DNA from: Raillietiella orientalis
Taxonomy: Eukaryota
NCBI GenBank assembly: GCA_036172245.1
Contig: JAYWIR010000035.1
Location: 2,170,001 to 2,234,000 of the forward strand
Length of the DNA: 64,000 nt
Direction of reading: 5' to 3'
Below the pieces are notes generated by a model. It searched no databases. It saw only the letters and a list, made by a program, of their open reading frames with translations, and was not told where the DNA came from. The translations under genes were made by a program, and so were the position numbers. Positions within the stretch are counted from its first letter, which is position 1. Each line of letters begins with the position of its first letter. This document shows positions 1 to 64,000 of this stretch, piece by piece.

Positions 1-1558
1 GGAGAAGGTGGGGGAATGTTTCCTTTTCCCCACACCGGTCACAATTGGGATCCACAGCCCCCCGGGTGGTGTGGTGCAGGCGTGCTTTGAATGGTAATCC
101 CCAGAGTACCACAAGCAACGCCACATCCTGCCATTTCAGGGGGAGGGATGCACTGTTCCAGGACGCTGGGGGCCACTTCATCTCCTCCGGAGACAGTCCG
201 AGTAGCTCGCCCCAGCGTCGAATTCCGTTGGGCGGGACATTCGGCGTCGCAGCGTCAGCTAGCTAACGAGATGTCCACGCCTTTATCGATTGTGTCCTTC
301 CGTTTACGGTGCAGGACACGGTCCATTTCCCCAGCTCCCTACTGTCCCTGGCACTGATGAGAAAGGGCAGCACTGTGGCAAGGGGGGTTATCAAAGCCCA
401 CATAAGCTTGTCGTGGGACTGCACGATCTCCTGCAGCGCACAGCGGGCATGCCTTTTCAGGCAAGTATTCTTTGTGCCAGCCGGTACGTAGATCTTTTCC
501 CAGGTGGAGACCGACTCGTGCAACCAGGCAGAGTAGTTCCATGGGAGGCAGGAGATCCAGGCGTTCTCCCGAACCGCAACGAAGATGCGTCGCAGCATAG
601 AGCCACAGTGTGCTCTTCTGCAGACGCGCGCAGACAGAAACGACAAAAGTCTGCCGGATCCGCAGGTTCGTTGGGCCAGGAGGCGTGCTGGAACGCACCA
701 AGGCGTGTCCCACAATTCGGCCGCGAGGGCGAGAGTCCTGAATTGGAGTTGCAGTTCCATGCGCTGCAACGTAAGTACGCCAAGTTCTCCGTCCTTACGT
801 GGAGCGCACAAGTCTTTGAGCCTCACACGGGACCTCCCTTTGCCCCAAAGGACTGTCCTCAGGACGCCCGCTGCTCTTTTCCGAACAAAATGAGGGGCGG
901 GGCACAAAAAGTAGGGGGAGAAGAAGGGGGGCCGCAAACGCGTTCCACACCTCGGCACGTTCCTGCAAGTGGAACTTGCTTTCCTGGAACGGACCGATCG
1001 CCAACGCTGCCTCTTGGAGACGGTCGGACCAGGCTTCTGCTGCGCAGAAGTCCCCCAACGGAACGCCAAGGTACTTGAAGCACCTGCCCGTGGGGATCCC
1101 CAAGCGGATCCAGTCCGACCGTCCAGCCCACGCCGAGCCAACACAAGCCATCGACGACTTCGCCCTGTTCACCTCCAGGCCCGTCCCGCGGCGCAGCAAC
1201 TGGAAGAATTCCTCGAGCGCACTCGCCGGGGTGGACCCGGGAAGCAGCAGCAGAAGATCGTCTGCATAGGCCGACACGGCAGGCGTGCCGGCACACGAGC
1301 TCGGCAGAGTTGCCAGTCACCCTGTATGCCCTCAGCACCAACTCGAAGTAGATGCTGAAGAGCAAGGGGCTCAGGCTGTCACCCTGCCGGATGCCGCAGC
1401 GCACTGGCACGCCGTACACGTGCCGGCCGCTGAAACCAATATTTATGTACGCGTTGCGCCAGCACGAGCGCAGGTAATACCGGAGCACGGACGGCAAACC
1501 CATGCGTTCCAGGAGCTCCAGAAGGAGATCCTGGTCGACGCAGTCGAAGGCCTTGTGC
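1..1558 (-). mobile_element. Tx1/L1-clade LINE subfamily C, 3' part of ORF2 (RT + C-terminal zinc finger), frameshifted; interrupted by element A
   Basis: Motifs GIRQGDSLSPLLF, YADD and KYLG spread over several minus-strand frames; the RT breaks at VDL|HKAFD and resumes at 12986. Confidence 0.9.
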
Positions 1559-1651
1559 GCTCTAGGGCGGACGTGTTTTCTCGGTGCTCCTCGTGCCAGG
1601 AAGTCTCCCCCAGTGCAAGCGTCGTGTGGTTCGGTGGTCGATCAGGCAGCG

Positions 1652-3325
1652 ATGCCTGACGCGACCACCAGGGATGGCCAGGGGGCAGCGACAACGCCGC
1701 CCCCAGAGGCGATGGAGAGCCAGGGGGCGGCGGCAACGTCGCCCCCAGAGGCGATGGAGGTGGGGGCATCCGCCCCCACAGAATCGGTCCCCGCTGCAGC
1801 GCGGGCGTGGAGCGCCGTTATGTCGGCGCCATCGCCTGCAGCCGCGGCGGAATTGTCGGCCTATGTAGAGGAGGGGTACAACCCCTCATTGTTCTACAAG
1901 GTAGGCAATTTATATTCTTTAGAGAGCGCGCGCGCTTTCTCGAAGGGCATGCGCGCTCTCGATGTGAAAGAGAAGGAGCTCAGCGCTATGACCATCCGCA
2001 GCGGGGGTCTGCACGTTGAGGTCATCTGCAAACATGCAGAGCTGTCCCAACGACTGCTTAAAACCCCCGTTGTGATGGGGACGCGCAGGCTCCTCCCCAC
2101 TACGGCGGACCGCAGCATGGTGGTCCACCTGTTAGGCGTCACCGCGCGAATGCGCAAAGAACAGGTACGCGCCCCTTTGGAACAGTTCGGAACGGTCCAC
2201 GCGCAGTGGACGAAAGTAAGTCCTTTCGAGGACTACACGGGGCTGCAACACGGCCTCACTGCTGCGCGCGTGACCGTTCGGGAGGGCTGCACTCTTCCCC
2301 ACAAACTGGTGGTCGAAGGCGAAACCGTCGACCTCTGGTATGTGGGGAAGCCGAAATAGAGTGGCTTCTGCAATACGTCGGGCCACCTCAAAAACAGGTG
2401 TCCCAACGTGCAGTGCCAAGTATGCGGCACAATGGGCCACACGAGGGAGGTGTGCCCAAAAGCAGCAGTGCGGGTGGTTTCCAAGAGAAACCTTAAAAAA
2501 CGCGCCCGGCTTCTGCAGAAAAGGCTGGCGGCGAAAGCTGCCGCGAAGGCTGTGCCACCCGCGCCCAAGACCCAGGCCGCACCCGAGACCCCGGCGACCA
2601 ACGCCGAAAAAGTTGAGGGAGCCGGCCAGGAGACTGGGTGGCAAGTGGCAACGGACAAAAAATCAAAGGAGAGGAGGATGGAAAAGAAAATCGCCTACCA
2701 ACAGAAGAAGAAAGAGCAGGGTAGCGCGATAATTAAAGAGTGCAGCGTCGTTGTCGAACGGGTTCTCGATGTTGCCGAACGCTGCCGGAAAGAACTCGCC
2801 GCTACCGACGACCTCCCCTCTGTTGACACAGTCAACAGCGAGGGGAGCGAGCCGGCGGCGGCGTCCGTCATCGACACCACCATCGATGACGTAGCCTTCG
2901 CGCGAGCCGCGGAGGAGCTGGCAGCTTCGTTGCAGCCAGAACCCGCCAAGGCTGGCAAGAATTCTGTAAGGCGTCCGGTCTCCCCTCAGGAGTCCCCCAA
3001 TTCCGACCCCGAGGTGGAGGCCGGAAGCGCAGCCTCCGTTTCCACGGAACCGCGTAAGAAGGCTGGACGTAAGTCCAGAAAGCCAAGGAAGCTCGTCTCC
3101 CCCGTCGAAGGGGAAGAGATGGCTTTCGCAAGCGAGGGTGCCATGAGCGTGGGAAACTCTCGGGACTCGTCGCCCGAGAGACTCCCACGCGCGGACACGG
3201 AGGGGATGGAGGGGATGGAGGCCGAACAGGTGCCTCAGGTGCCTGAGAAGGCCGAAACCCCCATGGACATCCCGCCCGCCTCGCAAGAGGAGGGCTCCCC
3301 CACACCTTAATCTTCCCAGCAGTAA
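1652..3325 (+). pseudogene. ORF1 (gag-like, zinc knuckles) of A, premature stop at 2357-2359
   Basis: LWYVGKPK followed by CX2CX4HX4C (CQVCGTMGHTREVC) and a low-complexity acidic tail. Confidence 0.85.
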
Positions 3326-4782
3326 TGCCGGGAATTTCCTCCCGCCGTCGTCTGCGCATCGCCGTTTGGAACGTGAACGGCATGACAGACGCCGGCAGGA
3401 GACGAGACATGGCCGCCCTTCTGGAGTCCTACGACCTTGCGCTGCTGCAGGAGATCCACGTGATCTTTGCAGAACAAGCGCAAGAGATCGAACGGATCTC
3501 CGGAGGGCGGCTATGGTACAGGTGTGGGAGAGCGAAAAGTTGCGGTGTCGCCTACCTGCTTCGGCCAGCCGTCGAGGCCGCGGCTCGGGGCGTGCGGTTC
3601 GACGATCACGGTCGTGTCGGCCAGCTGACTCTCAGGTGGTCCGACTCGATCGATCTGATCGTCACGAACGTGTACGCACCGAGCGGCAAGGACCTGATGA
3701 ACAGGAGGGCGAGGAAAGAGTTTTTCCTTGCCCTCCGGCGAGACTGGCTGACCGAAGCAGGCGTGCGGAATGCCCATCTGGTTGCAGGCGATTTCGACGT
3801 TCGCCTGAAACCAGATGGGCAGAATCCCGAGCGTGACCTGGTCAACGAGGTGTGCATGGCGGTGCACACCTGTAATTTGTTGGCCAGTGCACCGGGGATG
3901 GAAGACAGCATTGACCACGTGTTTCTTGACGAGCACCTGTGCCCTCGCGTGGGCAGGCGCGGCAAGTTACCGTGCGAGCTGTCCGACCATCGCCCGCTAT
4001 CCTCGAGATCCATCCGCGCGACAGGGGCCCCCCCTCGTCAGCGTGGCGTCTCCCAGGGGACTGGCTGAAGCTCCCGGACGCGGCGGAACATCTCCGCACG
4101 TTCATACGGAGCTTAAGGCTGCGGACACTCCAGGATTGGGACCGCTTCAAGCGGTCGGTCCAGGAGTTCTGCGACCAGTTCCCTCTGCACCGCCTACCTA
4201 CGGGTTTTTGGACCGGGATCCGTAACGAACGAGCCTACCTGCAGGCCCGTCGTTACGCCAGGACCCCCGACATCCGCAGGCTGGCGGAATACAAAGCGGG
4301 AGCCGAGAGGCAAGCCTGGTAGTCCGGATCGGCCAGCTTACTGGACGATCAGGGCCAGGAGCACTCGGCACCTGTCCAAATCCGCGGCCTGCTGCGGAGT
4401 TACTACTCCTCCCTGTATGCCAGGGCACCTCCGGAGAGGAACGTCTCACGACTCCTGCTTCCGGAAGGCGCTCCAGCGATCGGGGAGGAGCAGAGAAAGA
4501 CCCTCGACGAGCCTTTCACGATTGACGAGATCCTCTCGGCCATCGGAAAACTCAAGAGGCGAAAGGCTCCAGGGGAGGACGGCCTGCCCGCGGAGTTTTA
4601 TCAAACTTTCGCGGCTGAGCTTACCCCCCTGGTACAGCAACTCCCCTTGCTGATACGCGAAACAGGTGACGTTCCCGCCTTGTTTCGTTCGGCAAAGTTG
4701 CGGCTCCTACCTAAGGGAGATCTGAGGAGCATGAACAACTGGCGTCCCATCACAATAGTGAATGCGGACGCCAAGTTGCTGG
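3325..4782 (+). pseudogene. ORF2 N-terminal half of A (APE endonuclease, start of RT)
   Basis: WNVNG, LQE, NVYAP, GDF, IDHVF and SDH motifs, then KAPGEDG and NWRPIT; frameshift and stop present. Confidence 0.9.
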
Positions 4783-4988
4783 TTGCCACCCGGTCACGCC
4801 GGGACGTTTATTAAAAATTCTCTTTGATTCGTGGTACGAGGCCCCACTACGGCCAACTGAACTGGACCTGCGGGGTCGCCGGTACGCAGACAGGCACGAC
4901 TCTCCTCGGCAGCGGAAGGGGGTGGGGGAAAAAACAAAAAGAAAAATAAAACATAAAAACAAAAAGATTTGGGAGGGTTGTGGAGGGA

Positions 4989-7900
4989 TCACTGACCACT
5001 GGGAGGAGGGTCCATCCTTGGCAGGATGCCCTCGAGGTCCGTCCGTATAATTCCCAGTTGGGGCCATCTGGTCACATTCCGCAGGTAGCGGACTGCAAGT
5101 ACGACGGCATCCCTGTCGTGGCTCGGTCTTCTGACGTTGCTCCAGCACGTCACAATCCCGCGTACGCAGCAAAGTGCAGCCAGGGTAGCGGCTGGACGCA
5201 GGGCATCATGCACGAACAGAAGCCGAAAAACGTCTCTGGACTGGCTGCCCTCCTGGATCCGTAGGGAGGCACGAAGACGTTTTCACAGGGGTCGGAGGGC
5301 AGCACAATCAACAAGGAGGTGGGGGAGGGTTTCCCGTTCCCCACACCTGATGCAGGTAGGATCTACTCGACCCCTGGTCCAGTGGTGGCGGCGTGCGTTG
5401 CAAGGTAGACCCCAATGCAACAACAGAAGCGCCGACTCCTGCCACTTTAGGGGGAGGATCCTAGAACCAATTAATACCGGGGACCACTTCAGGGCATCCG
5501 TCTGGATGCCGAGTAGCTCACCCCATCTCTGAAGTCCTCTCGGCTAGACAGTAGGTCTAATGGCGTCCGCCAGTTCACCCGTGGACCAGCCGTTGATTAA
5601 CTTCTCCTTGCCTGCGATGCGGCAGGAGACTTGCCACCTAGGCTTGCGGCTGCTGGAGAGCGCCCTCCTCAGGAAGGGCATCGCCGTTGCTAGGGGGGTT
5701 GTCTCTGCCCACGTGCTTCTCGCGGGACACTGGAGTATCTTCCGCAGAGTGCTGCGGGAATAGGCGCCGCGTCGCAGGCAGTTCCACATCTCTTCATTCT
5801 TTTCATTAATCTTCGCCCACGTGCCAGCTGTCTCCTCCAGCCATGCGGAGGAGTTGGCGGGGCTGCATACCATCCAGCCGTTTTCCTTCGCCAGAGTTGC
5901 CATGCGTCCCAGGAGAAGTCCGCATCTCTTGATCTTCTTGCCACGGCAGAGAAGATAGGACGCGAGACCCTCCGTCCCGGATACACGGCTGGCAAGGAGT
6001 CGGGCCGGAACGCACCAAGAAGTGCTCCATAACTTCGCTGCGATGGCGAAGTTTCGCCACCGCAGCTGAATCTCTACTCGCTCCATCGTCAAGAGGCCGA
6101 GACCGCCATCCCGACGTGGAGCACACAAGTCCTTCAACGGGACTCGGGGCCTCCCTCTTCCCCAAAGGGCAATTCTCAGGAGGTCCTTCGTCCGTTTTTT
6201 CAACTCTCTGGGGACGGGGCAAACAAAAAGCAGGGGGCGGAGGATAGGAGCCGCGAACGCGTTCCATACCGCGGCCCGTTCCGGAAGGAGAAACTTGTCT
6301 TCCAGGAACGGGCCGATCGCCGTTTCCACTTTTTGGAGGCAGCCGGACCACGCTTCCGCAGGGGAGTAGTCCCCCAACGGCACACCAAGGTACTTCAAGC
6401 ACCTCGCCGTGGGGATCCCCAAGCGGACCCAGTCCTGCTGCCCAGCCCACGCCGCACCGACTGGAACCACCGTCGACTTCGCCCTGTTCACCGTAAGTCC
6501 GGTCCCGCGGCTAAGCAGATCGAAGAAATCCCCGACCGCCTTCGCCGGGGTGGACATCGGCAACAGAAGCAAAAGATCGTCGGCGTATGCTGCTACGGCG
6601 GGCGTGCCGGGGCACGAGCTCGGCAAGGGTGCCAAAGTCACCCTGTACGCTCTCAGCACCAACTCAAAGTAGGTGCTAAAGAGCAGGGGACTGAGGCTGT
6701 CGCCCTGCCGTATGCCCCGCCGTACCGGCACGCCGTACGCCATTTGACCTCTGAAAGAGATATTGATCAGCGCGCTGCGCCAGCAAGAGCGCAGGTAGGT
6801 CAGTAGGGAGGGAGGGAAGCCCATGCGTCCCAGGAGCTCCAGCAGGAGATCCTGGTCCACGCAGTCAAACGCTTTGTGCAGATCGACTGCGATCGCTAGG
6901 GCTCCCTTCCCCACCTGGGAGTCCTGTCCCTGCCCGGCTGACGCCCCCAAAGCGGGGCTGCCAATCCTTCCCTCTTCCTTTTCTTGACTACTCTGCACAT
7001 GAAACCATGTGCTCGCGAAGAAGAGGTTGGCCTCCATACTTCGCCCGGGAACAGCGTAAGTCTGCTCCGGGCTAATTATGGAATTGGCCACCTGCCCCAG
7101 ACGCGAAGCCCACAGTCCGGCGATCAACTTGGCGTCCGTGTTCACAATTGTGATCGGACGCCAGTTGCTGAGTTTCCTGAGGTCTCCTCCTTTCGGAAGG
7201 AGCCTCACTCTGGCTGACCGAAACGAGGCGGGTACATCGCCTTCATCTCGGATCAGCCTTGTCAACTCAAGCACCAGGGGTGCCAACTCTGCCGCGAAAC
7301 ATTGAAAAAACTCCGCAGGCAGGCCGTCCTCCCCTGGTGCTTTCCGCCTCTTGAGCCTTTTGATACCGGCGAGAATTTCGCCGGTGGTAAAAGGCTCGTC
7401 GAGGCTTTCCTTCTCCTCCTCCCCTATTGCCGGGGCACCGTTCGGAAGCATGCGCCGAGAGGCATCTTGGTCCGGGGGCGCCCTGGCGTAAAGGGAGGAA
7501 TAAAAACGCCGCACGAGGTGCCGTATTCTAGCCGGAGCCGAGTGCTCCCGGCCCTGGTCGTCCAGCAAGCTGGCCGATCCGGATTGCCAGGCTAGACGTT
7601 CGGCCCCGGCTCGGTATTCTGCCAGGCGAAGGACATTGGGAGTCCTCTCGTACCGGCGGGCGTGTAAATAGGCCCTATGGTTACGAGCCCCCTCCCCAAA
7701 TCCGGGGGGCAGGCGGTGCAGAGGGAACTCCTCGCAGAACTCGCGGACCGAGGCCTTCAAGAGGTCCCAATGTTTGAGACTGCGGAGGGTGACGCCTCTC
7801 AGGAATTCGCGAAGGTGTTCCTTCGCACCTGAGAGTCTCGTCCAGTCCCCAGGCAGACGCGACGCCCTGGATGGGGGCCCTTGTCGCGCGGGCATACCTC

Positions 7901-8574
7901 GAATATCAACCGGAAATGGTCAGGCAGCTCCGACGCAACTTTCCCCCGTTTGCCGACCCGTGAACACAGGTCGACATCCAGGAAGACGTGGTCGATGCTG
8001 CTGACCATTTCCGAAAGATCCCCTAACAAGTTGCGCGTGCGCATTGCGGCGCACAACTCGTTAGCCGTCCGTTCCTGTGCGTGTGGCTCACCTGATAGCA
8101 GGCGGAGATTAAAGTCTCCCGCTATCAGGTGAGCCACGCGCACGTTCGCTTCCACCAGCCAGTCGCGCTTTAGGGTTTCCAGGAACGCCTTACGTTCCTG
8201 GTATTGGTAGGACCGCTCGGAGCGTACACATTTGTTACGACGAGGTCGATCGTGTCGGACCACCTGAGAATCAGCTGGCCGACACGACCGGCTTCGTCGA
8301 AGCGCACGCCCTTCACGGCTGCGTCGACTGCCGGCTTCATAAAAAACGCGACGCCGCAGGTGTATCGGGTGCCGCATTGCCACATCAACCGTCCCCCTGC
8401 GATCCTTTCGATCTCCTGGGCGTTCTCCGCGGTGATCACGTGGATCTCCTGCAGGAGTGCCAGGTCGAAGTCACGCAGGGTGTCGGCCGTGTCCCGTCTG
8501 TTGCCGTCGTCGCGCAGCCCGTTCACGTTCCAGCAGGCCACGCGTAATCGACGGCGACAGGCGAGCCCAGGTGT
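4989..8574 (-). pseudogene. ORF2 of B1 (APE-RT-CCHC), frameshifted
   Basis: 783-aa open stretch 5544-7895 with the RT motifs; endonuclease split over frames 8170-8712 and 7799-8383; stop at 5544. Confidence 0.9.
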
Positions 8575-10546
8575 TACTCCTGGGAATGTGGCAATGGGGC
8601 TCCCGCCACCTGGTCGGGCGGGACGGATGGAGGCATGGGGGCACCGCCCAGCGGTTCTCCCACCTCCATGGGGGCCGATTCCTCGGCGGACCGCAACGGT
8701 TGAATGGAGCATGCTTCACGCACCTGCTTCCCCTCTTCCATGCGGGCCGATTCCTCGACTGCGATGGACGGCAGGGGGGAGCGGTTCTCAGCTGTCTGCT
8801 CCCCCTCTTCCATGACCATCTTCTCCGCAGGCTTCACCTGTGGAAGGGGGAGGCAATTCCCTACCTGCTCCCCCTCCTCCATGGGGGTGGCCGGCTGCTC
8901 GGTGGCGAAGGGTGGGAAAATTCCTACCTCCATTCCCACGCTGCCGGCTTCCCCCTCGGCTGCCGGTGCGTCCCCCTCGCTCTTCGTCGGGATGCGCCTC
9001 TTGGGATTCTTGGACTTCCGTCCAGTCTTCTTCGGAGGCGCCTCCGCGGAGGAGGACGCACTTCCGGCATCCGGTTCGTGGTCACCTGTCCGAGGTGCCT
9101 TGCTCGCGGCCGGCCTTCGCAAGGCCTTTCGCGCGCCGTTCTCACGCTGCGCGAGTTCGGCCGCGAGCTCTTCCGCCTCCTGCTGGAAGGCGGCGTCCTC
9201 GATTGCGGCGAGCGCGTCGCTCGGCTCCCCCTCTGTTTGCACAGAGGTTTCGCCTTTTTCGATCGCGGCTTCGGCGTCAACGAGGCGGGAGATATCTCCC
9301 CCGGTGGAGGTCTCGGGGAGCTCCACTCGCTCCAAAGCGACCGAACATTCGCGGAGCAACGCGCGGCGTTGTCTCCTATTTAAAGAAGATGTCGCGGGTT
9401 CCGCTGTCGGTTCTTCGGTATTCTTTAATTTTTTACTTTTAGGCTTCGCCTTATGCCAGCCCTCGCTCTCTCCAGCGTCGTCGGGAGTACCCTCGACCGG
9501 CGTTTGCTGTTCGGGCTCGGGCTCCGCCTGTGGGTTCCGCCTCAGGGGTGCCTTCGCAGGGTTTTCCGTAGCCTCCGAGCGTTTCCCTTTGGCCTTTTTC
9601 AAGGCAGCGGGAGCCGGGGGTTCGCGCTTCGGGCACACTTTGCGGAGGTGGCCCTTCTCTCCACAGTGGAAACACTGGATGTGAGGGCACCGCTTTTTCA
9701 GGTGCCCTGTGGCATCACAGTGTCCACAGTACTTGGGCTTGCCCACGTACCAGACGTCGACGGTCTCGTTGCCGACGTCTAGTTTGTGGGGTATCCCACC
9801 GTTTTCGTGGACGGTTACACGCGCACCAGCCATGCCACTAAACAGTCTTCCGTAACTCTGGAAGACGTTGGGCTTGGGCCATAGCGCGTGAACCGTTCCG
9901 TATTTTCCGAGTTCCTCCTGCACGTCGGCTTTCGACATGCGGAGGGTGACTCCCGTGAGGTGCGTCACCACGGAGCGATCCTCCGTTACCGGGAAAATCT
10001 TTCGGCCTTCCAGTGTGATTGGCGTATTCAGGAGGTGTTGAGCAAGGCTTGCATTTCTGCAAGTCAGCTCCACCCGCTGACCACCACTCAACATGGAAAG
10101 ACCTTCCAGGTCTTCCTCTTTTACGTTCAACCGCTGCAACTCCCTTTCGAAGTTGCGAGCGGTGTTCCCGACAAACAGATTGCCTACCTTGTATATCAGG
10201 GACGGCTTGTATCCCTGCTCCAGGTAGGCTTTCTGCTCGGCGAAGGCTGCAGGAGATGGGGCTGCAGCCACTGAACTCCAGGTCTTCGGCGACGCCGAAG
10301 ACGCATTCGAGGGGGCAGGTGCCCCCTTTTTCAAGGGGGCGGTTGCACCCTGTTCCAGCGAGCTTTTGCCCCCTTTTTCAAGGGGGCCTTTGCCCTCGCC
10401 TCCGAGGCGGCGGTTGCCCCCTTTTTCAGGGGTGCGGCTGCCGTCGCTTCCGTGGGGGCGGTTGCCCCCACCTCCGTGGGTTGGGGAGAGGAGGAAGCCT
10501 CTCCCCCTCCTATATCCATCGCGGTGTCCTCAGGCATTTCTGCCAT
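8574..10546 (-). pseudogene. ORF1 of B1
   Basis: Two CCHC knuckles (CGHCDATGHLKKRC, CFHCGEKGHLRKVC); ATG at 10546 with a frameshift in the N-terminal repeat tract. Confidence 0.85.
10318..10470. repeat. Short coding tandem repeat (GCGGTTGCCCCCTTTTTCAAGGGG; ATAPLKKG-like) in the B1 ORF1 N-terminus
   Basis: Several imperfect units; a longer version lies at 41433-41610 in B2. Confidence 0.75.
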
Positions 10547-10634
10547 TGGACACCGCAGATGCTTCACACACAAACAGTACCGAAAAAGAACGCTTTACAC
10601 CAGGCGCGGAGGAGCGCTACAAGAACACGTCCGC

Positions 10635-12767
10635 ACGCCAAGTTGCTGGCTAAGGTTTGGGCAGAGCGTCTGGGACGGGTTGCCAACATCTTCATCAGCC
10701 CGGAACAGACATATGCTGTTCCCGGGCGAAGCATGGAGGCGAACCTGTTCCACGCTTCCACCTGGCTAGAGCTCCAACATGGAAGGAGCTTGGTGCGCAG
10801 CCGGAATTCCGGTGCGTGCGCCGGCAAGGGGTTGGATGGTCGGGTGGGGGAGGGAGCCCTTGCGGTCGCAATCGACTTGCGAAAAGCATTCGATTGCGTC
10901 GACCAGAATCTCCTTCTGGAGCTTCTGGGACGCTTGGGCTTCCCGGCCTCATTAGTAACCTATCTGCGCTCCTGCTGGCGCGACGCGCTCATCAATGTTA
11001 CTTTCAGCGGGCACACCGTGCACGGCGTGCCGGTGCGGCGTGGGATCGGGCAGGGAGAAAGCCTGAGCCCCTTGCTCTTCAGTACCTACTTTGAGTTGGT
11101 ACTGAGAGCGTACAGGGGAACTCTGGCGCACCTGCCGCACGACTGTGCCGGTACGCCGGCCGTTTCAGCATACGCGGACGACCTTCTGCTGCTGCTCCCT
11201 ATGTCCACCCCGGCTGCGGCGGTCGAGGAGTTCTTCGACCTGCTGCATCGGGGAACCGGACTTACGGTGAAGAGGGCGAAGTCGTCCGTGATGCCAGTTG
11301 GTGCGGCGTGGGCAGGGCAGCAGGACTGGGTCCGTTTGAGGATCCCCACGGTGAGGTACTTCAAGTACCTTGGTGTGCCGTTGGGGGACTACTCCCCTGC
11401 GGAAGCGTGGTCCGGCTGCCTCCAAAAAGTAGAGACGGCTATCGGCCCGTTCCGAGGCGGCAGGTTTTTCCTGCCTGAACGGGCCGCGGTTTGGAACACG
11501 TTCGCGGCTCCTCTCCTCCGCTCCCTGCTTTTTGTTTGCCCCCCCACAGAGAGGATCAAAAAGCGGACGAAGGACCTCCTCCGTATCGCCCTTTGGGGCA
11601 ACGGGAGGGCTCGAGTTCGCTTAAAGGACTTGTGCGCTCCTCGTCGGGATGGTGGTCTGGGCCTCCTGACGCTGGAGCGGCTGGAGCTTCAGCTCCAGTT
11701 CCGCTTGTCGGCACTCGTTCCAGAGTTGTGGTGCACCTGTTGGTGCGTCCCTACACGTCTCCTACTCTAGCAAGCCACCGGGAAGACGAGACTGACGTCG
11801 TTTCTTGCACTCCGTGGCCGCGTCAACCGATGCGGACTTCAGCTACGGAGGGTGGCTGCGCTGTATCGGAAAAACCCAGGATTGCTCACCTGTCGCCCGT
11901 TGAACGGTAGTGCCTGGTTGCAGGAAACCGTTCAAACGGGGGGACAGTTCGGCATGCAACGCTCCCAACAGGAACGAAGGTTCCTGTCTGGGGGTTACAG
12001 AAGTTGCACGCTCCGCGAGATCCTGGAGGATCCAAAGAAGAGAGCGTGGGCAGGAAGAACCCCCCTCGCTGCTGCGTTGCCCTCCCTGATGGAAGATCTG
12101 GACAGCGATGTTGCGGCGAAGTGGGTGGTTACAGTAACAATCTCCGGAAAGGAGAGGAAGATAGGAGTGGAAGACGGGCCAGTTAACAGACGCTGCGAAC
12201 CCCAGTACGCCTCCCAATGGACTTCTGCGCTGAGGAGCGCTGCTGGATGTTCCGATTGAACATCTGAAGTGGCCCCCGGTGCTCATGAACACTTCCGCCC
12301 TCCCCTTAAAATGGCAGGAGTCGGCTCTCCTGTTGCAACACTGGGGACTTCCCTGCAACGCCCGCCGACACCACTGGACCTGGGAAGCGGTGGACCCCAA
12401 TTGCGTCAGGTGTGGGGAACGGGAGTCCCTCCCCCACCTGCTAGTGGATTGTGTTGCCCTTCGGCCCCTTTGGTTTCGCTTTGCCGCGGCCATCGGAATC
12501 CCCTGCGGCAACCCCAGGGACGCACTGAAAGCCCTCTTCGTTGCCGACGCCCTTCGGCCAGCGGCCTCGTTAGCAGCTTTGTGCTGCCTACGCGGGATCG
12601 TCACCGCTTGGAGCAAGGCTACGGGAGGACAACGCGACCAAGGTGCCATCCAGCCAGCCTCCCAGTTCCTGAGGAGAACGTCCCGATGGCCCCACCTGGA
12701 TCCAGGAATACAGAAAGAGCTTGCCGGCATCCTGCAAAGGATGCAACGGCCCCACCAGCAACTGTGA
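10635..12767 (+). pseudogene. ORF2 C-terminal half of A (RT + CCHC)
   Basis: Resumes DAKLLAKVWAERL; DLRKAFD, YADD, KYLG, CVRCGERESLPHLLVDC. Confidence 0.9.
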
Positions 12768-12985
12768 TCCCTTCCCTTACCCTCCCAACTTTTCTTTTGT
12801 TTCTTGTTTTGTTTTTTGTTTTTCCCCCTTCCCCCTGCTGCCGTGGTGGACGGTACCGGTCTGCGAACCGGTGACCCGGCAGGCTTTGTGTTTCTTCGTG
12901 CGTGGCTGGAGCAATGGTCCAGCCACCGCACGTCTTTGTAAAAGTTTATTTTACAATAAACGCCCCGGCGAAATCCGGGTGAAAA

Positions 12986-15153
12986 TCGAATGGTTTGTGC
13001 AAATCGACCGCGACGGCAAAGGCTCCCGCCGAGTCCGTCCTATCCTCTGCATGATCTTCTTGGTCAGAAGGGAGCGCGAGGCTCCCTTGACCATCCTGAG
13101 CAACGCATTGTCGCAACTGCCACCATGAGCTGGCGAGAAGCAGGTTGCCTCCATGGTTCGTCCGGGAACAGCGTAGGTCTGCTCGGGACTCACCACGGAA
13201 GCGGCAATCCGCCCCAAACGCTGAGCCCACAACTTGGCATACAGCTTAGGGTCCGCATTCACTACTGTGATGGTTCGGCAGTTGCCAATATTGCGTAAGT
13301 CTCCTGATTTCGGCAGGAGACGTACTTTTGCTGACCGGAACGAGGCGCGAACTTCGCCGTGTTCGCGGATCAGCGTACTCAACCTGAGCACCAGGGGGGC
13401 CAGCTCTGTCGCGAAGTGTTTGTAAAACTCCGAGGGCAGGCCGTCCTCCCCTGGTGCCTTCCGTTTCTTTAGCTTTTAGATGGCAGAGATGATCTCCACC
13501 ATCGTGAACGGTTCCGCCAACCTGAAACGATCCTCCTCCTTGAACGCTTGAGCACCATCCGGCAGCAGGCGCTGCGCGAAATGGCGCTCCGGTGTTAGTG
13601 GCGCGTACAAGGAGGAATAGAACTCCCGTACGATGCGGCTTACCTGAGCTGGGCTGGAGCGTTCTTGGCCCTGATGGTCCAGCAAGCAGGCCGAGCCTGA
13701 CTGCCAGGCCTGCCTCTCCGCCTCAGCCTTGAATTCTGCCAGGCGACGGACGTCGGGACGCCTGGAATAACGGCGGGTCTGAAGGGAGGCCCGCTCGTTC
13801 CTGACCCCATCGCCGAAACCCGGCGGAAGACGTTCCAGGGGAAACTGGTCGCAAAACTCGCGGACTGAGCACTTGATTTCGTCCCAGTCGGCGAGCGTCT
13901 CGAGATGAAATCCTCGCAGGAAGGCGCGTAGATGTTCCGCCGCTCCTGCGAGGCGCAACCAGTCCCCTGGCAGGCGCCACGTTTTCAAGGGAGGGCCCTG
14001 GTCGCGTGGATGTATCTCGAGCACGAGCCGTGGATGGTCGGACAGCTGTGCCTGGAGCGTTCCTCGAGTTCCCACCTGTGTGCACAGGTGGTTGTCGAGG
14101 AACATGTGGTCGATGTTCCGATCTCTCCCGGCATCACCGGCCAACAAGTTGCGCGCATTGATGGCTGCGCATAACTCGTTGACCAGTCGTGCTCGAATGC
14201 ACGGCGCACATGCCAGCAGGCGGAAGTTGAAGTCGCCCGCAATGAGGTGCGCCCGGCGTACGCTTGCTTGAGCCAACCAGTCTCGCCGCAGGGATTCGAA
14301 AAACCCAGTGCGTTCCTCGGCCCTGTGGTAGCATACCGGAGAGTACAGGTTCGTGACTGAGGTCGATCGAGTCGGACCACTTGAACGCAAGCTGCCCAAC
14401 TCTACCTTCCCCGTCGAACCTCACGCTGCGCACTGTGTTGTCGACGGCTGGCTTAAGTATAAAGGCCACTCCCCAGGAGCGGTCGTTTCCGTTCCTCCAC
14501 AGTTGCCGCCCTCCCGCGATTCTTTCGATTTCCTGGACTTCTTCTGCTTTGAGAACGTGCGTCTCTTGCAGGAGCACCAGGTCGAAGTCTCGCAGTATGG
14601 CGGCTACGTCTCGCCTCTTACCGTCGTCGCGGAACCCGTTGACGTTCCAACAGGTGATGCGCAAGCGGCGGCAGGAGGCGAGCCCACGCATTGGTGTGTT
14701 TATTGTGGGGTGGAGGCGTCCTTCGCCTTTGCGGGAGGCGGCTCTTTGGCGGCCGTGACGACGGACGGCTGCTCACACGGGAGCACGTCTTCCACAGCGA
14801 CATCCATCGGGCTGGCTTCCGAGACACGGATCGGAGAGGGGTCGCGTGGCGCGACGCACATTGCCTCCTCCTCCGTGCCCGATGACATGGCCTCCTTTAC
14901 CTTCGGAGAGGCGACCCGTGTCGGGCAACCGGTCTTCTAGCCAGCCTTCCTCTTCGGCACTGCTGCGGAAGTAGAACAACCGGCTTCGGTTTCGGACTCG
15001 GAATTTTCCGGGCCCTTCACCGTTGCCGGTCGTCTCCAGGCCTTCTTCTCGGCCTTGGCAGGCTGCCGTAACATGGCTGCCAGCTCTTCCGCGGCCTACG
15101 GGAAGGTCGCGTCCGTTATACGCGCCGCTTCCTCGCTTTCCGCACCGACGATT
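12986..15153 (-). mobile_element. Subfamily C, 5' part (end of ORF1, APE, RT start), 5'-truncated
   Basis: MRGLASCRRLRITCWNVNG at 14691; reads into AVAVDLHK at the A junction. Confidence 0.88.
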
Positions 15154-16945
15154 GTTTTCACCCGGATATGTGGGGGCATTTATTTCGAAAAATAAATACA
15201 TTTATTTTTCCAGTGGAGAACCCGAAGGTGCACCACGCCAAAACAGCTTGCTGGTTGCCGGCGCTAGGCCGGAGAGGTGCTTTCGATGCGCGGGGGTTGG
15301 GACAGAGAAAACAAAACAAACAAAAAGTTTAAACACGTGAAGGAATAAATGTTTTAGGGATGGGAGGGCAGGGAAGGGATCACTATGCGCTCGGAGAGGT
15401 CCTCTAGATCCTATTCAGGATCTGGACAAGCTCTGTCCTCTGTGCGCCTAAGTGGCGCCACTTGCATACAGCTCGCAAGAATAGGCGAGTCCATCGTAAA
15501 GCGTTGCCAGTTGGCTGACGTCTTCTGGTGGCATTCCAAGCTGCCACGATCCATCGAATGCAGCAGAGGGTTGCTACAGAAGCGGGGGAAGAGAAGCCGT
15601 CACGACAGAAGAGGCGCCTGACAGCGTCATTGGTGCCGCATCCGCGCAAGTCCAGGATCGCCGTAAGGCGATCCCATAAAGGGCGGATGGCACTGCACTC
15701 AATGAGAAGGTGGGGGAAGGTCTCTTTTTCCCCGCACCGGTCGCACTGGGGATCCACAGCCCCCCGGATGGTGTGGTACAGGCGTGCTTTACAGGGTAAA
15801 CCCCAATGCATTACAAGCAACGCCACCTCCTGCCATTTCAGGGGGAGGGATGCACTGTTCGAGGACGCTGGGGGCCACTTCTTCTCCTCCGGAGATATTC
15901 CGAGTAGCTCGCCCCAGCGTCGAATTCCGTTGGGCGGGACACTCGGCGTCGCAGCGTGCGCTAGCTGCCGAGAGGTCCACGCCTTTATCGGTTGTGTCCT
16001 TCCGTTTACGGTGCAGGACACGGTCCATTTCCCCAGCTCCCTACTGTCCCTGGCACTGATGAGAAAGGGCAGCACTGTGGCAAGGGGGGTTATCAAAGCC
16101 CACATAAGCTTGTCGTGGGACTGCACGATCTCCTGCAGCGCACAGCGGGCATGCCTTTTCAGGCAAGTGTTCTTTGTGCCAGCCGGTACGTAGATCTTTT
16201 CCCAGGTGGACACTGACTCGTGCAACCAGACAGAGTAGTTCCCTGGGAGGCAGGAGATCCAGGCGTTCTCCCGAACCGCAACGAAGATGCGTCGCAGCAT
16301 AGAGCCACAGTGTGCTCTTCTGCAGACGCGCGCAGACAGAAACGACAAAAGTCTGCCGGATCCGCAGGTTCGTTGGGCCAGGAGGCGTGCTGGAACGCAC
16401 CAAGGCGTGTCCCACAATTCGGCCGCGAGGGCGAGAGTCCTGAATCCTAGTTGAAGTTCTATGCGCTCCAGCGTAAGTACGCCAAGTCCTCCGTCCTTAC
16501 GTGGAGCGCACAAGTCTTTGATCCTCATACGGGACCTCCCTTTGCCCCAAAGGACTGTCCTCAGGATGCCCGCTGCTCGTTTTCGAATAAAATAAGGGGC
16601 GGGGCAAACAAAAAGTAAGGCGCGAAGGAGGGGGGCCGGAAACGCGTTCCACACCGCGGCCTGTCCGTGCAAGTAGAACTTGCTTTCTTGGAACGGACCG
16701 ATCGCCAACGCTGCCTTTTGGAGACGGTCGGACGAGGCTTCTGCTGCGCAGAAGTCCCCCAACGGAACGCCAAGGTACTTGAAGCACCTGCCCGTGGGGA
16801 TCCCCATGCGGATCCATTTCGAGCGTCGAGCCCACGGCGAACCGACAAAGACCATGGACGACTTCGCCCTGTTCACCTCCTGGCCCGTCCCGCGGCGTAG
16901 CAACTCGAAGTCCTGGAGCGCCCTCTCCGGGGTGGACCCGAAGGC
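15154..16945 (-). mobile_element. Subfamily C, 3' fragment with terminus, in tandem with the previous copy
   Basis: Terminal hairpin/AATAAA at 15154-15184; ORF 15404-16993 is nearly identical to region 1-1250. Confidence 0.88.
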
Positions 16946-17630
16946 ATGAGCCTCCGGTCGTCCATGGTGACTGGCGCCGTGGGGAGTCCGCAAGAGAGGC
17001 GCGCGACTTTATCGATCTGATTCGCGCGCCTCCACATTGCGTGCACTGTGGCGAATGCCTCGAGTGCAACAATGATGTCGCGGTCCGTTATTCTCGGCCG
17101 AATTCCCGAGAGCTGGACCACGAACGATTGGTCCAGGGCCGAGGGGACGACCTCCTTACCCCTGATTTCCAGGGGGGTTCGCAAAAGGCGTTGGACGAGG
17201 GCTGCATCCTTGCAGTGCACCTCCCAATTTCCTACCGCGCTCACTGGCATAATCGCCAGGAGATCGTCTTCTCGGTCCCCTACGCGTACCAGCTCGCTCC
17301 AGAGCTGGTCGCCCGTCCCATCCCGGAACGCAGCACTGACCTTGTAGGCCAGAGGGGGGTTTAGCCGCTAGCGGCGTACGCCCGTAGCTCTGCCTCGTCG
17401 GGTTGGGCTCCGTGACCCGCCGCTGCTTTAGCAACGGCGGCAAAACTTCTCGCTGTAGGCGAGGGACGATCGGTGGAGGCTTCCACTCCTCCCGAAGAAG
17501 GTCCTGCAACGCAGGAGGATTCCTCCACCTCCATTTCCGCGGGCAGTGGCTTCATTTCGAAATGGAAAAAAATCACATCCAAAAAACAACCGCAAAAATT
17601 CCGAAGACGGAGCACAAGAATGCACGTATG
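16946..17630 (-). pseudogene. ORF1 5' fragment of an F-related subfamily fused to the C RT by a deletion or recombination
   Basis: RSFAAVA...ELRAY and CKDAALVQRLLRT resemble the F2 ORF1. Confidence 0.7.
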
Positions 17631-17653
17631 AACAATGGAAGGGGTGTGGCTGG

Positions 17654-18130
17654 TTATCACTCGGGTGCGCTGGGGCGTTTATTAAAAACTATCCGGGAAC
17701 AGAGTTCCTGGACAAAGGGGAAAACAAGATACGAAGTTGGTGGGATCCCCGACACGCAGGTCGGTATGGCGAAAGTCCGGAACGGTAGGGAGGGGACCAC
17801 AAATAGACTACTATAAAATATAAAAAGACAAATATGGAGGGCAGAGGACAGGGGTCTTTGGTTCGGCCGTTCCTTCCTTTCAGAACCGGCGATGGATGCC
17901 GGCGATCTCTCTCACGCTCTCTGGTAGGTGGGGCCACTCGGCAGCCGACGACATGTTTGTGCTGGCTAATCCGGTGGGCTGACGAACGATGGCCAGCTTC
18001 TCCAACTCTCGGTGGGCCTTGTCGATGGCGCGGGTGCAACACAAGGTTGCAACGATAGCACCTAAAGACAGGCCGCCTGGCGTGAAGAAGCGGGGCATCA
18101 AGTCCCTCGCGGTGTCCGCCTGGTGCAGGC
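17654..18130 (-). mobile_element. 3' terminal fragment of a further subfamily (G; F/H-like)
   Basis: Terminus AATAAACGCCCCAGCGCACCCGAGTGATAA; C-terminal peptide RFFTPGGLSLGA...IAGIHRRF. Confidence 0.8.
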
Positions 18131-18190
18131 GAGCTCTTCTCGCGTTCTCCTGTGTTGCTGGCTCACCTGTTAGCAGGCGGAAATTGAAAT

Positions 18191-19469
18191 TTATCACCCG
18201 GTCACGCCGGGGCGTTTATTTAAAATAAACCGGTCAGGTACGATGTCCCCAACCAACGAAACGACTAAGAACAAAGAGAAGTTACCGGTACACAGGCCTG
18301 GTGAACAAACCGCTTCCAACAGTGAGGGAGTGAAGGGATAACAAAACAAAAACACAAAATCTAGAGGGAAGGGTAACGGGTCTTTGGTGAGGCTCCGTAC
18401 TCACGGGGATTCACAAGAGAGAGCACCTAGAAGGTTCCGGAGCCTAAGAGGACGGAAGTGGACGAAAAAAAAAAAAACTTGATAGGCGGCGAGGGGAAAG
18501 GGTCACCGGTTGCGCTGCTGGGTAGCGTCTGTAAACCGACGGTGTATGCCGGCGAGATCCATTTTTGTGTCCTCAGTCAATTGAGGCCATCTGGAGGCCG
18601 CTTCCATATAGGAGGCTGCCTTTCCGACTACCTGTTGATGCTGCCCATTGTTTACCAGCGCCTGACGGGCTGAGACTATGGCGCGTATACAACCGATGGT
18701 TGCAATGCTTGCGCTTGTAGACAGCCCGCTCGGCGTGAAGAATCGTCGCAGCAATTCTCTTGCGGTGTCCACGGGATGCGAGAGTGCTGTTGCCAGCCTG
18801 CGCCACGGTCCTTGTAGGACACCGCAGTCCAGAAGTAGGTGCGGAATCGACTCCGTCGATCCGCACCGAACGCAGTTCGCAGACGCAAGTCCCCCGGAGT
18901 CACGATGCCAACGCTCGTTGCACTGAAAACCCTAGTGAACGAAAAGCATCACGGCTTGTTTCCAAGCAAGGGGGAGCAGCGAACTGTCGACACACTGTGG
19001 AGGGACTACAAGTTCTTCGGTGGTGACACCAAGTTCTTCTGCCCACCGGAGGAGTCCCTTTGTAGTAGAACGAAAAGTGGCGGCGCCGCCTACTCACTCG
19101 TCTTCTAGGCGCCAAGGTGTTTCGTTTTTCCCGCTATCGTGCAGGAAACCTCCCACCTCGCCGGTTGGCAACTGTTGTTTCTTGCCCTGAGGGCAGACAG
19201 CGCTGCGGCGAGAGGCGTGGCAGCCAGGGTTGAAAACTTGACCTCTTCCTGCAGTACCTCTTCCAAAGATCGCGGAAGAAGGTGGCGCAGGGGGCGGAGA
19301 TCTTCAGGGCGTATTCCTTGGAACGCCGCCCAGGATTCAACAGACTCCAGCCTCCAGGCTTCTACGTTCATTGGGTGGCAGGAGATCCACGAATGGGCTT
19401 CCAGAAGTGCGGTCAACTGCCGCAATGGAAAACCAAAACCTCGCTTCCTGTATTGGGTGCCCGCAAAAG
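18191..19469 (-). mobile_element. Subfamily F copy 1, 5'-truncated and joined directly to virus-like sequence
   Basis: Closely similar to 22331-23610; similarity ends at GCAAAAG (19469). Confidence 0.88.
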
Positions 19470-19872
19470 TAAAGCAGCCACGCCATCGCAAAAACAACCT
19501 CTAGTTTCCTTGACTGCATCTATTCAAACAAGGGCAACGTAATAAACAACACACAAAACTTGAAACAAATTTTATTAAAAGAGTCTTAAAACATTAGGTC
19601 ATAAATATGAAATATAAACACTATATACGAACTGCAGGTTCCTTCACCGCATGGGTTAGGCTGCAGGTAGTATCTCCTCATGCTGTCTAAGCCTCACTGA
19701 TCTAGGAAGCGTGTGCTCGAATGTTCGTATTGCTTCATATAACTTTGTCCTTATATGTGCTACGCGATCAGTTCCTACTTGCGGAGTGATCATTTAGATG
19801 AGCTTGAGGGATAACTCCTTGGGAACCTTAGAGCAGAAGGCCTCCCACTCCGGAGAAAGGTCCTCCTTAGAT

Positions 19873-20616
19873 TCAATTGCTTGTTAGGACGTGTGGTGAT
19901 AAGCATAGGGTAGATTTAGGGTAGACGTTCAACATGAACGATCCGAGCCTTCCCAAAGTCGCGTCGGCTTCCGAGTCATTGTAAGTCGTACGAGCTTGCC
20001 CCGTGATATACCTTGCTCCGATATGATAGTGTTTGGCATTAAGCACGATGCTGGCGTAGGCTTCACCCAAGAAAAGCATGTTTTCTATTTCTCGACAGTT
20101 AGCTGCTTGTGCCCAGTTTACCAAGCGCTTGAAGGCCTGATATGCTACTGCGTGTCTATGCGTGCCAGCAGGTGGCGACAAGAACCGTAGCAATGCATCT
20201 TGAGATATTGACAGAGGCTTGAAAGGTGGTCCTTGGATGGTCAGTTGCATTGATTCTATTATATGTGTGAATCCAGCGAGCTCTAACACACGAAGAGTGC
20301 TGCAAAAATGTCCCAAAATATGTGCAATGTCCATTCCTTTTTCCTCTGACAATGGGGACCTTGCGAATAGGGAACGCCACACTTTTAAGGGGTATCCTGC
20401 GCCACGAGTGTTATCCTTTCTGATTCCTGTGTGGTGATTTGTTAGCCACCAGGAGACTTTCGTTGCTATAGTCAACACCATACAATTGGTCGCCAACTGC
20501 TGACTCAAGGCAGCCTGGCTAGCAGTTCTCTGAGCCGGAGTCATGTCGTCCTTTTGAGGGGTACGGCGCCAATCTCCGTCTGGCATCAGTACATCGTGGT
20601 ATAAGGTTCTATTCAC
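19873..20616 (-). CDS. Endogenous virus-like ORF fragment, possibly a qin-like negative-strand RNA virus nucleoprotein
   Basis: 247 codons open in an AT-rich block unrelated to the LINEs; motifs ATKVSWWLTNHHTG and PAGTH. The family call is from recall and was not searched. Confidence 0.5.
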   Translation of the reverse strand: MNRTLYHDVLMPDGDWRRTPQKDDMTPAQRTASQAALSQQLATNCMVLTIATKVSWWLTNHHTGIRKDNTRGAGYPLKVWRSLFARSPLSEEKGMDIAHILGHFCSTLRVLELAGFTHIIESMQLTIQGPPFKPLSISQDALLRFLSPPAGTHRHAVAYQAFKRLVNWAQAANCREIENMLFLGEAYASIVLNAKHYHIGARYITGQARTTYNDSEADATLGRLGSFMLNVYPKSTLCLSPHVLTSN

Positions 20617-20619
20617 GTG

Positions 20620-20924
20620 CCTATGCTCGGCGTACGTTAGATTTGTTTGGTGGGAAGGTGGAGCGTTATTCTCGTTATCCTTGGGTTGATTGTGGATCTG
20701 GAGCTTCTTTGGATAAGGAATTGTTGTCAGCGGTGTTTTTTAACCGTATCCATGTGATGAAGCATATGTCTGGTGTGGATATTCCTGATAGTATAAAGGC
20801 TCAATGTCAAGGAGGTATGTGTCCCAAAAATGGCACGATGACTCAAGGATACCCAGTGTACCGAATGACGAAAAAGTATTATACAGAGTTTAAACATTTG
20901 AGAGACCCACCACTGTATTCGTAA
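20620..20924 (+). CDS. Putative CRESS-DNA virus capsid, C-terminal fragment
   Basis: Convergent with Rep; RYPWVD and terminal YYTEFKHLRDP resemble circovirus-like Cap ends. Confidence 0.5.
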
Positions 20925-20958
20925 TAAGAGAATATAAGCAAAATACAAAATAAAAGGT

Positions 20959-21663
20959 TTATTTGTCTGCATTGTCTAAGAGGGGTGACAAAGTTGAGCA
21001 AGAGGAGTCAGGCGAGTCGCGGGCTTGCCCTGTACTAGGGCTTGAAGGGCAAGCCCAAGGGAGAATGGCTCCACTATCGTCCATTGTCCAAGGACAGAGT
21101 CCAGCACCATCATATCTTGAGATGTCACGAACATTCCATCGATCACTAGACATTTTATCATAGTTAGGTTCCCAGTTGGAGAAAACAATGATGTGTGGGG
21201 GTTCGAAGTATTTGATACTCCCTTGATATTTGGAGTCAAATATTACACCATTCTTTAGGCTTTCAATGAAGCCATATTGGACTATTTCCTGGTTGTCACG
21301 TGTCAGATCAACGAGAATGATTCTCTCCCCGTTGTAGATATGAGCAGCATCGGCTTTTCTACATGAGTGCATGTATATGGCTGCTTTTTTTAAATATAAA
21401 AACTTGGCAAATATGGTTTTGCCGTTTCCTCCCACTGGGTCATAGTACCAGTATATTTTGCGATTGTCTGGTTGGTTTCTGATGATTTTCAGTATGTCCA
21501 TTTGCCAACTGCGTAATTGCAAGTTGGCCATTGGGTTAGGGTGGCTTCTGCTCCTCGTTAACCGAAAGCATTCCTTTACGAAATTGATGTTTTCACTGTA
21601 GAACTTAGTGTGGTTCTCCAGTATGTCGAGCTCAGTGGCGCCATTTTTAATTAGCTGGAGAAT
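20959..21663 (-). CDS. rep: CRESS-DNA virus Rep, SF3 helicase half
   Basis: LRSWQ, Walker A (YDPVGGNGKT), Walker B (IILVDL), motif C (IIVFSN) and SSDRW. The frame stays open upstream of the ATG at 21531 (ILQLIKNGATELDILENH) to an AG at 21664. Confidence 0.9.
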   Translation of the reverse strand: MLQLIKNGATELDILENHTKFYSENINFVKECFRLTRSRSHPNPMANLQLRSWQMDILKIIRNQPDNRKIYWYYDPVGGNGKTIFAKFLYLKKAAIYMHSCRKADAAHIYNGERIILVDLTRDNQEIVQYGFIESLKNGVIFDSKYQGSIKYFEPPHIIVFSNWEPNYDKMSSDRWNVRDISRYDGAGLCPWTMDDSGAILPWACPSSPSTGQARDSPDSSCSTLSPLLDNADK

Positions 21664-21704
21664 CTGGAATACAATAAAATTATTTAATTAAACCGTTAAC
21701 CGAC

Positions 21705-21995
21705 CTAAAGCGGATCTTGTCGTGTGTTAGTAGGACATAAATGCCATTTATCATCAGTGTCAATTGGGCATCTTTGAACTGCTTTGAACTGTGAAGCCAC
21801 CCATTCGCAACCGCTGCAATGTTCTTGATGGTGACTAGCGTTGGTTGGCTGATTGATGGGCAATCGTTTATCTTCGGGTAGGGCTACGTCCGTACCGGTA
21901 GTGAGCCGTATCTCTATGTCCCCATCCAAGTATGGAAGACTTTCACTGTATTCTTCGAAGGCTGCGGCTAGCTCATCTTCTCTTGTAGCCGCCAT
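21705..21995 (-). CDS. Small hypothetical ORF in the CRESS segment
   Basis: MAATREDE..., 96 codons, no recognised motif. Confidence 0.35.
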   Translation of the reverse strand: MAATREDELAAAFEEYSESLPYLDGDIEIRLTTGTDVALPEDKRLPINQPTNASHHQEHCSGCEWVASQFKAVQRCPIDTDDKWHLCPTNTRQDPL

Positions 21996-22266
21996 ATTCA
22001 AGTTGAAAAACTAATACCTGGGTAAAGAGAAAAGGTTAGTGTCAATTAGAATATCAGGTTCCCACCCAAGTGCCTATAAAGCAAAATGTTTGCAGGAACA
22101 TGCTCATTCCCCCCGTAAGACTGCTAGCACACCACATTACAAACATGCTGTGCATACCTATAAGTACCATGAAAGCTACCTGAGAGCAAGTTACTGTCAT
22201 TTGGTTGCCGAGTCGACACAAACAGGACACTGGATTGTCATACATTACAGTCCTAATTATAATGTT

Positions 22267-22303
22267 TCTGAACTTCCTTATATTACGAGGAAGGGCCCTC
22301 AGA
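22267..22303 (+). promoter_or_regulatory. Putative rolling-circle origin stem-loop
   Basis: CTTCCT-TATATTACG-AGGAAG hairpin carrying TATTAC, with an outer TCTGA/TCAGA pair. Confidence 0.55.
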
Positions 22304-22643
22304 GTGTTTTCTGATAGAGGAGATTGAAATTTATCACCCGGTCACGCCGGGGCGTTTATTAATAATAATAAACTGGTCAGGGACAATGTCCCCAACCAAA
22401 AGAACGACAGAGAACATAGAAAAATTACCGGTGCGCAGGCCTGGTAAACAAACCGCTCGCAGCGTGGGGGGAATCAGGGGAAACAAACAAAAATCAAAAA
22501 CTGGAGGGAAGAATAACGGGTTTTTGGTTAGGCTCCGTACTCACGGAGATTTATACGATGAGCACCTAAAATGTTCCGGAGCCTATGGGGACGCGGGTGT
22601 AAAAAGAAAATACAAATTTAGTTTATGGAGGGTAGGGCAATGA

Positions 22644-25600
22644 TCACCGGGTTGGCCGCTGATGAGGGTGTGTAAACCGGCGGTGTATTGCGGCGAGATT
22701 CCTCTTTGCCTCCTCTGTCAAATGAGGCCATCTAGCGGATGCTCCCATGTAGAAGGATGCTTTGCTGATTACCTCTTGGTGCTGTCCGTTGATTACCAAC
22801 GCCAGGCGGACGGAAACTATCGCGCGTATGCAACCGATGGTTGCAATCCTTGCGCTTAGTGAAAGCCCGCTCGGCGTGAAGAATCGTCGCAGCAAGTCTC
22901 TTGCGGTGTCCACGGGATGCAATAGTGCTGTTGCCAGCGTACGCCACAGTCCTTGTAGGACACCGCAGTCCAGAAGTAGGTGCGGGATCGACTCCGTCGA
23001 TCCGTACCGAACGCAGTTCGCAGACGCAAGTCCCCCGGAGTCACGATGCCAACGCTCGTTGCACTGAAAACCCCAGTGAACGAAAAGCAGCACGGCTTGT
23101 TTCCAAGCAAGGGGGAGCAGCGAACTGTCCATACACTGTGGAGGGACTACAAGTTCTTCGGGGGTGACAGCAAGTTCTTCTGCCCACCGGAGGAGTCCCT
23201 TTGCAGTAACAAGAGGAGTGACGGCGTCCGCCAACTCACTTGTCTTCCAGGTGCCAAGGAGTTTGGTTCTTCCCGCTATCGTGCAGCAAACCTCCCACCT
23301 CGCCGGTTGGTAACTGTTGTTTCTTGCCCTGAGGGCAGACAGCGCTGCGGCAAGAGGCGTGGCAGCCAGGGTAGAAAATTTCACCTCGTCCTGCAGTACT
23401 TCTTCCAAGGATCGTGGAAAAAATTGGCGCAGGGGGCGAAGATCTTCAGGGCGTATTCCTTAGAACGCCGCCCAGGATTCAACAGACTCCTGCCGCGAAA
23501 CTTCAAAGTTCATTGGGCGGCAGGAGATCCAAGAGTGTGCTTCCAGAAATGCGGTCAACTGCCGCAATGGAAAACCGAAACCCCGCTTCCTGTATTGAGT
23601 GCCCGGCAAAAGCGAGAGAAATCCTCCGCTGCCGGCGCATCTCCGCAGGAGAATGCGAGCTGGCACACACAGGGGGGATGTCCAGAGCTGGGCACACAGT
23701 GCCAGCAGTCGGAACTGCACCTGCAGTCCGATTCGCTCCATTGTCAGGATACCCAAACCAGCATCCCGACGCGGAGCTGACAAATCTTAAAGGCGGATCC
23801 TGGATCTCGCCGGACCCCAGAGAGCGTTCCTGAGCAGGCGCTTAGCCCGCTGTTTTGCCGCATAGGGGGGGTCCAAAACAAAAAACAGGGGACGGAGGAG
23901 GGGGGCCACAAAGGTGTTCCAAATAGTCGCCCGTTCCTGCAACGTAAACTTGCCGTTAAAGAACGGGCTGATGGCCAACTCTGCTTTCTGAAGACAGTCC
24001 GCCCACGCTTCGGCTGCGCCGAAAGCGCCCAACGGAACGCCAAGGTACTTAAAGTACCCGCCCGTGGGGATCCCCAGGCGGATTCAGTCGGACTGCCCCT
24101 CCAACGACGTACCCACAGGAACGACCACGCTCTTCTCTCTGTTCACGCTCACGCCCGCTCCCCGACGAATCAGGTCGAAGAAATCCTCGACACTGGACGC
24201 CGGGGTGGACATGGGGAGCAGAAGAAGCAGGTCATCAGTGTAGGCGGCCACGGCAGGCGTTCCCGGGAAGGAGCTTGGCATGTGAGACAGCGTCAGCCTG
24301 TATGCTCTTAGCACCAACTCAAAGAAGATGCTGAAGAGCAACGGGCTTAAGCTGTCGCCCTGTCGGATGCCCCTACGAACAGGGATACCATACACGCGGC
24401 AGCCGCTAAAAGTGATGCAGGTTAGCGCGTTGCGCCAGCACGCGCGCAAATACAGCAGGAGTTGCGCCGGGAACCCAAGGCGTTCCATAAGCTCCAAAAG
24501 CAGCTTCTGGTTTACGCAGTCGAACGCCTTGTGGAGATCGACCGCGACCGCCAAGGCACCTGGCGTTCCCTCCTGCCGTCGGCGCCTGTTCTTTTTGCCT
24601 GCGGCAGTGACTTTCGCAGCAGCCTGGCTTTGTTGCGCCACAACATCCTGCAGCTGCATCCATGTACGCGCGAAAAGGATGTTTGCCTCCATGGATCGTC
24701 CCGGAACCGCGTAGGTTTGTTCCGGGCTCACCACAGATTCCGCGATTCTTCCTAACCGCGCGACCCACAGCTTTGAAAACAACTTGACGTCCGAGTTCAC
24801 CAAGGTGATCGGACGCCAGTTGTTAAGTTGGCGCAAGTCTCCGCCTTTCGGCAGGAGACGCACCTTCGCTGAGCGGAAGGAATCAGGGACATTCCCGGAT
24901 TCACTCATCAGCGTCGCGAGTTTAAGCATCAAGGGAATGAGCTCCACTGCAAAGCACTGATAAAACTCTGCAGGGGATCCATCCTCGCCTGGCGCCTTTC
25001 GTCTCTTCAGCTCAGCGATGGCGGACGAAAATTCATCCGCCGTGAAGGGCTCGTCGAGACGTTCGCGTTCCTCCTCGCCGACAACACGAGCATCCTGAGA
25101 CAGGAGTATCTCAGAAAGAATATCCTCCGTCGGGGATTCCGCGTAGAGCGAGGAGTAGGAGCGTCTCACAATGCGGCGTACTTCGGCTGGGGCCGAACAT
25201 TCCTGGCCCTTGTCGTCCAACAGGCATGCTGCTCCGGACTGCCAGACCTGGCGCTCGGCCTTCGCCTTGTACTCTGCGAGACGCCCGACATCCGCGCGTC
25301 TCGAAAACGTGCGGGCCTGCAGAAAGTCTCTACTGTTGGCCACGCCCTCTCCGAAACCGCGTGGAAGCCGGTGCAAGGGGAATTGGCAACAGAACTCGCG
25401 GACAGATCTTTTGAGATCGTCCCAGTCCGCAAGTTCTTGAATGGCAAAGCCCCGGAGGTATCCACGTAGATGCTTCGCAGCCTCCGGTTGCCTAAGCCAA
25501 TCCGCCTGCATCCTCCAGCTTTGCAACGGAGGCCCCCTGCCTGGCGGAAGGATCTCAAACTCCAGCCTGTGGTGGTGAGAAAGCTCAGTCAACACTCTTC

Positions 25601-26237
25601 CTCTCCTACCCACACGCGAATGCAGGTTTTCATCGAGGAAAACGTGATCGAGCGATCTTTCCATTCCAGGTTCGCTGACCATCAAGTTGGCGGCGTGCAC
25701 GGACGCGCACATCTCGATGGGCAGCGCGCGCTCCCTCGGGCGGCTCCAATCGTCGGAGAGCAGGCGGACGTTGACGTCCCCAGCGACGAGGTGCGCCACT
25801 TGGAAGCCGGAGCTGTTGAGCCACTGGCTCTGCACCTCACCAAAGAAAGCTACTCTTTCTTCGAGGTAGCGAGAGCCACTCGGCGCGTAGACGTTCGTAA
25901 CGACGAGATCGATGGACTCGGACCACTTGATGACAAGCTGGCCTATCCGTCCGTTGTCATCGAAACGAACACTACGCACCGCTTCCGCCATTTTTCCTCT
26001 TACGAGGAACGCGAGGCCGCACGTGTGTGCGCCGCCGCACCGCCAATGTAGCGTTCCGCCTGCGCGCTCCTCGATTTCGGCTGCCTGCTCGTCGGAGATT
26101 ACGGGAATCTCCTGCAGCAGCGCGAGGTCGAAGGGGCGCAGGGCGTTGGCTACTAATCGCCTCTTCTCGTCGTTCTGCAGTCCGTTCACGTTCCAACACG
26201 TTACGGACAGACGACGAGAAGACGCGATTCCCCGCAT
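22644..26237 (-). pseudogene. ORF2 of F2 (APE-RT-CCHC)
   Basis: 717-aa ORF with APE and RT motifs (YTDD); premature stop at 24084 and further stops downstream. Confidence 0.9.
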
Positions 26238-28141
26238 TACTGCTGGGAAGGTGGCAGCTTTTTGCTCGCTTTATCCGGCGAGCAGACGGCGAGCAGCACG
26301 ACTGGCTGGAGGGGACGGTCGCCACCGTCCTCTGTCGTGCTGCATGCATGTAATGCCTCCACGCCAGGCTGAACCCCGTCGTGTTTCGTGGAGACTTCGC
26401 GTTGCTTCGCGGCGAGCGTTGCCTGGCTGCCTACTTTTGATCGGCGCGCACACGCTGTCGAACGAGTTGTCCTCGTCTCGGTGATCGGAACGGCATCCAT
26501 TTCAGAGTCCCACCGGCGCATGTTCGATCGGGTTTCGGCCTTCCGCGAAGCAGTGACAGGTTCTGCTGGATTGACAGCTGTCCTGTTTTCGTTTTCCGTC
26601 ACCAGAGCATCGCTTTTGGTGACGGCTGCTTTCCCGGCGCGCGCGTTTTCAGCGTGCTCACGCGCAGTTGCACGAGGGACCTTTGCTGAAGTCTTCTTTA
26701 CTTCATTACGGTTCCTCACTTCGCGTGGCGCCGTAAATGGAGATTGTGCTCCATGGCCATCTTTGAAGCCATCCTCGTCTTTGGACGGGAGCACTTTCGA
26801 TGGCTCCGACACGCTCGTCATGGACGCTGCTTTCGGAAGGGCTTTTAATCCCTTCGTTGGCATGGCATCCGCGCCAGTCGAGAGCTTGATCTCCGACTGC
26901 GACGGCGTGAGATTTTTCTCCGCTTTCGCGGTGTTGGATCGCGACGCGGATTTTTTTTTGCCGACTTTCGAAGTCGACACGGCGCAACCCTTCTTACCCG
27001 ATTTGGGCTTCTCAGCCACTGCAGGAGGTGAAGGAATGGATCTGACGGTACTGGAAGTGTCCTTACCGCCGTTGTCCATTGGCGTCCCCGCCGGTTGCTC
27101 GAACTCCGAGAGAGCCGGGCGTGCTTGGGAAGGACAGCTATTGCGCCTAGGGGGACTTACCATTGCCCCGGATTCCCCGCACCCTTTCTTTTGCGGCTCC
27201 CCTGCCGCGAGGCGGGGTGCGCAGGGCTTCGCGTGCAAGGTTTCCTGCTGCTTTGGGGCGACATTCCGCCTCGCGTTTTTTCGGAATTTCTGCCGTGGGG
27301 TCTCCAGGTTTTTCGCAGATTTTTTCTTTTTATCCGCGCTTTGTTTTTCAAAATGGAGCTCCGCGGCTGCCTTTTTTCGCAAAAGATCCAGGCAATTTTT
27401 CAATTGGTGCACGGATAGTTTGCAATAACGGCATTTTCCAGAGGGGCATTTATCCAAAGAATGCCCCTCCTTCCCGCATTGATCGCACGTTTTTACTTTG
27501 CCCACGAACCACAGGTGAACGACCGTGTCTTTCACCTGTAGTTTGGTGGGCAGCAGACGGCGTTCCGGCATTGTAAGCCGGACTCCAGCGACTCCGCTGT
27601 GTATGGACAAGAAGTCCTTGAGGTTGCTACGCACCCTCCACAGCGCATGGACCGTGGCGAATTTCGCCAACGCGTTCCGAATATCAGTATCGGAGATTTC
27701 CGACTCGATGTCGAAAATCTCCACCACAAATGAGTCGTCCATGGCGGCCGGGAAGAACTTCTGGCCACGGATCGACAACAAGGTGCGCAGCAAGCGTTGC
27801 ACAAGTGCAGCGTCTTTGCAACGCACCTTGAAATAGCCCATGTCTTTTACGGGCATAATGGCGAGAAGGTCCTCCTCCCGCACGCCAACACGGTTCAGTT
27901 CATCGTTGAAGTGATTCCCGTCGCGCGCAGAAAGAAAACCACTCACCTTATATCGGAGAGCAGGTCTATAGCCTTGGGCTACGTATGCCCGCAACTCCGA
28001 CTCGTCGAGTGGTTTCCCTTTGACGGCTGCTGTGGCAGCAACGTCAGCAAAACTCCTCTCCATTGGCGGGAAAGACGAAGTGGAGGCGGCCGTCGGTTCT
28101 GCGATTGCAGATCCGGATGCTGTTCCTCCAACTTCGACCAA
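26237..28141 (-). CDS. ORF1 of F2
   Basis: 634 aa with CDQCGKEGHSLDKC knuckle; TAATG overlap with ORF2. The true start may lie slightly upstream across a frameshift. Confidence 0.8.
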   Translation of the reverse strand: MVEVGGTASGSAIAEPTAASTSSFPPMERSFADVAATAAVKGKPLDESELRAYVAQGYRPALRYKVSGFLSARDGNHFNDELNRVGVREEDLLAIMPVKDMGYFKVRCKDAALVQRLLRTLLSIRGQKFFPAAMDDSFVVEIFDIESEISDTDIRNALAKFATVHALWRVRSNLKDFLSIHSGVAGVRLTMPERRLLPTKLQVKDTVVHLWFVGKVKTCDQCGKEGHSLDKCPSGKCRYCKLSVHQLKNCLDLLRKKAAAELHFEKQSADKKKKSAKNLETPRQKFRKNARRNVAPKQQETLHAKPCAPRLAAGEPQKKGCGESGAMVSPPRRNSCPSQARPALSEFEQPAGTPMDNGGKDTSSTVRSIPSPPAVAEKPKSGKKGCAVSTSKVGKKKSASRSNTAKAEKNLTPSQSEIKLSTGADAMPTKGLKALPKAASMTSVSEPSKVLPSKDEDGFKDGHGAQSPFTAPREVRNRNEVKKTSAKVPRATAREHAENARAGKAAVTKSDALVTENENRTAVNPAEPVTASRKAETRSNMRRWDSEMDAVPITETRTTRSTACARRSKVGSQATLAAKQREVSTKHDGVQPGVEALHACSTTEDGGDRPLQPVVLLAVCSPDKASKKLPPSQQ

Positions 28142-31100
28142 GTAGCTTCAAGTTGGGTCGACATCGTCGTCAAAATGTACGACGCCAAGATGAAGCGGAT
28201 GAAAGCACGGAGACGAGAGCGAAGAAAAACACGTCCGCACTCGATTGAAATCTCCTGCTATCAGGTGAGCCTTTCGCACCTTGGTATTCGCCAGCCAGTC
28301 GCGTTTCAGGGTTTCCAGCAGCCTGGTGCGGTCGCGGTACCCCTGTTTGCCGCTGGGGCCATACACGTTTGTGACCATTAGGTCGATCGAGTCGGACCAG
28401 CTGAGAATCAGCTGACCGATCCGACCGTCGTCATCAAACCGCACGCCCTTTACGTCAGCGTCGATGGCCGGCTTCACGAAGAACGCGACCCCGCATGTGT
28501 TGCGGAAGCCGCATCGCCAATACAATCGACCCCCCACGATCGTCTCGATCTCCTGGGCGTCTCCCGCGGTGATCACGTGGATCTCTTGCAGCAGCGCAAG
28601 GTCGAGCTCACGCAGGGTGTCGGCCGTATCTCGCCTGTTGCCGTCGTCGCGCAGCGCGTTGACGTTCCAACAGGCCGCGCGAATGCGACGGCGACTGGCG
28701 AGCCCAGGTGTTAGTCCTGGGAAAATGGCGATGCGGCGTCCGCCACCTGCTGGGGCGGGACGCTAGGTGGAGGGGGAGGGGGGACAGGTACTGAAGGCAC
28801 CTTTTCCTCCTCCTCCATCGGTGCCGGCGCGTCGGCCGGATCACCCGCACGTGGAGTCGCGCCTACTTCCATCGCGGTGTCCTCTGGCAACGCTGCCATC
28901 CGACACCGACGATGTGCACGCACAAATCACTCAAGAAGAAAAAACACTCGCTTTGCCACGCAGGCGGAGCGCAGGAAAAGAACGTCCGCTCTCCACAGCC
29001 GGGCTTCGGCATTGTCAACCGGGTACGCCGGGGCGTTTATTTGTAAAATCTACATGCGTGGTACGAGGCCCCACCACGGCCGTAAACACGCGACCTGTCC
29101 GGACACCGGGACGCAGCCCTTCGTGGCACTCCCCAACAGCGAAGGGGGATGGGAATAAGACAAAAAGAAAAATAAAAAGAAACAAACAAAAAGAAGTTGG
29201 AGGGCAGGGAAGGGATCACTGGTCGCTGTGAGGAGGGCCCATCCGTCGAACGAAGCCCTTGAGGTCAGTCTGCATATTCCCCAGTTGGGGCCATCCGGCA
29301 GCTCTTCGCAAGAAGCTATGGGCATACGTGATGACATCCCTCGCCTGTGGACCCACTCCTTCGTTGCTGGCGTCGCTCCATGCCGCCACGATGCCACGGA
29401 CGCAGCACAAGGCTGCGATGGCTGCGGCTGGCTGCAGTGCGTCCTTCACGAAGAGGGGCCGAAGAACGTCTCTGGGGGTGCTGCCCGTAGGGAGCCCGAG
29501 GGTCGTCCCGAACCGTTCCCAAAGGCGTCGGAGGGCAGCACAATCCACAATAGGGTGAAGAAGCGACTCCCGCTCCCCGCACCTGGCACACGCAGGATCC
29601 ACAGCTCCCCTCGTCTACTGGAAGCTGCGCGGGTTGCAGGGTAGACCCCAGTGCAACAAAAGCAACGCCGACTCTTGCCACTTGAGGGGCAGGATCCTGG
29701 ATTCCTTCATCACCGGGGGCCACTTCAGCTCATCCCTGGGGATGGCGAGCAGCTCGCCCCATCTTAATAATCCTCGCGGCTGCATGCTCGGGGTCGTGGC
29801 GTCGGCCAGTTCTCCTGTTGTCCAGCCGCTGATCAACTTCTCGCGTCCCTCGATGCAGCAGGAGACTTGCCACCTTGGCGTCCGGGTGCTGTGAAGTGCC
29901 CTCCTTAGGAAGGGCAGCGCCGTAGCTAGGCAGGTCGTCTCTGCCCAGGTGCATCTTGCTGGACTCTCCAGGAGATTCCGCAGCGTGCCGCGGGCGTAGG
30001 GGCTGCATCGGAGACGATTCCACGTCTCGTGGCTTGTCTGGTTAACCACTGCCCACGTTCCAATATTCTCCTCCAGCCAGGCGGGAGAGTTGCCGGGGCA
30101 GCAAACCATCCAGCTGTTCTCCTTGGCCAATGTTGCCATGCGCCAGAGCAGTAGGCTGCTTCTTCGCATCTTGCGGACACGGGTCAGAAGAAAAGACGCG
30201 AGTCCATCGCACCGGCATACACGGCTGGACAGGAGGCGGGCCGGAGTGCACCAAGGGGTGCTCCACATCTTTGCTGCGATGGCGAGGGTTCGCCACCGCA
30301 GCTGCTTCTCCACGCACTCCGGCGTCAGGAGGCCAAAACCGCCGTCCCGACGAGAAGCGAACAAGTCCTTCGGTAAGAATCGGGGCCTTCCCTTGCCCCA
30401 AAGGGCGATACGGAGGAGATCCTTCGTCCTCTTCTTGGATTCCACGGTGGGGGGGCAAACAAAAAGCAAGGGGCGGAGGATGGGGGCCGCGAAGGCGTTC
30501 CAAACCGCGGCCCGTTCCGGGATGCGAAACTTGCCTTCCAGGAACGGGCCGATCGCCGTCTCGACTTTTTGGAGGCAGCTGGACCACGCTTCCGCAGGGG
30601 AGTAGTCCCCAAACGGCACACCAAGGTACTTGAAGCACCTCGCGGTGGGGATCCCCAGACGGAGCCAGTCCTGCTGCCCTGCCCAAGCCGCACCTATTGG
30701 CACAACCAACGACTTCGAACTGTTAACCTGCAGTCCGGTCCCGCGGTTGAGCAGATCGAAGAAGTCTCCGACCGCCATTGCCGGGGTGGACATTGGCAAC
30801 AAGAGCAGAAGATCGTCGGCGTACGCTGCAACGGCGGGCGTGCCGGGGCACGAGCTCGGCAGTGGGGCCAGAGTCACCCTGTACGCTCTCAGCACCAACT
30901 CAAAATAGGAGCTGAAGAGCAGGGAACTGAGGCTATCGCCCTGCCTTATGCCCTGCCGCACCGGCACGCCATGCACCTTGTGACCGCTGAAAGAGACGGT
31001 AATTATCGCATTCCGCTAGCAAGAGCGCAGGTAAGAAATCAGGGAGAGTGGAAAGCCCATGCGACCCAGGAGCTGCAAGAGGAGTTCCTGGTCTACACAG

Positions 31101-34100
31101 TCGAACGCATTGTGGAGATCGACTGCGAGCGCTATGGCCCCCTTTTTCCGCCCGGGGGTCCCTTTCCATCCCGGCTGGCGGCCCCAATGTGGAGTTGCCG
31201 ACTTTCCCTATCCCTTTCTTTTGTCTTCTGTGCAGGTGCACCCATGTGCTTGCGAAGAAGAGGTTGGCATCCATACTTCGCCCAAGAACAGCATAAGTCT
31301 GCTCCGGGCTAATTACGGATTCTGCCACCTGCCCCAGACGCGAAGCCCATAGCCCTGCTATCAACTTGGCGTCCGTATTCACGATCGTAATCGGACGCCA
31401 GTTCTTTAAATCCCTGAGGTCTCCCCCTTTCGGAAGGAGCCTCACTCTGGCTGACCGAAACGATGCGGGAACATCGCCTTCGTCTCGGATCAGCCTGCTC
31501 AACTTAAGCAGCAGGGGTGCCAGCTGTTCTGCGAAGCTCTGAAAGAACTCCGCGGGCAAGCCGTCTTCCCCTGGAGCTTTACACCTCTTGAGCCTGTTGA
31601 TACCGGCGAGAATTTCGCTGGTGTTAAAAGGCTCGTCGAGGCTTTCCATCTTTTCCTCCTTTATTGCCGGGGCGCCATCCGGAAGCAAGCGGCGAGAGGC
31701 GTTTCGATCCGGGGGCTCCCTGTTGTAAAGGGAGGAATAGAAACTCAGCACGAGATGCCGTAGCGACGCCGGGGACGAACATTCCCGGCCCTTGTCGTCC
31801 AGCAAGCTGGCCGACCCGGATTGCCAGGCTTGGCGTTCGGTCCCGGCGCGGTACTCGGCCAGGCGACGGACATTAGGGGTTCTCTCGTACCTACGAGCCT
31901 GTAAATAGGCCCGATGGTTGCAAGCACCCTCGTTGAATCCGAGGGGCAGGCGATCCAAGGGGAACTGCTCACAGAACTCGCGGACCGATTCCTTAAAAAG
32001 GTCCCAGTCCTGCAGATTCCGGAGCGTCGAGCGGACGTGTCTTTTGGTTCCTCCTGAGTTCCATTTCCGTTGGTGTTTGTGCGTGGTGTGGGTGGAGGGT
32101 TAGGCAGCAATGCTTGATACCACAACCGGTGAGGATCCGGGGGCGTTGACCTCATTGCCCCCGGAGCAGATGGAGGTGGGGGCTCCCGCATCAGTGGAGG
32201 CTCCCGCCCGCACGGATGCGCCCCCGGCCCTACCCTGGGCTTGGAACGCCGTGGCTGCGGCACCTACGCCAGCGGCTATGGCGGAAATGCGCGCTTACCT
32301 GGAGGAGGGGTATAACCCACCCCTTCTATATAAGGTAGGCGGTCTATATTCTCCCGAGAACGCGCGCTCATTCTCACAGGCGATGCGCGTTCTCGGCGTA
32401 CAGAAAGAGGAGCTTCTGGCTATGTCCGTCAGAAGCGGGGGTCAATTTGTGGAAGTTATCTGCAATGAGGGAACTCTTGCGCAGAGACTTCTGCGAACCC
32501 CCGTAATTATGGGCAGCCGGAGGCTTCTCCCAATTACTGAAGACCGGTCGGTGATCATTAACCTGACCGGTATCACGTTCCGGATGACGAAGGAGGCCGT
32601 CCGGAACGAATTGGAAAAATTCGCAACTGTCCACGCGCTGTGGGGAAAGCCTACTCCTTTTGTCGATTAGGACGGGTTTCTTGGCGGCCTGGGTGCAGCG
32701 CGAGTGACGGTTCGCGAGGGATGTGAGGTTCCCTACAAACTCACCGTCAACGGTGAATCCGTTGACGTGTGGTACGTGGGGAAACCCAAGTTTTGCGGCT
32801 GCTGCAGCAGCTTTGGTCACCTTAAAATGAGGTGTCCGAGCGTGCAGTGCCAGCAATGCAAACACGCGGGGCACACCCGTCTGGTGTGCCCCCAAAACAC
32901 AGTCCGCGTCGTGTCCGCGAAAAACGCGAGAAAGCGCGCGGCTAAAAAGAGGAAAAAGCTGGCAGCTCGTGCTGCTGCTAAGGAGATCACTTCCGCCACC
33001 CAGGCGAAGGCCAGCCCGGAGACCCTGGCGAAAAACGCCGAAAAGGTCGAGGGCGAGGGTCAAGAGCCAGGGTGGCAGGAGGTCGATCCCAAGAAAAACA
33101 CCCATAAGAAAAGAAAGAACGTGGCAAAACGGAGCGAAACCGCTCTGCGCCGCGAAAAAATTAAAAGCTGCTGCGTCGTTGTATAGCGGATTCCCGCCAT
33201 CGACGAATGCGGCGCTAAAGAACTCGCTGCTGCCCCTGCTCAACCCTCCGTTGACAAAGTCAACAAGGAGAAGAGCGAGGCGGCGGCGTCCGTCATTGAG
33301 CTCACGCTCGATGACGTCGCCTTCGAGCGCGCCGCGGAGGAGCTGGCTGCCTCGTTGGAGCCGGTTGCCCCCAAGGCTGGCAAGAAGGCCGTCAGGCGTC
33401 CGGCTTCCCCTCAGGAGTCGGCCACTTCCGACCCCGAGGTGAAGGCCGGAAACACAGCATCCATCTCCGCGGCACCCCGCAAAAAGGCAGGACGAAAGTC
33501 CACAATGTCCCTTAAGATCGTCTCCCCCGACGAAGGGGAAGAGATGGCTTCCGGTAGCGAGGGTGCCATGAGCGTGGGAAAATCCCGGGACCCGTCGCCC
33601 GAGAGAATTCCACTCTCGGACACGGAGGGGATGGTGAGGATGGAGGCCGAACAGGTACCCCAGGCGCCTGAAGAGGCCTCCGTCCTCGTACCGATGGACC
33701 TGTCCTACACCTGCCCCGCGGCAGGTGCCGCGACGCCACTTTCCCAGCCTTAATGCCGGGAATCGCCTCTCGCCGTCGTCTTCTGATCGCCTGTTGGAAC
33801 GTGAACTGGCTAAGCGACGACGGCAAGAGGCATGACGTGGCCGCCACCCTGGCATCCTTCGACCTGGTGCTGCTGCAGGAGATCCCCGTGATCTCCGCAG
33901 ATCAAGCCCGGAAGATCGAACGGATCTCGGGTGGGCGGATGTTGTGGCGTTGCGGCACCGCGAAATCAAGCGGTGTCGCCTTCCTGCTTCGGCCAGCCAT
34001 CGAGACCGCAATAAAGGACGTTCGGTTCGATGACGCAGGTCGCGTCGGTCAACTGACTCTCAGCTGGTCCGACTCTATCGACCTGGTCGTCACCAACCTA

Positions 34101-35213
34101 TACGCTCCTAGCGGAAATAACGCGTTGAAGGCGAAGGCAAGAAGGGAATTCTACCTTGCCCTGAGACGCGATTGGCTGACCGATGCAGGAGTTCGCAAAG
34201 CGCACCTGATCGCAGGTGATTTCAACCTGCGGCTGCTTTCAGGTGCGCCGGATACACTGAACGACCGCGTCAACGAGTTGTGCGCAGAAATGAACACGCG
34301 CAACTTGTTGGCCGGGGAACGGCCATGGAAAGCAGCATCGATCACGTGTACCTTGATCAGCACCTATGCTCTCGGGTGGGCAGGCGCGGCAAGGTACCAT
34401 CCGAGCTGTCGGACCATGGTCGGATCATGTTCGAAGTGCGTCCGCGCGACAAGGGCCCCCCCTCGTCAGCATGGCGTCTGCCAGGGGACTGGCTGAAGTT
34501 TCCCGACGCGGCGGAGCACCTCCGCGCGTTTATTCGGAGCTTCAGGATGCAGACACTTCAGGACTGGGACCGCTTCAAGCGGTCGGTCCAGGAGTTCTGC
34601 GATCAGTTCCCCCTGCATCGCCTACCTGCGGGATTTGGGGAGGGGCCGCGTAACGAAAGGTGCTATCTTCAGGCCCGACGTTACGCGAGAACCCCCGACA
34701 TGCGCAGGTTAGCAGAGTATCGAGCGGGAGCCGAGAGGCAAGCCTGGCAATCCGGGTCGGCCAGCTTGCTGGACGACCAGGGCCGGGAGCACTCGCTTCC
34801 CGCTCAGAAACGCGAGATAGTGAGGAAATTTTCCTCCTCCCTGTACGCCAGGGCGCCTTCGGAGCGAGACGTCTCACGACTTCTGCTTCCGGAAGGTGCT
34901 CCAGCGATCGGGGAGGAGGAGAAAAGAAGCCTTGACGAGCCTTTCACGATGGACGAGATCCTCTCGGCCCTCGGAAAGCTCAAGAGGCGGAAGGCTCCAG
35001 GGGAGGACGGCCTGCCCGCGGAGTTTTACCAAACTTTCGCGGCTGAGCTTACTCCCCTGGTACATCAGCTCACCTTGCTGATCCGTGAAACAGGTGACGT
35101 TCTCACCTCGTTTCGTTCAGCAAAGGTGCGGCTCCTCCCGAAGGGAGGAGACCTAAGGAGCATGAACAACTGCCGTCCCATCACAATAGTGAATGCGGAT
35201 GCCAAGTTGATAG

Positions 35214-38200
35214 TTGCCACCCGGTCACGCCGGGGCGTTTATTTAAAATTCTCTTTGGTTCGTGGTACGAGGCCCCACTACGGCCAACTCAACTGGACCT
35301 GCCGGGTCGCGGGTACGCAGACCGGCGCGACTCTCCTCGGCAGCGGAAGGGGGTGGGGGAAAAAACAAAAAGAAAAATAAAACATAAAAACAAAAAGATT
35401 TGGGAGGGTTGGGGAGGGATCACTGACCACTGGGAGGAGGGTCCATCCTTCGCAGGATGCCCTCGAGGTCCGTCCGTATAATCCCCAGGTGGGGCGATCT
35501 GCTCACAATCCGCAGTTAGCGGACTGCAAGTACGACGGCATCCCTGTCGTGATTCGGTCTTCCGACGTTGCTCCAGCACGTCACAATCCCGCGTACGCAG
35601 CAAAGTGCAGCCAGGGCAGCGGCTGGACGCAGGGCATCATGCACGAACAGAAGCCGAAAAACGTCTCTGGGCTGGCTGCCCTCCTGGATCCGTAGGGAGG
35701 CACGAAGACGTTCCCACAGTGGTCGGAGGGCAGCACAATCAACAAGGAGGTGGGGGAGAGTTTCCCGTTCCCCACACCTGATGCAAGTAGGATCTACTCG
35801 ACCCCTGGTCCAGTGGTGGCGGCGTGCGTTGCAGGGTAGACCCCAATGCAACAACAGAAGCGCCGACTCCTGCCACTTTAGGGGGAGGATCCTAGAACCA
35901 ATTAATACCGGGGGCCACTTCAGGGCATCCGTCTGGATGCCGAGTAGCTCACCCCATCTCTGAAGTCCACTCGGCTGGACAGTAGGTGTACTGGCGTCCG
36001 CCAGTTCACCCGTGGACCAGCCGTTGATTAACTTCTCCTTGCCTGCGATGCGGCAGGAGACTTGCCACCTAGGCTTGCGGCTGCTGGAGAGCGCCCTCCT
36101 CAGGAAGGGCATCGCCGTTGCTAGGGGGGTTGTCTCTGCCCACGTGCTTCTCGCGGGACACTGGAGTATCTTCCGCAGAGTGCTGCGGGAATAGGCGCCG
36201 CGTCGCAGGCAGTTCCACATCTCTTCATTCTTTTCATTAATCTTCGCCCACGTGCCAGCTGTCTCCTCCAGCCATGCGGAGGAGTTGGCGGGGCTGCATA
36301 CCATCCAGCCGTTTTCCTTCGCCAGAGTTGCCATGCGTCCCAGGAGAAGTCCGCATCTCTTGATCTTCTTGCCACGGCAGAGAAGATAGGACGCGAGACC
36401 CTCCGTCCCGGATACACGGCTGGCAAGGAGTCGGGCCGGAACGCACCAAGAAGTGCTCCATAACTTCGCTGCGATGGCGAAGTTTCGCCACCGCAGCTGA
36501 ATCTCTACTCGCTTTATCGTCAAGAGGCCGAGACCGCCATCCCGACGTGGAGCACACAAGTCCTTCAACGGAACTCGGGGCCTCCCTCTTCCCCAAAGGG
36601 CAATTCTCAGGAGGTCCTTCGTCCGTTTTTCAACTCTCTGGGGACGGGGCAAACAAAAAGCAGGGGGCGGAGGATAGGAGCCGCGAACGCGTTCCATACC
36701 GCGGCCCGTTCCGGAAGGAGAAACTTGTCTTCCAGGAACGGGCCGATCGCCGTTTCCACTTTTTGGAGGCAGCCGGACCACGCTTCCGCGGGGGAGTAGT
36801 CCCCCAACGGCACACCAAGGTACTTCAAGCACCTCGCCGTGGGGATCCCCAAGCGGACCCAGTCCTGCTGCCCAGCCCACGTCGCACCGACTGGCACCAC
36901 CGTCGACTTCGCCCTGTTCACCGTAAGTCCGGTCCCGCGGATAAGCAGATCGAAGAAATCCCCGACCGCCTTCGCCGGGGTGGACATCGGCAACAGAAGC
37001 AAAAGATCGTCGGCGTATGCTGCTACGGCAGGCGTGCCGGGGCACGAGCTCGGCAAGGGTGCCAGTCACCCTGTACGCTCTCAGCACCAACTCAAAGTAG
37101 GTGCTAAAGAGCAGGGGACTGAGGCTGTCGCCCTGCCGTATGCCCCGACGTACCGGCACGCCGTACGCCATTTGACCTCTGAAAGAGATATTGATCAGCG
37201 CGCTGCGCCAGCAAGAGCGCAGGTAGGTCAGTAGGGAGTGAGGGAAGCCCATGCGTCCCAGGAGCTCCAGCAGGAGATCCTGGTCCACGCAGTCAAACGC
37301 TTTGTGCAGATCGACTGCGATCGCTAGGGCTCCCTTCCCCACCTGGGAGTCCTGTCCCTGCCCGGCTGACGCTCCCAAAGCGGGGCTGCCAATCCTTTCC
37401 TCTTCCTTTTCTTGACTACTCTGCACATGAAACCATGTGCTCGCGAAGAAGAGGTTGGCCTCCATACTTCGCCCGGGAACAGCGTAAGTCTGCTCCGGGC
37501 TAATTATGGAATTGGCCACCTGCCCCAGACGCGAAGCCCACAGTCCGTCGATCAACTTGGCGTCCGTGTTCACAATTGTGATCGGACGCCAGTTGCTGAG
37601 TTTCCTGAGGTCTCCTCCTTTCGGAAGGAGCCTCACTCTGGCTGACCGAAACGAGGCGGGTACATCGCCTTCATCTCGGATCAGCCTTGTCAACTCAAGC
37701 ACCAGGGGTGCCAACTCTGCCGCGAAACATTGAAAAAACTCCGCAGGCAGGCCGTCCTCCCCTGGTGCTTTCCGCCTCTTGAGCCTTTTGATACCGGCGA
37801 GAATTTCGCCGGTGGTAAAAGGCTCGTCGAGGCTTTCCTTCTCCTCCTCCCCTATTGCCGGGGCACCGTTCGGAAGCATGCGCCGAGAGGCATCTTGGTC
37901 CGGGGGCGCCCTGGCGTAAAGGGAGGAATAAAAACGCCGCACGAGGTGCCGTATTCTAGCCGGAGCCGAGTGCTCCCGGCCCTGGTCGTCCAGCAAGCTG
38001 GCCGATCCGGATTGCCAGGCTAGACGTTCGGCCCCGGCTCGGTATTCTGCCAGGCGAAGGACATTGGGAGTCCTCTCGTACCGGCGGGCGTGTAAATAGG
38101 CCCTATGGTTACGAGCCCCCTCCCCAAATCCGGGGGGCAGGCGGTGCAGAGGGAACTCCTCGCAGAACTCGCGGACCGAGGCCTTCAAGAGGTCCCAATG

Positions 38201-41200
38201 TTTGAGACTGCGGAGGGTGACGCCTCTCAGGAATTCGCGAAGGTGTTCCTTCGCACCTGAGAGTCTCGTCCAGTCCCCAGGCAGACGCGACGCCCTGGAT
38301 GGGGGCCCTTGTCGCGCGGGCATACCTCGAATATCAACCGGAAATGGTCAGGCAGCTCCGACGCAACTTTCCCCCGTTTGCCGACCCGTGAACACAGGTC
38401 GACATCCAGGAAGACGTGGTCGATGCTGCTGACCATTTCCGAAAGATCCCCTAACAAGTTGCGCGTGCGCATTGCGGCGCACAACTCGTTAGCCGTCCGT
38501 TCCTGTGCGTGTGGCTCACCTGATAGCAGGCGGAGATTAAAGTTGGAGGCTTTGTGGTTAAGGCCTCCGCGCGTGGCACCATGCGTCGCGGGATCGAATA
38601 CTCTGGCAGAAACTGACGCCACTGCGTCGTTGGGTTCCGAGTTTCTCCTGCAATGGCGCTGGTTGGCCGATAACATTCGGGCGTGGCACCGGTGGTCGTT
38701 TAAGCCGGAGGCCCCTGATGGAGGCCGGAACAATGGAAGTCGACCTTCGGGTCCTTCCAGGAATCCAAGGAGTGGGGAGTTCCCCCTCCGGTCGTGCAAC
38801 GGAGAGCGGACCCCCTTAGCTGGGGTCCCATCCGAGTCGTCGCCTCTTCACAGAGTGCAAGAGAAGGAACATGGAGCAGGAGCCCAAGCGGGGCTCCTCT
38901 CCTAGTTGTTCGATGGAGCGGACCCCCTCAGCGGGGGTACCCTCCCAGTCGTCGCCTCTTCACAGAGTGTGCGCAATGAAGCAAGCGAGAGCGATTCCCT
39001 GCGGGAAGCTGCAGCGGCCCTTCTGAGTTTCGGAAGCGTCCCTTCGGGGTTGTCTTCAGAGGAGTGAATAAAGGAGCGGTTCCCTTGCGGGTTCCCTCCG
39101 GAGAAGTTGAAATGGAGAGGACAGCCCCTCCCCATTGGGGAGGGAGGGTCCCTCCGGAGAGAATAAGGAAAGAGACAACCAGGGTGGGAGGTGCGATCCC
39201 CCCAAGGGTGAGAGAGGAAACGGAGATTAAAGTCTCCCGCTATCAGGTGAGCCACGCGCACGTTCGCTTCCACCAGCCAGTCGCGCTTTAGGGTTTCCAG
39301 GAACGCCTTACGTTCCTGGTATTGGTAGGACCGCTCGGAGCGTACACATTTGTTACGACGAGGTCGATCGTGTCGGACCACCTGAGAATCAGCTGGCCGA
39401 CACGACCGGCTTCGTCGAAGCGCACGCCCTTCACGGCTGCGTCGACTGCCGGCTTCATAAAAAACGCGACGCCGCAGGTGTATCGGGTGCCGCATTGCCA
39501 CATCAACCGTCCCCCTGCGATCCTTTCGATCTCCTGGGCGTTCTCCGCGGTGATCACGTGGATCTCCTGCAGGAGTGCCAGGTCGAAGTCACGCAGGGTG
39601 GCGGCCGTGTCCCGTCTGTTGCCGTCGTCGCGCAGCCCGTTCACGTTCCAGCAGGCCACGCGTAATCGACGGCGACAGGCGAGCCCAGGTGTTACTCCTG
39701 GGAATGTGGCAATGGGGCTCCCGCCACCTGGTCGGGCGGGACGGATGGAGGCATGGGGGCACCGCCCAGCGGTTCTCCCACCTCCATGGGGGCCGATTCC
39801 TCGGCGGACCGCAACGGTTGAATGGAGCATGCTTCACGCACCTGCTTCCCCTCTTCCATGCGGGCCGATTCCTCGACTGCGATGGACGGCAGGGGGGAGC
39901 GGTTCTCAGCTGTCTGCTCCCCCTCTTCCATGACCATCTTCTCCGCAGGCTTCACCTGTGGAAGGGGGAGGCAATTCCCTACCTGCTCCCCCTCCTCCAT
40001 GGGGGTGGCCGGCTGCTCGGTGGCGAAGGGTGGGAAAATTCCTACCTCCATTCCCACGCTGCCGGCTTCCCCCTCGGCTGCCGGTGCGTCCCCCTCGCTC
40101 TTCGTCGGGATGCGCCTCTTGGGATTCTTGGACTTCCGTCCAGTCTTCTTCGGAGGCGCCTCCGCGGAGGAGGACGCACTTCCGGCATCCGGTTCGTGGT
40201 CACCTGTCCGAGGTGCCTTGCTCGCGGCCGGCCTTCGCAAGGCCTTTCGCGCGCCGGTCTCACGCTGCGCGAGTTCGGCCGCGAGCTCTTCCGCCTCCTG
40301 CTGGAAGGCGGCGTCCTCGATTGCGGCGAGCGCGTCGCTCGGCTCCCCCTCTGTTTGCACAGAGGTTTCGCCTTTTTCGATCGCGGCTTCGGCGTCAACG
40401 AGGCGGGAGATATCTCCCCCGGTGGAGGTCTCGGGGAGCTCCACTCGCTCCAAAGCGACCGAACATTCGCGGAGCAACGCGCGGCGTTGTCTCCTATTTA
40501 AAGAAGATGTCGCGGGTTCCGCTGTCGGTTCTTCGGTATTCTTTAATTTTTTACTTTTAGGCTTCGCCTTATGCCAGCCCTCGCTCTCTCCAGCGTCGTC
40601 GGGAGTACCCTCGACCGGCGCTTGCTGCACGGGTTCGGGCTCTGGCTGTGGGTTCCGCCTCTCGGGTGCCTCCTTAGGCTTGTCCGATCGCCCTGCGCGT
40701 TTCCCTTTGGCTTTTTTCAAAGCAGGGGGAGCCGGGGTTTCGCATTTAGGACACACCTTCCGCAGGTGGCCCTTTTCGCCGCAGTTGAAGCACTGGATGT
40801 GGGGGCACCGTTTTTTCAGGTGCCCTGTTGCATCACAGTGCCCACAGTACTTGGGCTTGCCCACGAACCAGACGTCGACGACCTCGTTGCCGACGTCGGG
40901 TTTGTGGGGCAGCCCACCGTTTTCGTGGACCGTCACACGCGCTGCAGCCATGCCACTGAACAGTCTTCCGTATGTTTGGAAGACGTTGGGCTTGGTCCAG
41001 AGCGCGTGCACCGTACCATGTTTTTGTAACTCTTCCTGCACGCCAGCTTTGGTCATGCGAAGAGTTACACCCGTAAGGTGGGCAACAATGGAGCGGTCCT
41101 CCGTTACAGGGAACACCTTTCGGCCTTCCAGAGTGATGGGAGTGTTCAGCAGGCGTTGAGCCAGACTTGCATTTTTGCACGTCAGCTCTACCCGCTGGCC

Positions 41201-41801
41201 CCCACGCATCACGGAGACACCTTCCAGGTCTTCCTCTTTAACATCCAACCGCTGTAACTCCCTTTCAAAGTTACGAGCGGTGTTCCCTATAAACAGGTTT
41301 CCTACCTTGTAAATCAAGGACGGCTTGTATCCTTGTTCCAGGTAGGCCCGTTGTTCTGCTAAGGCAGCAGGAGATGGCGCTGCAGCCACGGAGCTCCAGG
41401 TCTTCGTGCATGGAGCAGGTGGATCCAAGGACGCGGTTGCCCCCTTTTTCAAGGGGGCGGTTGCGGCCTTTTCCAAGGCGGCGGTTGTCCCCTTTTTCAA
41501 GGGGGCGGTTGCGGCCTTTTGCACGAGAACGGTTGCTCGCTTTTTCAAGGTGGCAGTAGCCCTCGTTTCCGGAGAGGCGGTTGCCCCCTTTTTCAAGGGA
41601 GCGGTTGCTCTCTACTCCGTGGGGGCGGTTGCCTTCACCTCAATAGGTTGGGGAGAGGAGCAATCCTCTCCCCCGCCGACTTCCATCGCGGTGTCCTCAG
41701 GCATTTCTGCCATTGGACACCGCAGATGCTCCACACACAAACACTACCGAAAAAGAACGCTTTACAACAGGCGCAGGGGAGCGCGGAAATAACACGTCCG
41801 C
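35214..41801 (-). mobile_element. Full-length subfamily B copy 2
   Basis: TSD A(T/C)GCCAAGTTGATAG (35199-35213 / 41802-41816); ORF1 about 39692-41713; ORF2 frameshifted. Confidence 0.95.
38544..39220. mobile_element. 677-bp non-LINE, hairpin-rich insert with 13-bp TSD
   Basis: CGGAGATTAAAGT at 38531-38543 and 39221-39233; the site is empty in B1 (8103-8115). Confidence 0.92.
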
Positions 41802-43500
41802 ACGCCAAGTTGATAGCCAAGATGTGGGCAGAGCGTCTGGGACGGGTTGCCAACATCTTCATCAGCCCGGAACAGACTTATTCTGTTCCCTGGCGGAGCA
41901 TGGAGGCGAACCTGTTCCACGCTTCCACATGGTTAGAGCTCCAACAAGGAAGGGGCTTATTGAGCAGCCGGAATTCCGGTGCGTAAGTTGGCGGGAGACA
42001 AAACGGTCGAGTGGGGAAGGGAGCCCTTGCGGTCGCTGTCGACTTGCGTAAAGCATTCGACAGCGTCGACCAGAATCTCCTGCTGGAGCTTCTGGAACGC
42101 TTGGGCTTCCCGGCCTCTTTGTTGGCCTACCTGCGCTCCAGCTGGCGCGACGCGCTCATTAATGTTCTTTTCCGCGGGCAAACCGTGCACGGAGTACCGG
42201 TGCGACGCGACATTCGGCAGGGAGACAGCCTGAGCCACCTGCTCTTTAGCGCCTTTTTCGAATTGGTGCTGAGAGCGTACAGGGAGACTCTTGCGCACCT
42301 GCCGTGCGATTGCCCCGGTACGCCTGCGGTTTCGGCGTACGCGGACGATCTTCTGCTGCTGCTGCCTATGTCCACCCCGGCCTCGGCGGTCGAGGACTTC
42401 TTCGACCTGCTGAGTCGTGGAACAGGACTGACGGTGAACAGGGCGAAGTCGTGCGTAATGCCAGTCGGAGCGGCGTGGGCAGGGCAGCAGGACTGGGTCC
42501 GTTTGGGGATCTCCACGGTGAGGTACTTCAAGTACCTTGGTGTGCCGTTGGGGGATTACTCCCCTGCGGAAGCGTGTTCCGGCTGCCTTCAGAAGGCTCA
42601 GGCGGCGATCGGCCCGTTCCAGGACGGCAGGTTCTACCTGCAGGAACGGGCCACGGCGTGGAACGCGTTTGCGGCCTACCTCCTTCGCCCTTTGCTTTTT
42701 GTTTTCCCCCCCTCAGCGGAGTCAAAGAAGAGGACGAAGGACCTCCTGAGGATCGCCATTTGGGGCAGAGGGAGGCCCCGTGTCCGTCTTTCGGACTTGT
42801 GCGCTCCTCGTCGGGATGGTGGTCTGGGCCTCCTGACGTTGGAGCGGCTGGAGCTACAGCTCCAGTTCCGAGTTGTTGCGTTTATGGCAGGAAATTGGTG
42901 AACCCCTTGGTGCCTCCCTGCACGTCTCCTCGTCGAGCGGGCCACCGGCAATGCGGGACTCTCGTCCTACTTTGCACTCCGAAGCCCCATCTGCCACTGC
43001 GGACTTCAACTTCGGAGGGCGGCCAAGCTCGTGAAGAGCAACTCGGCGCGGATCCTCGTACGCCCCGCGAACGGTCCTGCCTGGTTGCAGGAAACCGTCC
43101 GCACGTGGGCGATGACTCAGGAGCAGAGCCCGCAACACGAGCGAATAGCTCTGTTCGGGCCGCATGCCCGCCGCACGCTCCGAGAAATCATCGAGAATCC
43201 CCGAAGGAGAGCGTGGGCACAAAGAACCTCCCTTGCTGCGGTACTGCCTACCCTACGGGAACATCTGGGCAGCGACGTCGCGGCACAATGGGAGGTTACT
43301 GTCAAGATCGCCAGCAGGGCAAAGAAGATCGGGGATTGGAGAACGGGTCAGCTCACCAACGCTGCGACCCCGAGGACCACCCCAAATGGAGTGTTGCGCT
43401 GGGGAGAGCTACTGGATGTTCCAGAGGAACATCTCGAGTGGCCCCCGGTGCTCATGGACTCGCGCACCCTCCCCATGAAGTGGCAACAGTCGGCACTGCT

Positions 43501-46500
43501 TTTACACCCGGGTGCGCCGGGGCGTTTATTGCTTTAATAAAAAAAAAAAAAAAAAAATAAAAATAAAAATAAACAAGCAAGTGTAGGGCTATCTCCCCTA
43601 CAGTGTTCAGTACATGTTCTTCTGAACTCGCCGAGTGGGCAGCACGCAGGCTCCCAAGGTCGACTCGGCAGCGGAGGGGGAAGGGACAAATAGAAAAAAA
43701 CAAAAAGAAAACACTATTTACAAAAGCAGGGAGGGGTTGGGGAAGGGATCACGTTCCGCTGGAGACGTCCTCTACATCCTTTGCAGGATGCCGGCAAGTT
43801 CAAACTGCATGTGTCCCAGATGGGTCCATCTGGCTGCCGTCCTCAGGAAGCGCAGGGCGTAGCACAAGATGTCCCTATCGTTCGGTCCACCAGTGGCGGT
43901 GCTCCAAGCCGCTACAATCCCTCGTAGGCAGCAGAGGGCTGCAAGGGCTGCGGCAGGCGAAAGGGCGTCGCGCACGAAGAGGCGCTTTAAAACGTCTCTG
44001 GGTGCGTGCAAGGGTGCACCAACGGCTGTTGCAAAGCGCAACCACAGGGGCCGGAGGGCAACACAGTCAACGAGCAGGTGCGGGAGAGTTTCTCGTTCCC
44101 CGCACCTGACACAGTTTGGGTCCACAACCCCCCTCGTCCAATGAGAGCGGCGGGCGTTGCTGGGGAGTCCCCAGTGCAACACCAGGAACGCCGACTCCTG
44201 CCACTTTAGGGGGAGGGCCCGAGTATTCCTCAGCACTGGGGGCCACTCGAGTTCATCTCGCGGGATGCACAGCAGCTCGCCCCAGCGCAACAGTCCTCTC
44301 GGTGGGGAACTTGGGATCGCGGCATCAGCAAGCTGACCCGTGGTCCAACCACCTTGTTCTTTCTCAGTGTCCCTGATCGTACACCGGACCTCCTACATGG
44401 CCGGCTGGCTACTGCCCAGATGTTCTTTGAGGTGGGACAGAGCTGTGGCAAGGGAGGTCCTCTCAGCCCACGCACTCAAGGCGGGCTGCACGATGATGTC
44501 CTGCAGCGAGCGGCTCTTATGATAGGAGTGCAGCATTCGCTGCCGCAACTCCGGGCTCGCTTCCTCGATCTGGGCCCACGTGCGAAGGCTTTCCTGCAAC
44601 CAGGAAGTGCCGTTCGCGGGCCGGCAGGAGATCCAGGTGTTCTTCCTGGTCAGCTTCGCCACTCGCCGAAGAGCCAGTCCGCAGTGGAACAGGTACCGGC
44701 GTTTGCGGCGCGCTAGGAAGGTAGACAGTCCCGCGCAGCCGCCGACTCGCTGAACCAGGCATCGTGCAGGCTCGCACCAGCTGGCGCTCCACAACTTCGC
44801 CACTAGGGCGATTGTTCGGAACTGCAGCTGCAGTTCGAGGCGCTCCAGCGTGAGGAGGCCAAGGCCCCCATCGCGACGAGGGGCGCACAAGTCCTTCCAA
44901 CGCGCGCGGGGCCTTCCTCTGAACCAGATGGCGATTCTGAGGAGGTCCTTTGTACGTGTTCTCACAACACGGGGTGGGGGACAAACAAAAAGCAAGGAGC
45001 GAAACAGGGGGGCCACGAAAGTGTTCCACAGCACGGCCCGTTCCGGCAAGAAGAACTTGCCATCCAGGAACGGGCCGATCGCTCTCTCGGCCTTTTGGAG
45101 GCAGCAAGACCATTGTTCCGCTGGGGAGTAGTCCCCCAACGGCACACCGAGGTACTTAAGGTACCGTACCGTGGGGATCCCCAAGCGAGACCAGTCTAGC
45201 TGCCCTGCCCACGAGGAACCGACTGCAACAACGGACGACTTTGCTCTGTTCACCTCCAGTCCTGTCCCGCGACGCAGCAGCTCGAAAAAGTTTTCGACCG
45301 CCGACGCCGGGGTGGACATGGGGAGCAGCAGCAGAAGATCGTCCGCATGCGCCGCTAAGGCCGGTGTACCTGGGCACCCGCGCGGCAGGCGACCAAGAGT
45401 CTCCCTGAATGCCCTCAGCACCAACTCGAAGTAGGTGCTGAAGAGCAAGGGGCTCAAGCTATCACCCTGCCGTATCCCGCCGCGCACCGGAACCGAACAC
45501 GTTCCTTCCCCTGAAAGCAATGTTGGTCAGCGCGTCGCGCCAGCAAGAGCGCAGAAAGGCCAATAAGGAGGCCGGGAAGCCCAAGCGCTCCAGAAGCTCC
45601 AGCAGGAGCTCCTGGTCGACACTGTCGAATGCTTTCCGCAAATCGACAGCGACCGCGAGGGCCTTTTCTCTCTCCCGACTATCCCGCGAACCACCAGCGG
45701 ACGTCCCGCAAATCGGGCTGCCGACCTTGTTCCCTCCATTCATTCTGGTTCTTTGAAGTTCGAACCAGGTGTTCGCGAAGAGCAGGTTGGCGTCCATGCT
45801 TCGCCTGGGAACAGCGTAGGTCTGCTCCGGGCTAATGAAGCTTTCCGCCACCCGCCCCATTCGCTCCGACCATAGCTTCGCAACCAGCTTGGCGTCCGCG
45901 TTCAGTACGGTAATCGGACGCCAATTGCTGAGGTTCCGTAAGTCTCCTCCTTTCGGTAGGAGACGCATACGTGCCGATCGGAAGGAGGCGGGAACGTCTC
46001 CTGTCTCCCGGATCAGCAGCGTTAGGCGCTGCACCAGGGGAGCCAGCTCCGCCGCGAAGCACTGAAAAAACTCCGCGGGCAGGCCGTCTTCCCCCGGTGA
46101 CTTCCGCCTTTTGAGCTTCCCGATTGCGGTGATGATTTCACCCATCGTGAAAGGCTCGTCCAGGCGTCCTCTCTCTTCTTCCCCGATCGCCGGGGCACCG
46201 TCCGGAAGCAAAAATTGGGAAAATTCCCGGTCCGGAGGCACCCTGGTGTACAGGGAAGAATAATAGCCGCGCACTAGGCTACTCACCTCTGCCGGGGCCG
46301 AGTGCTCTTGGCCTTCGTCGTCCAGCAGGCTGGGCGACCCCGATTGCCAGGCCTGCCGCTCGGCCCCGGCTTTAAATTCCGCCAGTCTTCGGACGTCTGG
46401 TGTTCGGGAGTAACGACGGGCCTGCAGGTAAGCCCTATCGTTCCGAACACCTTCTCCAAATCCTTTCGGGAGACGGTCCATGGGGAACTGTTGGCAGAAC

Positions 46501-49010
46501 TCTCGCACCGAGACTTTCAAATCGTCCCAGTCGTCGAGCGTCTGCAGGCTGAAACCTCGCAAGAACGCGCGGAGGTGTTCCGCTGCGCCTGGCTTGGTCA
46601 GCCAGTCCCCCGGTAGACGCCACGCCTGCGCGGGGGGCCCCCTGTCGCGCGGGAGAATGACGAGTTCCACACGGGAGGGGTCGGAGACTGCGGACTGTAT
46701 CTTACCTCGCCTGCCCACGCGACAGCGCAGGTGATCGTCGAGGAAGACGTGGTCCACGCTCCGTTCCATCCCGGTATCCCCGGCTAACAAGTTGGATGCG
46801 TGCACCGCAGCGCACATCTCGTTAAACGGGGTGGCCTCTGTCCTCGCCGCACCTGATAGCAGGCGAATATTAAAATCGCCGGCTATCAGGTGCCCCGTGC
46901 GCGCGCCTGCCTCCGACAGCCAGTCGCTCTTGAACGCACGGAAAAACGCCGTCCGTGCCACGCGCGCGTGACCGCCGCTCGGCGCGTACACGTTCGTGAC
47001 GACGAGATTGATGGAGTCGGACCACCTGAAGGTGATTTGCCCGACCCGACCTGCCTCATCGAAACGAACTTTCCGCACCGCGCGTTGTAAGGCAGGCTTC
47101 AGAAGGAAAGCGACCCCGCGCGTACGGCGGTGGCCGCATCGCCACATAAGCTGACCACCTGCTATCCGTTCGATCTCCCGCGCATGTTCTGCGGAAATCT
47201 CATGGATCTCCTGCAGCAGCACGAGGTCGAAGGCTTGCAAGGTGGCAGCTATGTCTCGTCTCCTGCCGTCATCGCAAAGCCCGTTGACGTTCCAGCTGGC
47301 GATGCGTATTTGACGGCAGGTGGCGAGTCCCGGCATTACTGCTGGGAAAGTGATGCTGCGTCACCCGCCTCACCTAGGGGCGGGACGCCGGCTTTCTCCT
47401 GTGCAGTGGGGGGCGGCTCGACGACCTCCTCCGTCTCCATCGGCTCCGTCTCGACCGATCGTGGGAGTTCAGGACTCGTGTCCATCTCTCCCACGCTCGC
47501 CGCACCCTCGTTTCCGGAGGATTCCCCTTCCTCGGAGGAGACGATCCTCCTCGGGTTACGGATTTTCCTTCCGGTCTTCCTCGGGGGTGCAGATGCGGAT
47601 GGTGCGTGTCCGGTCTCCGGGTCCGAGTCCGAGGTCCCGGTCCCCCTCCTCTCGGCCGGACGTCGAACGGCCTTCTTCCCGACCTTTGCGGGAGGCTGCT
47701 GACTGGCGGCGAGGTCGGCGGCGGCTTTTGCAAAGCCCACGTCATCGCGGCTCTCCCCCTCGCCGCAGCCCTCGGACGCTGTTTGCACAGCGACGGGGCT
47801 GTCAGCGTTGTTGCACACGGCAACGTCCTGTTCGCACGGCACTTCGGCGTCTGCAAGGCGCTCCAGTACGATCGTGCATTTTTTCAGTCCCTGCTTTTTC
47901 GCGTTTTTCACGGTTTTTGCAGGGACTTTATTTTTATTATTTACGTCCTTTTTTTCTTTCTTTTTCTTTGGACTGACCTTTTGCCAGCCAGGCTCTTCTC
48001 CTTCCACATCGGTTGCCTGCGTTTCTGCAGACGGGGTGGTCGGGATGCCCTTTTTGGCTGGCTCCGGGTCAACCGTATTTTCAGACGGCGGCCTAGTCTT
48101 TCCAGGCTTCTTGCTCGCGTTCGTGCCGCTCACGGCAGCAGCCGGCGCGCGCGAAGTCTTTTTGGGGCACACTTCTTACGTGTGCCCGATTGCCTCGCAC
48201 TTGCGGCAGGTGATGTTGGGGCAGCGTTTCTTCACGTGCCCCGTACCATCACAAAACGCACAGTATTTGGGTTTCCCCAGATACCAGATGTCGACAGAAT
48301 CTCCGTCGACTACTAGTTTATGGGGAACCCCAATGTCCTTATTCACAGTCACACGTGCCGCGGCGAGCCCGCTCAGGAGTCCGTCATAAGTACGGAACCT
48401 GTTGGGCTTCAGCCACAGCGCGTGTACGGTGCCGAATTTGCTGAGTTCAGCCCTAACGGCGCTCGGTGACATCCGCACGGTGATTCCACGGAGGTGGACA
48501 ACTACTGAGTTGTCCACCGGGACAGAGACGATCTGGCGGCTCTCGACCCTGACGGGGGTTCGCAGCAGTCTTTGCGCCAACCCTGCTTCTTTGCAGGTCA
48601 ACTCGACATGCTGTCCCCCGCTGCGGATGGAGAGACCCAGCAGATCCTCCTTGTTAACGTTCAAACGGTGGAGCTCCTTCTCGAAGGAGCGCGCCACACG
48701 GTCATCAAACACCCGGCCTACCTTATACAGCAGACTCAGGTTGTAGTTGTAGGCCTTGTAGGCCTGGGCCTCGGCGATGGCCGCTGCAGATGACGCGGCG
48801 ACCGCGGCGCTGTAGTCCCTCGCCGGCGCGGAGGACGAAGCTTTCGGGGCAGGTGCCCCTATCTCCATGGGTACAGGGGAAGTTCGCCCGGCCCCCACCC
48901 CACATTCACTAGTGGCGGGATCTGGCATTTCTGCCATCCCCCGACCACTGATGCACCGCACTACACCAATAAAGTCGAGCGAGTCAGGAGCGCGCAGAGA
49001 ACACGTCTGA
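43501..49010 (-). mobile_element. Full-length subfamily E
   Basis: TSD GTCGGC(A/G)CTGCT (43489-43500 / 49013-49024); ORF1 about 47336-48937 with one stop; ORF2 from 47336 with frameshifts. Confidence 0.92.
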
Positions 49011-50472
49011 ACGTCGGCGCTGCTGGTGTTGCATTGGGGGCTTCCTTGCAACGCCCGCCGACAACACTGGACGCGGGGGGGTGTTAACTCTAATTGTGTC
49101 AGGTGCGGGGAGAGGGAATACCTCCCCCACCTGCTAGTGGAATGTGTTGCCCTCCGTCCCTTGTGGGAACGCTTTGCCGCAGCCCTGGGGATCCCCGGAG
49201 GCAACCCCAGAGACGCTTTGCGCCCCCTCTTCGTCCGTGACGTCCTGCCTCCAGCGGCCTCGCTTGCAGCCCTGTGCTGCCTCCGCGGGATCGTCGTGGC
49301 ATTAGGCAAAGCGACGGGAGGATCCAGCGACAGGGATGCCAACGTGTATGCCGCCCGTTTCCTCAGGATGGCGACGCGATGGCCCCATCTGGAACCACAC
49401 AAGCAGAAACAGCTTGCCGGCATCCTCCAGAGGATGACGGACCCCAGCAGACTGTGATCCCTTCCCGCTCCCTCCCTGATTTTTGTTTATTTTTTCTCTT
49501 CTTTTTGTTTCGTTCCCCCTCCCCTCTGCTGCCGAGGTCGACCGCGCCGGTCTGCGCACCGGTAGCCCGGAAGGATATATCTTTCCAGGGCGTGGCTAGA
49601 CTACTGGTCCAGTCACAGATTGTATAGGTTTATTCGTGAGAATAAACGTCCCGGCGCACCCGGGTTTCAATAGAGATTCCGGAGCGTGACGCCTCTGAGG
49701 TATTCGCGAAGGTGTTCCTTCGCACCTGAGAGTCGCGTCCAGTGCCCCGGCAGACGCCAATCCCTGAATGGCGGTCCTTTGTCGCGAGGCCGCATCTCGA
49801 AAATTAACCGGGAATTGTCCGACAACGTCGACGCAACCCTCCCCCGTTTGCCGACCCGTGAACACAGGTCAGCGTCGAGGAAGACGTGGTCGATGCTGCG
49901 GACCATTCCCCTCTCACCCGCGAACAAGTTGCGCGCACGCATGGCGGCGCACAACTCATTCATCGCGTTCTCTTGTGTTTCTGGCTCACCTGTTAGCAGA
50001 CGGAGATTGGAATCTCCCGCTATCAGGTGAGCCTTCCGCACGTTCGTGTCCGCCAGCCAGTCGCGCTTCAGGGAATCCAGCAGCCTGGTACGGTCGCTGT
50101 ATCCCTGTTTACCGCTGGGGGCGTACACATTCGTGACGATCAATTCGATCGAGTCGGACCAGCTGAGAATCAGCTGACCGACCCGACCGTCGTCATCGAA
50201 GCGCACGCCCTTCACTGCAGCGTCGATGGCCGGCTTCACGAAGAACGCGACCCCGCAGGTGTTGCGGAGGCCGCACCGCCAATACAACCGACCCCCCGCG
50301 ATCGTCTCGATCTCCTGGGCGTCTGCCGCGGTGATCACGTGGATCTCCTGCAGCAGGGTCAGGTCGAGCTCACGCAGGGTGACGGCCGTATCTCGCCTGT
50401 TACCGTCGTCGCGCAGCCCGTTCACGTTCCAACAGGCGGCGCGAATCCGACGGCGACTGGCGAGCCCAAGTT

Positions 50473-52230
50473 TTACTCCTGGGAAGATGGCAATGCGGCG
50501 TCCGCCACCTGTTGGGTCGGTACGCTAGGTGGAGGAGGAGGGTCAGGCGCTGCGTGCACCTGGTCCCCCTCCTCCATGGGTAACGGCGCGTCGAGCGGGT
50601 CACCCTCAGGTGGGGTCGCGCCTACCTGTTGGCCCTCCTCCATGGGGGCGGGCTGTTCAGGCTCGGCGACTGCAGGGAGGACTTCGCCCCCCTGCTCACC
50701 GTCCTCCATGGGGGTGGCCGGCTCGACGGCTTCCGAGCGTGGGAGTTCCCCCTCCGGGATTCCCACGCTACCGCTACCTTCCAGCTTCTCCTCCTCGCTG
50801 GTGGAGGGGAGGCGCCTCCTGGGTTTCTGGGACTTGCGTCCCGACTTCCTGGGGGGTGCCTCCGAGGAGGAGGATGCACTTCCGGCCCCCAGGTCTGACT
50901 CACCTGTGGGGGCCTTTTTCGCGGGTGCCGGACTTCGCACGGCCTTGCGCGAGGGGTTCCCACGCTCGGCCAGCGTGGCCGCGAGTTCCTCCGCCGCCTG
51001 AGTGAACGCGGCGTCCTCGGCTTCGACCGTCGCTAGTTCGCGCGGCTCACCCTCTGTGCAAACAGAGGGTTCGCCGTCGCGAACCTCGGGCGCGGCGGAA
51101 ACGGCGAGGGAAGGCTCGTCGCCCCGGGTGGCAATCTCGGGAACGGCTATGCGCTCCAGTGCTACCGTACACTCCGGCATGGTCTTAGAGCGCGGCCCAG
51201 GTTTTTTCGCCTTGCCGGCTGTCTTTTTTACCGCTTTCGCGTGTTTCGCGGGGTGCACCTTTTTCTCCTTCCTGGCCTTGACCAGCTGCCAGCCGTCTTG
51301 GACTCCCGCGTCTTCGGAGGGTTTTTCTTCCGACGCCTGTGTGGGAGGAACAGGGGCTAGCGGCTGCTGCCGGCCAGTATCTCTTTTTGGTCTTTCGACC
51401 AGTTTACCGCGTTTTGCCTGTGCTTTCTTTGCAGCAGGCGGCACCGGAGTAGGGCGTTTAGGGCATACGCGGCGTACGTGGCCCTTCTCCCCGCATAAGT
51501 AGCACACAATGTTCGGGCACCGCTTGCGCAAGTGTCCTACTGCATTGCAGTAGCCACAAAAGCAAGGTTTCCCCACGTACCAGAGGTCTACGACTTCGCC
51601 ATTGACCTCTAGTTTGTGGGGAAGATCACTCTCCTTCACCGTCACGCGCGCGGCGGCCTGCCCTCCGAAAAGGCTATCGTAGCCATCGAAGATTGTGGCC
51701 TTTGGCCATAGCGCGTGAACATCCCCATACTTTCTTAACTGATCACCAACCGCAGACCGCGTCATGCGGCTGGTGATCCCTGTCAGATGGACCACTACGG
51801 AGCGGTCCATTGTGACTGGTAGGATCTTGCATCCGTCCACGTTCAGCGGGGTGGTAATCAAGCTTTGCGCCAAGGTGATGTCCTTGCAGACAACCTCGAT
51901 GCGCTGACCCCCGCTGAGCACGGATAGACCGTCAAGGTCCTTTTCCAACACGTTGGCGTTCTGCAGCGCTTTCGAAAAATCGCGTGCAGTTGGCCCGTCA
52001 AAGAGATTGCCTACCTGGTAAACCAAGCTGGGCTTGTATCCAGCTGCCCGGTAGGCCGCCATCTCGGCCATGGTTTTCGCGCTCGGCGCGGCCACCATGG
52101 CGCTCCAGCTCCTCGCCTTGAGCGGCGAGGGCGATTCCGGGGCGGACGCCCCTGATTCTTTAGGCTGTGGGGGTGGGCAAGCCTTCCCCACTCCTACTTC
52201 CATCGTGGTGTCCTCAGGCATCGCTGCCAT
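50473..52230 (-). CDS. Apparently intact ORF1 of D
   Basis: MAAMPEDT start; knuckles CGYCNAVGHLRKRC and CYLCGEKGHVRRVC. Confidence 0.85.
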   Translation of the reverse strand: MAAMPEDTTMEVGVGKACPPPQPKESGASAPESPSPLKARSWSAMVAAPSAKTMAEMAAYRAAGYKPSLVYQVGNLFDGPTARDFSKALQNANVLEKDLDGLSVLSGGQRIEVVCKDITLAQSLITTPLNVDGCKILPVTMDRSVVVHLTGITSRMTRSAVGDQLRKYGDVHALWPKATIFDGYDSLFGGQAAARVTVKESDLPHKLEVNGEVVDLWYVGKPCFCGYCNAVGHLRKRCPNIVCYLCGEKGHVRRVCPKRPTPVPPAAKKAQAKRGKLVERPKRDTGRQQPLAPVPPTQASEEKPSEDAGVQDGWQLVKARKEKKVHPAKHAKAVKKTAGKAKKPGPRSKTMPECTVALERIAVPEIATRGDEPSLAVSAAPEVRDGEPSVCTEGEPRELATVEAEDAAFTQAAEELAATLAERGNPSRKAVRSPAPAKKAPTGESDLGAGSASSSSEAPPRKSGRKSQKPRRRLPSTSEEEKLEGSGSVGIPEGELPRSEAVEPATPMEDGEQGGEVLPAVAEPEQPAPMEEGQQVGATPPEGDPLDAPLPMEEGDQVHAAPDPPPPPSVPTQQVADAALPSSQE

Positions 52231-52319
52231 CGGACACCAACGATGTTCCACAGAAAACAACACAAGAAAAAACCGCTTCCTGTCGACTCACTCGGGAGCG
52301 AAGGAAAAACACGTCCAGT

Positions 52320-55263
52320 CGCCAAGGGATTCGGCTAGGGTGTCAGGAACGAGCGGGCGTACCTTCAGGCCCGCCGTTATTCCAGGCGTCCCGACGTCCG
52401 TCACCTGGCTGAATTCAAGGCTGAGGCGGAGAGGCAGGCCTGGCAGTCAGGCTCGACCTGCTTGCTGGACCATCAGGGCCAAGAACGGTCCAGCCCAGCC
52501 TAGGTAAGCCGCATAGTGCGGGAGTTTTATTCCTCCTTATACGCGCCACTCACACCTGAGCGCCATTTCGCGCAGTGCCTACTGCCGGATGGTGCTCCTG
52601 CGCTCGGAGAGAAAGTTTGTTCCAGATTGTCAGGACCCTTTACGATCACAGAGATCATCTTCGCCATCAGTAAATTAAAAGCAAGGAAGGCACCAGGGGA
52701 GGACGGCCTGCCCGCGAAGTTTTACAAATACTTCGCGTTAGAGCTGGCCCCCCTGGTGCTCAGGTTAAGTCAGATGATCCGCGAACGCGGCGAAGTTCTC
52801 GCCTCGTTCCGGTTAGCAAAAGTACGTCTCCTGCCGAAGTCAGGAGACCTACGCAACATTGGCAACTGGCGTCATATCACAGTAGTGAATGCGGCCGCAA
52901 AGTTGTATGCCAAGTTGTATGCTGAGCGTTTGGGGCGAGTGGCCGCTTCCGTGGTGAGTCCCGAGCAGACCTACGCTGTTCCCGGACGAACCATGGAGGC
53001 CAACCTGCTCCTCGCCAGCTCATGGTGGCAGTTGCGACAACGCGTTGCTCAGGATGGTCAAGGAAGCCTCGCTCTCCCCTCTGACCAAGAAGATCGGATA
53101 GAGGGTGGGATGGACTCGGCGGGATCCCTTGCCGTCGCGGTCGATTTGCGCAAAGCATTCGACTGCGTCGACCAGGATCTCCTTCTGGAGCTCCTGGAAC
53201 GCATGGGTTTCCCGGCCGTGCTCCAGTCCTACCTGCGCTCCTGCTGGCGCAACGAGTCTATTAATATTTGTTTCAGCGGCCGGGACGTGTACGGCGTGCC
53301 AGTGCGCCGCGGCATACGGCAGGGTGACAGCCTGAGTCCCTTGCTCTTCAGCATCTACTTCGAGTTGGTGCTGAAGGCATACAGGGTAACTCTGGCAACT
53401 CTGCCGAGCTCGTGTGCCGGCACGCCTGCCGTGTCGGCCTATGCAGACGATCTTCTGCTGCTGCTTCCCGGGTCCACCCCGGCGAGTGCGCTCGAGGAAT
53501 TCTTCCAGTTGCTGCGCCGCGGGACGGGCCTGGAGGTGAACAGGGCGAAGTCGTCGATGGCTTGTGTTGGCTCGGCGTGGGCTGGACGGTCGGACTGGAT
53601 CCGCTTGGGGATCCCCACGGGCAGGTGCTTCAAGTACCTTGGCGTTCCGTTGGGGGACTTCTGCGCAGCAGAAGCCTGGTCCGACCGCCTCCAAAAGGCA
53701 GCGTTGGCGATCGGTCCGTTCCAGGAAAGCAAGTTCTACTTGCAGGAACGGTCCGCGGTGTGGAACGCGTTTGCGGCCCCCCTCGTTTGCCCCCTACTTT
53801 TTGTGTGCTCCGCTTCTTATTTTGTCCGAAAAAGAGCAGCGGGCCTCCTGAGGACAGTCCTTCGGGGCAAAGGGAGGTCCCGTTTGAGACTCAAAGTCTT
53901 GTGCGCTTCACGTAAGGACGGTGGACTTGGCCTACTTACGCTGGAGCGCATGGAAGTACAATTACAGTTGAGAACGCTCGCCCTTGCAGCGGAACTGTGG
54001 GACACGCCCTGGTGCGTTCCAGCACGCCTTCTGGCCCAACGTGCCTCTGGATATGGCGGACTCTCGTGGTTTCTCTGGGCTCGCGACCGCAGACAAGCGC
54101 ATTGCGGCTTTCACCTGCGTCGCATGGCCGTTGTGGCTCGGAAGAACGCATGGATCTCCTGCCTTCCTGGGAACCACTCGGCATGGCTGCACGAGTCAGT
54201 CTCCTCTTGGAAAAAGATCCACGTACCGGCGGGTACAAAGAACACTTGCCTGAAAAGGCACGCCCGCTGGACGCTGCAGGAAATCGTGCAATCCCACGAT
54301 CAGTTCCTGTGGGCCTTTATAACCCCCCTTGCTCCAGTGGTGCCCTTTTTAGTAAACGCCAGGAACAGCATAGAGAAGGGAAAATGGACAGTGTCCTGCA
54401 CCATAGATGGCAGGACACGAAAGATCGAGGCGTGGACATCTCGGCAGCTTACGGACGCTGCGACGCCGAGTGTCCCGCCTAACGGAATTCGACGCTGAAG
54501 CGAGCAGCTCGGATTATCTTTGGAGGAGATGAAGTGGCCCCCAGCGTCCTGGAACAGTGTATCCCTCTCCTTGAAATGGCAGGAGGTGGCGTTGCTGGTT
54601 GTACACTGGGGTCTACCCTACAAAGCATGCCTCTCTCACTGCACACGGGGGGCTGTGGATGCCAATTGCGACCGGTGCGGAGAAAAAGAGACATTTCCTC
54701 ACCTTCTTATTGAGTGCAATGCTCTCCACCCTCTCTGGGATCGGCTTGCAACGATCCTAAACATTGGCGGAGGTGGCCCTAAAGAAATTTTTAGGCGCCT
54801 CTTCTTGCATGACGCCTTGCCCCACCGGCCTCAGTAGCAGTTCTTTGCTGCCTCAGAGGGGTCGTGGCGGCTTGGAACGCCACAAGAAGAAGGCGCCAAG
54901 TTAGCGGCAATGCTACATATTGGACCCGCCTCTTTGTGAGGAACATTTGCAGGTGGCGACACCTGGGTGAACGACGGACGCAGCTTGTGAAGATCCTGAA
55001 CAGGATCTAGAGGACCTTTCGGCGCGCAATGTGATTCCCCTCCCGGACCCCCCCTATCCCCCAAACATAAGTGTCCTCCCAAATTTTTACATTTTCTCTT
55101 TTGCTTTGTTTTTTATTCCCGTTCCCGCGCGCTTGAAGGACCTCGCCGGTTGAGAACCGGCAAGAAGCAGGCTGCCTTGTGGTGAACCATCAGGCTCTCC
55201 ACACGAAAATAACATGTATTTTTATTTTTTCAAATAAATGCCCCGGCATATCCGGGTGAAAAC
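52320..55263 (+). mobile_element. Subfamily C, 3' portion beginning at the LPPGFG target site
   Basis: RT ORF 52516-54498; terminus AATAAATGCCCCGGCATATCCGGGTGAAAA. Confidence 0.9.
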
Positions 55264-56707
55264 GCAGTGACGTCACCATCAGCTGACGACAACGCCGTTC
55301 CGGCATTGCCAGCAAAGGACGTCTGCGCGCCGATCGATGAAGCCGCCCCTGTCGCTCCTGCGCAAAGCGTCTGTGCGGAAAGCGAGGAGGCGGCGCGTAT
55401 AACGGACGCGACCTTCGCGCAGGCCGCGGAAGAGCTGGCAGCCATGTTACGGCAGCCTGCCAAGGCCGAGAAGAAGGCCTTGAGACGACCGGCAACGGTG
55501 AAGGGCCCGGAAAATTCCGAGTCCGAAACCGAAGCCGGTTGTTCTACTTCCGCAGCAGTGCCGAAGAGGAAGGCTGGCTAGAAGACCGGTTGCCCGACAC
55601 GTGTCGCCCCTCCGCAGGTGGGGAAGGCCATGTCCTCGGGCACGGAGGAGGAAGCAATGTGCGTCGCGCCATGCGACCCCTCTCTGATCCGTGTCTCGGA
55701 AGCCAGCGCGATGGATGTCGCTGTGGAAAACGTGCTCCCGTGTGAGCAGCCGACCGCCGTCACGGCCGTCAAAGAGCCGCCTCCCGCAAAGGCGAAGGAC
55801 GCCTCCACCCCACAATAAATACACCAATGCGTGGGCTCGCCTTCTGCCGCCGCTTGCGCATTACCTGTTGGAACGTCAACGGGTTCCGCGACGACGGTAA
55901 GAGGCGAGACGTAGCCGCCATACTGCGAGACTTCGACCTGGTGCTTCTGCAAGAGGCGCACATTCTCAAAGCAGGAAAAGTCCAGGAAATCGAAAGAATC
56001 GCGGAAGGGCGGCTACTGTGGAGGAACGGAAACGACCGCTCCTGGGGAGTGGCCTTTATACTTAAGCCAACCGTCGACAACGCATTGCGCAGCGTGAGGT
56101 TCGGTGGGGAAGGTAGAGTTGGGCAGCTTGCGTTCAAGTGGTCCGACTCGATCGACCTCAGTCACGAACCTGTACTCTCCGGTATGCAACCACAGGGCCG
56201 AGGAACGCACTGGGTTCCTCGAATCCCTGCGGCGAGACTCGTTGGCTGAAGCAAGCGTACGCCGGGCGCACCTCATTGCGGGCGACTTCAATTTCCGCCT
56301 GCTGGCGGGTGCGCCGTGCATTTGAGCACGACTGGTCAACGAGTTGTGCGCAGCCATCAATGCGCGCAACTTGTTGGCCGGTGATGCCGGGAGAGATCGG
56401 AACATCGCTCACATGTTGCTCGAAAACCACCTGTGCACGCGGGTGGGAACTCGTGGAACGCTCCCGGCATAGCTGTCCGACCATCCACGGCTCGTGTTCG
56501 AGTTACATCCGCGAAATAAGGGCCCTCCCCTGAAAACGTGGCGCCTACCAGGGGACTAATTGCGCATCGCAGGAGCGGAGGAACATCTACACGCCTTCCT
56601 GCGAGGATTCCATCCTGAGACGCTCGCGGACAGGGACGGAATGAAGTGGTCACTCTGCGAGTCTTGCGACCAGTTTCCCCTGGAACGTCTTCCGCCGGAC
56701 TTCGGAG
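55264..56707 (+). mobile_element. Subfamily C, 5'-truncated tandem copy (ORF1 end + APE), cut at LPPDFG by D2
   Basis: Inverted homologue of about 13810-15150. Confidence 0.88.
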
Positions 56708-59095
56708 TTATCACCCGGGTACGCCCGGGGAGTTTATTTGTAGACTCTACATGCGTGGTACGATGCCCCACCACGGCAGTAAACACAGGACCTGTCGAGA
56801 CACCGGGACGCAGCCCGGAGTGGCACTCCTCGACAGCGAAAGGGGATGGGGATAAGACAAAAAGAAAAATAAAAAAAAAGAAACAAACAAAAAGAAGTTG
56901 GAGGACAGGGAAGGGATCACTGGTCGCTGTGGGGAGGGCCCATCCGTTGAACGAAGTCTTCGAGGGCTGTCTGCATATTCCCCAGTTGGGGCCATCCGAA
57001 AGCTCTCCGCAAGAAGCGTTATGCATACGGGATGACATCCCTTGCCAGAGGACCCACTCCTTCGTTGGTGGCGTCTCTCCATGCCGCCACGATGCCACGG
57101 ACGCAGCACAAGGCGGCGATGGCTGCGGCTGGCTGCAGTGCGTCCTTCACGAAGAGGGGTCGAAGAATGTCTCTGGGGGTGCTGCCCGTAGGAAGCCCGA
57201 GGGTCGTCCCGAACCGTTCCCAAAGGGGTTGGAGGGCAGCACAATCCAGAATAAGGTGGGGGAGCGACTCCCGCTCCCCGCACCTGGCACACGCAGGATC
57301 CACAGCTCCCCTCGTCCAGTGGAAGCGGCGCACGTTGCAGGGTAGACCCCAGTGCAACAAAAGCAACGCCGACTCTTGCCACTTGAAAAACCGGATACGG
57401 GATTCCATAATAACCGGGGGCCACTTCAGCTCATCCCTGGGGATAGCGAGCAGCTCGCCCCATCTTGCTAATCCTCGCGGCTGGACGCTCGATGTCGTGG
57501 CGTCGGCCAGTTCTCCTGTTGTCCAGCCGCTGATCAACTTCTCCCGTCCCTCGATGCAGCAGGAGACTTGCCACCTTCGCGTCCGGGTGCTGTGAAGTGC
57601 CCTTCTTAGGAAGGGTAGCGCCGTAGCTAGGCAGGTCGTCTCTGCCCACGTGCATCTTGCTGGACTCTCCAGGAGATTCCGCAGCGTGCAGCGGGCGTAG
57701 GGGCTGCATCGGAGACGATTCCACGTCTCGTGGCTTCTCTGGTTGACTACTGCCCACGTTCCAATATTCTCCTCCAGCCAGGCGGGGGAGTTGGCGGGGC
57801 AGCAAACCATCCAGCTGTTCTCCTTGGCCAATGTTGCCATGCGCCCGAGCAGTAGGCCGCATCTTCGCATCTTCCGGCCACGGCTCAGAAGAAAAGACGC
57901 GAGTCCATCGCACCGGGACACACGGCTGGCCAGGAGGCGGGCCGGAGTGCACCAAGGGGTGCTCCACATCTTCGCTGCGATGGCGAGGGTTCGCCACCGC
58001 AGCTGCTTTTCCACGCGCTCCAGCGTCAGGAGGCCAAGACCGCCGTCCCGACGCGGAGCGCACAAGTCCTTCAGTGGGACTCGGGGCCTCCCCTTGCCCC
58101 AAAGGGCGATACGGAGGAGGTCCTTCGTCCTCTTCTTGGATTCCACGGTGGGGGGGCAAACAAAAAGCAAGGGGCGGAGGATGGGGGCCGCGAAGGCGTT
58201 CCAAAGAGCGGAAACCGCCCGGAAACAGCATAAGTCTGCTCCGGGCTAATTACGGATTCTGCCACCTGCCCCAGACGCGAAGCCCATAGCCCTGCTATCA
58301 ACTTGGCGTCCGTATTCACGATCGTGATCGGACGCCAGTTCTTTAAATCCCTGAGGTCTACCCCTTTCGGAAGGAGCCTCACTCTGGCTGACCGTTACGA
58401 GGCGGGAACATCGCCTTTGTCTCGGATCAGCCTGTTCAACTTAAGCAACAGGGGTGCCAGCTCTTCCGCGAAGCTCTGAAAGAACTCCGCGGGCAAGCCC
58501 TCTTTACCTGAAGCTTTACGCCTCTTGAGCCATTTGATACCGGCGAGAATTTCGCCGGTGGTAAAATTCTCGTCGAGGCTTTCCATCTTCTCCTCCCCTA
58601 TTGCCTGGGCGCCATCCGGAAGGAAGCTCCGAGAGGCGTCTCGATCCGGGGGCTCCCTGGCGTAAAGGGAGGAATAGAAACTCCGCACGAGATGCCGTAC
58701 CGACGCCGGGGACGAACATTCCCGGCACTGGTCGTCCAGCAAGCTGGCCGACCCGTATTGCCAGGTTTGGCGTTTGGCCCCGGCACGGTACTCGGCCAGG
58801 CGACAAACATTAGGGGTTCTCTCGTACCTACGAGCCTGTAAATAGGCCCGATGGTTGCGAGCACCCTCGCCGAATCCGGGGGGCAGGCGATCCAGGGGGA
58901 ACTGCTCACAGAACTCGCGGACCGATTCCTTAAAAAGGTCCCAGTCCTGGAGATTCCGGAGCGTGACACCTCTCAGGTATTTGCGAAGGTATTCCTTCGC
59001 ACCTGAGAGTCGCGTCCAGTCCCCCGGCAGACGCCAATCCCTGGATGGCGGTCCCTTGTCACGAGGCCGCATCTCGAAAATTAACCGGGAATGGT
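56708..59095 (-). mobile_element. Subfamily D copy 2, RT core deleted near 58205-58225, 5' part lost
   Basis: Homologous to 29012-32027; the A' target site is empty (about 58951-58964). Confidence 0.88.
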
Positions 59096-59953
59096 CCGAC
59101 GTCGCGGCACAATGAGAGGTTACTGTCAAGATCTCCAGCAGGGCGAAGAAAATCGAGGATTGGTGAACGGGTCAGCTCACCAACGCTGCGACCCCGAGGA
59201 CCACACCAAATGTTCTCTTGCGCTTGGGAGAGCTACTGGATGTTCCAGAGGAACATCTCGAGTGGCCCCCGGTGCTCATGGACTCGCGCATCGTCCCCAT
59301 GAAGTGGCAACAGTCGGCACTCCTGGTGTTGCATTCGTGCCTCCCCTGCAACGCCCGCCGACACCACTGAACGTGGGGGGGAGTCAACCCAAATTGTGTC
59401 AGGTGCAGGGAGAGTTAATACTTCCCTCACCTGTTAGTGGATTGTGTTGCCCTCCGTCCCTTGTGGGAACGCTTTGCTGCAGCCCTGGGGATCCCCATAG
59501 GCAACCCCAGAGACGCTTTGCGCCCCCTTTTTGTCCGTGACACCCTGCAGACCTGTGCTGCCCACGCGGGTTCGTCGTGGGATCAAGCAATGCGACGGGA
59601 GGGTCCAGCGACAGGGACGCAACCGTTTACGCCGTCCCTTACCTGAGGATGCCGAAGCGATAGCCCCATCTGGAATCCAGCATTCAGCGAAAGCTTGCCG
59701 GCATCCTTCAGAGGATGACGGACCCTCCCAGCAGACAATCATTTCTTCCCGCTCCCTCATTGGTTTTGTTTATTTCTTTATTTTCTTTTTCTTTGATTTT
59801 TTGTATCCTCTGCTTCCGAGGTCGACCGCGCCAGTCTGTGCACCGGTAGCCCGGCAGGCTGAATGTTTCCAGGGCGTGGAGGGACTACTGGTCCAGTCAT
59901 ACATTATATAAGTTTATTTGAAAAAATAAACGTCCCTGCGTACCAAGTTTACA
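59096..59953 (+). mobile_element. 3' fragment of an A'-type copy
   Basis: Homologous to 43274-43500 + 49013-49670 with the E site empty; decayed terminal hairpin. Confidence 0.85.
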
Positions 59954-59970
59954 GAGAGACTCTGGAGCGT

Positions 59971-61107
59971 CGAGCGAACGTGTCTTTTCGCTGCTCCTGA
60001 GTTTCGCTTTCCGGTGGTGTTTTGTGTGGTGTGGGTGGAGGATTAGGCAGCAAAGCCTGATTACACCACCGGTGAGGATCCGGAGGCGTTGACCCCATTG
60101 CCCTTGGAGGAGATGGAAGTTGGGGCTTCCGCCCCCACTGATGCGCCCCCGGCCCTACCCAGGGCTTGGAACGCCGTGGCTGCCGCGACCACGCCGGCGG
60201 CTGTGGCGGAGATCAGGACCTACCTGGAAGAGGGGTACAACCCACCCCTCCTATACAAGGAAGGCGCTTTATATTCTCCCGAGAACGCGCGCGCCTTCCC
60301 TCAGGTGATGCGCGTTCTCAGCGTACAAAAACAAGAGCTTCTGGCTATGTCCGTCAGAAGCGGGGGTCAATTTGTGGAAGTTATTTGCAAGGAGGCAACT
60401 CTTGCGCAGAGACTTCTGCGAACCCCCGTAATTATGGGAAGCCGGAGGCTTCTCTCAATTACTGAAGACCGGTTGGTGATCATTCACCTGACCGCTATCA
60501 CGTTCCGGATGACGAAGGAGGCCGTCCGGAACGAATTAAAAAAATTTGCAACTGTCCACACGCTGTGCGGTAAGCCTAGTCCTTTTGTTGATTACGACGG
60601 GGTGCTTGGCGGGCTGGGTGCAGGGCGAGTGACGGTTCGCGAAGGATGTGAGTTTGCCCACAAACTCACCGTCAACGGTGAATCCGTTGACGTGAGGTAC
60701 GTTGAGAAACCCAAGTTTTGCGGCTGCTGCAGCAGCTTTGGTCACATGAAAATGAGGTGTCCGAGCGTGCAGTGCCAGCAATGCAAACAAGCGGGACACA
60801 CCCGTCTGGTGTGCCCCCAAAACACAGTGCGCGTCGTGTCCGCAAAAAACTTGGGAAAGCGGGCGGCTAAAAAAAGAAAGAAGCTGGGAGCTCGTGCTGC
60901 TGCTAAGGAGATCACCTCCGCCATCAAGGCGAAGGCCAGCCCCGAGACCTTGGCGAAGAACGCCGAAAAGGTCGAGGCCGAGGGTCAAGAGCCAGGGTGG
61001 CAAAAGGTCGACCCCAAGAAAAACTCCCCTAAGAAGGGAAAGAACGTTGCGAAACGGAGCGAAACCGCTCCGCGCCGCGAAAAAACCAAAAGCTGCTGCG
61101 TCGTCGT
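59971..61107 (+). mobile_element. 5' part (ORF1) of another A'-type copy, cut by H
   Basis: Homologous to 32028-33180. Confidence 0.88.
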
Positions 61108-64000
61108 TTATTACCCGGTTCCGCTGGGACGTTTATTATAATATCAACTGAGAACTGTGTTTCCAGGCAACGGGAACAGAAAATGGGGAGTAGACTTCCC
61201 GGAATTCAGTCCGGGCACACTGAGAGTTCGGAACGGGAGGGGGTGGGACAATAAATAAATAAACTGGGTGGGAGGGCGGGGACAGGGGTATACAGTCTAA
61301 CCGTTCCTATTCTCAGAACCGGCGGTGAATGCCACCGATCTCCGTCCTCACTTCTGCTCCAAGATGTGGGCACCCGGCAGCTATTTGCAGGCTGCAGGCT
61401 GCGGTGTCGGGGACCGATGTTGGGACTGCTCGCATCTGCAATACGTGGCGGACCCTGACAATATCGCGGACGCAGCAGATGATTGCGACGACCGCTCCAA
61501 GAGTAAGACCGCCACGCGTGTAGAAGCGGCGCATCCAATCCAGTGCGGTGTGTCCAGGGTGCAGGAGCGCTGAAGACAGACGCTGCCACAGCTCCTGGAG
61601 GGCACCGCACTCAAACAGCAAATGCGGAAGCGATTCTACCGCTCCGCCTTTGGCAGAGTTCGGGGACGCAACTCCCCCGGAAATCAGGTGCGCCCGCTGG
61701 TTGCTGTACAAACCTTAATGCACCAGCAGAAAAGCGTCCTGCTTCCACCGAAGGGGGAAGAGAGTCGCGTCCAAACACGCAGAAGGGACCTCGAGTTCAT
61801 CGGTGGGCACCCCGAGGAGCTCACTCCACCGGAGAAGCCCCTTTGCAAGAATGCGAGGTGTGGAAGCGTCAGCCACTTCGCAAGTCCGCCAGCCGACCAG
61901 CAGTCGGGTTTCGCCTGCGATTTCGCAAGTGATCTCCCACCTCGCCGGCAGGTCACTGTCATCTCGCACCATCAGTGCACACAGTGCTTCGGCGAGTGGA
62001 GTAGTGGCTAGGCGTGTCCACTGGTCCTGGTCTTCCAGCACCTCCCCCACTGGACAGTATGGGGAAAGTTTCACGCAAAGGAGTTCCAAACGGGACACAT
62101 CCTGTTGCGCTGCCCAGGACGATAAGGCTTCCTGCCTCCAGGCGTTGAAGTTCGTCTGCCGACAAGAGATCCACTCATGCTTTCCCAGAAGCGTGGCGAG
62201 CTGCTTCAAAGGGAAGCCGAATCCTCTCTGGGCGCGCTCCGTACGCAGATGCAACGAACGTAGTCCGTCACCACCCGTGCTGCGCTGCAGCAGCAGCCGC
62301 GCTGGAGCACACCAGGGAGTAGTCCAGAGCTGCGCACAAAGTGCCAGCATGCGGAACTGCACTAGCAGTCCGATCCGCTCCATCGTCAGGATGCCCAATC
62401 CTGCATCCCGCCGAGGAGCCGCCAAGTCCTTCAGGCGTATACTGGACCTCGCCGGTCCCCACAGAACGTTACGCAACAGGCGTTGCGCCCGGCGCTTAGC
62501 CGAGTAGGGAGGGGGACAAACAAAAAAGAGGGGACGGAGGAAGGAAGCAACGAAAATGTTCCACACGAAGGCCCGTTCCGACAGGAGAAACCTGCCGCCT
62601 TGGAACGGGCCCAGAGCAGTCTCAGCCTTGTGAAGGCAGTCCGACCACGCTTCTGCTGGACAGAAGGCGCCCAAGGGAACGCCGAGGTACTTCAAGCACC
62701 TGCCCGTGGGGATCCCCAGGCGGATCTAGTCGGACTGCCCCTCCCACGTAGAGCCAACCGGTACAACGGTTGATTCCGTCCTGTTCACGCTCAGGCCCGC
62801 TGCCAGACGAATGAGCTCGAAGTAGTCCTCGACCCTGGACGCCTGGGTGGACATGGGTAGCAGCAGGAGAAGGTCGTCAGCATAGGCGGCCACAGCCGGT
62901 GTTCCCGGGCAGGAGCTCGGCAGGTTGGCCAGCGTCAGCCTGTACGCCCTCAGCACCAACTCAAAGAAGATGCTGAAGAGCAGTGGGCTAAAGCTGTCTC
63001 CCTGCCTGATACCCCGCCGTATGAGAACACCGTACACGTGACGCCCGCTGAAAGAGATACAGCATAACGCGTGGCGCCAGCAGGAGCGCAAGTAGGCGAT
63101 GAGGTGCGTCGGGAGGCCTAGACGTCCCAGAAGCTCCAGAAGGAGGTCCTGGTTTACGCTGTCGAACGCTTTGCAGAGATCGACTGCGACCGCTAAGGCT
63201 CCCGGCGTTGCATCGTGCCTTGAACACCGCCGCTTTCCTTTGGTAGCGGCGATTTCGTCTGCCTGGCTCTGCTGCGCCACGCGCTGCTGCATCTCGAACC
63301 ATGTTCGCGCGAAGAAGAAATTCGCGTCCATGGACCGCCCCGGAACAGCATACGTCTGCTCCGGACTTACCAAGGACTCTGCGATTCTCCCCAGGCGCGC
63401 GACCCATAGCCTGAAGAGCAACTTGACGTCCGAATTCACCAATGTGAACGGACGCCAGTTGCTAAGGTGGCGCAAATCACCGCCTTTCGGCAGGAGGCGC
63501 ACCTTTGCTGAGCGGAAAGAAACGGGAACATCTCCCGTCTCACGCATCAGCGAGGAAAGGCTTAGCACCAGGGGGACGAGCTCCGCCGCGAAGCACTGAA
63601 AGAACTCCGCAGGCAGGCCATCCTCCCCAGGCGCCTCACGCCTCTTCAGGCCCGCTATGGCAGAAGATACTTCTTCCGTCGTGAAGGGCCAATCCAATCT
63701 GGCGCGTTTCTCCTCGTCGATAGCAGGGTTGCCCGTCGGAAGAAGCAGCTCGGAGAGACTGCGTTCCGTGGGCTCCTCCGCGTACAACGAGGAGTAGTAG
63801 CGCTTGACTACGCGGTGTGCTTCGGCTGCAGCCGAGCATTCGAGGCCAGCGTCATCGAGCAGACAAGCCGCTCCAGACTGCCAAACCTGGCGCTCGGCCC
63901 TGGCCTTATACTCCGCTAGACGCCGGACGTCCGGGCATCGTGAAAAGGTACGCGCCTGCAGATAAGGTCTGCTGTTCGCGACACCCTCTCCGAAGCTGCT
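61108..64000 (-). mobile_element. Subfamily H (F-related), 3' part, running off the window
   Basis: Terminus AATAAACGTCCCAGCGGAACCGGGTAATAA; RT ORFs 62726-63787 and 61715-62695. Confidence 0.9.

Follow-up and report, generated by a model that had tools for sequence, protein, structure and literature searches.

Zepp of Chlorella and Coccomyxa and ZeppL-1_cRei of Chlamydomonas are L1 LINEs that, according to their published descriptions, nest in existing copies and form one cluster per chromosome at putative centromeres (PMC3446292, PMC8226300). The GC content given there for the Coccomyxa Zepp is 61% (PMC3446292, PMC8226300). In Chlamydomonas, a single ZeppL family is described (PMC9940879). 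Strict targeting is reported for the Tx1 clade, where Tx1 inserts into the Tx1d DNA transposon and APE LINEs have strict target sequences (PMC6719617, PMC4640811). For R1, double insertions are described as tandems with 33 nt of rDNA between the copies, the same tandem pattern that we report below (PMC5932611).

The window, the whole 64-kb stretch of DNA analysed here, is GC-rich (~60% GC) and consists almost wholly of LINE retrotransposon sequence. It contains eight mutually related lineages (A, A', B, C, D, E, F, and H), which have both termini in common. The 3' end is a hairpin without a poly(A) tail, and a conserved 5' motif is common to the full-length copies. The shared 3' motif was located at 13 termini, and one C-type variant terminus raises the number to 14. 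Table 1 lists the copies and fragments.

Table 1. Elements, fragments and target remnants along the window.
Feature	Position	Strand	Remarks
C1 3' part (RT to C-terminal region)	1..1558	-	clipped by window start; ends at DL-KAFD site; duplication copy 1544-1558
A1 5' part	1559..4782	+	8 extra nt, 5' terminus motif 1567-1576, ORF1, APE, RT start; ends at NADAKL site
B1 full-length, within A1	4783..10636	-	13-bp duplication 4770-4782 and 10637-10649
A1 3' part	10637..12985	+	reaches A1 3' hairpin terminus
C1 5'-ward part (ORF1 end, APE, linker)	12986..15154	-	duplication copy 12986-13000; LPPGFG site intact
Cx, C-lineage copy, 5'-truncated	15155..16940	-	3' end in C1 ORF1 region
G, 5'UTR and ORF1 fragment	16941..17653	-	weakly like F1 ORF1
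F3, F/H-like 3' fragment, 5'-truncated	17654..18139	-	away from GDFN site
D-like APE remnant	18140..18190	-	stops at GDFN site
F2, 3' 1.3 kb of F-lineage element	18191..19469	-	3' end at GDFN site
Low-GC foreign segment	19470..22306	-	attached to 5' side of F2
D-like remnant of GDFN site, 24 bp	22307..22330	-	between low-GC segment and F1
F1 full-length, within D'	22331..28240	-	9-bp duplication 22322-22330 and 28243-28251
D', D-lineage copy, ORF1 deleted (5'UTR fused to APE start)	28243..28989	-	GDFN site cut by F1
C LPPGFG target remnant, 22 bp	28990..29011	+	between D' 5' end and D1 3' end
D1 3' part	29012..32027	-	ends at VTLRNL site; duplication copy 32014-32027
A2 (A') 5' part	32028..35213	+	5' motif 32031-32040
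B2 full-length, within A2	35214..41803	-	13-bp duplication 35201-35213 and 41804-41816
677-bp hairpin-rich insert in B2	38544..39220	.	GDFN site; 13-bp duplication 38531-38543 and 39221-39233; without LINE 3' motif
A2 middle part (RT to WQQSALL site)	41804..43500	+	
E full-length, within A2	43501..49012	-	12-bp duplication 43489-43500 and 49013-49024
A2 3' end	49013..49673	+	
D1 5' part (APE, ORF1, 5'UTR)	49674..52316	-	
C2, LPPGFG site to 3' terminus	52317..55262	+	empty A-target site 53148-53162
C3, ORF1 end to LPPGFG site	55263..56707	+	
D2	56708..59096	-	3' end at C3 LPPGFG site; internal RT deletion ~58212; VTLRNL site intact
A3, A' copy, 5'-truncated	59097..59954	+	
Spacer, 16-bp D VTLRNL target remnant and CGA	59955..59973	.	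between A3 3' end and A4 5' end
A4, 5' part of A' copy	59974..61107	+	ORF1 cut at SCCVVV site
H, sister lineage of F	61108..64000	-	3' end in A4 ORF1; continues past window end

The Pfam content across the window includes APE, RT, a tentative zf-RVT, and the CCHC knuckle of ORF1. More precisely, PF03372 matches the N-terminal endonuclease domain of the lineage E ORF2 (E-value 2e-13), and, of 21 ORFs scanned, 11 carry PF00078. The best PDB match of the RT is LINE-1 ORF2p (E-value 6e-36), with R2 reaching only ~1e-4. The zf-RVT matches (PF13966) have E-values of 3e-4 to 8e-3 and 17-22 bits, below the Pfam cut-off of 27.5, while PF00098 lies above its cut-off in ORF1 of B1, B2, and D1. A protein search returned 7 matches, the sole named one being a plant L1-like protein with 29% identity; a metagenome scan yielded 118 loci, with no LINE relative among them. 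The GDFN, N-DAK, and D-KAFD motifs align with human L1 ORF2p, so three of the insertion targets encode motifs conserved that far. Judging from these sequences, the elements are APE-type non-LTR retrotransposons of L1-superfamily-like character. In their predicted plan, ORF1 has a CCHC knuckle, and ORF2 comprises APE and RT together with a putative zinc-binding region at its C-terminus.

We consider it probable that eight related L1-superfamily LINE lineages have built the window as a self-nesting array, most of them inserting at one defined site in another lineage. Under this model, most lineages would integrate into the coding region of another at a single defined sequence, by target-primed reverse transcription. 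The orientation would be fixed, and a target duplication of 9-15 bp would be left behind. As read from the window, B enters A and A' at the N-DAKL (NADAKL) codons of RT, and A enters C at the DL-KAFD (VDLHKAFD) codons in the RT motif A region. Likewise, A' enters D at VTLRNL, D enters C at LPPGFG, and E enters A' at WQQSALL. F uses the GDFN codons of APE in D/B-like copies, H uses SCCVVV in the A' ORF1, and C lands loosely at the end of the C ORF1. The endonuclease of each lineage might make a sequence-specific first-strand nick, and the array may have grown by this route alone.

The junctions, duplications, orientations, recurrence, and independence of events can be read directly in the window. 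A sequence-only reading had named seven host-guest pairs, and all were found at the motifs given above, with duplications of 9-15 bp where both ends could be read and with empty sites as controls. Read at the nucleotide level, the junctions are as follows. In C1, A1 is flanked by a 15-bp duplication (12 of 15 positions identical), and the empty site is kept in C2. Exact duplications surround B1 in A1 and B2 in A2 (13 bp each), A2 in D1 (14 bp, with D2 as the empty site), F1 in D' (9 bp), and the 677-bp insert in B2 (13 bp, with B1 as the empty site). E in A2 has a 12-bp duplication with 11 of 12 positions identical, the empty site being present in A3 and A1. The duplication of D1 in C is imperfect (~10-16 bp). 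For H in A4, the 3' junction alone is seen, and A2 presents the empty site. The nesting, which the same reading had put at four levels or more, reaches five (C > D1 > A2 > B2 > 677-bp insert), with D at a C site. Its statement that nearly every junction lies at a defined site has exceptions: eight of the 14 LINE 3' termini are at four recurrent sites and three at single-event sites, two are loosely placed, and one is unexplained.

The sites hit at least two times are those of B into A/A', A' into D, D into C, and F into D/B-like copies. One and the same codon is interrupted in A1 by B1 and in A2 by B2. The D VTLRNL target adjoins A2, A3, and A4, and the C LPPGFG target adjoins D1, D2, and D'. 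The GDFN site is occupied by F1, F2, and the 677-bp insert. Guests are mostly antisense to their hosts, and no recurrent pair varies in orientation. An insertion that duplicates its target leaves the same site open to another hit, and tandem pairs with a target remnant between them result. Three such pairs are present (A3/A4, D'/D1, and F1 with the unit of the low-GC segment and F2), and the remnant of 16-24 bp is their sole separator. Such an arrangement is the mark left by two insertions at a single specific site.

These numbers come from one 64-kb window, with 1-3 events per pair and a single event for A into C, E into A', and H into A'. The lineage C is targeted only regionally or loosely, as its two 3' ends (15155 and 55262) fall ~95 bp apart in the C ORF1, at different nucleotides. 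F3 adjoins fragment G and occupies a position other than the F and H sites. The truncated A3 has its 5' junction 132 bp past the D site. B and D themselves contain a nearly identical version of the 13-bp B target, but none of these copies is interrupted there. It means that recognition extends beyond the duplication or that the sample is too small. In a public run (X1), four joints put a LINE 3' end beside internal LINE positions outside the site set of the window; its contigs are short and divergent (257 of 531 pieces less than 90% alike), and the conserved 3' end carries no lineage information.

Copying of nested blocks by segmental duplication or unequal crossing-over could also produce same-site junctions, as copies of single events. 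The block 1760-12337 is ~87% like 32194-43506 overall, and two C-C junctions of head-to-tail type are present (13813-16940 and 53469-56705). The differences between D1 and D2 and between C1 and C3 are near-neutral in pattern, so unequal exchange could account for additional copies of some D-in-C and C-C junctions. Nevertheless, the 87% averages unequal parts: B1 and B2 share 98.6% (ORF2) and 92.8% identity, against 75.5% and 79.9% for their hosts A1 and A2. The dS between B1 and B2 is 0.68 in ORF1 and 0.012 in RT, hence they derive from different source elements. A1 sits in C and A2 in D, at different sites and each with its own host-specific duplication. The B duplication differs at 3 of 13 positions between the two loci and is identical within each, so it carries the sequence of its own host. 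For B into A, these host-specific duplications, the identity and dS contrasts, and the different hosts refute the origin from one duplicated block that the sequence-only reading had set against its own proposal. Moreover, the sides of the C-C junctions are 93.8% versus 80.6% identical and the junctions lie 95 bp apart, while D1 and D2, which are 7% apart inside D, have 3' flanks with differences at 4 of 16 positions. For the array as a whole, copying of blocks seems very unlikely to us.

We give slightly less weight still to a mere preference for the array region (chromatin or a centromere-like niche), with insertion nearly anywhere and coincident sites due to chance or survivorship. Zepp and ZeppL are indeed said to target existing copies and to cluster (PMC8226300, PMC3446292), and the loose placement of lineage C and F3 agrees with such a preference. 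However, four lineages are each found two or three times at the identical nucleotide and orientation, and by our own arithmetic a single coincidence has a chance of ~1 in 11,000 (~5.5-kb target, two orientations). The target remnant that stands alone between tandem pairs also speaks against it. Fainter again is the prospect that recombination, gene conversion, or RNA-level template switching between homologous elements made the junctions without direction by an endonuclease. The low-GC segment joined to F2 is one likely template-switch product, and the B 5' end shows microhomology to the sequence beside its target; but complete elements with both conserved termini are flanked by exact duplications of 12-15 bp, sister copies keep empty sites, and guests mostly antisense to hosts are not expected from homologous exchange. 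An assembly artefact is hardly credible, even in a region made entirely of repeats in which only 23% of the sampled words from 1559-11558 are present in one public run. Mis-joins would not yield matched duplications around full-length elements, nor duplications with host-specific sequences.

Returning to the site-specific nested array, the RT tree and the identity matrix separate distinct lineages in clear clades. Between lineages, the dN/dS values are 0.18-0.41. It means that they diverged as working elements, under purifying selection. B copies differ by 1.4%, and D and C copies by 6-7% with a neutral-looking pattern; the inner guest is thus younger than the outer hosts. The proposed radiation with targets partitioned among relatives is supported in part, by these lineages, their purifying selection, the defined nucleotide and orientation, and the four repeatedly used sites. 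Lineage C, with its loose placement, falls outside this support.

A wider reading is possible, and we offer it tentatively: a system of parasites on parasites. Each lineage might home, in the manner of a homing endonuclease, to the conserved codons of another (APE GDFN, RT N-DAK, RT D-KAFD), and the community might be confined to one array per chromosome, which it extends. The confinement would follow from targets that lie solely inside other members. If this is true, a host lineage is not free to change its targeted sequences, and Zepp-type, possibly centromeric, LINE clusters would have a mechanism for staying one per chromosome. The vague statement that Zepp-like elements target existing copies would become a nucleotide-level rule set, which could explain self-contained arrays growing in place. 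The window would exemplify retrotransposons that specialise in conserved coding motifs of their relatives, sister lineages (A and A', B and D, F and H) having switched targets. It would also supply a panel of related APE endonucleases with differing long sites, useful for the encoding of specificity and the design of targeted integration.

Compared with known systems, the array is a variant on site-specific LINEs and Zepp-type nesting. It resembles Zepp and ZeppL, as far as behaviour and GC content go, in its GC-rich L1-type LINEs and self-nested clusters. However, those arrays are described as one family, mostly of 5'-truncated 3' ends, whereas eight lineages are present in the window, many of their copies are full-length, insertions lie at fixed nucleotide sites in other lineages, and a hairpin without poly(A) forms the 3' end. 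Tx1L and Tx2L of Xenopus, Keno, and Mutsu are likewise reported as APE-type LINEs with strict targets, among them another transposon. They insert into a DNA transposon or small RNA genes, with no reciprocal hierarchy of many lineages known for them, while the targets in the window are sister LINE lineages. Membership of the Tx1 clade, as proposed in the sequence-only reading, would be a narrower placement than the L1-superfamily likeness seen here. R1 and R2, as described, share the fixed site in a conserved multicopy sequence and the double insertions that give tandems split by duplicated target (PMC5932611). In their case the target is an rDNA host gene, and here it consists of motifs encoded by other retrotransposons. 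Human L1 has a loose TTTT/AA consensus as its nick site, and its copies are dispersed genome-wide. In contrast to this loose site of the human LINE-1 ORF2p, the elements of the window use long specific sites.

Of the eight LINE lineages of the window (A, A', B, C, D, E, F and H), most insert at defined sites in one another. This was the claim of the sequence-only reading, and it is confirmed within the 64-kb window, from which all pair, site and junction results are drawn. In each of the seven host-guest pairs that it had named, the break lies at the stated peptide motif of the host, and other copies have an uninterrupted homologous position. These are A into C (DL-KAFD), B into A and A' (N-DAKL), A' into D (VTLRNL), E into A' (WQQSALL), D into C (LPPGFG), F into the D-lineage copy D' (GDFN) and H into the ORF1 of A' (SCCVVV). 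The deep nesting also holds. The observed chain runs from C to D1, A2 (an A' copy, as are A3 and A4), B2 and, innermost, a 677-bp insert; numbered names denote single copies or fragments.

The GC content is about 60% across the window, with a low-GC stretch near 19.5-22.3 kb as the sole exception. Both strands carry long open frames with APE (PF03372), RT (PF00078) and CCHC-knuckle (PF00098) domains; zf-RVT (PF13966) matches in these frames are weak. For one APE-RT frame, the top match among solved structures is human LINE-1 ORF2p (E 6e-36). The protein atlas matches for a window element are generic APE-RT clusters without an informative taxon, and a protein search with the ORF2 of B2 gave seven hits, the top one unnamed, at 55% identity. 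We used one full-length element as mapping ruler and placed the other pieces by translated similarity and self-BLAST. About 25 LINE pieces thereby account for the window, leaving the low-GC stretch and the 677-bp insert.

Coordinates of the features in the window
Feature	Position	Strand	Remark
Mapping ruler (full-length element)	43501-49012	minus
Similar blocks	1760-12337; 32194-43506
24-bp tandem repeat, B1	10306-10480		about 7 copies, near B ORF1 start
24-bp tandem repeat, B2	41424-41633		about 9 copies, near B ORF1 start
C copies, head to tail	13813-16940; 53469-56705		3' end enters end of next copy's ORF1
C-lineage 3' ends	15155; 55262		both in end of C ORF1, about 95 bp apart
G and F3 fragments	16941-18139
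Low-GC segment	19470-22306		2.8 kb, GC about 45%
242-aa frame	20959-21687	minus	in low-GC segment
D'	28243-28989		deletion derivative
677-bp insert	38544-39220		rich in GC hairpins
54-bp repeat in 677-bp insert	38804-38857; 38916-38969		91% identical
A-rich run, E 3'UTR	43535-43573	plus	T-rich on element strand
D2 deletion	58212		about 770 bp of RT, internal
LINE 3' end joints, X1	50284; 63542; 63820; 55421

All lineages share a 3' end composed of an AATAAA-like box, a short GC hairpin and a few A-rich bases. No poly(A) tail was found at the lineage 3' ends among the window termini. A motif scan of the window gave 13 such ends, and the C-type variant at 15155 is one more. The full-length copies A1, B1, F1, A2, B2 and A4 open with a shared 10-nt 5' motif, and D1, D' and E have near variants of it. 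The A-rich run in the 3'UTR of E lies just upstream of the terminal hairpin and is not a terminal poly(A) tail.

The RT-core alignment of 11 copies resolves the clades (B,D), (A,A'), E and (C,(F,H)), with nucleotide identity of 87-99% within lineages versus 62-84% between them. The C lineage comprises two subfamilies, 81.6% alike. With reading frames set by protein-level matches, the between-lineage dN/dS is 0.18-0.41 over ORF1, APE, RT and the C-terminal part. It follows that the lineages were working elements while they diverged, and did not diverge through decay of dead copies. The APE values exceed those of RT only slightly (0.41 vs 0.27; 0.32 vs 0.23-0.30), so there is no case for positive selection on APE.

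Four of the sites are used more than once within the window. At the first, B1 in A1 and B2 in A2 share both the codon of insertion and the orientation. B and D copies themselves carry nearly the same 13-bp sequence as this target. The VTLRNL site of D adjoins both ends of A2, the 3' end of A3 and the 5' end of A4; between A3 and A4 there is only a 16-bp copy of this target plus CGA, and an identical CGA lies 5' of A2. The LPPGFG site of C adjoins the 3' end of D2 (in C3), both ends of D1 and the 5' end of D', with only 22 bp of C sequence between D' and D1. Finally, the GDFN site of the D/B-like APE adjoins both ends of F1, the 3' end of F2 and the 677-bp insert. A 24-bp stretch of this target lies between F1 and the unit that ends in F2. 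Site-specific mutual targeting has good support in four pairs; in the three further pairs it is plausible.

The guest is antisense to its host in 9 of 11 oriented junction pairs, the exceptions being F in D and C in C. Sister lineages have different targets (A vs A', B vs D, F vs H). The window peptides IAGDFN, LNADAKL and VDLRKAFD align with IMGDFN, MNIDAKI and IDAEKAFD of human L1 ORF2p. Therefore, three of the targets are codons of motifs conserved across the L1 superfamily. By eye, we saw neither a motif common to the window targets nor microhomology between element 3' ends and targets.

The sequence-only reading had also raised a rival, in which same-site junctions are copies of one nested block spread by segmental duplication. 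Two blocks of the window do resemble each other at about 87% (self-BLAST), but this figure averages stretches of very different identity. The guests are close: B1 matches B2 at 98.6% over ORF2 and at 92.8% over ORF1 with the 5' region. The hosts are much further apart, A1 and A2 agreeing at only 75.5% over the 5' half and 79.9% over the 3' part. Between the two B copies, dS is 0.68 in ORF1 (dN/dS 0.12) versus 0.012 in ORF2 (RT). They therefore come from different source elements, which were probably recombinant; the contrast suggests modular recombination between B sublineages. In the 13-bp duplication, 3 of the 13 positions distinguish the two loci, yet within each locus its two copies are identical; one ancestral B insertion cannot account for this pattern. 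The hosts also sit in different places, A1 in C at DL-KAFD and A2 in D at VTLRNL. From these identities, the dS contrast, the host-specific duplications and the different hosts, it follows that the two B insertions were independent. Segmental duplication is refuted for B into A.

The case is weaker for D into C. The divergence of D1 from D2, about 7%, shows no codon-position bias and is compatible with a duplication as well as with two insertions from a single source. Their 3' flanks differ at 4 of 16 positions. As to structure, D2 has its own internal deletion, and in D' the 5'UTR and first ORF1 codons are fused directly to the ORF2 start (APE).

Some junctions depart from strict site specificity. 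The two C-lineage 3' ends do not coincide, and a C-type end occurs at a third position (55421) in one contig of X1, a public sequencing run. Targeting by C looks regional rather than nucleotide-specific, or its two subfamilies differ in site. Identity is unequal on the two sides of the head-to-tail C copies (93.8% vs 80.6%). F3, a short F/H-like 3' fragment, adjoins G, an unassigned 5'UTR/ORF1 fragment, and neither has junctions that fit a recurrent site. G is possibly the 5' part that is missing from the C lineage. The 5' end of the truncated A3 meets D2 132 bp beyond the VTLRNL site, which is consistent with a second break of variable position after a specific first nick.

The low-GC segment has no similarity to the rest of the window. 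It joins the F2 3' fragment on its 5' side, in the orientation of its own open frames, and imperfect copies of the F target (about 24 bp) flank the whole unit. The arrangement is consistent with a chimeric retrocopy that arose when the template switched from F RNA to a foreign transcript. Its 242-aa frame has the look of a Walker-type NTPase, with a weak PF00910 match below the cut-off (E 0.005) and one database relative at 39% identity. The 677-bp insert has an exact 13-bp target duplication at the GDFN site of lineage F. It has no LINE 3' motif; a scan for tRNAs found none, and the Rfam scan yielded a single match at chance level. The insert may be a non-autonomous element that uses F-type machinery.

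In X1, 23% of the sampled window words are present. Aligned to 44001-64000 at a likeness of 85%, the run yielded 531 short pieces, of which 257 are less than 90% alike. Several of the best-supported joints are mere switches between paralogues. At least four joints connect a LINE 3' end to other positions within LINEs, the ends being conserved and without lineage signal. Coming from short divergent contigs, these joints neither support nor refute the target sites of the window. A metagenome scan with the 16-nt 3' motif gave 119 matches in 118 loci. CCGGG follows the motif in two of the 119, both chance-like and in unrelated sequence. There were no LINE relatives among the 118 loci; the window matched one locus over 24 nt by blastn, and none by tblastx.

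In the excerpts returned by a full-text literature search, we found no account of multiple LINE lineages that each home to a fixed site in a different lineage; finer detail of the original Zepp work lay outside its scope. Zepp and ZeppL nest by targeting existing copies, with one cluster per chromosome (PMC3446292; PMC8226300; PMC9940879; PMC11005252; bioRxiv 2025.03.28.645958). Tx1 targets a DNA transposon, and specificities are known in the Tx1 and R1 clades (PMC6719617; PMC4640811). Element pairs with only a target remnant between them are a known mark of double insertion at one specific site, as in R1 tandems (PMC5932611). The tandem pairs of the window resemble these, being likewise split only by a target remnant.

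Follow-up and report, generated by a model that had tools for sequence, protein, structure and literature searches.

Two antisense LINE insertions at the same reverse transcriptase codons of diverged sibling elements in Raillietiella orientalis

Target-specific LINEs occupy safe sites that include RNA genes, microsatellites, telomeres, other transposon classes and their own copies. Several members of the Tx1 clade are aimed at transposons, and two reports place Tx1L in Tx1D, Tx1-Mar in Mariner-N4_AMi, Tx1-8_Crp and Tx1-4_AMi in LTR retrotransposons, and Tx1-9_AMi in Harbinger (PMC4494074, PMC1950540). In the first, a Tx1 element is taken to be specific when over 20% of its flanks lie in one repeat (PMC4494074), and the second describes an extended betaB5-betaB6 hairpin loop as a feature of the Tx1-clade endonuclease, and L1 as nicking a short TTTT/AA consensus genome-wide (PMC1950540). 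The L1-type elements Zepp of Coccomyxa and ZeppL of Chlamydomonas build GC-rich islands of nested LINE copies with 5' truncation, and Zepp is described as targeting its own copies, with one centromeric cluster per chromosome (PMC8226300, PMC3446292).

The window analysed here, a 64-kb stretch of the R. orientalis genome, is likewise a GC-rich nest of related non-LTR retrotransposons, with a zinc-knuckle ORF1 and an ORF2 that combines APE and RT, and a low-GC gap at about 19.5-22.3 kb is its sole stretch outside the LINE nest. Family letters are labels of this analysis, with A, A' and B as in the preliminary description, and genome-wide statements refer to an assembly of 210 Mb in 491 contigs. 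Family B resembles Tx1 elements in having APE and RT, a fixed site inside another TE, target duplications and tandem re-use of the site. Unlike Tx1, B-type elements have as targets the conserved coding motifs of close LINE relatives, and many families take part, each with its own site and in a reciprocal manner; B furthermore lacks a poly(A) tail and has an apparently shortened APE hairpin region. Compared with Zepp by description, B differs in entering sibling families and rarely itself, at one base and in antisense, and the nests lie on many contigs of this contig-level assembly. Transposon-targeting Tx1 and self-nesting Zepp are known systems; no instance of mutual codon-level targeting among LINEs was found in the full-text literature within reach, which leaves aside most subscription papers and Repbase Reports and is not proof of novelty. 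A LINE family that aims at the RT codons of its relatives, within a set of mutual hits, would show direct competition between retrotransposons, and mutual targeting would explain the growth of such repeat islands. Sibling APEs with different targets would also make the gain of long-site specificity testable, which bears on tools for site-specific gene insertion. The pair of insertions described below, B1 and B2, is one well-supported edge of this community of mutually targeting LINEs, and on its own a small piece of it.

Two B elements in diverged hosts

The preliminary description had placed both insertions at the same RT codon of diverged hosts that themselves sit in different targets, and this is borne out in each part. 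B1 and B2 lie within the N-A-D-A-K-L codons of the plus-strand hosts A1 and A', respectively (Table 1). The two hosts are 74% identical to the left of the insert and 78% identical to the right, with 84-86% identity within 900 bp of the site. Host A1 sits antisense in an E element, at the D-L-H-K-A-F-D codons, and host A' sits antisense in a C element, at a T-L-R-N-L linker, each with a duplication of its own. The same-sequence flanks reported for the two inserts are also present: on the plus strand, AAGTTGCTGG is confined to 4773 and 10640 and AAGTTGATAG to 35204 and 41807, and both pairs of 10-mers bracket a minus-strand B element. The length of the target duplication, given earlier as 15 bp, has to be corrected to 13 bp. 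All five B copies that have both ends and a host GAT on the left read CAC on the right, and the two bases that precede the duplication on the 5' side of B are therefore B's own.

Table 1. Features of the two nested loci, in window coordinates
Feature	Position	Strand	Remarks
Outer duplication of host A1	1544-1558 / 12986-13000		15 bp, 3 mismatches
Host A1, 5' part	1559..4782	+	ORF1, APE, RT up to the N-A-D-A-K-L-L codons
B1 target duplication, left copy	4770..4782	+	GCCAAGTTGCTGG
B1	4783..10636	-	Full-length non-LTR retrotransposon, APE and RT
B1 RT frame	5544-7919	-	ORF2 (APE, RT) in frameshifted pieces
B1 tract shared with B2	6980..9500	-	B nt ~1135-3660, 99.9% identical to B2
B1 ORF1	8574-10529	-	Zinc knuckle
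B1 target duplication, right copy	10637..10649	+	GCCAAGTTGCTGG
Host A1, 3' part	10650..12985	+	Remaining RT, 3' UTR, family tail
Outer duplication of host A'	32014-32027 / 49674-49687		14 identical bases
Host A', 5' part	32028..35213	+	
B2 target duplication, left copy	35201..35213	+	GCCAAGTTGATAG
B2	35214..41803	-	Full-length B copy, 5' subtype other than that of B1
B2 RT frame	35516-38347	-	
Duplication around the 677-bp repeat	38531-38543 / 39221-39233		13 bp
677-bp repeat inside B2 APE	38544..39220	+	Dispersed, non-coding; at the G-D-F-N codons
B2 ORF1	39692-41611	-	
B2 target duplication, right copy	41804..41816	+	GCCAAGTTGATAG
Host A', middle part	41817..43500	+	
Element F	~43501-49012	-	Second interruption of host A'
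Host A', 3' end	49013..49670	+	

Copies of B have target duplications, include 5'-truncated forms and carry no LTRs. ORF1 contains a CCHC zinc knuckle, with PF00098 above the cut-off on ORF1 of both B1 and B2, and ORF2 has an N-terminal APE followed by RT, with PF03372 and PF00078 on the open 1242-aa frame of a copy elsewhere in the assembly (L140); the C-terminal zinc-binding region, PF13966, gives an E value of 0.0014 on B ORF2, below the cut-off. The catalytic motifs of the APE are invariant or nearly so among 14 aligned B copies and align with those of the human LINE-1 ORF2p endonuclease. The best profile and fold matches of the B APE are likewise to the LINE-1 endonuclease (PDB 1vyb, 8sp5), relative to which the segment leading into the hairpin loop, the loop that guides targeting in L1 and Tx1L, is about 16 residues shorter in the alignment. 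In a structure model of the APE, pLDDT is under 50 at residues 153-218, and the loop region of the model is unreliable. A poly(A) or simple-repeat 3' tail is typical of L1. The 3' end of B1 consists of AATAAA, a small hairpin and GCAA, and B 3' ends read GGGTGGCAA directly on the target with no poly(A). Over the RT, B is about 30% identical to named database proteins, and protein searches turned up an unnamed RT at 71% and a 106-aa APE fragment but no named close relative. An RT tree that holds no named Tx1 reference unites the families of this genome and one metagenomic protein in one group (SH-aLRT 100), on a long stem and with no supported sister. The copy at L140 (324-5911, minus strand) also has an open ORF1 of 667 aa and is a tandem insertion into the junction of a previous B copy. 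At the N-terminus of ORF1, B contains a 24-bp tandem repeat, with about 7 copies at 10306-10480 and about 9 at 41424-41633.

Over their first 1150 nt, B1 and B2 are 83.5% identical to one another and about 95.5% identical to two further copies, one for each, and these different 5' subtypes support separate origins of the two insertions. Their 3' ends are 97.7% alike and are sisters in a tree (100/99). The 2.5 kb between, B nt 1135-3660, contain only 3 differences, and within nt 1200-3600 B1 and B2 share 30 columns, including a one-base deletion, that are absent from 12 other full copies; 13 differences listed at B nt 2521 are an artefact of imperfect removal of the insert in B2. The shared middle looks closer to the subtype of B2, and B1 is without the 677-bp insert, so a conversion into B1 would have preceded the arrival of that insert. 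Gene conversion from the B2 type into B1 is the most likely source of the shared middle, with assembly blending as the other candidate. None of the short contigs of one DNA sequencing run (0.15 share) bridges the switch point of B1, and a look-up of sequencing runs listed no RNA run. Dating the insertions by the identity of B1 and B2 was rejected because the middle is homogenised.

The 677-bp repeat has 96 matches in the assembly, with 100% copies on contigs C7 and C373. One other copy, inside an A-type LINE, has the same end base and its own duplication, and two others run on. An Rfam search with the insert of B2 gave no real match, and the repeat is best described as SINE-like and not site-specific. 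A 3366-bp stretch of contig C373 (L150) is a 99.9% duplicate of window 38543-41908 and is possibly an unplaced haplotig.

Target duplications and the genome-wide site of B

Uninterrupted hosts had been predicted to carry the duplication variant of the insert found in their own subfamily, and they do. At all nine empty loci whose two flanks match A1 at 93% or more, the first variable position is C (4 CTG, 5 CTA), and CTG is exactly the variant of B1; ATA GCC, the variant of B2, stands at all three empty loci whose two flanks match A' at 96% or more. The pattern of the empty A-family site has 351 matches in the genome, of which 30 loci were examined. The A1 clade is polymorphic at the second variable position, and there are exceptions, in that CTA is found in one mostly A'-like copy (L066) and A'' and C share the GATAG variant. 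The two variable positions fall on bases 1 and 3 of a Leu/Ile codon. Both agree on the two sides in 18 of the 21 B copies that have both ends, against 8.9 under permutation (p ~1e-5), with L125 and L129 left out as their insides are not one collinear B. Host families differ between the two sides in three of the 21 (L134, L165 and L092+L037), suggestive of crossing-over between B copies or of joins made in assembly.

The claim that B1 and B2 are two independent insertions stands, given that each duplication matches its own host subfamily, the hosts had already diverged and the 5' subtypes differ. The same co-variation had been regarded as the strongest evidence for targeting; it serves well for independence but not for recognition, since the co-varying bases are positions that B tolerates, and it is through this tolerance that the duplications co-vary with the host. 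From comparison of the sequences, B evidently met hosts that already differed and tolerated both variants. Stronger evidence of specificity than co-variation is the genome-wide tally of insertions together with the motif at off-target sites.

In order to make this tally, 3' ends of B were found with a 32-mer of the B 3' UTR that includes no flank, which gave 85 matches (0 for the reversed control); as the 32-mer derives from B1 and B2, older B subfamilies are under-sampled. All 85 were inspected, and three had too little flank. The proposed sequence-specific targeting holds genome-wide, like the independence of the insertions, as 69 of the 82 informative ends lie antisense at the homologous RT site, which is above the 20% of flanks in one repeat used for Tx1, although some B copies may be amplified composites and 69 may overstate the number of independent events. 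These 69 comprise 66 assigned by rule, one shifted by a base (L217) and two tandem re-insertions (L193, L200), with L217 and L193 reassigned to the site by eye; a looser rule that put 75 on target was replaced as too loose. On-target hosts are of at least six types, drawn from A1, A', A'', a fourth A type, C, E-like, F-like and a B-like relative. The remaining 13 ends are off target, at 7 distinct sites, and all 7 end in G-N-T-N-G, which has a window background of 1.6% (p ~3e-13), with the TT upstream of this motif also kept in 4 of them. Three 5'-truncated copies of 574, 874 and 956 nt (L057, L184 and L035) occupy the site, each with a breakpoint and a duplication of its own, and are therefore not derivable by copying one nest; in a check of 16 loci, truncated copies with duplications of 13-16 bp were present in 5, and most others had no clear duplication. 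The count of specificity leaves out 80 5' junctions because the search pattern contains the target. A sample by generic tail (30 of 499 matches), which also takes in other families and many short copies, is more dispersed.

A tree of B with 37 rows is star-like with scattered host labels, which are somewhat clustered (19 changes vs 23.4 when shuffled), and it contains one 100/100 clade of 5 copies found only in C-type hosts. Five off-target B junctions (L240-L243 and L246) are identical, four of them within ~20 kb of a contig end, and are probably a duplicated contig-end region.

How the site may be chosen

Taken together, B is very probably a sequence-specific L1/Tx1-type non-LTR retrotransposon, a member of a local radiation, that inserts antisense at one RT-codon bond of its siblings, with B1 and B2 as separate events. 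Within the conserved N-x-D-A-K-L-(L/I)-A codons of sibling RT genes, insertion is at a single phosphodiester bond and leaves a 13-bp duplication. In the proposed mechanism, the B APE would nick the host sense strand after G-N-T-N-G, with GCCAAGTTG-N-T-N-G as the best context, the free 3' end would prime reverse transcription from the GCAA end of B, and a second nick in the other strand, 13 nt upstream, would produce the duplication. We infer that the APE sets the site from known TPRT chemistry, by analogy with R1Bm and Tx1L (PMC1950540, PMC4494074). With each family of the radiation having its own fixed site in sibling ORFs, nests would grow from within.

The two loci could instead descend from one nested structure of host and B, with divergence after a segmental duplication or after copying as a read-through composite. 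The sister position of B1 and B2 in the 3' tree and their 99.9% identical middle would fit such a history, as would the clade confined to C-type hosts, and exact duplicate loci do exist, as the five identical off-target junctions and the 99.9% part-B2 copy on contig C373 illustrate. However, the hosts are 74-78% alike vs 96% for the inserts, the outer targets of the hosts and the 5' subtypes of the inserts differ, each duplication matches its own host subfamily, and truncated copies with separate breakpoints share the same bond. Duplication is thus largely refuted for B1 vs B2 and overall highly improbable, while some other loci may fit it. Recombination among copies, visible in the B1/B2 tract and in the three host-discordant copies, lends some color to a homing-like spread, in which gene conversion between homologous flanks would have carried one insertion into related hosts that were still empty, and the RT motif is indeed the best-conserved part of the hosts. 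Such copying would be expected to carry along the donor duplication and flanks, yet host-diagnostic bases begin directly after the duplication; C, E-like and F-like hosts are too distant for such tracts, and separate junctions are seen for each of the truncated, tandem and off-target copies. We give this explanation very little credence.

It is also conceivable, though unlikely, that the endonuclease contributes only a short G-N-T-N-G nick preference and that the site is set mainly by another step, such as pairing between the host and B RNA or cDNA, or a tether to transcripts or chromatin of the host. By itself, G-N-T-N-G turns up about once in 60 bp, too frequently to specify one site, the hairpin region of the APE is apparently shortened, most families insert antisense, and B's own RT contains homologous sequence, all of which would suit such a step. 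Against it, the 3' tail of B shares at most 1-2 bases with the target, and the TT retained at 4 of 7 off-target sites fits graded recognition by a protein. Off-target copies lie outside LINE RT sequence, and copies of the G family insert in sense, both of which also speak against such a step.

Sibling families and their sites

The APE domains of the sibling families are 53-75% identical to that of B and go with different targets. Fixed antisense sites are seen for A1 at D-L-H-K-A-F-D, A' at the T-L-R-(N/S)-L linker, C at P-G-F-G, the I family at G-G-R-L in APE and H in ORF1, and the G family inserts at G-D-F-N in sense orientation; these sites come from loci fetched for B and are a biased sample. 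Targeting is reciprocal, in that B is itself a host of A1 (L133, L148), A' (L126, L157, L159) and C (L012, L146), with A1 > B > A1 nested directly in L148. Common to the families are a GGACGTG-like 5' motif and a 3' end of the form AATAAA-hairpin-NNAA without poly(A), where the hairpin folds in 7 of 8 family ends and better than shuffles in only 2 of 8. Head-to-tail tandem re-insertion at used sites occurs in several families, at window 28998, 59950 and 17640 and at L014, L156, L006 and L171.

One base of the target differs between filled and empty sites. Among 76 filled B 3' junctions, none has C at position -2, a base present in 30 of 68 exact-match empty C sites (counted by eye; 181 matches overall) and, at B's own site, in 18 of 21 exact matches (187 overall). 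Within C hosts of the ATA/ATC type, C at -2 is found in 0 of 11 filled vs 30 of 67 empty sites (p = 0.005, or 0.04 when only 6 of the filled sites are counted as independent). Counter-cases are 3 of 67 5' duplication copies and the off-target copies L221, L044 and L052, all with C at -2. B's own ATC variant has no filled site among the 76 3' junctions despite the 187 empty B-type sites, and one 5' junction (L162) lies in a B-like host. C at -2, as in B's own gene, may mark self-avoidance.

A wider and more tentative proposal, which we hold to be possible but somewhat doubtful, is that about ten LINE families form a network of mutual attack, in which endonucleases with a shortened hairpin region would read different protein-constrained codon runs and disable rivals, with evasion through silent changes such as C at -2, which places a CpG at the nick. 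If true, LINEs would practise self-avoidance and synonymous escape among themselves, and the families would offer a natural panel of related endonucleases with different long targets.

Within the low-GC stretch at 19500-22300, a 288-aa frame (19873-20739) without a good match adjoins a 242-aa frame (20959-21687, minus strand) that has a Walker A-like GGNGKT motif and a weak match to the helicase PF00910 (E 0.005, below the cut-off). The latter is reminiscent of the helicase part of CRESS-virus Rep proteins.

ORF1 and ORF2 overlap by a TAATG stop-start in A1, G and F (window 3322, 26237 and 47336). In B (window 8575 and 39693) and C (50473), the ORF1 stop is present with no ATG there, which suggests that B and C start ORF2 in another way than A1, F and G.

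What the first reader, a model, noticed from the sequence alone, without database searches (positions are those of the whole stretch)
18178..22330. Virus-like sequences captured inside a retrotransposition event at the F target site
Seen: the order is target CGGAAATTGAAAT (18178-18190), F1 3' end, F1 truncated at 19469, 2.85 kb of AT-rich foreign DNA (RNA-virus-like ORF, then a CRESS cap/rep/ori segment), a second target copy GGAGATTGAAAT (22319-22330), then F2. The duplication brackets F1 and both foreign pieces as one unit. Inferred: during target-primed reverse transcription the RT jumped from F RNA to one viral template and then to another, writing two unrelated viruses into the array. In a cluster of sense/antisense TE fragments this could work as a piRNA/siRNA-type heritable antiviral archive; that function is speculation.
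Basis: partly seen in the sequence, partly recalled or inferred. Interest (0 to 1): 0.9.

Follow-up and report, generated by a model that had tools for sequence, protein, structure and literature searches.

The report
Virus copies fused to a retrotransposon
A full-length copy of an RNA-virus (qinvirus) nucleoprotein segment, itself split by a piece of a small circular DNA virus, sits fused to a truncated retrotransposon inside one target-site duplication, a fossil of how a host reverse transcriptase can write a virus into a genome.

Summary
The coordinates are right, but the anatomy needs correcting. F1 (18191-19469) and F2 (22331-28243) are copies of a site-specific non-LTR retrotransposon. 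It inserts into a palindromic site in the GDFN-coding part of another retrotransposon (T). The 2.85-kb AT-richer block between them is not "virus A, then virus B".

It is a near end-to-end, 1.72-kb copy of a qinvirus nucleoprotein (N) segment, in the same sense as F1, split at N-profile positions 85/89. The insert there is a 1.1-kb fragment of a circovirus-like CRESS-DNA virus: the Rep helicase part plus a converging unidentified ORF.

The 3' end of the viral copy abuts the truncated F1 with 3 filler bases and no target copy between them. Its 5' end abuts the second target copy. F2 has its own 5' duplication at 28244-28251. Three copies of the 8-mer therefore fit two insertion events: F2 and [virus+F1].

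- **Supported:** a template jump from F RNA to viral RNA during target-primed reverse transcription.
- **Unresolved:** how the CRESS piece got inside N.
- **Not supported:** the "ori"; "cap" rests on position only.
- **Untested:** the piRNA-archive function and read support for the assembly.

This is a new variant of known kinds: LINE chimeric retrocopies and endogenous viral elements.

The parts
17654..18174 (-). Downstream remainder of target element T (T1-down). It encodes ...FNFRLLTGEPATQENA and is then fused to an F-like C-terminal/3' end that finishes at a TTATCAC-type end near 17654.
   Evidence: ORF 17880..18215(-) translation; repeat families D4, D6, D11, D12; alignment to empty T sites.
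18175..18190 (.). Target-site duplication, copy 1: AGGC GGAAATTGAAAT on the + strand (core 12 nt at 18179-18190).
18191..19469 (-). F1: the 3' 1.28 kb of site-specific non-LTR retrotransposon F, 5'-truncated.
   Evidence: 76-94% identity to F2; homology ends at 19469; weak zf-RVT hit in the C-terminal ORF.
19470..19472 (.). 3 filler bases between F1 and the viral 3' terminus.
19473..20586 (-). Qinvirus-like N segment, 3' part. It holds a terminus-like ...GGCTGCT (reverse complement AGCAGCC at 19473-19479), a 3' UTR, N profile positions 317-336 in a shifted frame (19883-19797), and positions 89-314 (20586-19885).
   Evidence: tblastn; HMM, E 5e-80; termini alignment; family identified by fold.
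20569..20582 (-). 14-mer CAGACGGAGATTGG, encoding the conserved PDGDW. It is identical to the empty T target at 49997-50010 and lies directly downstream of the break in N.
20587..21706 (.). Inserted fragment of a circovirus-like CRESS-DNA virus genome (about 1.12 kb; boundaries good to about 15 nt).
   Evidence: Lies between HMM positions 85 and 89 of N; GC 0.416.
20583..20924 (+).
   Evidence: No hits. The position matches the cap of relatives L005 and L007.
20959..21687 (-). CRESS Rep C-terminal part: linker plus superfamily-3 helicase with Walker A GGNGKT, and a stop overlapping AATAAA. The HUH endonuclease domain is absent.
   Evidence: 39% identity to P0001 and to the L005 Rep, E 1.5e-33. 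L005 Rep has Viral_Rep at 2.8e-17. Pfam RNA_helicase 0.0052, below cutoff.
21707..22315 (-). Qinvirus-like N segment, 5' part. It holds a terminus-like ATCAG-AAAACACT (22315-22303), a 5' UTR of about 300 nt, N profile positions 3-61 (21953-21777), and, after a probable frameshift, positions 47-85 (to about 21707).
22277..22297 (+).
22316..22330 (.). Target-site duplication, copy 2: AGA GGAGATTGAAAT (core 22319-22330). Its last 8 nt are also F2's 3' duplication.
22331..28243 (-). F2: full-length (5.9 kb) but degenerate copy of F.
   Evidence: RVT_1 2.9e-20 in ORF 24084-26270; 5' junction.
28244..28251 (.). F2 5' target-site duplication, ATTTCAAT on the minus strand.
28252..28400 (-). Upstream part of target element T (T-up), encoding ...ETLKRDWLANTKVRKAHLIAGDFN of the AP-endonuclease domain.

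Best explanation
Two target-primed reverse transcription events hit one copy of retrotransposon T, at its palindromic site in the GDFN-coding part of the endonuclease gene. One event inserted the full-length element F2. In the other, the reverse transcriptase began on F RNA at the nicked target and copied 1.28 kb. It then left that template, added about 3 untemplated bases, and jumped onto the 3' end of a full-length, N-sense RNA of a qinvirus small segment. It copied that RNA to its 5' end, and the cDNA was joined to the target. The result is a [virus + F1] chimera inside a 12-nt duplication (15-16 nt if AGGC/AGA is counted). Shown: the parts, their order and orientation, the junctions and the repeat count. 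Inferred: the jump itself. Later, or less likely during the same event, a 1.1-kb fragment of a circovirus-like DNA virus was inserted cleanly into the N gene, next to a 14-mer that mimics the element's target. My preferred reading for that step is capture of viral DNA at a break in the already integrated copy. The copy is a pseudogene, with the CRESS insert and at least two probable frameshifts. Any present role, for example as a small-RNA source, is untested.
For: F1 and F2 share the 3' end and 76-94% identity. F1 homology ends at 19469. The left flank of F1 aligns with uninterrupted T sites up to ...ATTGRAAT. F2 has T-up plus ATTTCAAT at its 5' junction. A third, unrelated 677-bp insert at the same site has a 12-nt duplication, so 12 nt is a normal duplication length here. 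The 8-mer core occurs only at 18183 and 22323 within 18100-22400, plus 28244, and none lies between the virus and F1. The viral parts are N-profile 3-85 and 89-336 of 380, with E 3e-9 and 5e-80 for the two main pieces, and both match P0002 best. The family has 723 cluster representatives at E<=0.001. A model of member P0002 (pLDDT 91.9) matches seven qin-like virus proteins in BFVD at E 1e-22 to 9.5e-14, three of them named nucleoprotein or nucleocapsid. The summed viral length of 1.72 kb equals that of related contigs (1601-1883 nt) and the 1.6-1.9 kb reported for qinvirus segment 2 (PMC10496375, passages). Both ends carry AGCAG-type termini like both ends of L004 and the 5' end of L001. The CRESS Rep identity rests.
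Against: No read or long-read support: the only run found covers two 151-nt stretches and no junction. The terminus comparison rests on 2 of 4 reference contigs; L002 and L003 do not show the motif. The two ends of the window's own copy are not significantly complementary: 418 of 500 shuffles reach the observed score. The two duplication copies differ (1 of 12; 3 of 16 if extended). The N-profile hit for positions 47-85 is weak (E 0.09), so the exact break is uncertain by about 15 nt. A chance landing of a separate CRESS insertion inside a 1.7-kb viral copy is improbable a priori. That favours a linked process which I cannot specify. The canonical nick positions of the element do not reproduce the observed CRESS junction.
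Confidence: 0.6

Rival explanations
1. Everything was made in one event. The reverse transcriptase jumped from F RNA to the qinvirus RNA. Near the target-like 14-mer it left for a rep-sense CRESS template (a read-through transcript or the replicative-form strand). It then returned to the qinvirus RNA at nearly the same position and ran to its 5' end.
For: It explains why two unrelated viruses are nested rather than merely neighbours. The switch point lies beside a 14/14 match to the authentic target, which could stall or re-engage the enzyme. Single and double template switches by LINE enzymes, flanked by one duplication, are documented (PMC2104539, abstract read). The rep ORF (242 codons) and the N ORF (288 codons) are similarly undecayed.
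Against: It needs a return to within about 3 codons of the departure point, which is not a described outcome. The template would have to be a rep-sense molecule running about 350 nt past the rep stop and poly(A) signal into antisense cap. No filler or microhomology pattern can be verified without the parental sequences.
Confidence: 0.22
2. There was no chimeric event. The viral pieces entered a transposon-rich, insertion-tolerant region by other routes (another element's enzyme, or end joining). They now abut F1 and the F2 flank through deletions or rearrangement, and the second 'target copy' is only F2's own duplication.
For: F2 does have its own matching 5' duplication. The window is a dense nest of non-LTR copies in both orientations. 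Endogenous viral elements are known to accumulate in such regions (PMC6580184, passages).
Against: T natively has one copy of the core. Three copies exist, which is exactly what two insertions give. Only 12-16 nt of T remain between F2 and the viral 5' terminus, that is, the duplication length. The viral copy ends at terminus-like sequences at both junctions and has the same sense as F1. Deletions would have to stop at these points by chance.
Confidence: 0.1
3. Assembly artefact or contamination: viral contigs were stitched between two similar F repeats.
For: The block differs in GC from its surroundings. No spanning reads could be examined.
Against: F1 and F2 are only 76-94% identical, so they would not collapse. 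The junctions are precise and biologically structured, with duplication, filler and termini. An RNA-virus segment interrupted by DNA-virus sequence is not what contamination gives. A DNA-type run holds two Rep stretches with 0 differences at depth 3-4.5, though it may be the source sample.
Confidence: 0.05

Closest known systems
Bipartite and tripartite chimeric retrocopies made by LINE template switching (for example MGL-LINE/WEIRD/Mg-SINE chimeras of Magnaporthe, PMC2104539, abstract read; U6-L1 chimeras, recalled)
   Same: A 5'-truncated LINE 3' part lies at the 3' side. A foreign RNA copy is fused directly upstream in the same orientation. The whole is flanked by one short direct repeat (14 bp there; 12 nt here, 15-16 if AGGC/AGA is counted).
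   Different: The partner here is a full-length viral genome-segment copy, not a cellular RNA. The LINE is site-specific for a palindrome inside another LINE's endonuclease gene. The partner carries a nested DNA-virus fragment.
Non-retroviral endogenous RNA-virus elements made by LINE machinery (bornavirus-like N elements with L1 hallmarks, recalled; association of non-LTR elements with such integrations in Ixodes, PMC6580184, passages read)
   Same: A negative-strand RNA-virus nucleoprotein gene was endogenised, with a host non-LTR reverse transcriptase implicated.
   Different: Here the element's own 3' part is covalently attached. There is no poly(A) tail. The copy appears to include the segment termini rather than an mRNA 3' end.
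Qinvirus-derived endogenous elements (papers on ant genomes, PMC6540820, and basal hexapods, PMC6955108: search listing only)
   Same: Both derive from Qinviridae-like sequence in a eukaryotic genome. Family members also occur as insect genome proteins (Formica fusca, Popillia japonica).
   Different: I did not read what those papers report at junction level. The host here is unidentified, and its transposon DNA is 60% GC.
Endogenous CRESS-DNA virus Rep fragments (recalled) and free circovirus-like genomes such as L005 and L007
   Same: The Rep helicase is 39% identical to L005 Rep. Relatives carry Viral_Rep, a TAGTATTAC or TACTATTAC stem-loop and, in L007, Circo_capsid. The converging rep/second-ORF layout is shared.
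   Different: Only the 3' halves of the two genes are present: no HUH domain, and no ori within the fragment. The fragment is inserted inside another virus's gene.

Membership tests
Qinviridae segment-2 (nucleoprotein) copy | Protein homology to qinvirus N | tested here: met
   The family HMM hits the window at E 5e-80 (positions 89-314) and 3e-9 (positions 3-61). The model of family member P0002 matches seven qin-like virus proteins at E 1e-22 to 9.5e-14. No Pfam family exists for it.
Qinviridae segment-2 (nucleoprotein) copy | Segment length of about 1.6-1.9 kb with a single main ORF | tested here: met
   609 + 1114 = 1723 nt without the insert. Relatives are 1601-1883 nt. Literature value from PMC10496375.
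Qinviridae segment-2 (nucleoprotein) copy | Conserved, mutually complementary segment termini | tested here: inconclusive
   Both ends resemble the AGCAGCAA-type ends of L004 and L001. The window's own ends are not significantly complementary, and 2 of 4 reference contigs lack the motif.
CRESS-DNA virus (Cressdnaviricota) Rep | Superfamily-3 helicase domain with Walker A | tested here: met
   GGNGKT is present. 39% identity over 149-159 residues to P0001 and L005 Rep. Pfam RNA_helicase E 0.0052, below the curated cutoff.
CRESS-DNA virus (Cressdnaviricota) Rep | HUH endonuclease domain (motifs I-III) | tested here: not met
   No Viral_Rep hit in any ORF of the block. The place upstream of the helicase is occupied by the qinvirus N-terminal part. 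The fragment is truncated, not a complete rep.
CRESS-DNA virus genome | Origin stem-loop with a NANTATTAC nonamer next to the rep 5' end | tested here: inconclusive
   The only candidate (22277-22297, loop TATATTACG) is outside the fragment. 59 of 3000 shuffles give such a hairpin, and it is weak. Relatives have TAGTATTAC or TACTATTAC beside the rep start.
CRESS-DNA virus genome | Capsid gene | tested here: inconclusive
   The ORF at 20583-20924(+) has no match in Pfam, the 5.8-billion protein set, the Atlas (best 0.75) or the relatives' loci. Only its position fits.
LINE template-switch chimeric retrocopy | A 5'-truncated LINE with its own 3' end at the target, a partner fused upstream in the same sense, and one duplication around both | tested here: met
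piRNA/siRNA-producing cluster | Small RNAs mapping to the locus (1U/10A signature, strand bias) | not testable with these tools
   No RNA run was listed. Transposon orientation is mixed, 11 minus and 5 plus.

The most novel reading that the evidence does not exclude
In one target-primed reverse transcription event, a site-specific non-LTR enzyme stitched together its own RNA, a complete qinvirus segment and a circovirus-like template from a co-infected germline cell. The detour was triggered where the viral sequence mimics the enzyme's DNA target. Such target sites inside a transposon nest would then act as a recurrent, heritable recorder of infections that feeds small-RNA defence.
Probability: 0.12. 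Interest if true: 0.85.

Novelty: new variant of a known kind. Interest (0 to 1): 0.6.

Why it matters
RNA viruses that lack a reverse transcriptase still end up in host genomes. How this happens is mostly inferred from statistical association with retrotransposons. This locus preserves the junctions at base level: the element's 3' end at its specific target, a 5'-truncation point, 3 filler bases, a viral copy that seems to run from one segment terminus to the other, and the target duplication. That is the signature expected of end-to-end template jumping by a non-LTR enzyme. It also suggests that a full-length N-sense viral RNA, not a polyadenylated mRNA, was the template.

The nested DNA-virus fragment, next to a perfect mimic of the element's target, points to a non-random link between the element's machinery and the second capture. 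It gives a concrete site to test. If other copies of this target in the genome carry other cargo, the system would be a natural recorder of past infections.

Tried and rejected
- **Whole-genome search:** no genome is held for this window.
- **Earlier scan notes:** none by place, sequence or words.
- **PDB sequence search:** nothing useful for Rep or N. PHROGs gave nothing.
- **My first guess that X was a partitivirus capsid:** this came from contig sizes and a UniRef name 'Capsid protein'. The fold search rejected it and pointed to qinvirus N. Foldseek against PDB gave no match at E<=0.001; the best was rabies N at 7e-2.
- **Rep relatives in IMG/VR:** none.
- **'cap':** no support.
- **Panhandle between the two ends of the viral copy:** not significant.
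- **An intron in rep at 21705-21665:** the reading frames do not join (read from the sequence).
- **An F-type 3' end at the CRESS/N junction:** only a 16-nt AT-rich match. It was the one of ten comparisons that no shuffle reached, at score 22, and I judged it chance.
- **A target-site duplication around the CRESS piece:** only a 5-nt CACGA repeat. The DDKW/DGDW 'duplication' suggested by tblastn and MAFFT disappeared once a frameshift was allowed.
- **Reading TCTATCAG after the second target copy as T flank or as an inverted T remnant:** it is better explained as 3 bases plus the viral terminus ATCAG.
- **Canonical endonuclease cutting of the 14-mer in N as the source of the break:** the nick positions deduced would leave ATGCCAGAC on the other side of the insert, which is not what is seen.
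- **Rfam, tRNA and tandem-repeat scans:** empty.
- **Sequencing runs:** one DNA-type run with a small share and no RNA holder listed. When laid, it covers no junction and most of the block has no cover. One odd 'joint', 18359 to 21513, rests on about 17 similar bases and was ignored.
- **Host identity:** not established (one search was uninformative).

Full report
**Setting**

The 64-kb window is 55-66% GC in every 1-kb bin except 19-23 kb, where GC falls to 44-50%. It consists of non-LTR retrotransposon copies. Pfam RT, AP-endonuclease or zinc-knuckle domains occur in 11 long ORFs on the minus strand and 5 on the plus strand. There are no RNA families, tRNAs or tandem repeats. No whole genome is held, and the host is not identified.

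**The retrotransposon frame**

- 18191-19469 (F1) and 22331 onward (F2) are minus-strand copies of one element, 76-94% identical block by block. They share the identical 3' end TTATCACCCGGTCACGCCGGGGCG, read on the plus strand.
- The sequence left of F1 is not random DNA. It aligns with uninterrupted copies of another element, T, up to ...GCAGRCGGARATTGRAAT.
- On the minus strand this site encodes ...AHLIAGDFNLRLLTGEP of T's AP-endonuclease. The site is the centre of an imperfect palindrome of about 50 bp, GGCTCACCTGATAGCGGGAG-ATTCCAAT-CTCCGYCTGCTAWCAGGTGAGCC.
- In the window I found 3 empty sites: about 8100, 50002 and 56296.
- There are 3 insertions at this position:
  - F1.
  - F2, whose 5' junction reads T-up...CAGGAG-ATTTCAAT-F2 at 28244-28251. 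F2 therefore has its own duplication of 8 nt or more and is 5.9 kb long.
  - An unrelated 677-bp GC-rich insert at 38545-39221, flanked by a perfect 12-nt GGAGATTAAAGT.
- A 12-nt duplication is therefore normal for this site.

Both are real: GGAAATTGAAAT at 18179-18190 and GGAGATTGAAAT at 22319-22330. A search allowing 1 mismatch gave 4 matches, against 0.38 expected. The second copy is at the same time F2's 3' duplication.

The decisive point is the count. T natively has one copy of the core. The region has three, at 18183, 22323 and 28244. That is what two insertion events produce. No further copy lies anywhere between 18191 and 22318. So F2 is one event, and everything between 18191 and about 22315 is the other.

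**What the foreign block is**

- The 288-codon minus-strand ORF at 19873-20739 has relatives of 367-437 aa at 34-40% identity.
- tblastn of those relatives shows that their residues from about 88 to 317 lie at 20583-19885, and their residues from about 8 to 99 lie at 21941-21723. The gene is split.
- I built a profile from 74 sequences (73 family members plus the window's C-terminal part) and ran it against all six frames. The placements were:
  - positions 89-314 at 20586-19885 (E 5e-80);
  - positions 317-336 in a shifted frame at 19883-19797 (E 0.009);
  - positions 3-61 at 21953-21777 (E 3e-9);
  - positions 47-85, weakly (E 0.09), in a second frame down to about 21707.
- The gene is thus represented from position 3 to 336 of 380. 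It has two probable frameshifts and one interruption between positions 85 and 89.
- Both halves match the same relative (P0002) best.

**Identity of the split gene**

- The family is large: 723 cluster representatives at E<=0.001 among 1.84 billion. It has no Pfam family.
- Named members are insect genome proteins, one of them called 'Capsid protein' by UniRef.
- An AlphaFold model of P0002 (pLDDT 91.9, pTM 0.86) matches seven qin-like virus proteins in BFVD at E 1e-22 to 9.5e-14. Three of them are named nucleoprotein or nucleocapsid. Mononegavirus N proteins follow far behind.
- In PDB only weak N-protein matches appear; the best is rabies N at 7e-2.
- The gene is therefore a qinvirus-like nucleoprotein. 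My interim idea of a partitivirus capsid was wrong.

**Completeness of the viral copy**

- Without the insert, the viral parts add up to 1723 nt (19473-20586 plus 21707-22315).
- Four related IMG/VR contigs are 1601-1883 nt, with the match to N beginning 123-279 nt from the 5' end.
- The second qinvirus segment is reported as 1.6-1.9 kb with one main ORF (PMC10496375, passages read).
- Contig L004 has complementary ends, AGCAGCAAAAACACTAC... and ...GTAGTGTTTGTGCTGCT. L001 begins TAGCAGCAAC.
- In the window, the N-sense copy begins ATCAG-AAAACACT at 22315-22303, 3 bases after the 12-nt repeat. It ends ...GTGGCTGCT at 19479-19473, 3 bases (TAA on the plus strand) before F1.
- I read this as a copy that reaches both segment termini. 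Three reservations apply:
  - only 2 of 4 reference contigs show the motif;
  - the window's own two ends are not significantly complementary (418 of 500 shuffles reach the score);
  - the match has a 2-nt gap.

**The insert in N (about 20587-21706, 41.6% GC)**

- The minus-strand ORF at 20959-21687 is 39% identical over 149 residues to P0001, and over 159 residues to the Rep of contig L005 (E 1.5e-33).
- L005 Rep carries Viral_Rep (2.8e-17) and RNA_helicase. L007 has Viral_Rep and a Circo_capsid gene. L005, L006, L007, L010 and L012 have TAGTATTAC or TACTATTAC stem-loops.
- The window's piece covers only the linker and the helicase (Walker A GGNGKT). The HUH endonuclease domain is absent.
- A plus-strand ORF at 20583-20924 converges on the rep stop across 34 bases that carry AATAAA on both strands. 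This is where relatives have the capsid gene's 3' end.
- That ORF matches nothing, so 'cap' is positional only.
It lies about 570 nt away, beyond the N-terminal part of N, in the viral 5' UTR.
  - It is the only hairpin of its kind in the window.
  - A comparable hairpin appears in 59 of 3000 shuffles of the block.
  - It is weak: -4 kcal/mol, z -0.70.

**Mechanism for the virus+F1 unit**

- F1 carries the element's true 3' end at the canonical nick.
- It stops at an internal point.
- Three bases follow.
- Then comes the 3' end of a same-sense viral RNA copy that runs to its 5' end.
- Then comes the target repeat.

This is the structure of LINE template-switch chimeras. Those are documented with single and double switches and one flanking repeat (PMC2104539, abstract read). 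It also fits end-to-end template jumping with a few untemplated bases, known for R2 enzyme (recalled, not checked here).

The alternative is a virus inserted first and F1 later. That predicts a target copy between them, and none is there. I give the chimeric event about 0.7, and the whole scenario, including a later CRESS capture, 0.6.

**Mechanism for the CRESS piece: open**

- The insertion is clean, with at most about 3 codons lost or duplicated and only a 5-nt CACGA repeat at the borders.
- It has no F-type 3' end. One AT-rich 16-nt match is judged chance.
- A striking detail is that the N sequence immediately downstream of the break, CAGACGGAGATTGG (20582-20569, encoding the family-conserved PDGDW), is 14/14 identical to the authentic empty target at 49997-50010. 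With flanks the match is 16/19.
- My rough estimate is about 3e-4 for the joint chance that a PDGDW-coding stretch matches the target and that the break falls within 20 nt of it (inference, not a computed test).
- Cutting at the canonical nicks does not give the observed junction, so I cannot name the process.
- Candidates are capture of viral DNA at a non-canonical break, an out-and-back template switch during the same event, or polymerase-theta-type templated filler.
- Nesting of two unrelated viruses argues for some link. A chance hit of a 1.7-kb target is unlikely.

**Function**

- N is a pseudogene, and rep lacks its catalytic domain.
- Whether the locus yields small RNAs is untested, since no RNA holder was listed.
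- A DNA-type run holds two 151-nt contigs identical to 21032-21182 and 21501-21651 at depth 3-4.5, but no junction. It may be the source sample and is not independent support.

**Known and new**

Already in print:
- qinvirus-derived endogenous elements (PMC6540820, PMC6955108: search listing only);
- CRESS Rep integrations (recalled);
- association of non-LTR elements with RNA-virus integrations (PMC6580184, passages);
- LINE chimeras.

I did not find, in searches, a described case of a viral segment fused to a site-specific non-LTR element within one duplication, nor of a DNA-virus fragment nested in an RNA-virus copy. Those searches were few and keyword-bound, so this is not proof of absence. 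I rate the finding a new variant of known kinds, with interest 0.6.

Noticed in passing
8085-8135, 38513-39253, 49997-50033, 56285-56296, 18160-18190, 28244-28271: The GDFN-coding stretch of element T's endonuclease gene is an imperfect palindrome of about 50 bp. It serves as a specific insertion site for at least two different elements. In this window 3 sites are occupied and 3 are empty.
   Followed up: partly
38545-39221: A 677-bp GC-rich insert at the same target, with a perfect 12-nt duplication GGAGATTAAAGT. It has a hairpin at the end next to the priming side and an internal 54-nt repeat, and shows no similarity to F or to anything else in the window. It is possibly a non-autonomous partner or another captured RNA.
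   Followed up: partly
4783-4806 and 35214-35237: Two copies of an F-related 3' end (TTGCCACCCGGTCACGCCGGG...) sit at the same point of a reverse-transcriptase coding sequence (...NWRPITIVNADAKLL) of another element. This is a second site-specific nesting relationship.
   Followed up: no
17654-18178: About 20 codons downstream of the target, the T copy that received F1 is fused to an F-like C-terminal coding part and 3' end (68-70% identical to F). This looks like an internally deleted derivative.
   Followed up: no
20569-20582 (minus strand): The viral PDGDW codons are 14/14 identical to the element's genomic target, right beside the point where the DNA-virus fragment is inserted.
   Followed up: partly
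22015-22314 (+) and 22054-22341 (-): Both strands of the roughly 300-nt viral 5' UTR region are open for 95-99 codons despite about 44% GC. No homology was found for the plus-strand ORF in the CRESS relatives.
   Followed up: partly
L004 1-22 and 1715-1741; L001 1-20: Qinvirus-like segment-2 contigs from IMG/VR show AGCAGCAA-type complementary termini. This may be useful as a terminal signature for the family.
   Followed up: partly

Follow-up and report, generated by a model that had tools for sequence, protein, structure and literature searches.

A 677-bp non-coding insert at the nick site of a site-specific LINE, possibly a copy of a non-autonomous retroposon family

Stringent LINE/SINE pairs, such as UnaL2 and UnaSINE1 of the eel, have a common 3' stem-loop, and SVA, a composite pol II retroposon with variable internal repeats, is LINE-dependent. 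In APE-type LINE integration (TPRT), an invariant priming nick and a variable second nick are expected. R2 SIDEs are non-autonomous, site-specific R2 derivatives, described as internal-deletion forms that keep the 5' ribozyme and the 3' end of their parent (Eickbush and Eickbush 2012, PMC3414825). Zepp and ZeppL are nested LINE clusters of green algae, and clusters of this kind have been proposed as centromere components (PMC3446292, PMC8226300).

The window (the whole 64-kb stretch of DNA that was analysed) resembles Zepp and ZeppL in containing L1-type LINEs (ORF1 plus an ORF2 with APE-EN and RT) that are nested and flanked by TSDs, and differs from those clusters, as they are described (PMC3446292, PMC8226300), in its hairpin-apex target and its non-coding candidate rider. 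The latter is an insert within one of the LINE copies (B2), delimited as follows.

35214..41803, minus strand: host LINE copy B2, with CCHC in ORF1 and EN plus RT in ORF2; the insert lies in its EN-coding GDFNLR site
35201-35213 and 41804-41816: the 13-bp TSD of B2 itself, GCCAAGTTGATAG
38531..38543, no strand: left TSD copy of the insert, CGGAGATTAAAGT
38544..39220, minus strand as proposed sense: the insert, 677 bp, non-coding, with limits taken from its TSD and the break in the B1/B2 alignment
38544..38568, minus strand: terminal hairpin GGAGGCCUU-AACCAC-AAAGCCUCC plus A, 3'-terminal in a minus-sense RNA, and unlike the LINE tail
38804..38857, no strand: internal module copy 1, 54 nt
38916..38969, no strand: internal module copy 2, 54 nt
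39221..39233, no strand: right TSD copy, again CGGAGATTAAAGT, read directly from the sequence

Like the R2 SIDEs of the cited account (PMC3414825), this is a short non-coding element exactly at the target of a site-specific non-LTR retrotransposon, here LINE F, whose proteins it presumably used; unlike them as described there, it has neither end of F or of any other LINE in the window, nor their internal sequence. It would pass for a strict SINE in being short, non-coding and TSD-flanked, but has no tRNA-, 5S-, 7SL- or snRNA-derived head and neither a partner-LINE tail nor poly(A). With SVA it has in common the absence of an ORF, a modular interior of variable length, flanking TSDs and a presumed dependence on LINEs; unlike SVA, it has no poly(A) tail. 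We read the insert as a copy of a non-autonomous retroposon family, integrated by TPRT at an F-type nick and probably minus-sense, and give this reading an even chance of being right. The evidence begins with the target, for which the following features are needed.

38511..38527, no strand: left palindrome arm, 17 bp, GTGGCTCACCTGATAGC; with the right arm it encloses the target, the two being parted by the insert
39239..39255, no strand: right palindrome arm, 17 bp, GCTATCAGGTGAGCCAC
4783-10636, minus strand: LINE copy B1, with TSD GCCAAGTTGCTGG
8103..8115, no strand: empty paralogous site in B1, uninterrupted
50001..50013, no strand: a further empty site, within a D-type LINE copy, CGGAGATTGGAAT|CTCC
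22331..28242, minus strand: LINE F, full-length, in a D-type copy at the same plus-strand nick
22322-22330 and 28243-28251: the 9-bp TSD of F, GATTGAAAT
18191..22309, minus strand: F', a chimera inserted earlier at that nick, with an F 3' part and a low-GC block
22310-22330: target repeat of F', imperfect, ~20-24 nt

The initial annotation had proposed a perfect 13-bp TSD around the insert, an empty site in B1 and a cut identical to that of F, and all three were borne out. The TSD copies agree at 13/13 positions, while in B1 the string CGGAGATTAAAGT|CTCCCGC runs through unbroken at 8103-8116. Alignment of B1 with B2 pairs 2731-8115 with 33159-38543 (91.3%) and 8103-10469 with 39221-41588 (92.5%), breaking exactly at the insert; two of the four B/D-type sites in the window are empty and two are occupied. 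A plus-strand nick at (A/G)T|CTCC is common to F', F and the insert: the F 3' end adjoins ...GGAGATTGAAAT| at 22330/22331, that of F' adjoins ...GGAAATTGAAAT| at 18190/18191, and in all three events the plus-strand junction follows (A/G)AA(A/G)T. The second nick varies, giving TSDs of ~24 (F'), 9 (F) and 13 bp (insert), the last similar in length to those of the neighbouring LINEs (13 bp in both B1 and B2). For a DNA transposon a 13-bp TSD would be long, and no terminal inverted repeats were found in the insert. The TSDs of B1 and B2 differ between the copies and match within each, which points to independent insertions into one site; F and F' have another insertion site in common.

The nick falls at the apex of a palindrome that encodes the GDFN motif of the B/D-type LINEs and that, with its 17-bp arms, is conserved in at least five LINE lineages. 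Such an apex could be fragile, and the insert could then be filler DNA from break repair, the hairpin serving as a break point for unrelated sequences. We regard this as very improbable, since a junction at the same nucleotide in three events, together with clean staggered duplications, argues for a nick made by an enzyme; moreover, in two of the three cases the junction is that of a LINE 3' end, as TPRT would leave it.

A TSD-flanked, non-coding insert at the F nick is the trace expected of a rider on the integration machinery of LINE F. In the proposed course of events, an F-type LINE endonuclease would nick the plus strand at (A/G)T|CTCC, at the palindrome apex; the freed 3'-OH would prime reverse transcription of a minus-sense RNA with the 3' hairpin ...GGAGGCCUUAACCACAAAGCCUCCA; and a second nick in the other strand, 13 nt away, would yield the 13-bp duplication. 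Because the plus-strand nick is invariant and the second nick variable, the 3' end of the insert would lie at 38544 and its RNA would be minus-sense. The minus strand, also that of F and of the host B2, is thus put forward as the sense strand, although the orientation is not settled. Read this way, the insert ends in GGAGGCCTTAACCACAAAGCCTCCA without poly(A), as the initial annotation had it.

The opposite orientation was weighed as well. A plus-sense, SINE-like RNA running from UGGAGGC... to ...GAGAGAGGAAA could have been reverse-transcribed from a minus-strand nick at ...AATCTCCG|CCTGC, its coincidence with the nick of F then stemming from the second cut. Such an RNA would end in AAA, like the AA of all LINE tails here, and a B-box-like GGATCGAATAC was seen by eye ~48-58 nt from its 5' end (9/11 match, roughly near chance in 677 nt). 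C(UNCG)G tetraloops occur only on the plus strand of the insert (CUUCGG twice, CUGCGG once), and the plus-strand fold includes several G-U pairs that are C-A mismatches on the minus strand. These features hint at the plus strand as a folded RNA, against the minus-sense reading, but are confounded by the G excess of that strand (34% G vs 27% C). Against the plus-sense reading, the junction that stays constant in three events would have to be the non-priming nick, the 3' end has no LINE-tail likeness (77-123 of 300 shuffles as good) and depth in public run X2 (see below) is lowest at that end. Furthermore, ARAGORN reported 0 genes in the window, hence no tRNA-like gene, and no tRNA, 5S, 7SL, snRNA, rRNA or ribozyme family was returned by Rfam at E ≤10 over 38400-39350, where the five matches were weak (13.8-18 bits vs gathering scores of 35-63.5). 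We consider the plus-sense origin rather unlikely.

Folding did not set the insert apart. The four hairpins named in the initial annotation are present (GACC-TTCG-GGTC, CCC-TTCG-GGG, CCCTCCCC-ATT-GGGGAGGG and GGAGCCC..GGGCTCC), but high structure as a distinguishing feature did not hold up. Folding z was -2.64 for the plus strand (2 of 150 dinucleotide shuffles as good) and -3.71 for the minus strand (0/150), compared to -4.0 to -6.0 in six 677-nt control windows from neighbouring LINE ORF2 (40 shuffles each). Perfect hairpins of at least 6 bp number five in the insert, the average over the window being 2.9 (sd 1.7), and five or more were found in 15% of the sub-windows counted. A "highly structured RNA" was consequently dropped as a mark of the insert.

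The interior holds a duplicated module, for which ~55 nt had been claimed and 54 nt at 91% identity were measured (38804-38857 vs 38916-38969). Tandem Repeats Finder returned 0 rows, no A-run longer than 3 occurs in the insert, no promoter was identified in it, and no second copy of it was found elsewhere in the 64-kb window. It has no coding capacity: none of the three ORFs tested that overlap the insert matched a Pfam family, and tblastx gave no match between the insert and any LINE ORF. Insert plus TSD measure 690 bp, a multiple of 3; in-frame read-through of B2 was rejected as a stop is met inside the insert, where the ORF at 38902-39501 ends.

All LINEs of the window have a common tail, AATAAACG(C/T)CCCGG-loop-CCGGGTGAnAA. 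Like UnaL2-type elements they have no poly(A) and a conserved terminal stem-loop, so that recognition of a partner through its 3' end would be expected; unlike in UnaL2/UnaSINE1, the defining common 3' tail is absent from the insert. A covariance model built from 11 LINE tails recovered 14 LINE ends from the window but none from either strand of the insert (E ≤10, filters off). Local alignments of either insert end with four LINE tails reached scores equalled by 77-286 of 300 shuffles, which is chance level, and a minus-sense RNA would end in ...CCA vs AA at every LINE tail here. The insert was also without likeness to LINE 5' ends and had no internal sequence in common with F or any LINE of the window. 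The initial suggestion of a SINE-like, non-autonomous parasite that mimics the LINE 3' hairpin was therefore retained in part: the insert is TSD-flanked, non-coding, placed at the F nick and, in one public run, multi-copy, but tail mimicry is not supported because the tail carried by all 14 LINE ends is missing from both of its strands. Resemblance to the target was considered too, as the terminal hairpin and 38711-38729 look like it by eye; the best local alignment between target and insert was reached by 152 of 500 shuffles, and the likeness was put down to chance.

The lack of likeness to LINE tails or 5' ends counts against the favoured reading, as it gives a LINE reverse transcriptase no evident ground for choosing this RNA. 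It is quite improbable, in our estimate, that a non-coding RNA family uses the integration of a stringent site-specific LINE without the LINE 3' tail by either of two routes. In one, its own terminal GGAG...CUCC hairpin would be recognised by the same protein surface as the GGAGA-TTAAAG-TCTCC hairpin of the target apex, a mimicry of the target in place of the tail; in the other, the family would go back to an autonomous RNA replicon, with endogenisation and later amplification of its minus strand.

The missing tail also bears on whether the insert could have arisen by 5' truncation from a LINE family not seen here, one that prefers the same target as F but has a long 3' UTR of another kind. 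LINE copies are often truncated on the 5' side, as F' is at 19469, and the insert is non-coding throughout, as a 3' UTR would be. On the other hand, 14/14 LINE ends in the window, from several lineages 70-80% alike, carry one tail that the insert does not; 3' UTRs here measure ~300 nt from the ORF2 stops rather than 677 nt or more; and no ORF2 likeness was found in the insert when compared with the LINE families of the window. We hold this origin to be unlikely.

Two public sequencing runs were listed, X1 and X2, each with a word share of 0.05; no RNA run containing insert sequence was among those listed. X1 gave no aligned contigs. From X2, 106 contigs aligned at ≥80% likeness over 38000-39800, contigs of a single run from which copy number, flanks and strand cannot be read. 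At least 12 of them differ from the window at 39052, and in one 38765 is linked directly to 39017, which makes it 251 nt shorter; module copy 1 falls within the part absent from most X2 copies of the insert. Judging from the contigs of this one run, the insert belongs to a multi-copy, diverged and length-variable repeat family. Summed depth was 30-49 over 38549-38792 and 10 over 39159-39219, a pattern in keeping with a minus-sense element that is 5'-shortened or variable. The greater depth on the minus-sense 3' side would also suit a truncated LINE, but depth is non-monotonic (45.6 at 39037-39097, as high as on the 3' side), and there was no well-supported loose end at 39220 among those listed.

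These contigs also bear on a one-off retrocopy, made through LINE machinery, of an RNA of cellular or foreign origin (rDNA spacer, mRNA, or a viroid-, satellite- or narna-like RNA). A foreign capture by that machinery does lie nearby, in F', where an F 3' part is joined to a CRESS-type Rep gene, and the insert itself ends in a hairpin plus CCA with no poly(A). That capture, however, is a chimera with an F tail, which the insert does not have, and the many diverged, length-variable contigs, at least 12 of them distinct in sequence, argue for a repeat family over a one-off captured RNA. Rfam gave 0 matches at gathering scores over the whole window, with the permissive search likewise free of ribozymes and rRNA, although divergent HDV-like folds could evade it. 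Three patterns from the insert had 0 matches in IMG/VR, as had the 23-nt core of the module in JGI metagenome contigs. A terminal-hairpin pattern met five JGI metagenome loci, set aside as chance matches with no likeness past the pattern. Given also folding no better than that of its neighbours, we find a one-off retrocopy hardly credible; for the viroid-, satellite- or narna-like RNA raised in the initial annotation, no supporting evidence was seen.

If a genome census agrees, the insert would ride on a site-specific LINE with which it has the nick in common but not the tail, and one would have to ask what guides template choice by stringent non-LTR reverse transcriptases. Its surroundings may be of more consequence than the insert: LINE families each insert at a set position within a different LINE family, in one case at the apex of a hairpin that is conserved over catalytic GDFN codons, and the same machinery brought in a CRESS-virus-type Rep gene. 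The parts of that chimera, F', are these.

18191-19469, minus strand: F-derived 3' part, 1.28 kb
19470-22309: low-GC block with the CRESS-type Rep helicase ORF

The Rep-like ORF had no relatives in IMG/VR and no PDB match. Since a centromere role has been proposed for nested clusters of this kind, as described for green algae (PMC3446292, PMC8226300), knowing which element inserts into which, and at what position, would help to understand how these regions come about. Lastly, the LINEs of the window carry the Pfam domains RVT_1, Exo_endo_phos, zf-CCHC and zf-RVT, and the proteins nearest to them are 22-29% identical and either unnamed or from a plant, the nearest Atlas cluster being mostly Streptophyta.

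The window (∼60% GC) is composed of nested non-LTR retrotransposons, with RVT_1, Exo_endo_phos, zf-CCHC and zf-RVT found by Pfam in its large ORFs. Self-comparison revealed dozens of LINE copies, 70–94% alike and nested in each other. The public proteins closest to one ORF2 shared 22–29% identity (nine matches, one from a plant, the others unnamed), and the nearest Atlas cluster was mainly Streptophyta. The nest looks like the green-algal Zepp/ZeppL nested LINE clusters as portrayed in two reports (PMC3446292, PMC8226300), a likeness of arrangement. The features needed here are:

4783–10636, minus strand: LINE copy B1, with its own perfect 13-bp target-site duplication (TSD; 4770–4782 / 10637–10649)
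18191–22309, minus strand: F', a chimera of a 1.28-kb F 3' part (18191–19469) and a low-GC block (19470–22309)
22331–28242, minus strand: F, a full-length LINE with a 9-bp TSD, GATTGAAAT
35214–41803, minus strand: LINE copy B2, with its own perfect 13-bp TSD (35201–35213 / 41804–41816)
38531–38543 and 39221–39233: 13-bp TSD of the insert, both copies perfect
38544–39220: the 677-bp insert, between the two perfect CGGAGATTAAAGT copies
50001–50013: second empty site, in a D-type LINE copy

Because each of B1 and B2 carries its own perfect TSD, differing between copies at three positions (GCCAAGTTGCTGG versus GCCAAGTTGATAG), the two are separate insertions into one site and not a segmental duplication, which makes B1 a paralogous empty site for the insert. 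LINE B is also site-specific, since both copies entered one site independently, and the nest is built by families that each target one fixed position within another. The B1/B2 target lies in the RT of a plus-strand LINE, where it codes for ...NADAKLL. The initial annotation's observation of the insert was sound: the perfect 13-bp direct repeat and the named hairpins were present, B1 was uninterrupted at 8103–8116 with the B1/B2 alignment broken precisely at the insert, and the internal duplicated module, put at ∼55 nt, measured 54 nt at 91% identity. The duplicated target bases encode GDFNLR of the B2 endonuclease (minus strand).

The Logan index returned two public sequencing runs only, each with 0.05 of sampled words. 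Searched against 38000–39800 at 80% likeness, run X1 yielded no contigs and run X2 yielded 106 (3 at 99% likeness or above, 10 at 95–99%, 41 at 90–95% and 52 below 90%). Summed X2 depth was 30–49 over 38549–38792, 45.6 over 39037–39097 and 10–17 over 39098–39219, and fell to 0.4–2 over 38793–38975, which contains the duplicated module. At position 39052, 12 contigs have C and the window has G. One contig links 38765 to 39017 and so lacks 251 nt. At 39064 and 39106, loose ends continue into sequence similar to a stretch further along the insert; 39075/39081–39106 is repeated through two back-joints. These contigs, which come from one run and from which copy number and flanks are not readable, show the insert to be a diverged, length-variable repeat family with a usual form of ∼430 nt, which argues against both a single captured RNA and homogenised rDNA. 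Relatives were absent from JGI metagenome contigs and from IMG/VR, and nothing supported the viroid-like origin proposed initially.

A fourth B/D-type site, split between 18190 and 28243, contains two insertions, F' and F. The F 3' part of F' shares 86.6% identity with F, and an imperfect target repeat of ∼20–24 nt follows F' at 22310–22330; F' is the older of the two, and F arrived later in the regenerated site. F', F and the insert (3/3) all have their left junction immediately behind (A/G)AA(A/G)T and ahead of the former CTCC, whereas the other junction varies, with duplications of ∼24 bp (F'), 9 bp (F) and 13 bp (insert). The claim that the insert and F share exactly the same cut position is thus right for one strand only. 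In target-primed reverse transcription with an APE-type endonuclease, the invariant nick adjoins the element's 3' end and the second nick is variable. Since the invariant nick should abut the 3' end, the insert RNA would be minus-sense, ending at 38544, and may have integrated by this route.

We regard the minus-sense orientation as probable, favoured by the shared priming nick and by the greater X2 depth toward 38544. Three features favour a plus-sense RNA instead: its 3' end would be AAA, comparable to the AA ending every LINE tail; CUUCGG (twice) and CUGCGG (once) occur on the plus strand only; and the plus-strand fold contains several G-U pairs, although G outnumbers C on that strand (34% versus 27%) and composition alone favours such pairs. 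CUNCGG as a whole occurs six times on the plus strand and three times on the minus, the latter all CUCCGG, with a window average of 1.1 per 677 nt.

Pfam recognised no family in the insert's three overlapping ORFs, tblastx found no similarity to the LINE ORFs, and a search down to word size 7 detected neither copies nor fragments elsewhere in the window. Across the whole window, Rfam gave 0 matches at gathering scores; over 38400–39350 it gave only five at E up to 10, all far under threshold. No tRNA-like gene was found. Aligning 11 LINE copies at their 3' ends defined a common tail, AATAAACG(C/T)CCCGG-loop-CCGGGTGAnAA, without poly(A). Its covariance model, run on the whole window with filters off, recovered those 11 and three further LINE ends, plus one overlapping weak match (E 0.92). 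A single 3' end is common to all LINE lineages in the window.

4783–4830, 18191–18238, 22331–22378, 35214–35261, 43500–43548 and 55215–55263: LINE tails, examples among the 14

Within 38544–39220 the model matched neither strand at E up to 10, and when the insert's terminal 70 nt, read both ways, were aligned locally with four LINE tails, between 77 and 286 of 300 shuffles scored as well or better; mimicry of the LINE 3' hairpin is therefore unsupported. The sole likeness is some hairpin at the end and the absence of poly(A). Half of the initial interpretation was right. The insert is non-coding and probably a retroposon-like rider at a LINE's specific nick, a new family of an already known kind; it is not a tail mimic, and a viroid-like origin has no support.

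Nor is the insert unusually structured, as the description "highly structured" had implied: the hairpins are real, yet the surrounding region folds at least as well. Against dinucleotide shuffles, the insert's fold z was −4.55 (plus) and −2.65 (minus) with 20 shuffles, and −2.64 (plus, 2/150 as good) and −3.71 (minus, 0/150) with 150; six 677-nt control windows of neighbouring LINE ORF2 (starting at 6000, 16000, 25000, 36500, 45800 and 53000) gave −4.0 to −6.0. Because this ORF2 folds far better than shuffles, z alone cannot flag structured RNA here. By perfect-hairpin count the insert ranks within the top 15% of windows, not first.

F, F' and the insert all entered at the tip of a palindrome, whose apex is their common insertion site. 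In B1, perfect 17-bp arms (8083–8099 and 8121–8137) surround GGAGA-TTAAAG-TCTCC. Palindromes with arms of at least 12 bp and a spacer of at most 40 occupy five loci in the window (11 listed rows), compared with none in 18 of 20 block-shuffled windows and three rows in each of the other two. The palindrome encloses the endonuclease GDFN codons in at least five LINE lineages, 70–80% alike:

8083–8137, 46849–46893, 49985–50033, 34182–34260, 14190–14270 and 56250–56330: GDFN palindrome, arms 7–17 bp

In an alignment of six copies, 77% of cells were paired, versus 30–45% with the partner slid. Pair 31–75 is G-C in four copies and U-A in two, one compensatory pair in which the third base of an Ala codon covaries with a Glu/Ala codon; covariation overall was modest (reached by 39/500 shuffles). 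By eye, the insert's terminal hairpin (GGAG...TTAAG..CTCC) and 38711–38729 recall the target site. Since the best alignment of the target to the insert was matched by 152/500 shuffles, we treat the resemblance as chance, and "target mimicry" remains speculative.

The low-GC block of F' (44–50% GC, its surroundings ∼60%) is joined to the 5' side of the truncated F 3' part and sits at the F target; F' looks like a LINE-made chimeric retrocopy. The block's Rep-like ORF (20959–21687, 242 aa) shares 39% identity (E 5e-29) with aa 119–267 of P0010, a 267-aa metagenomic protein; this stretch is the SF3-helicase half. The HUH half was not found in the window, and the neighbouring 288-aa ORF (19873–20739) had no match. 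P0010 itself carries a circovirus/nanovirus Viral_Rep domain (PF02407, E 1e-4, just under cut-off). Full-length B and F copies have a common 5' end, GTGCGGACGTGT. The B ORF1 region contains, in its 5' part (10320–10470 and 41424–41633), ∼48-nt tandem repeats (GGGGCAACCGCCCCCTTGAAAAAGG-like), unequal in number between B1 and B2.
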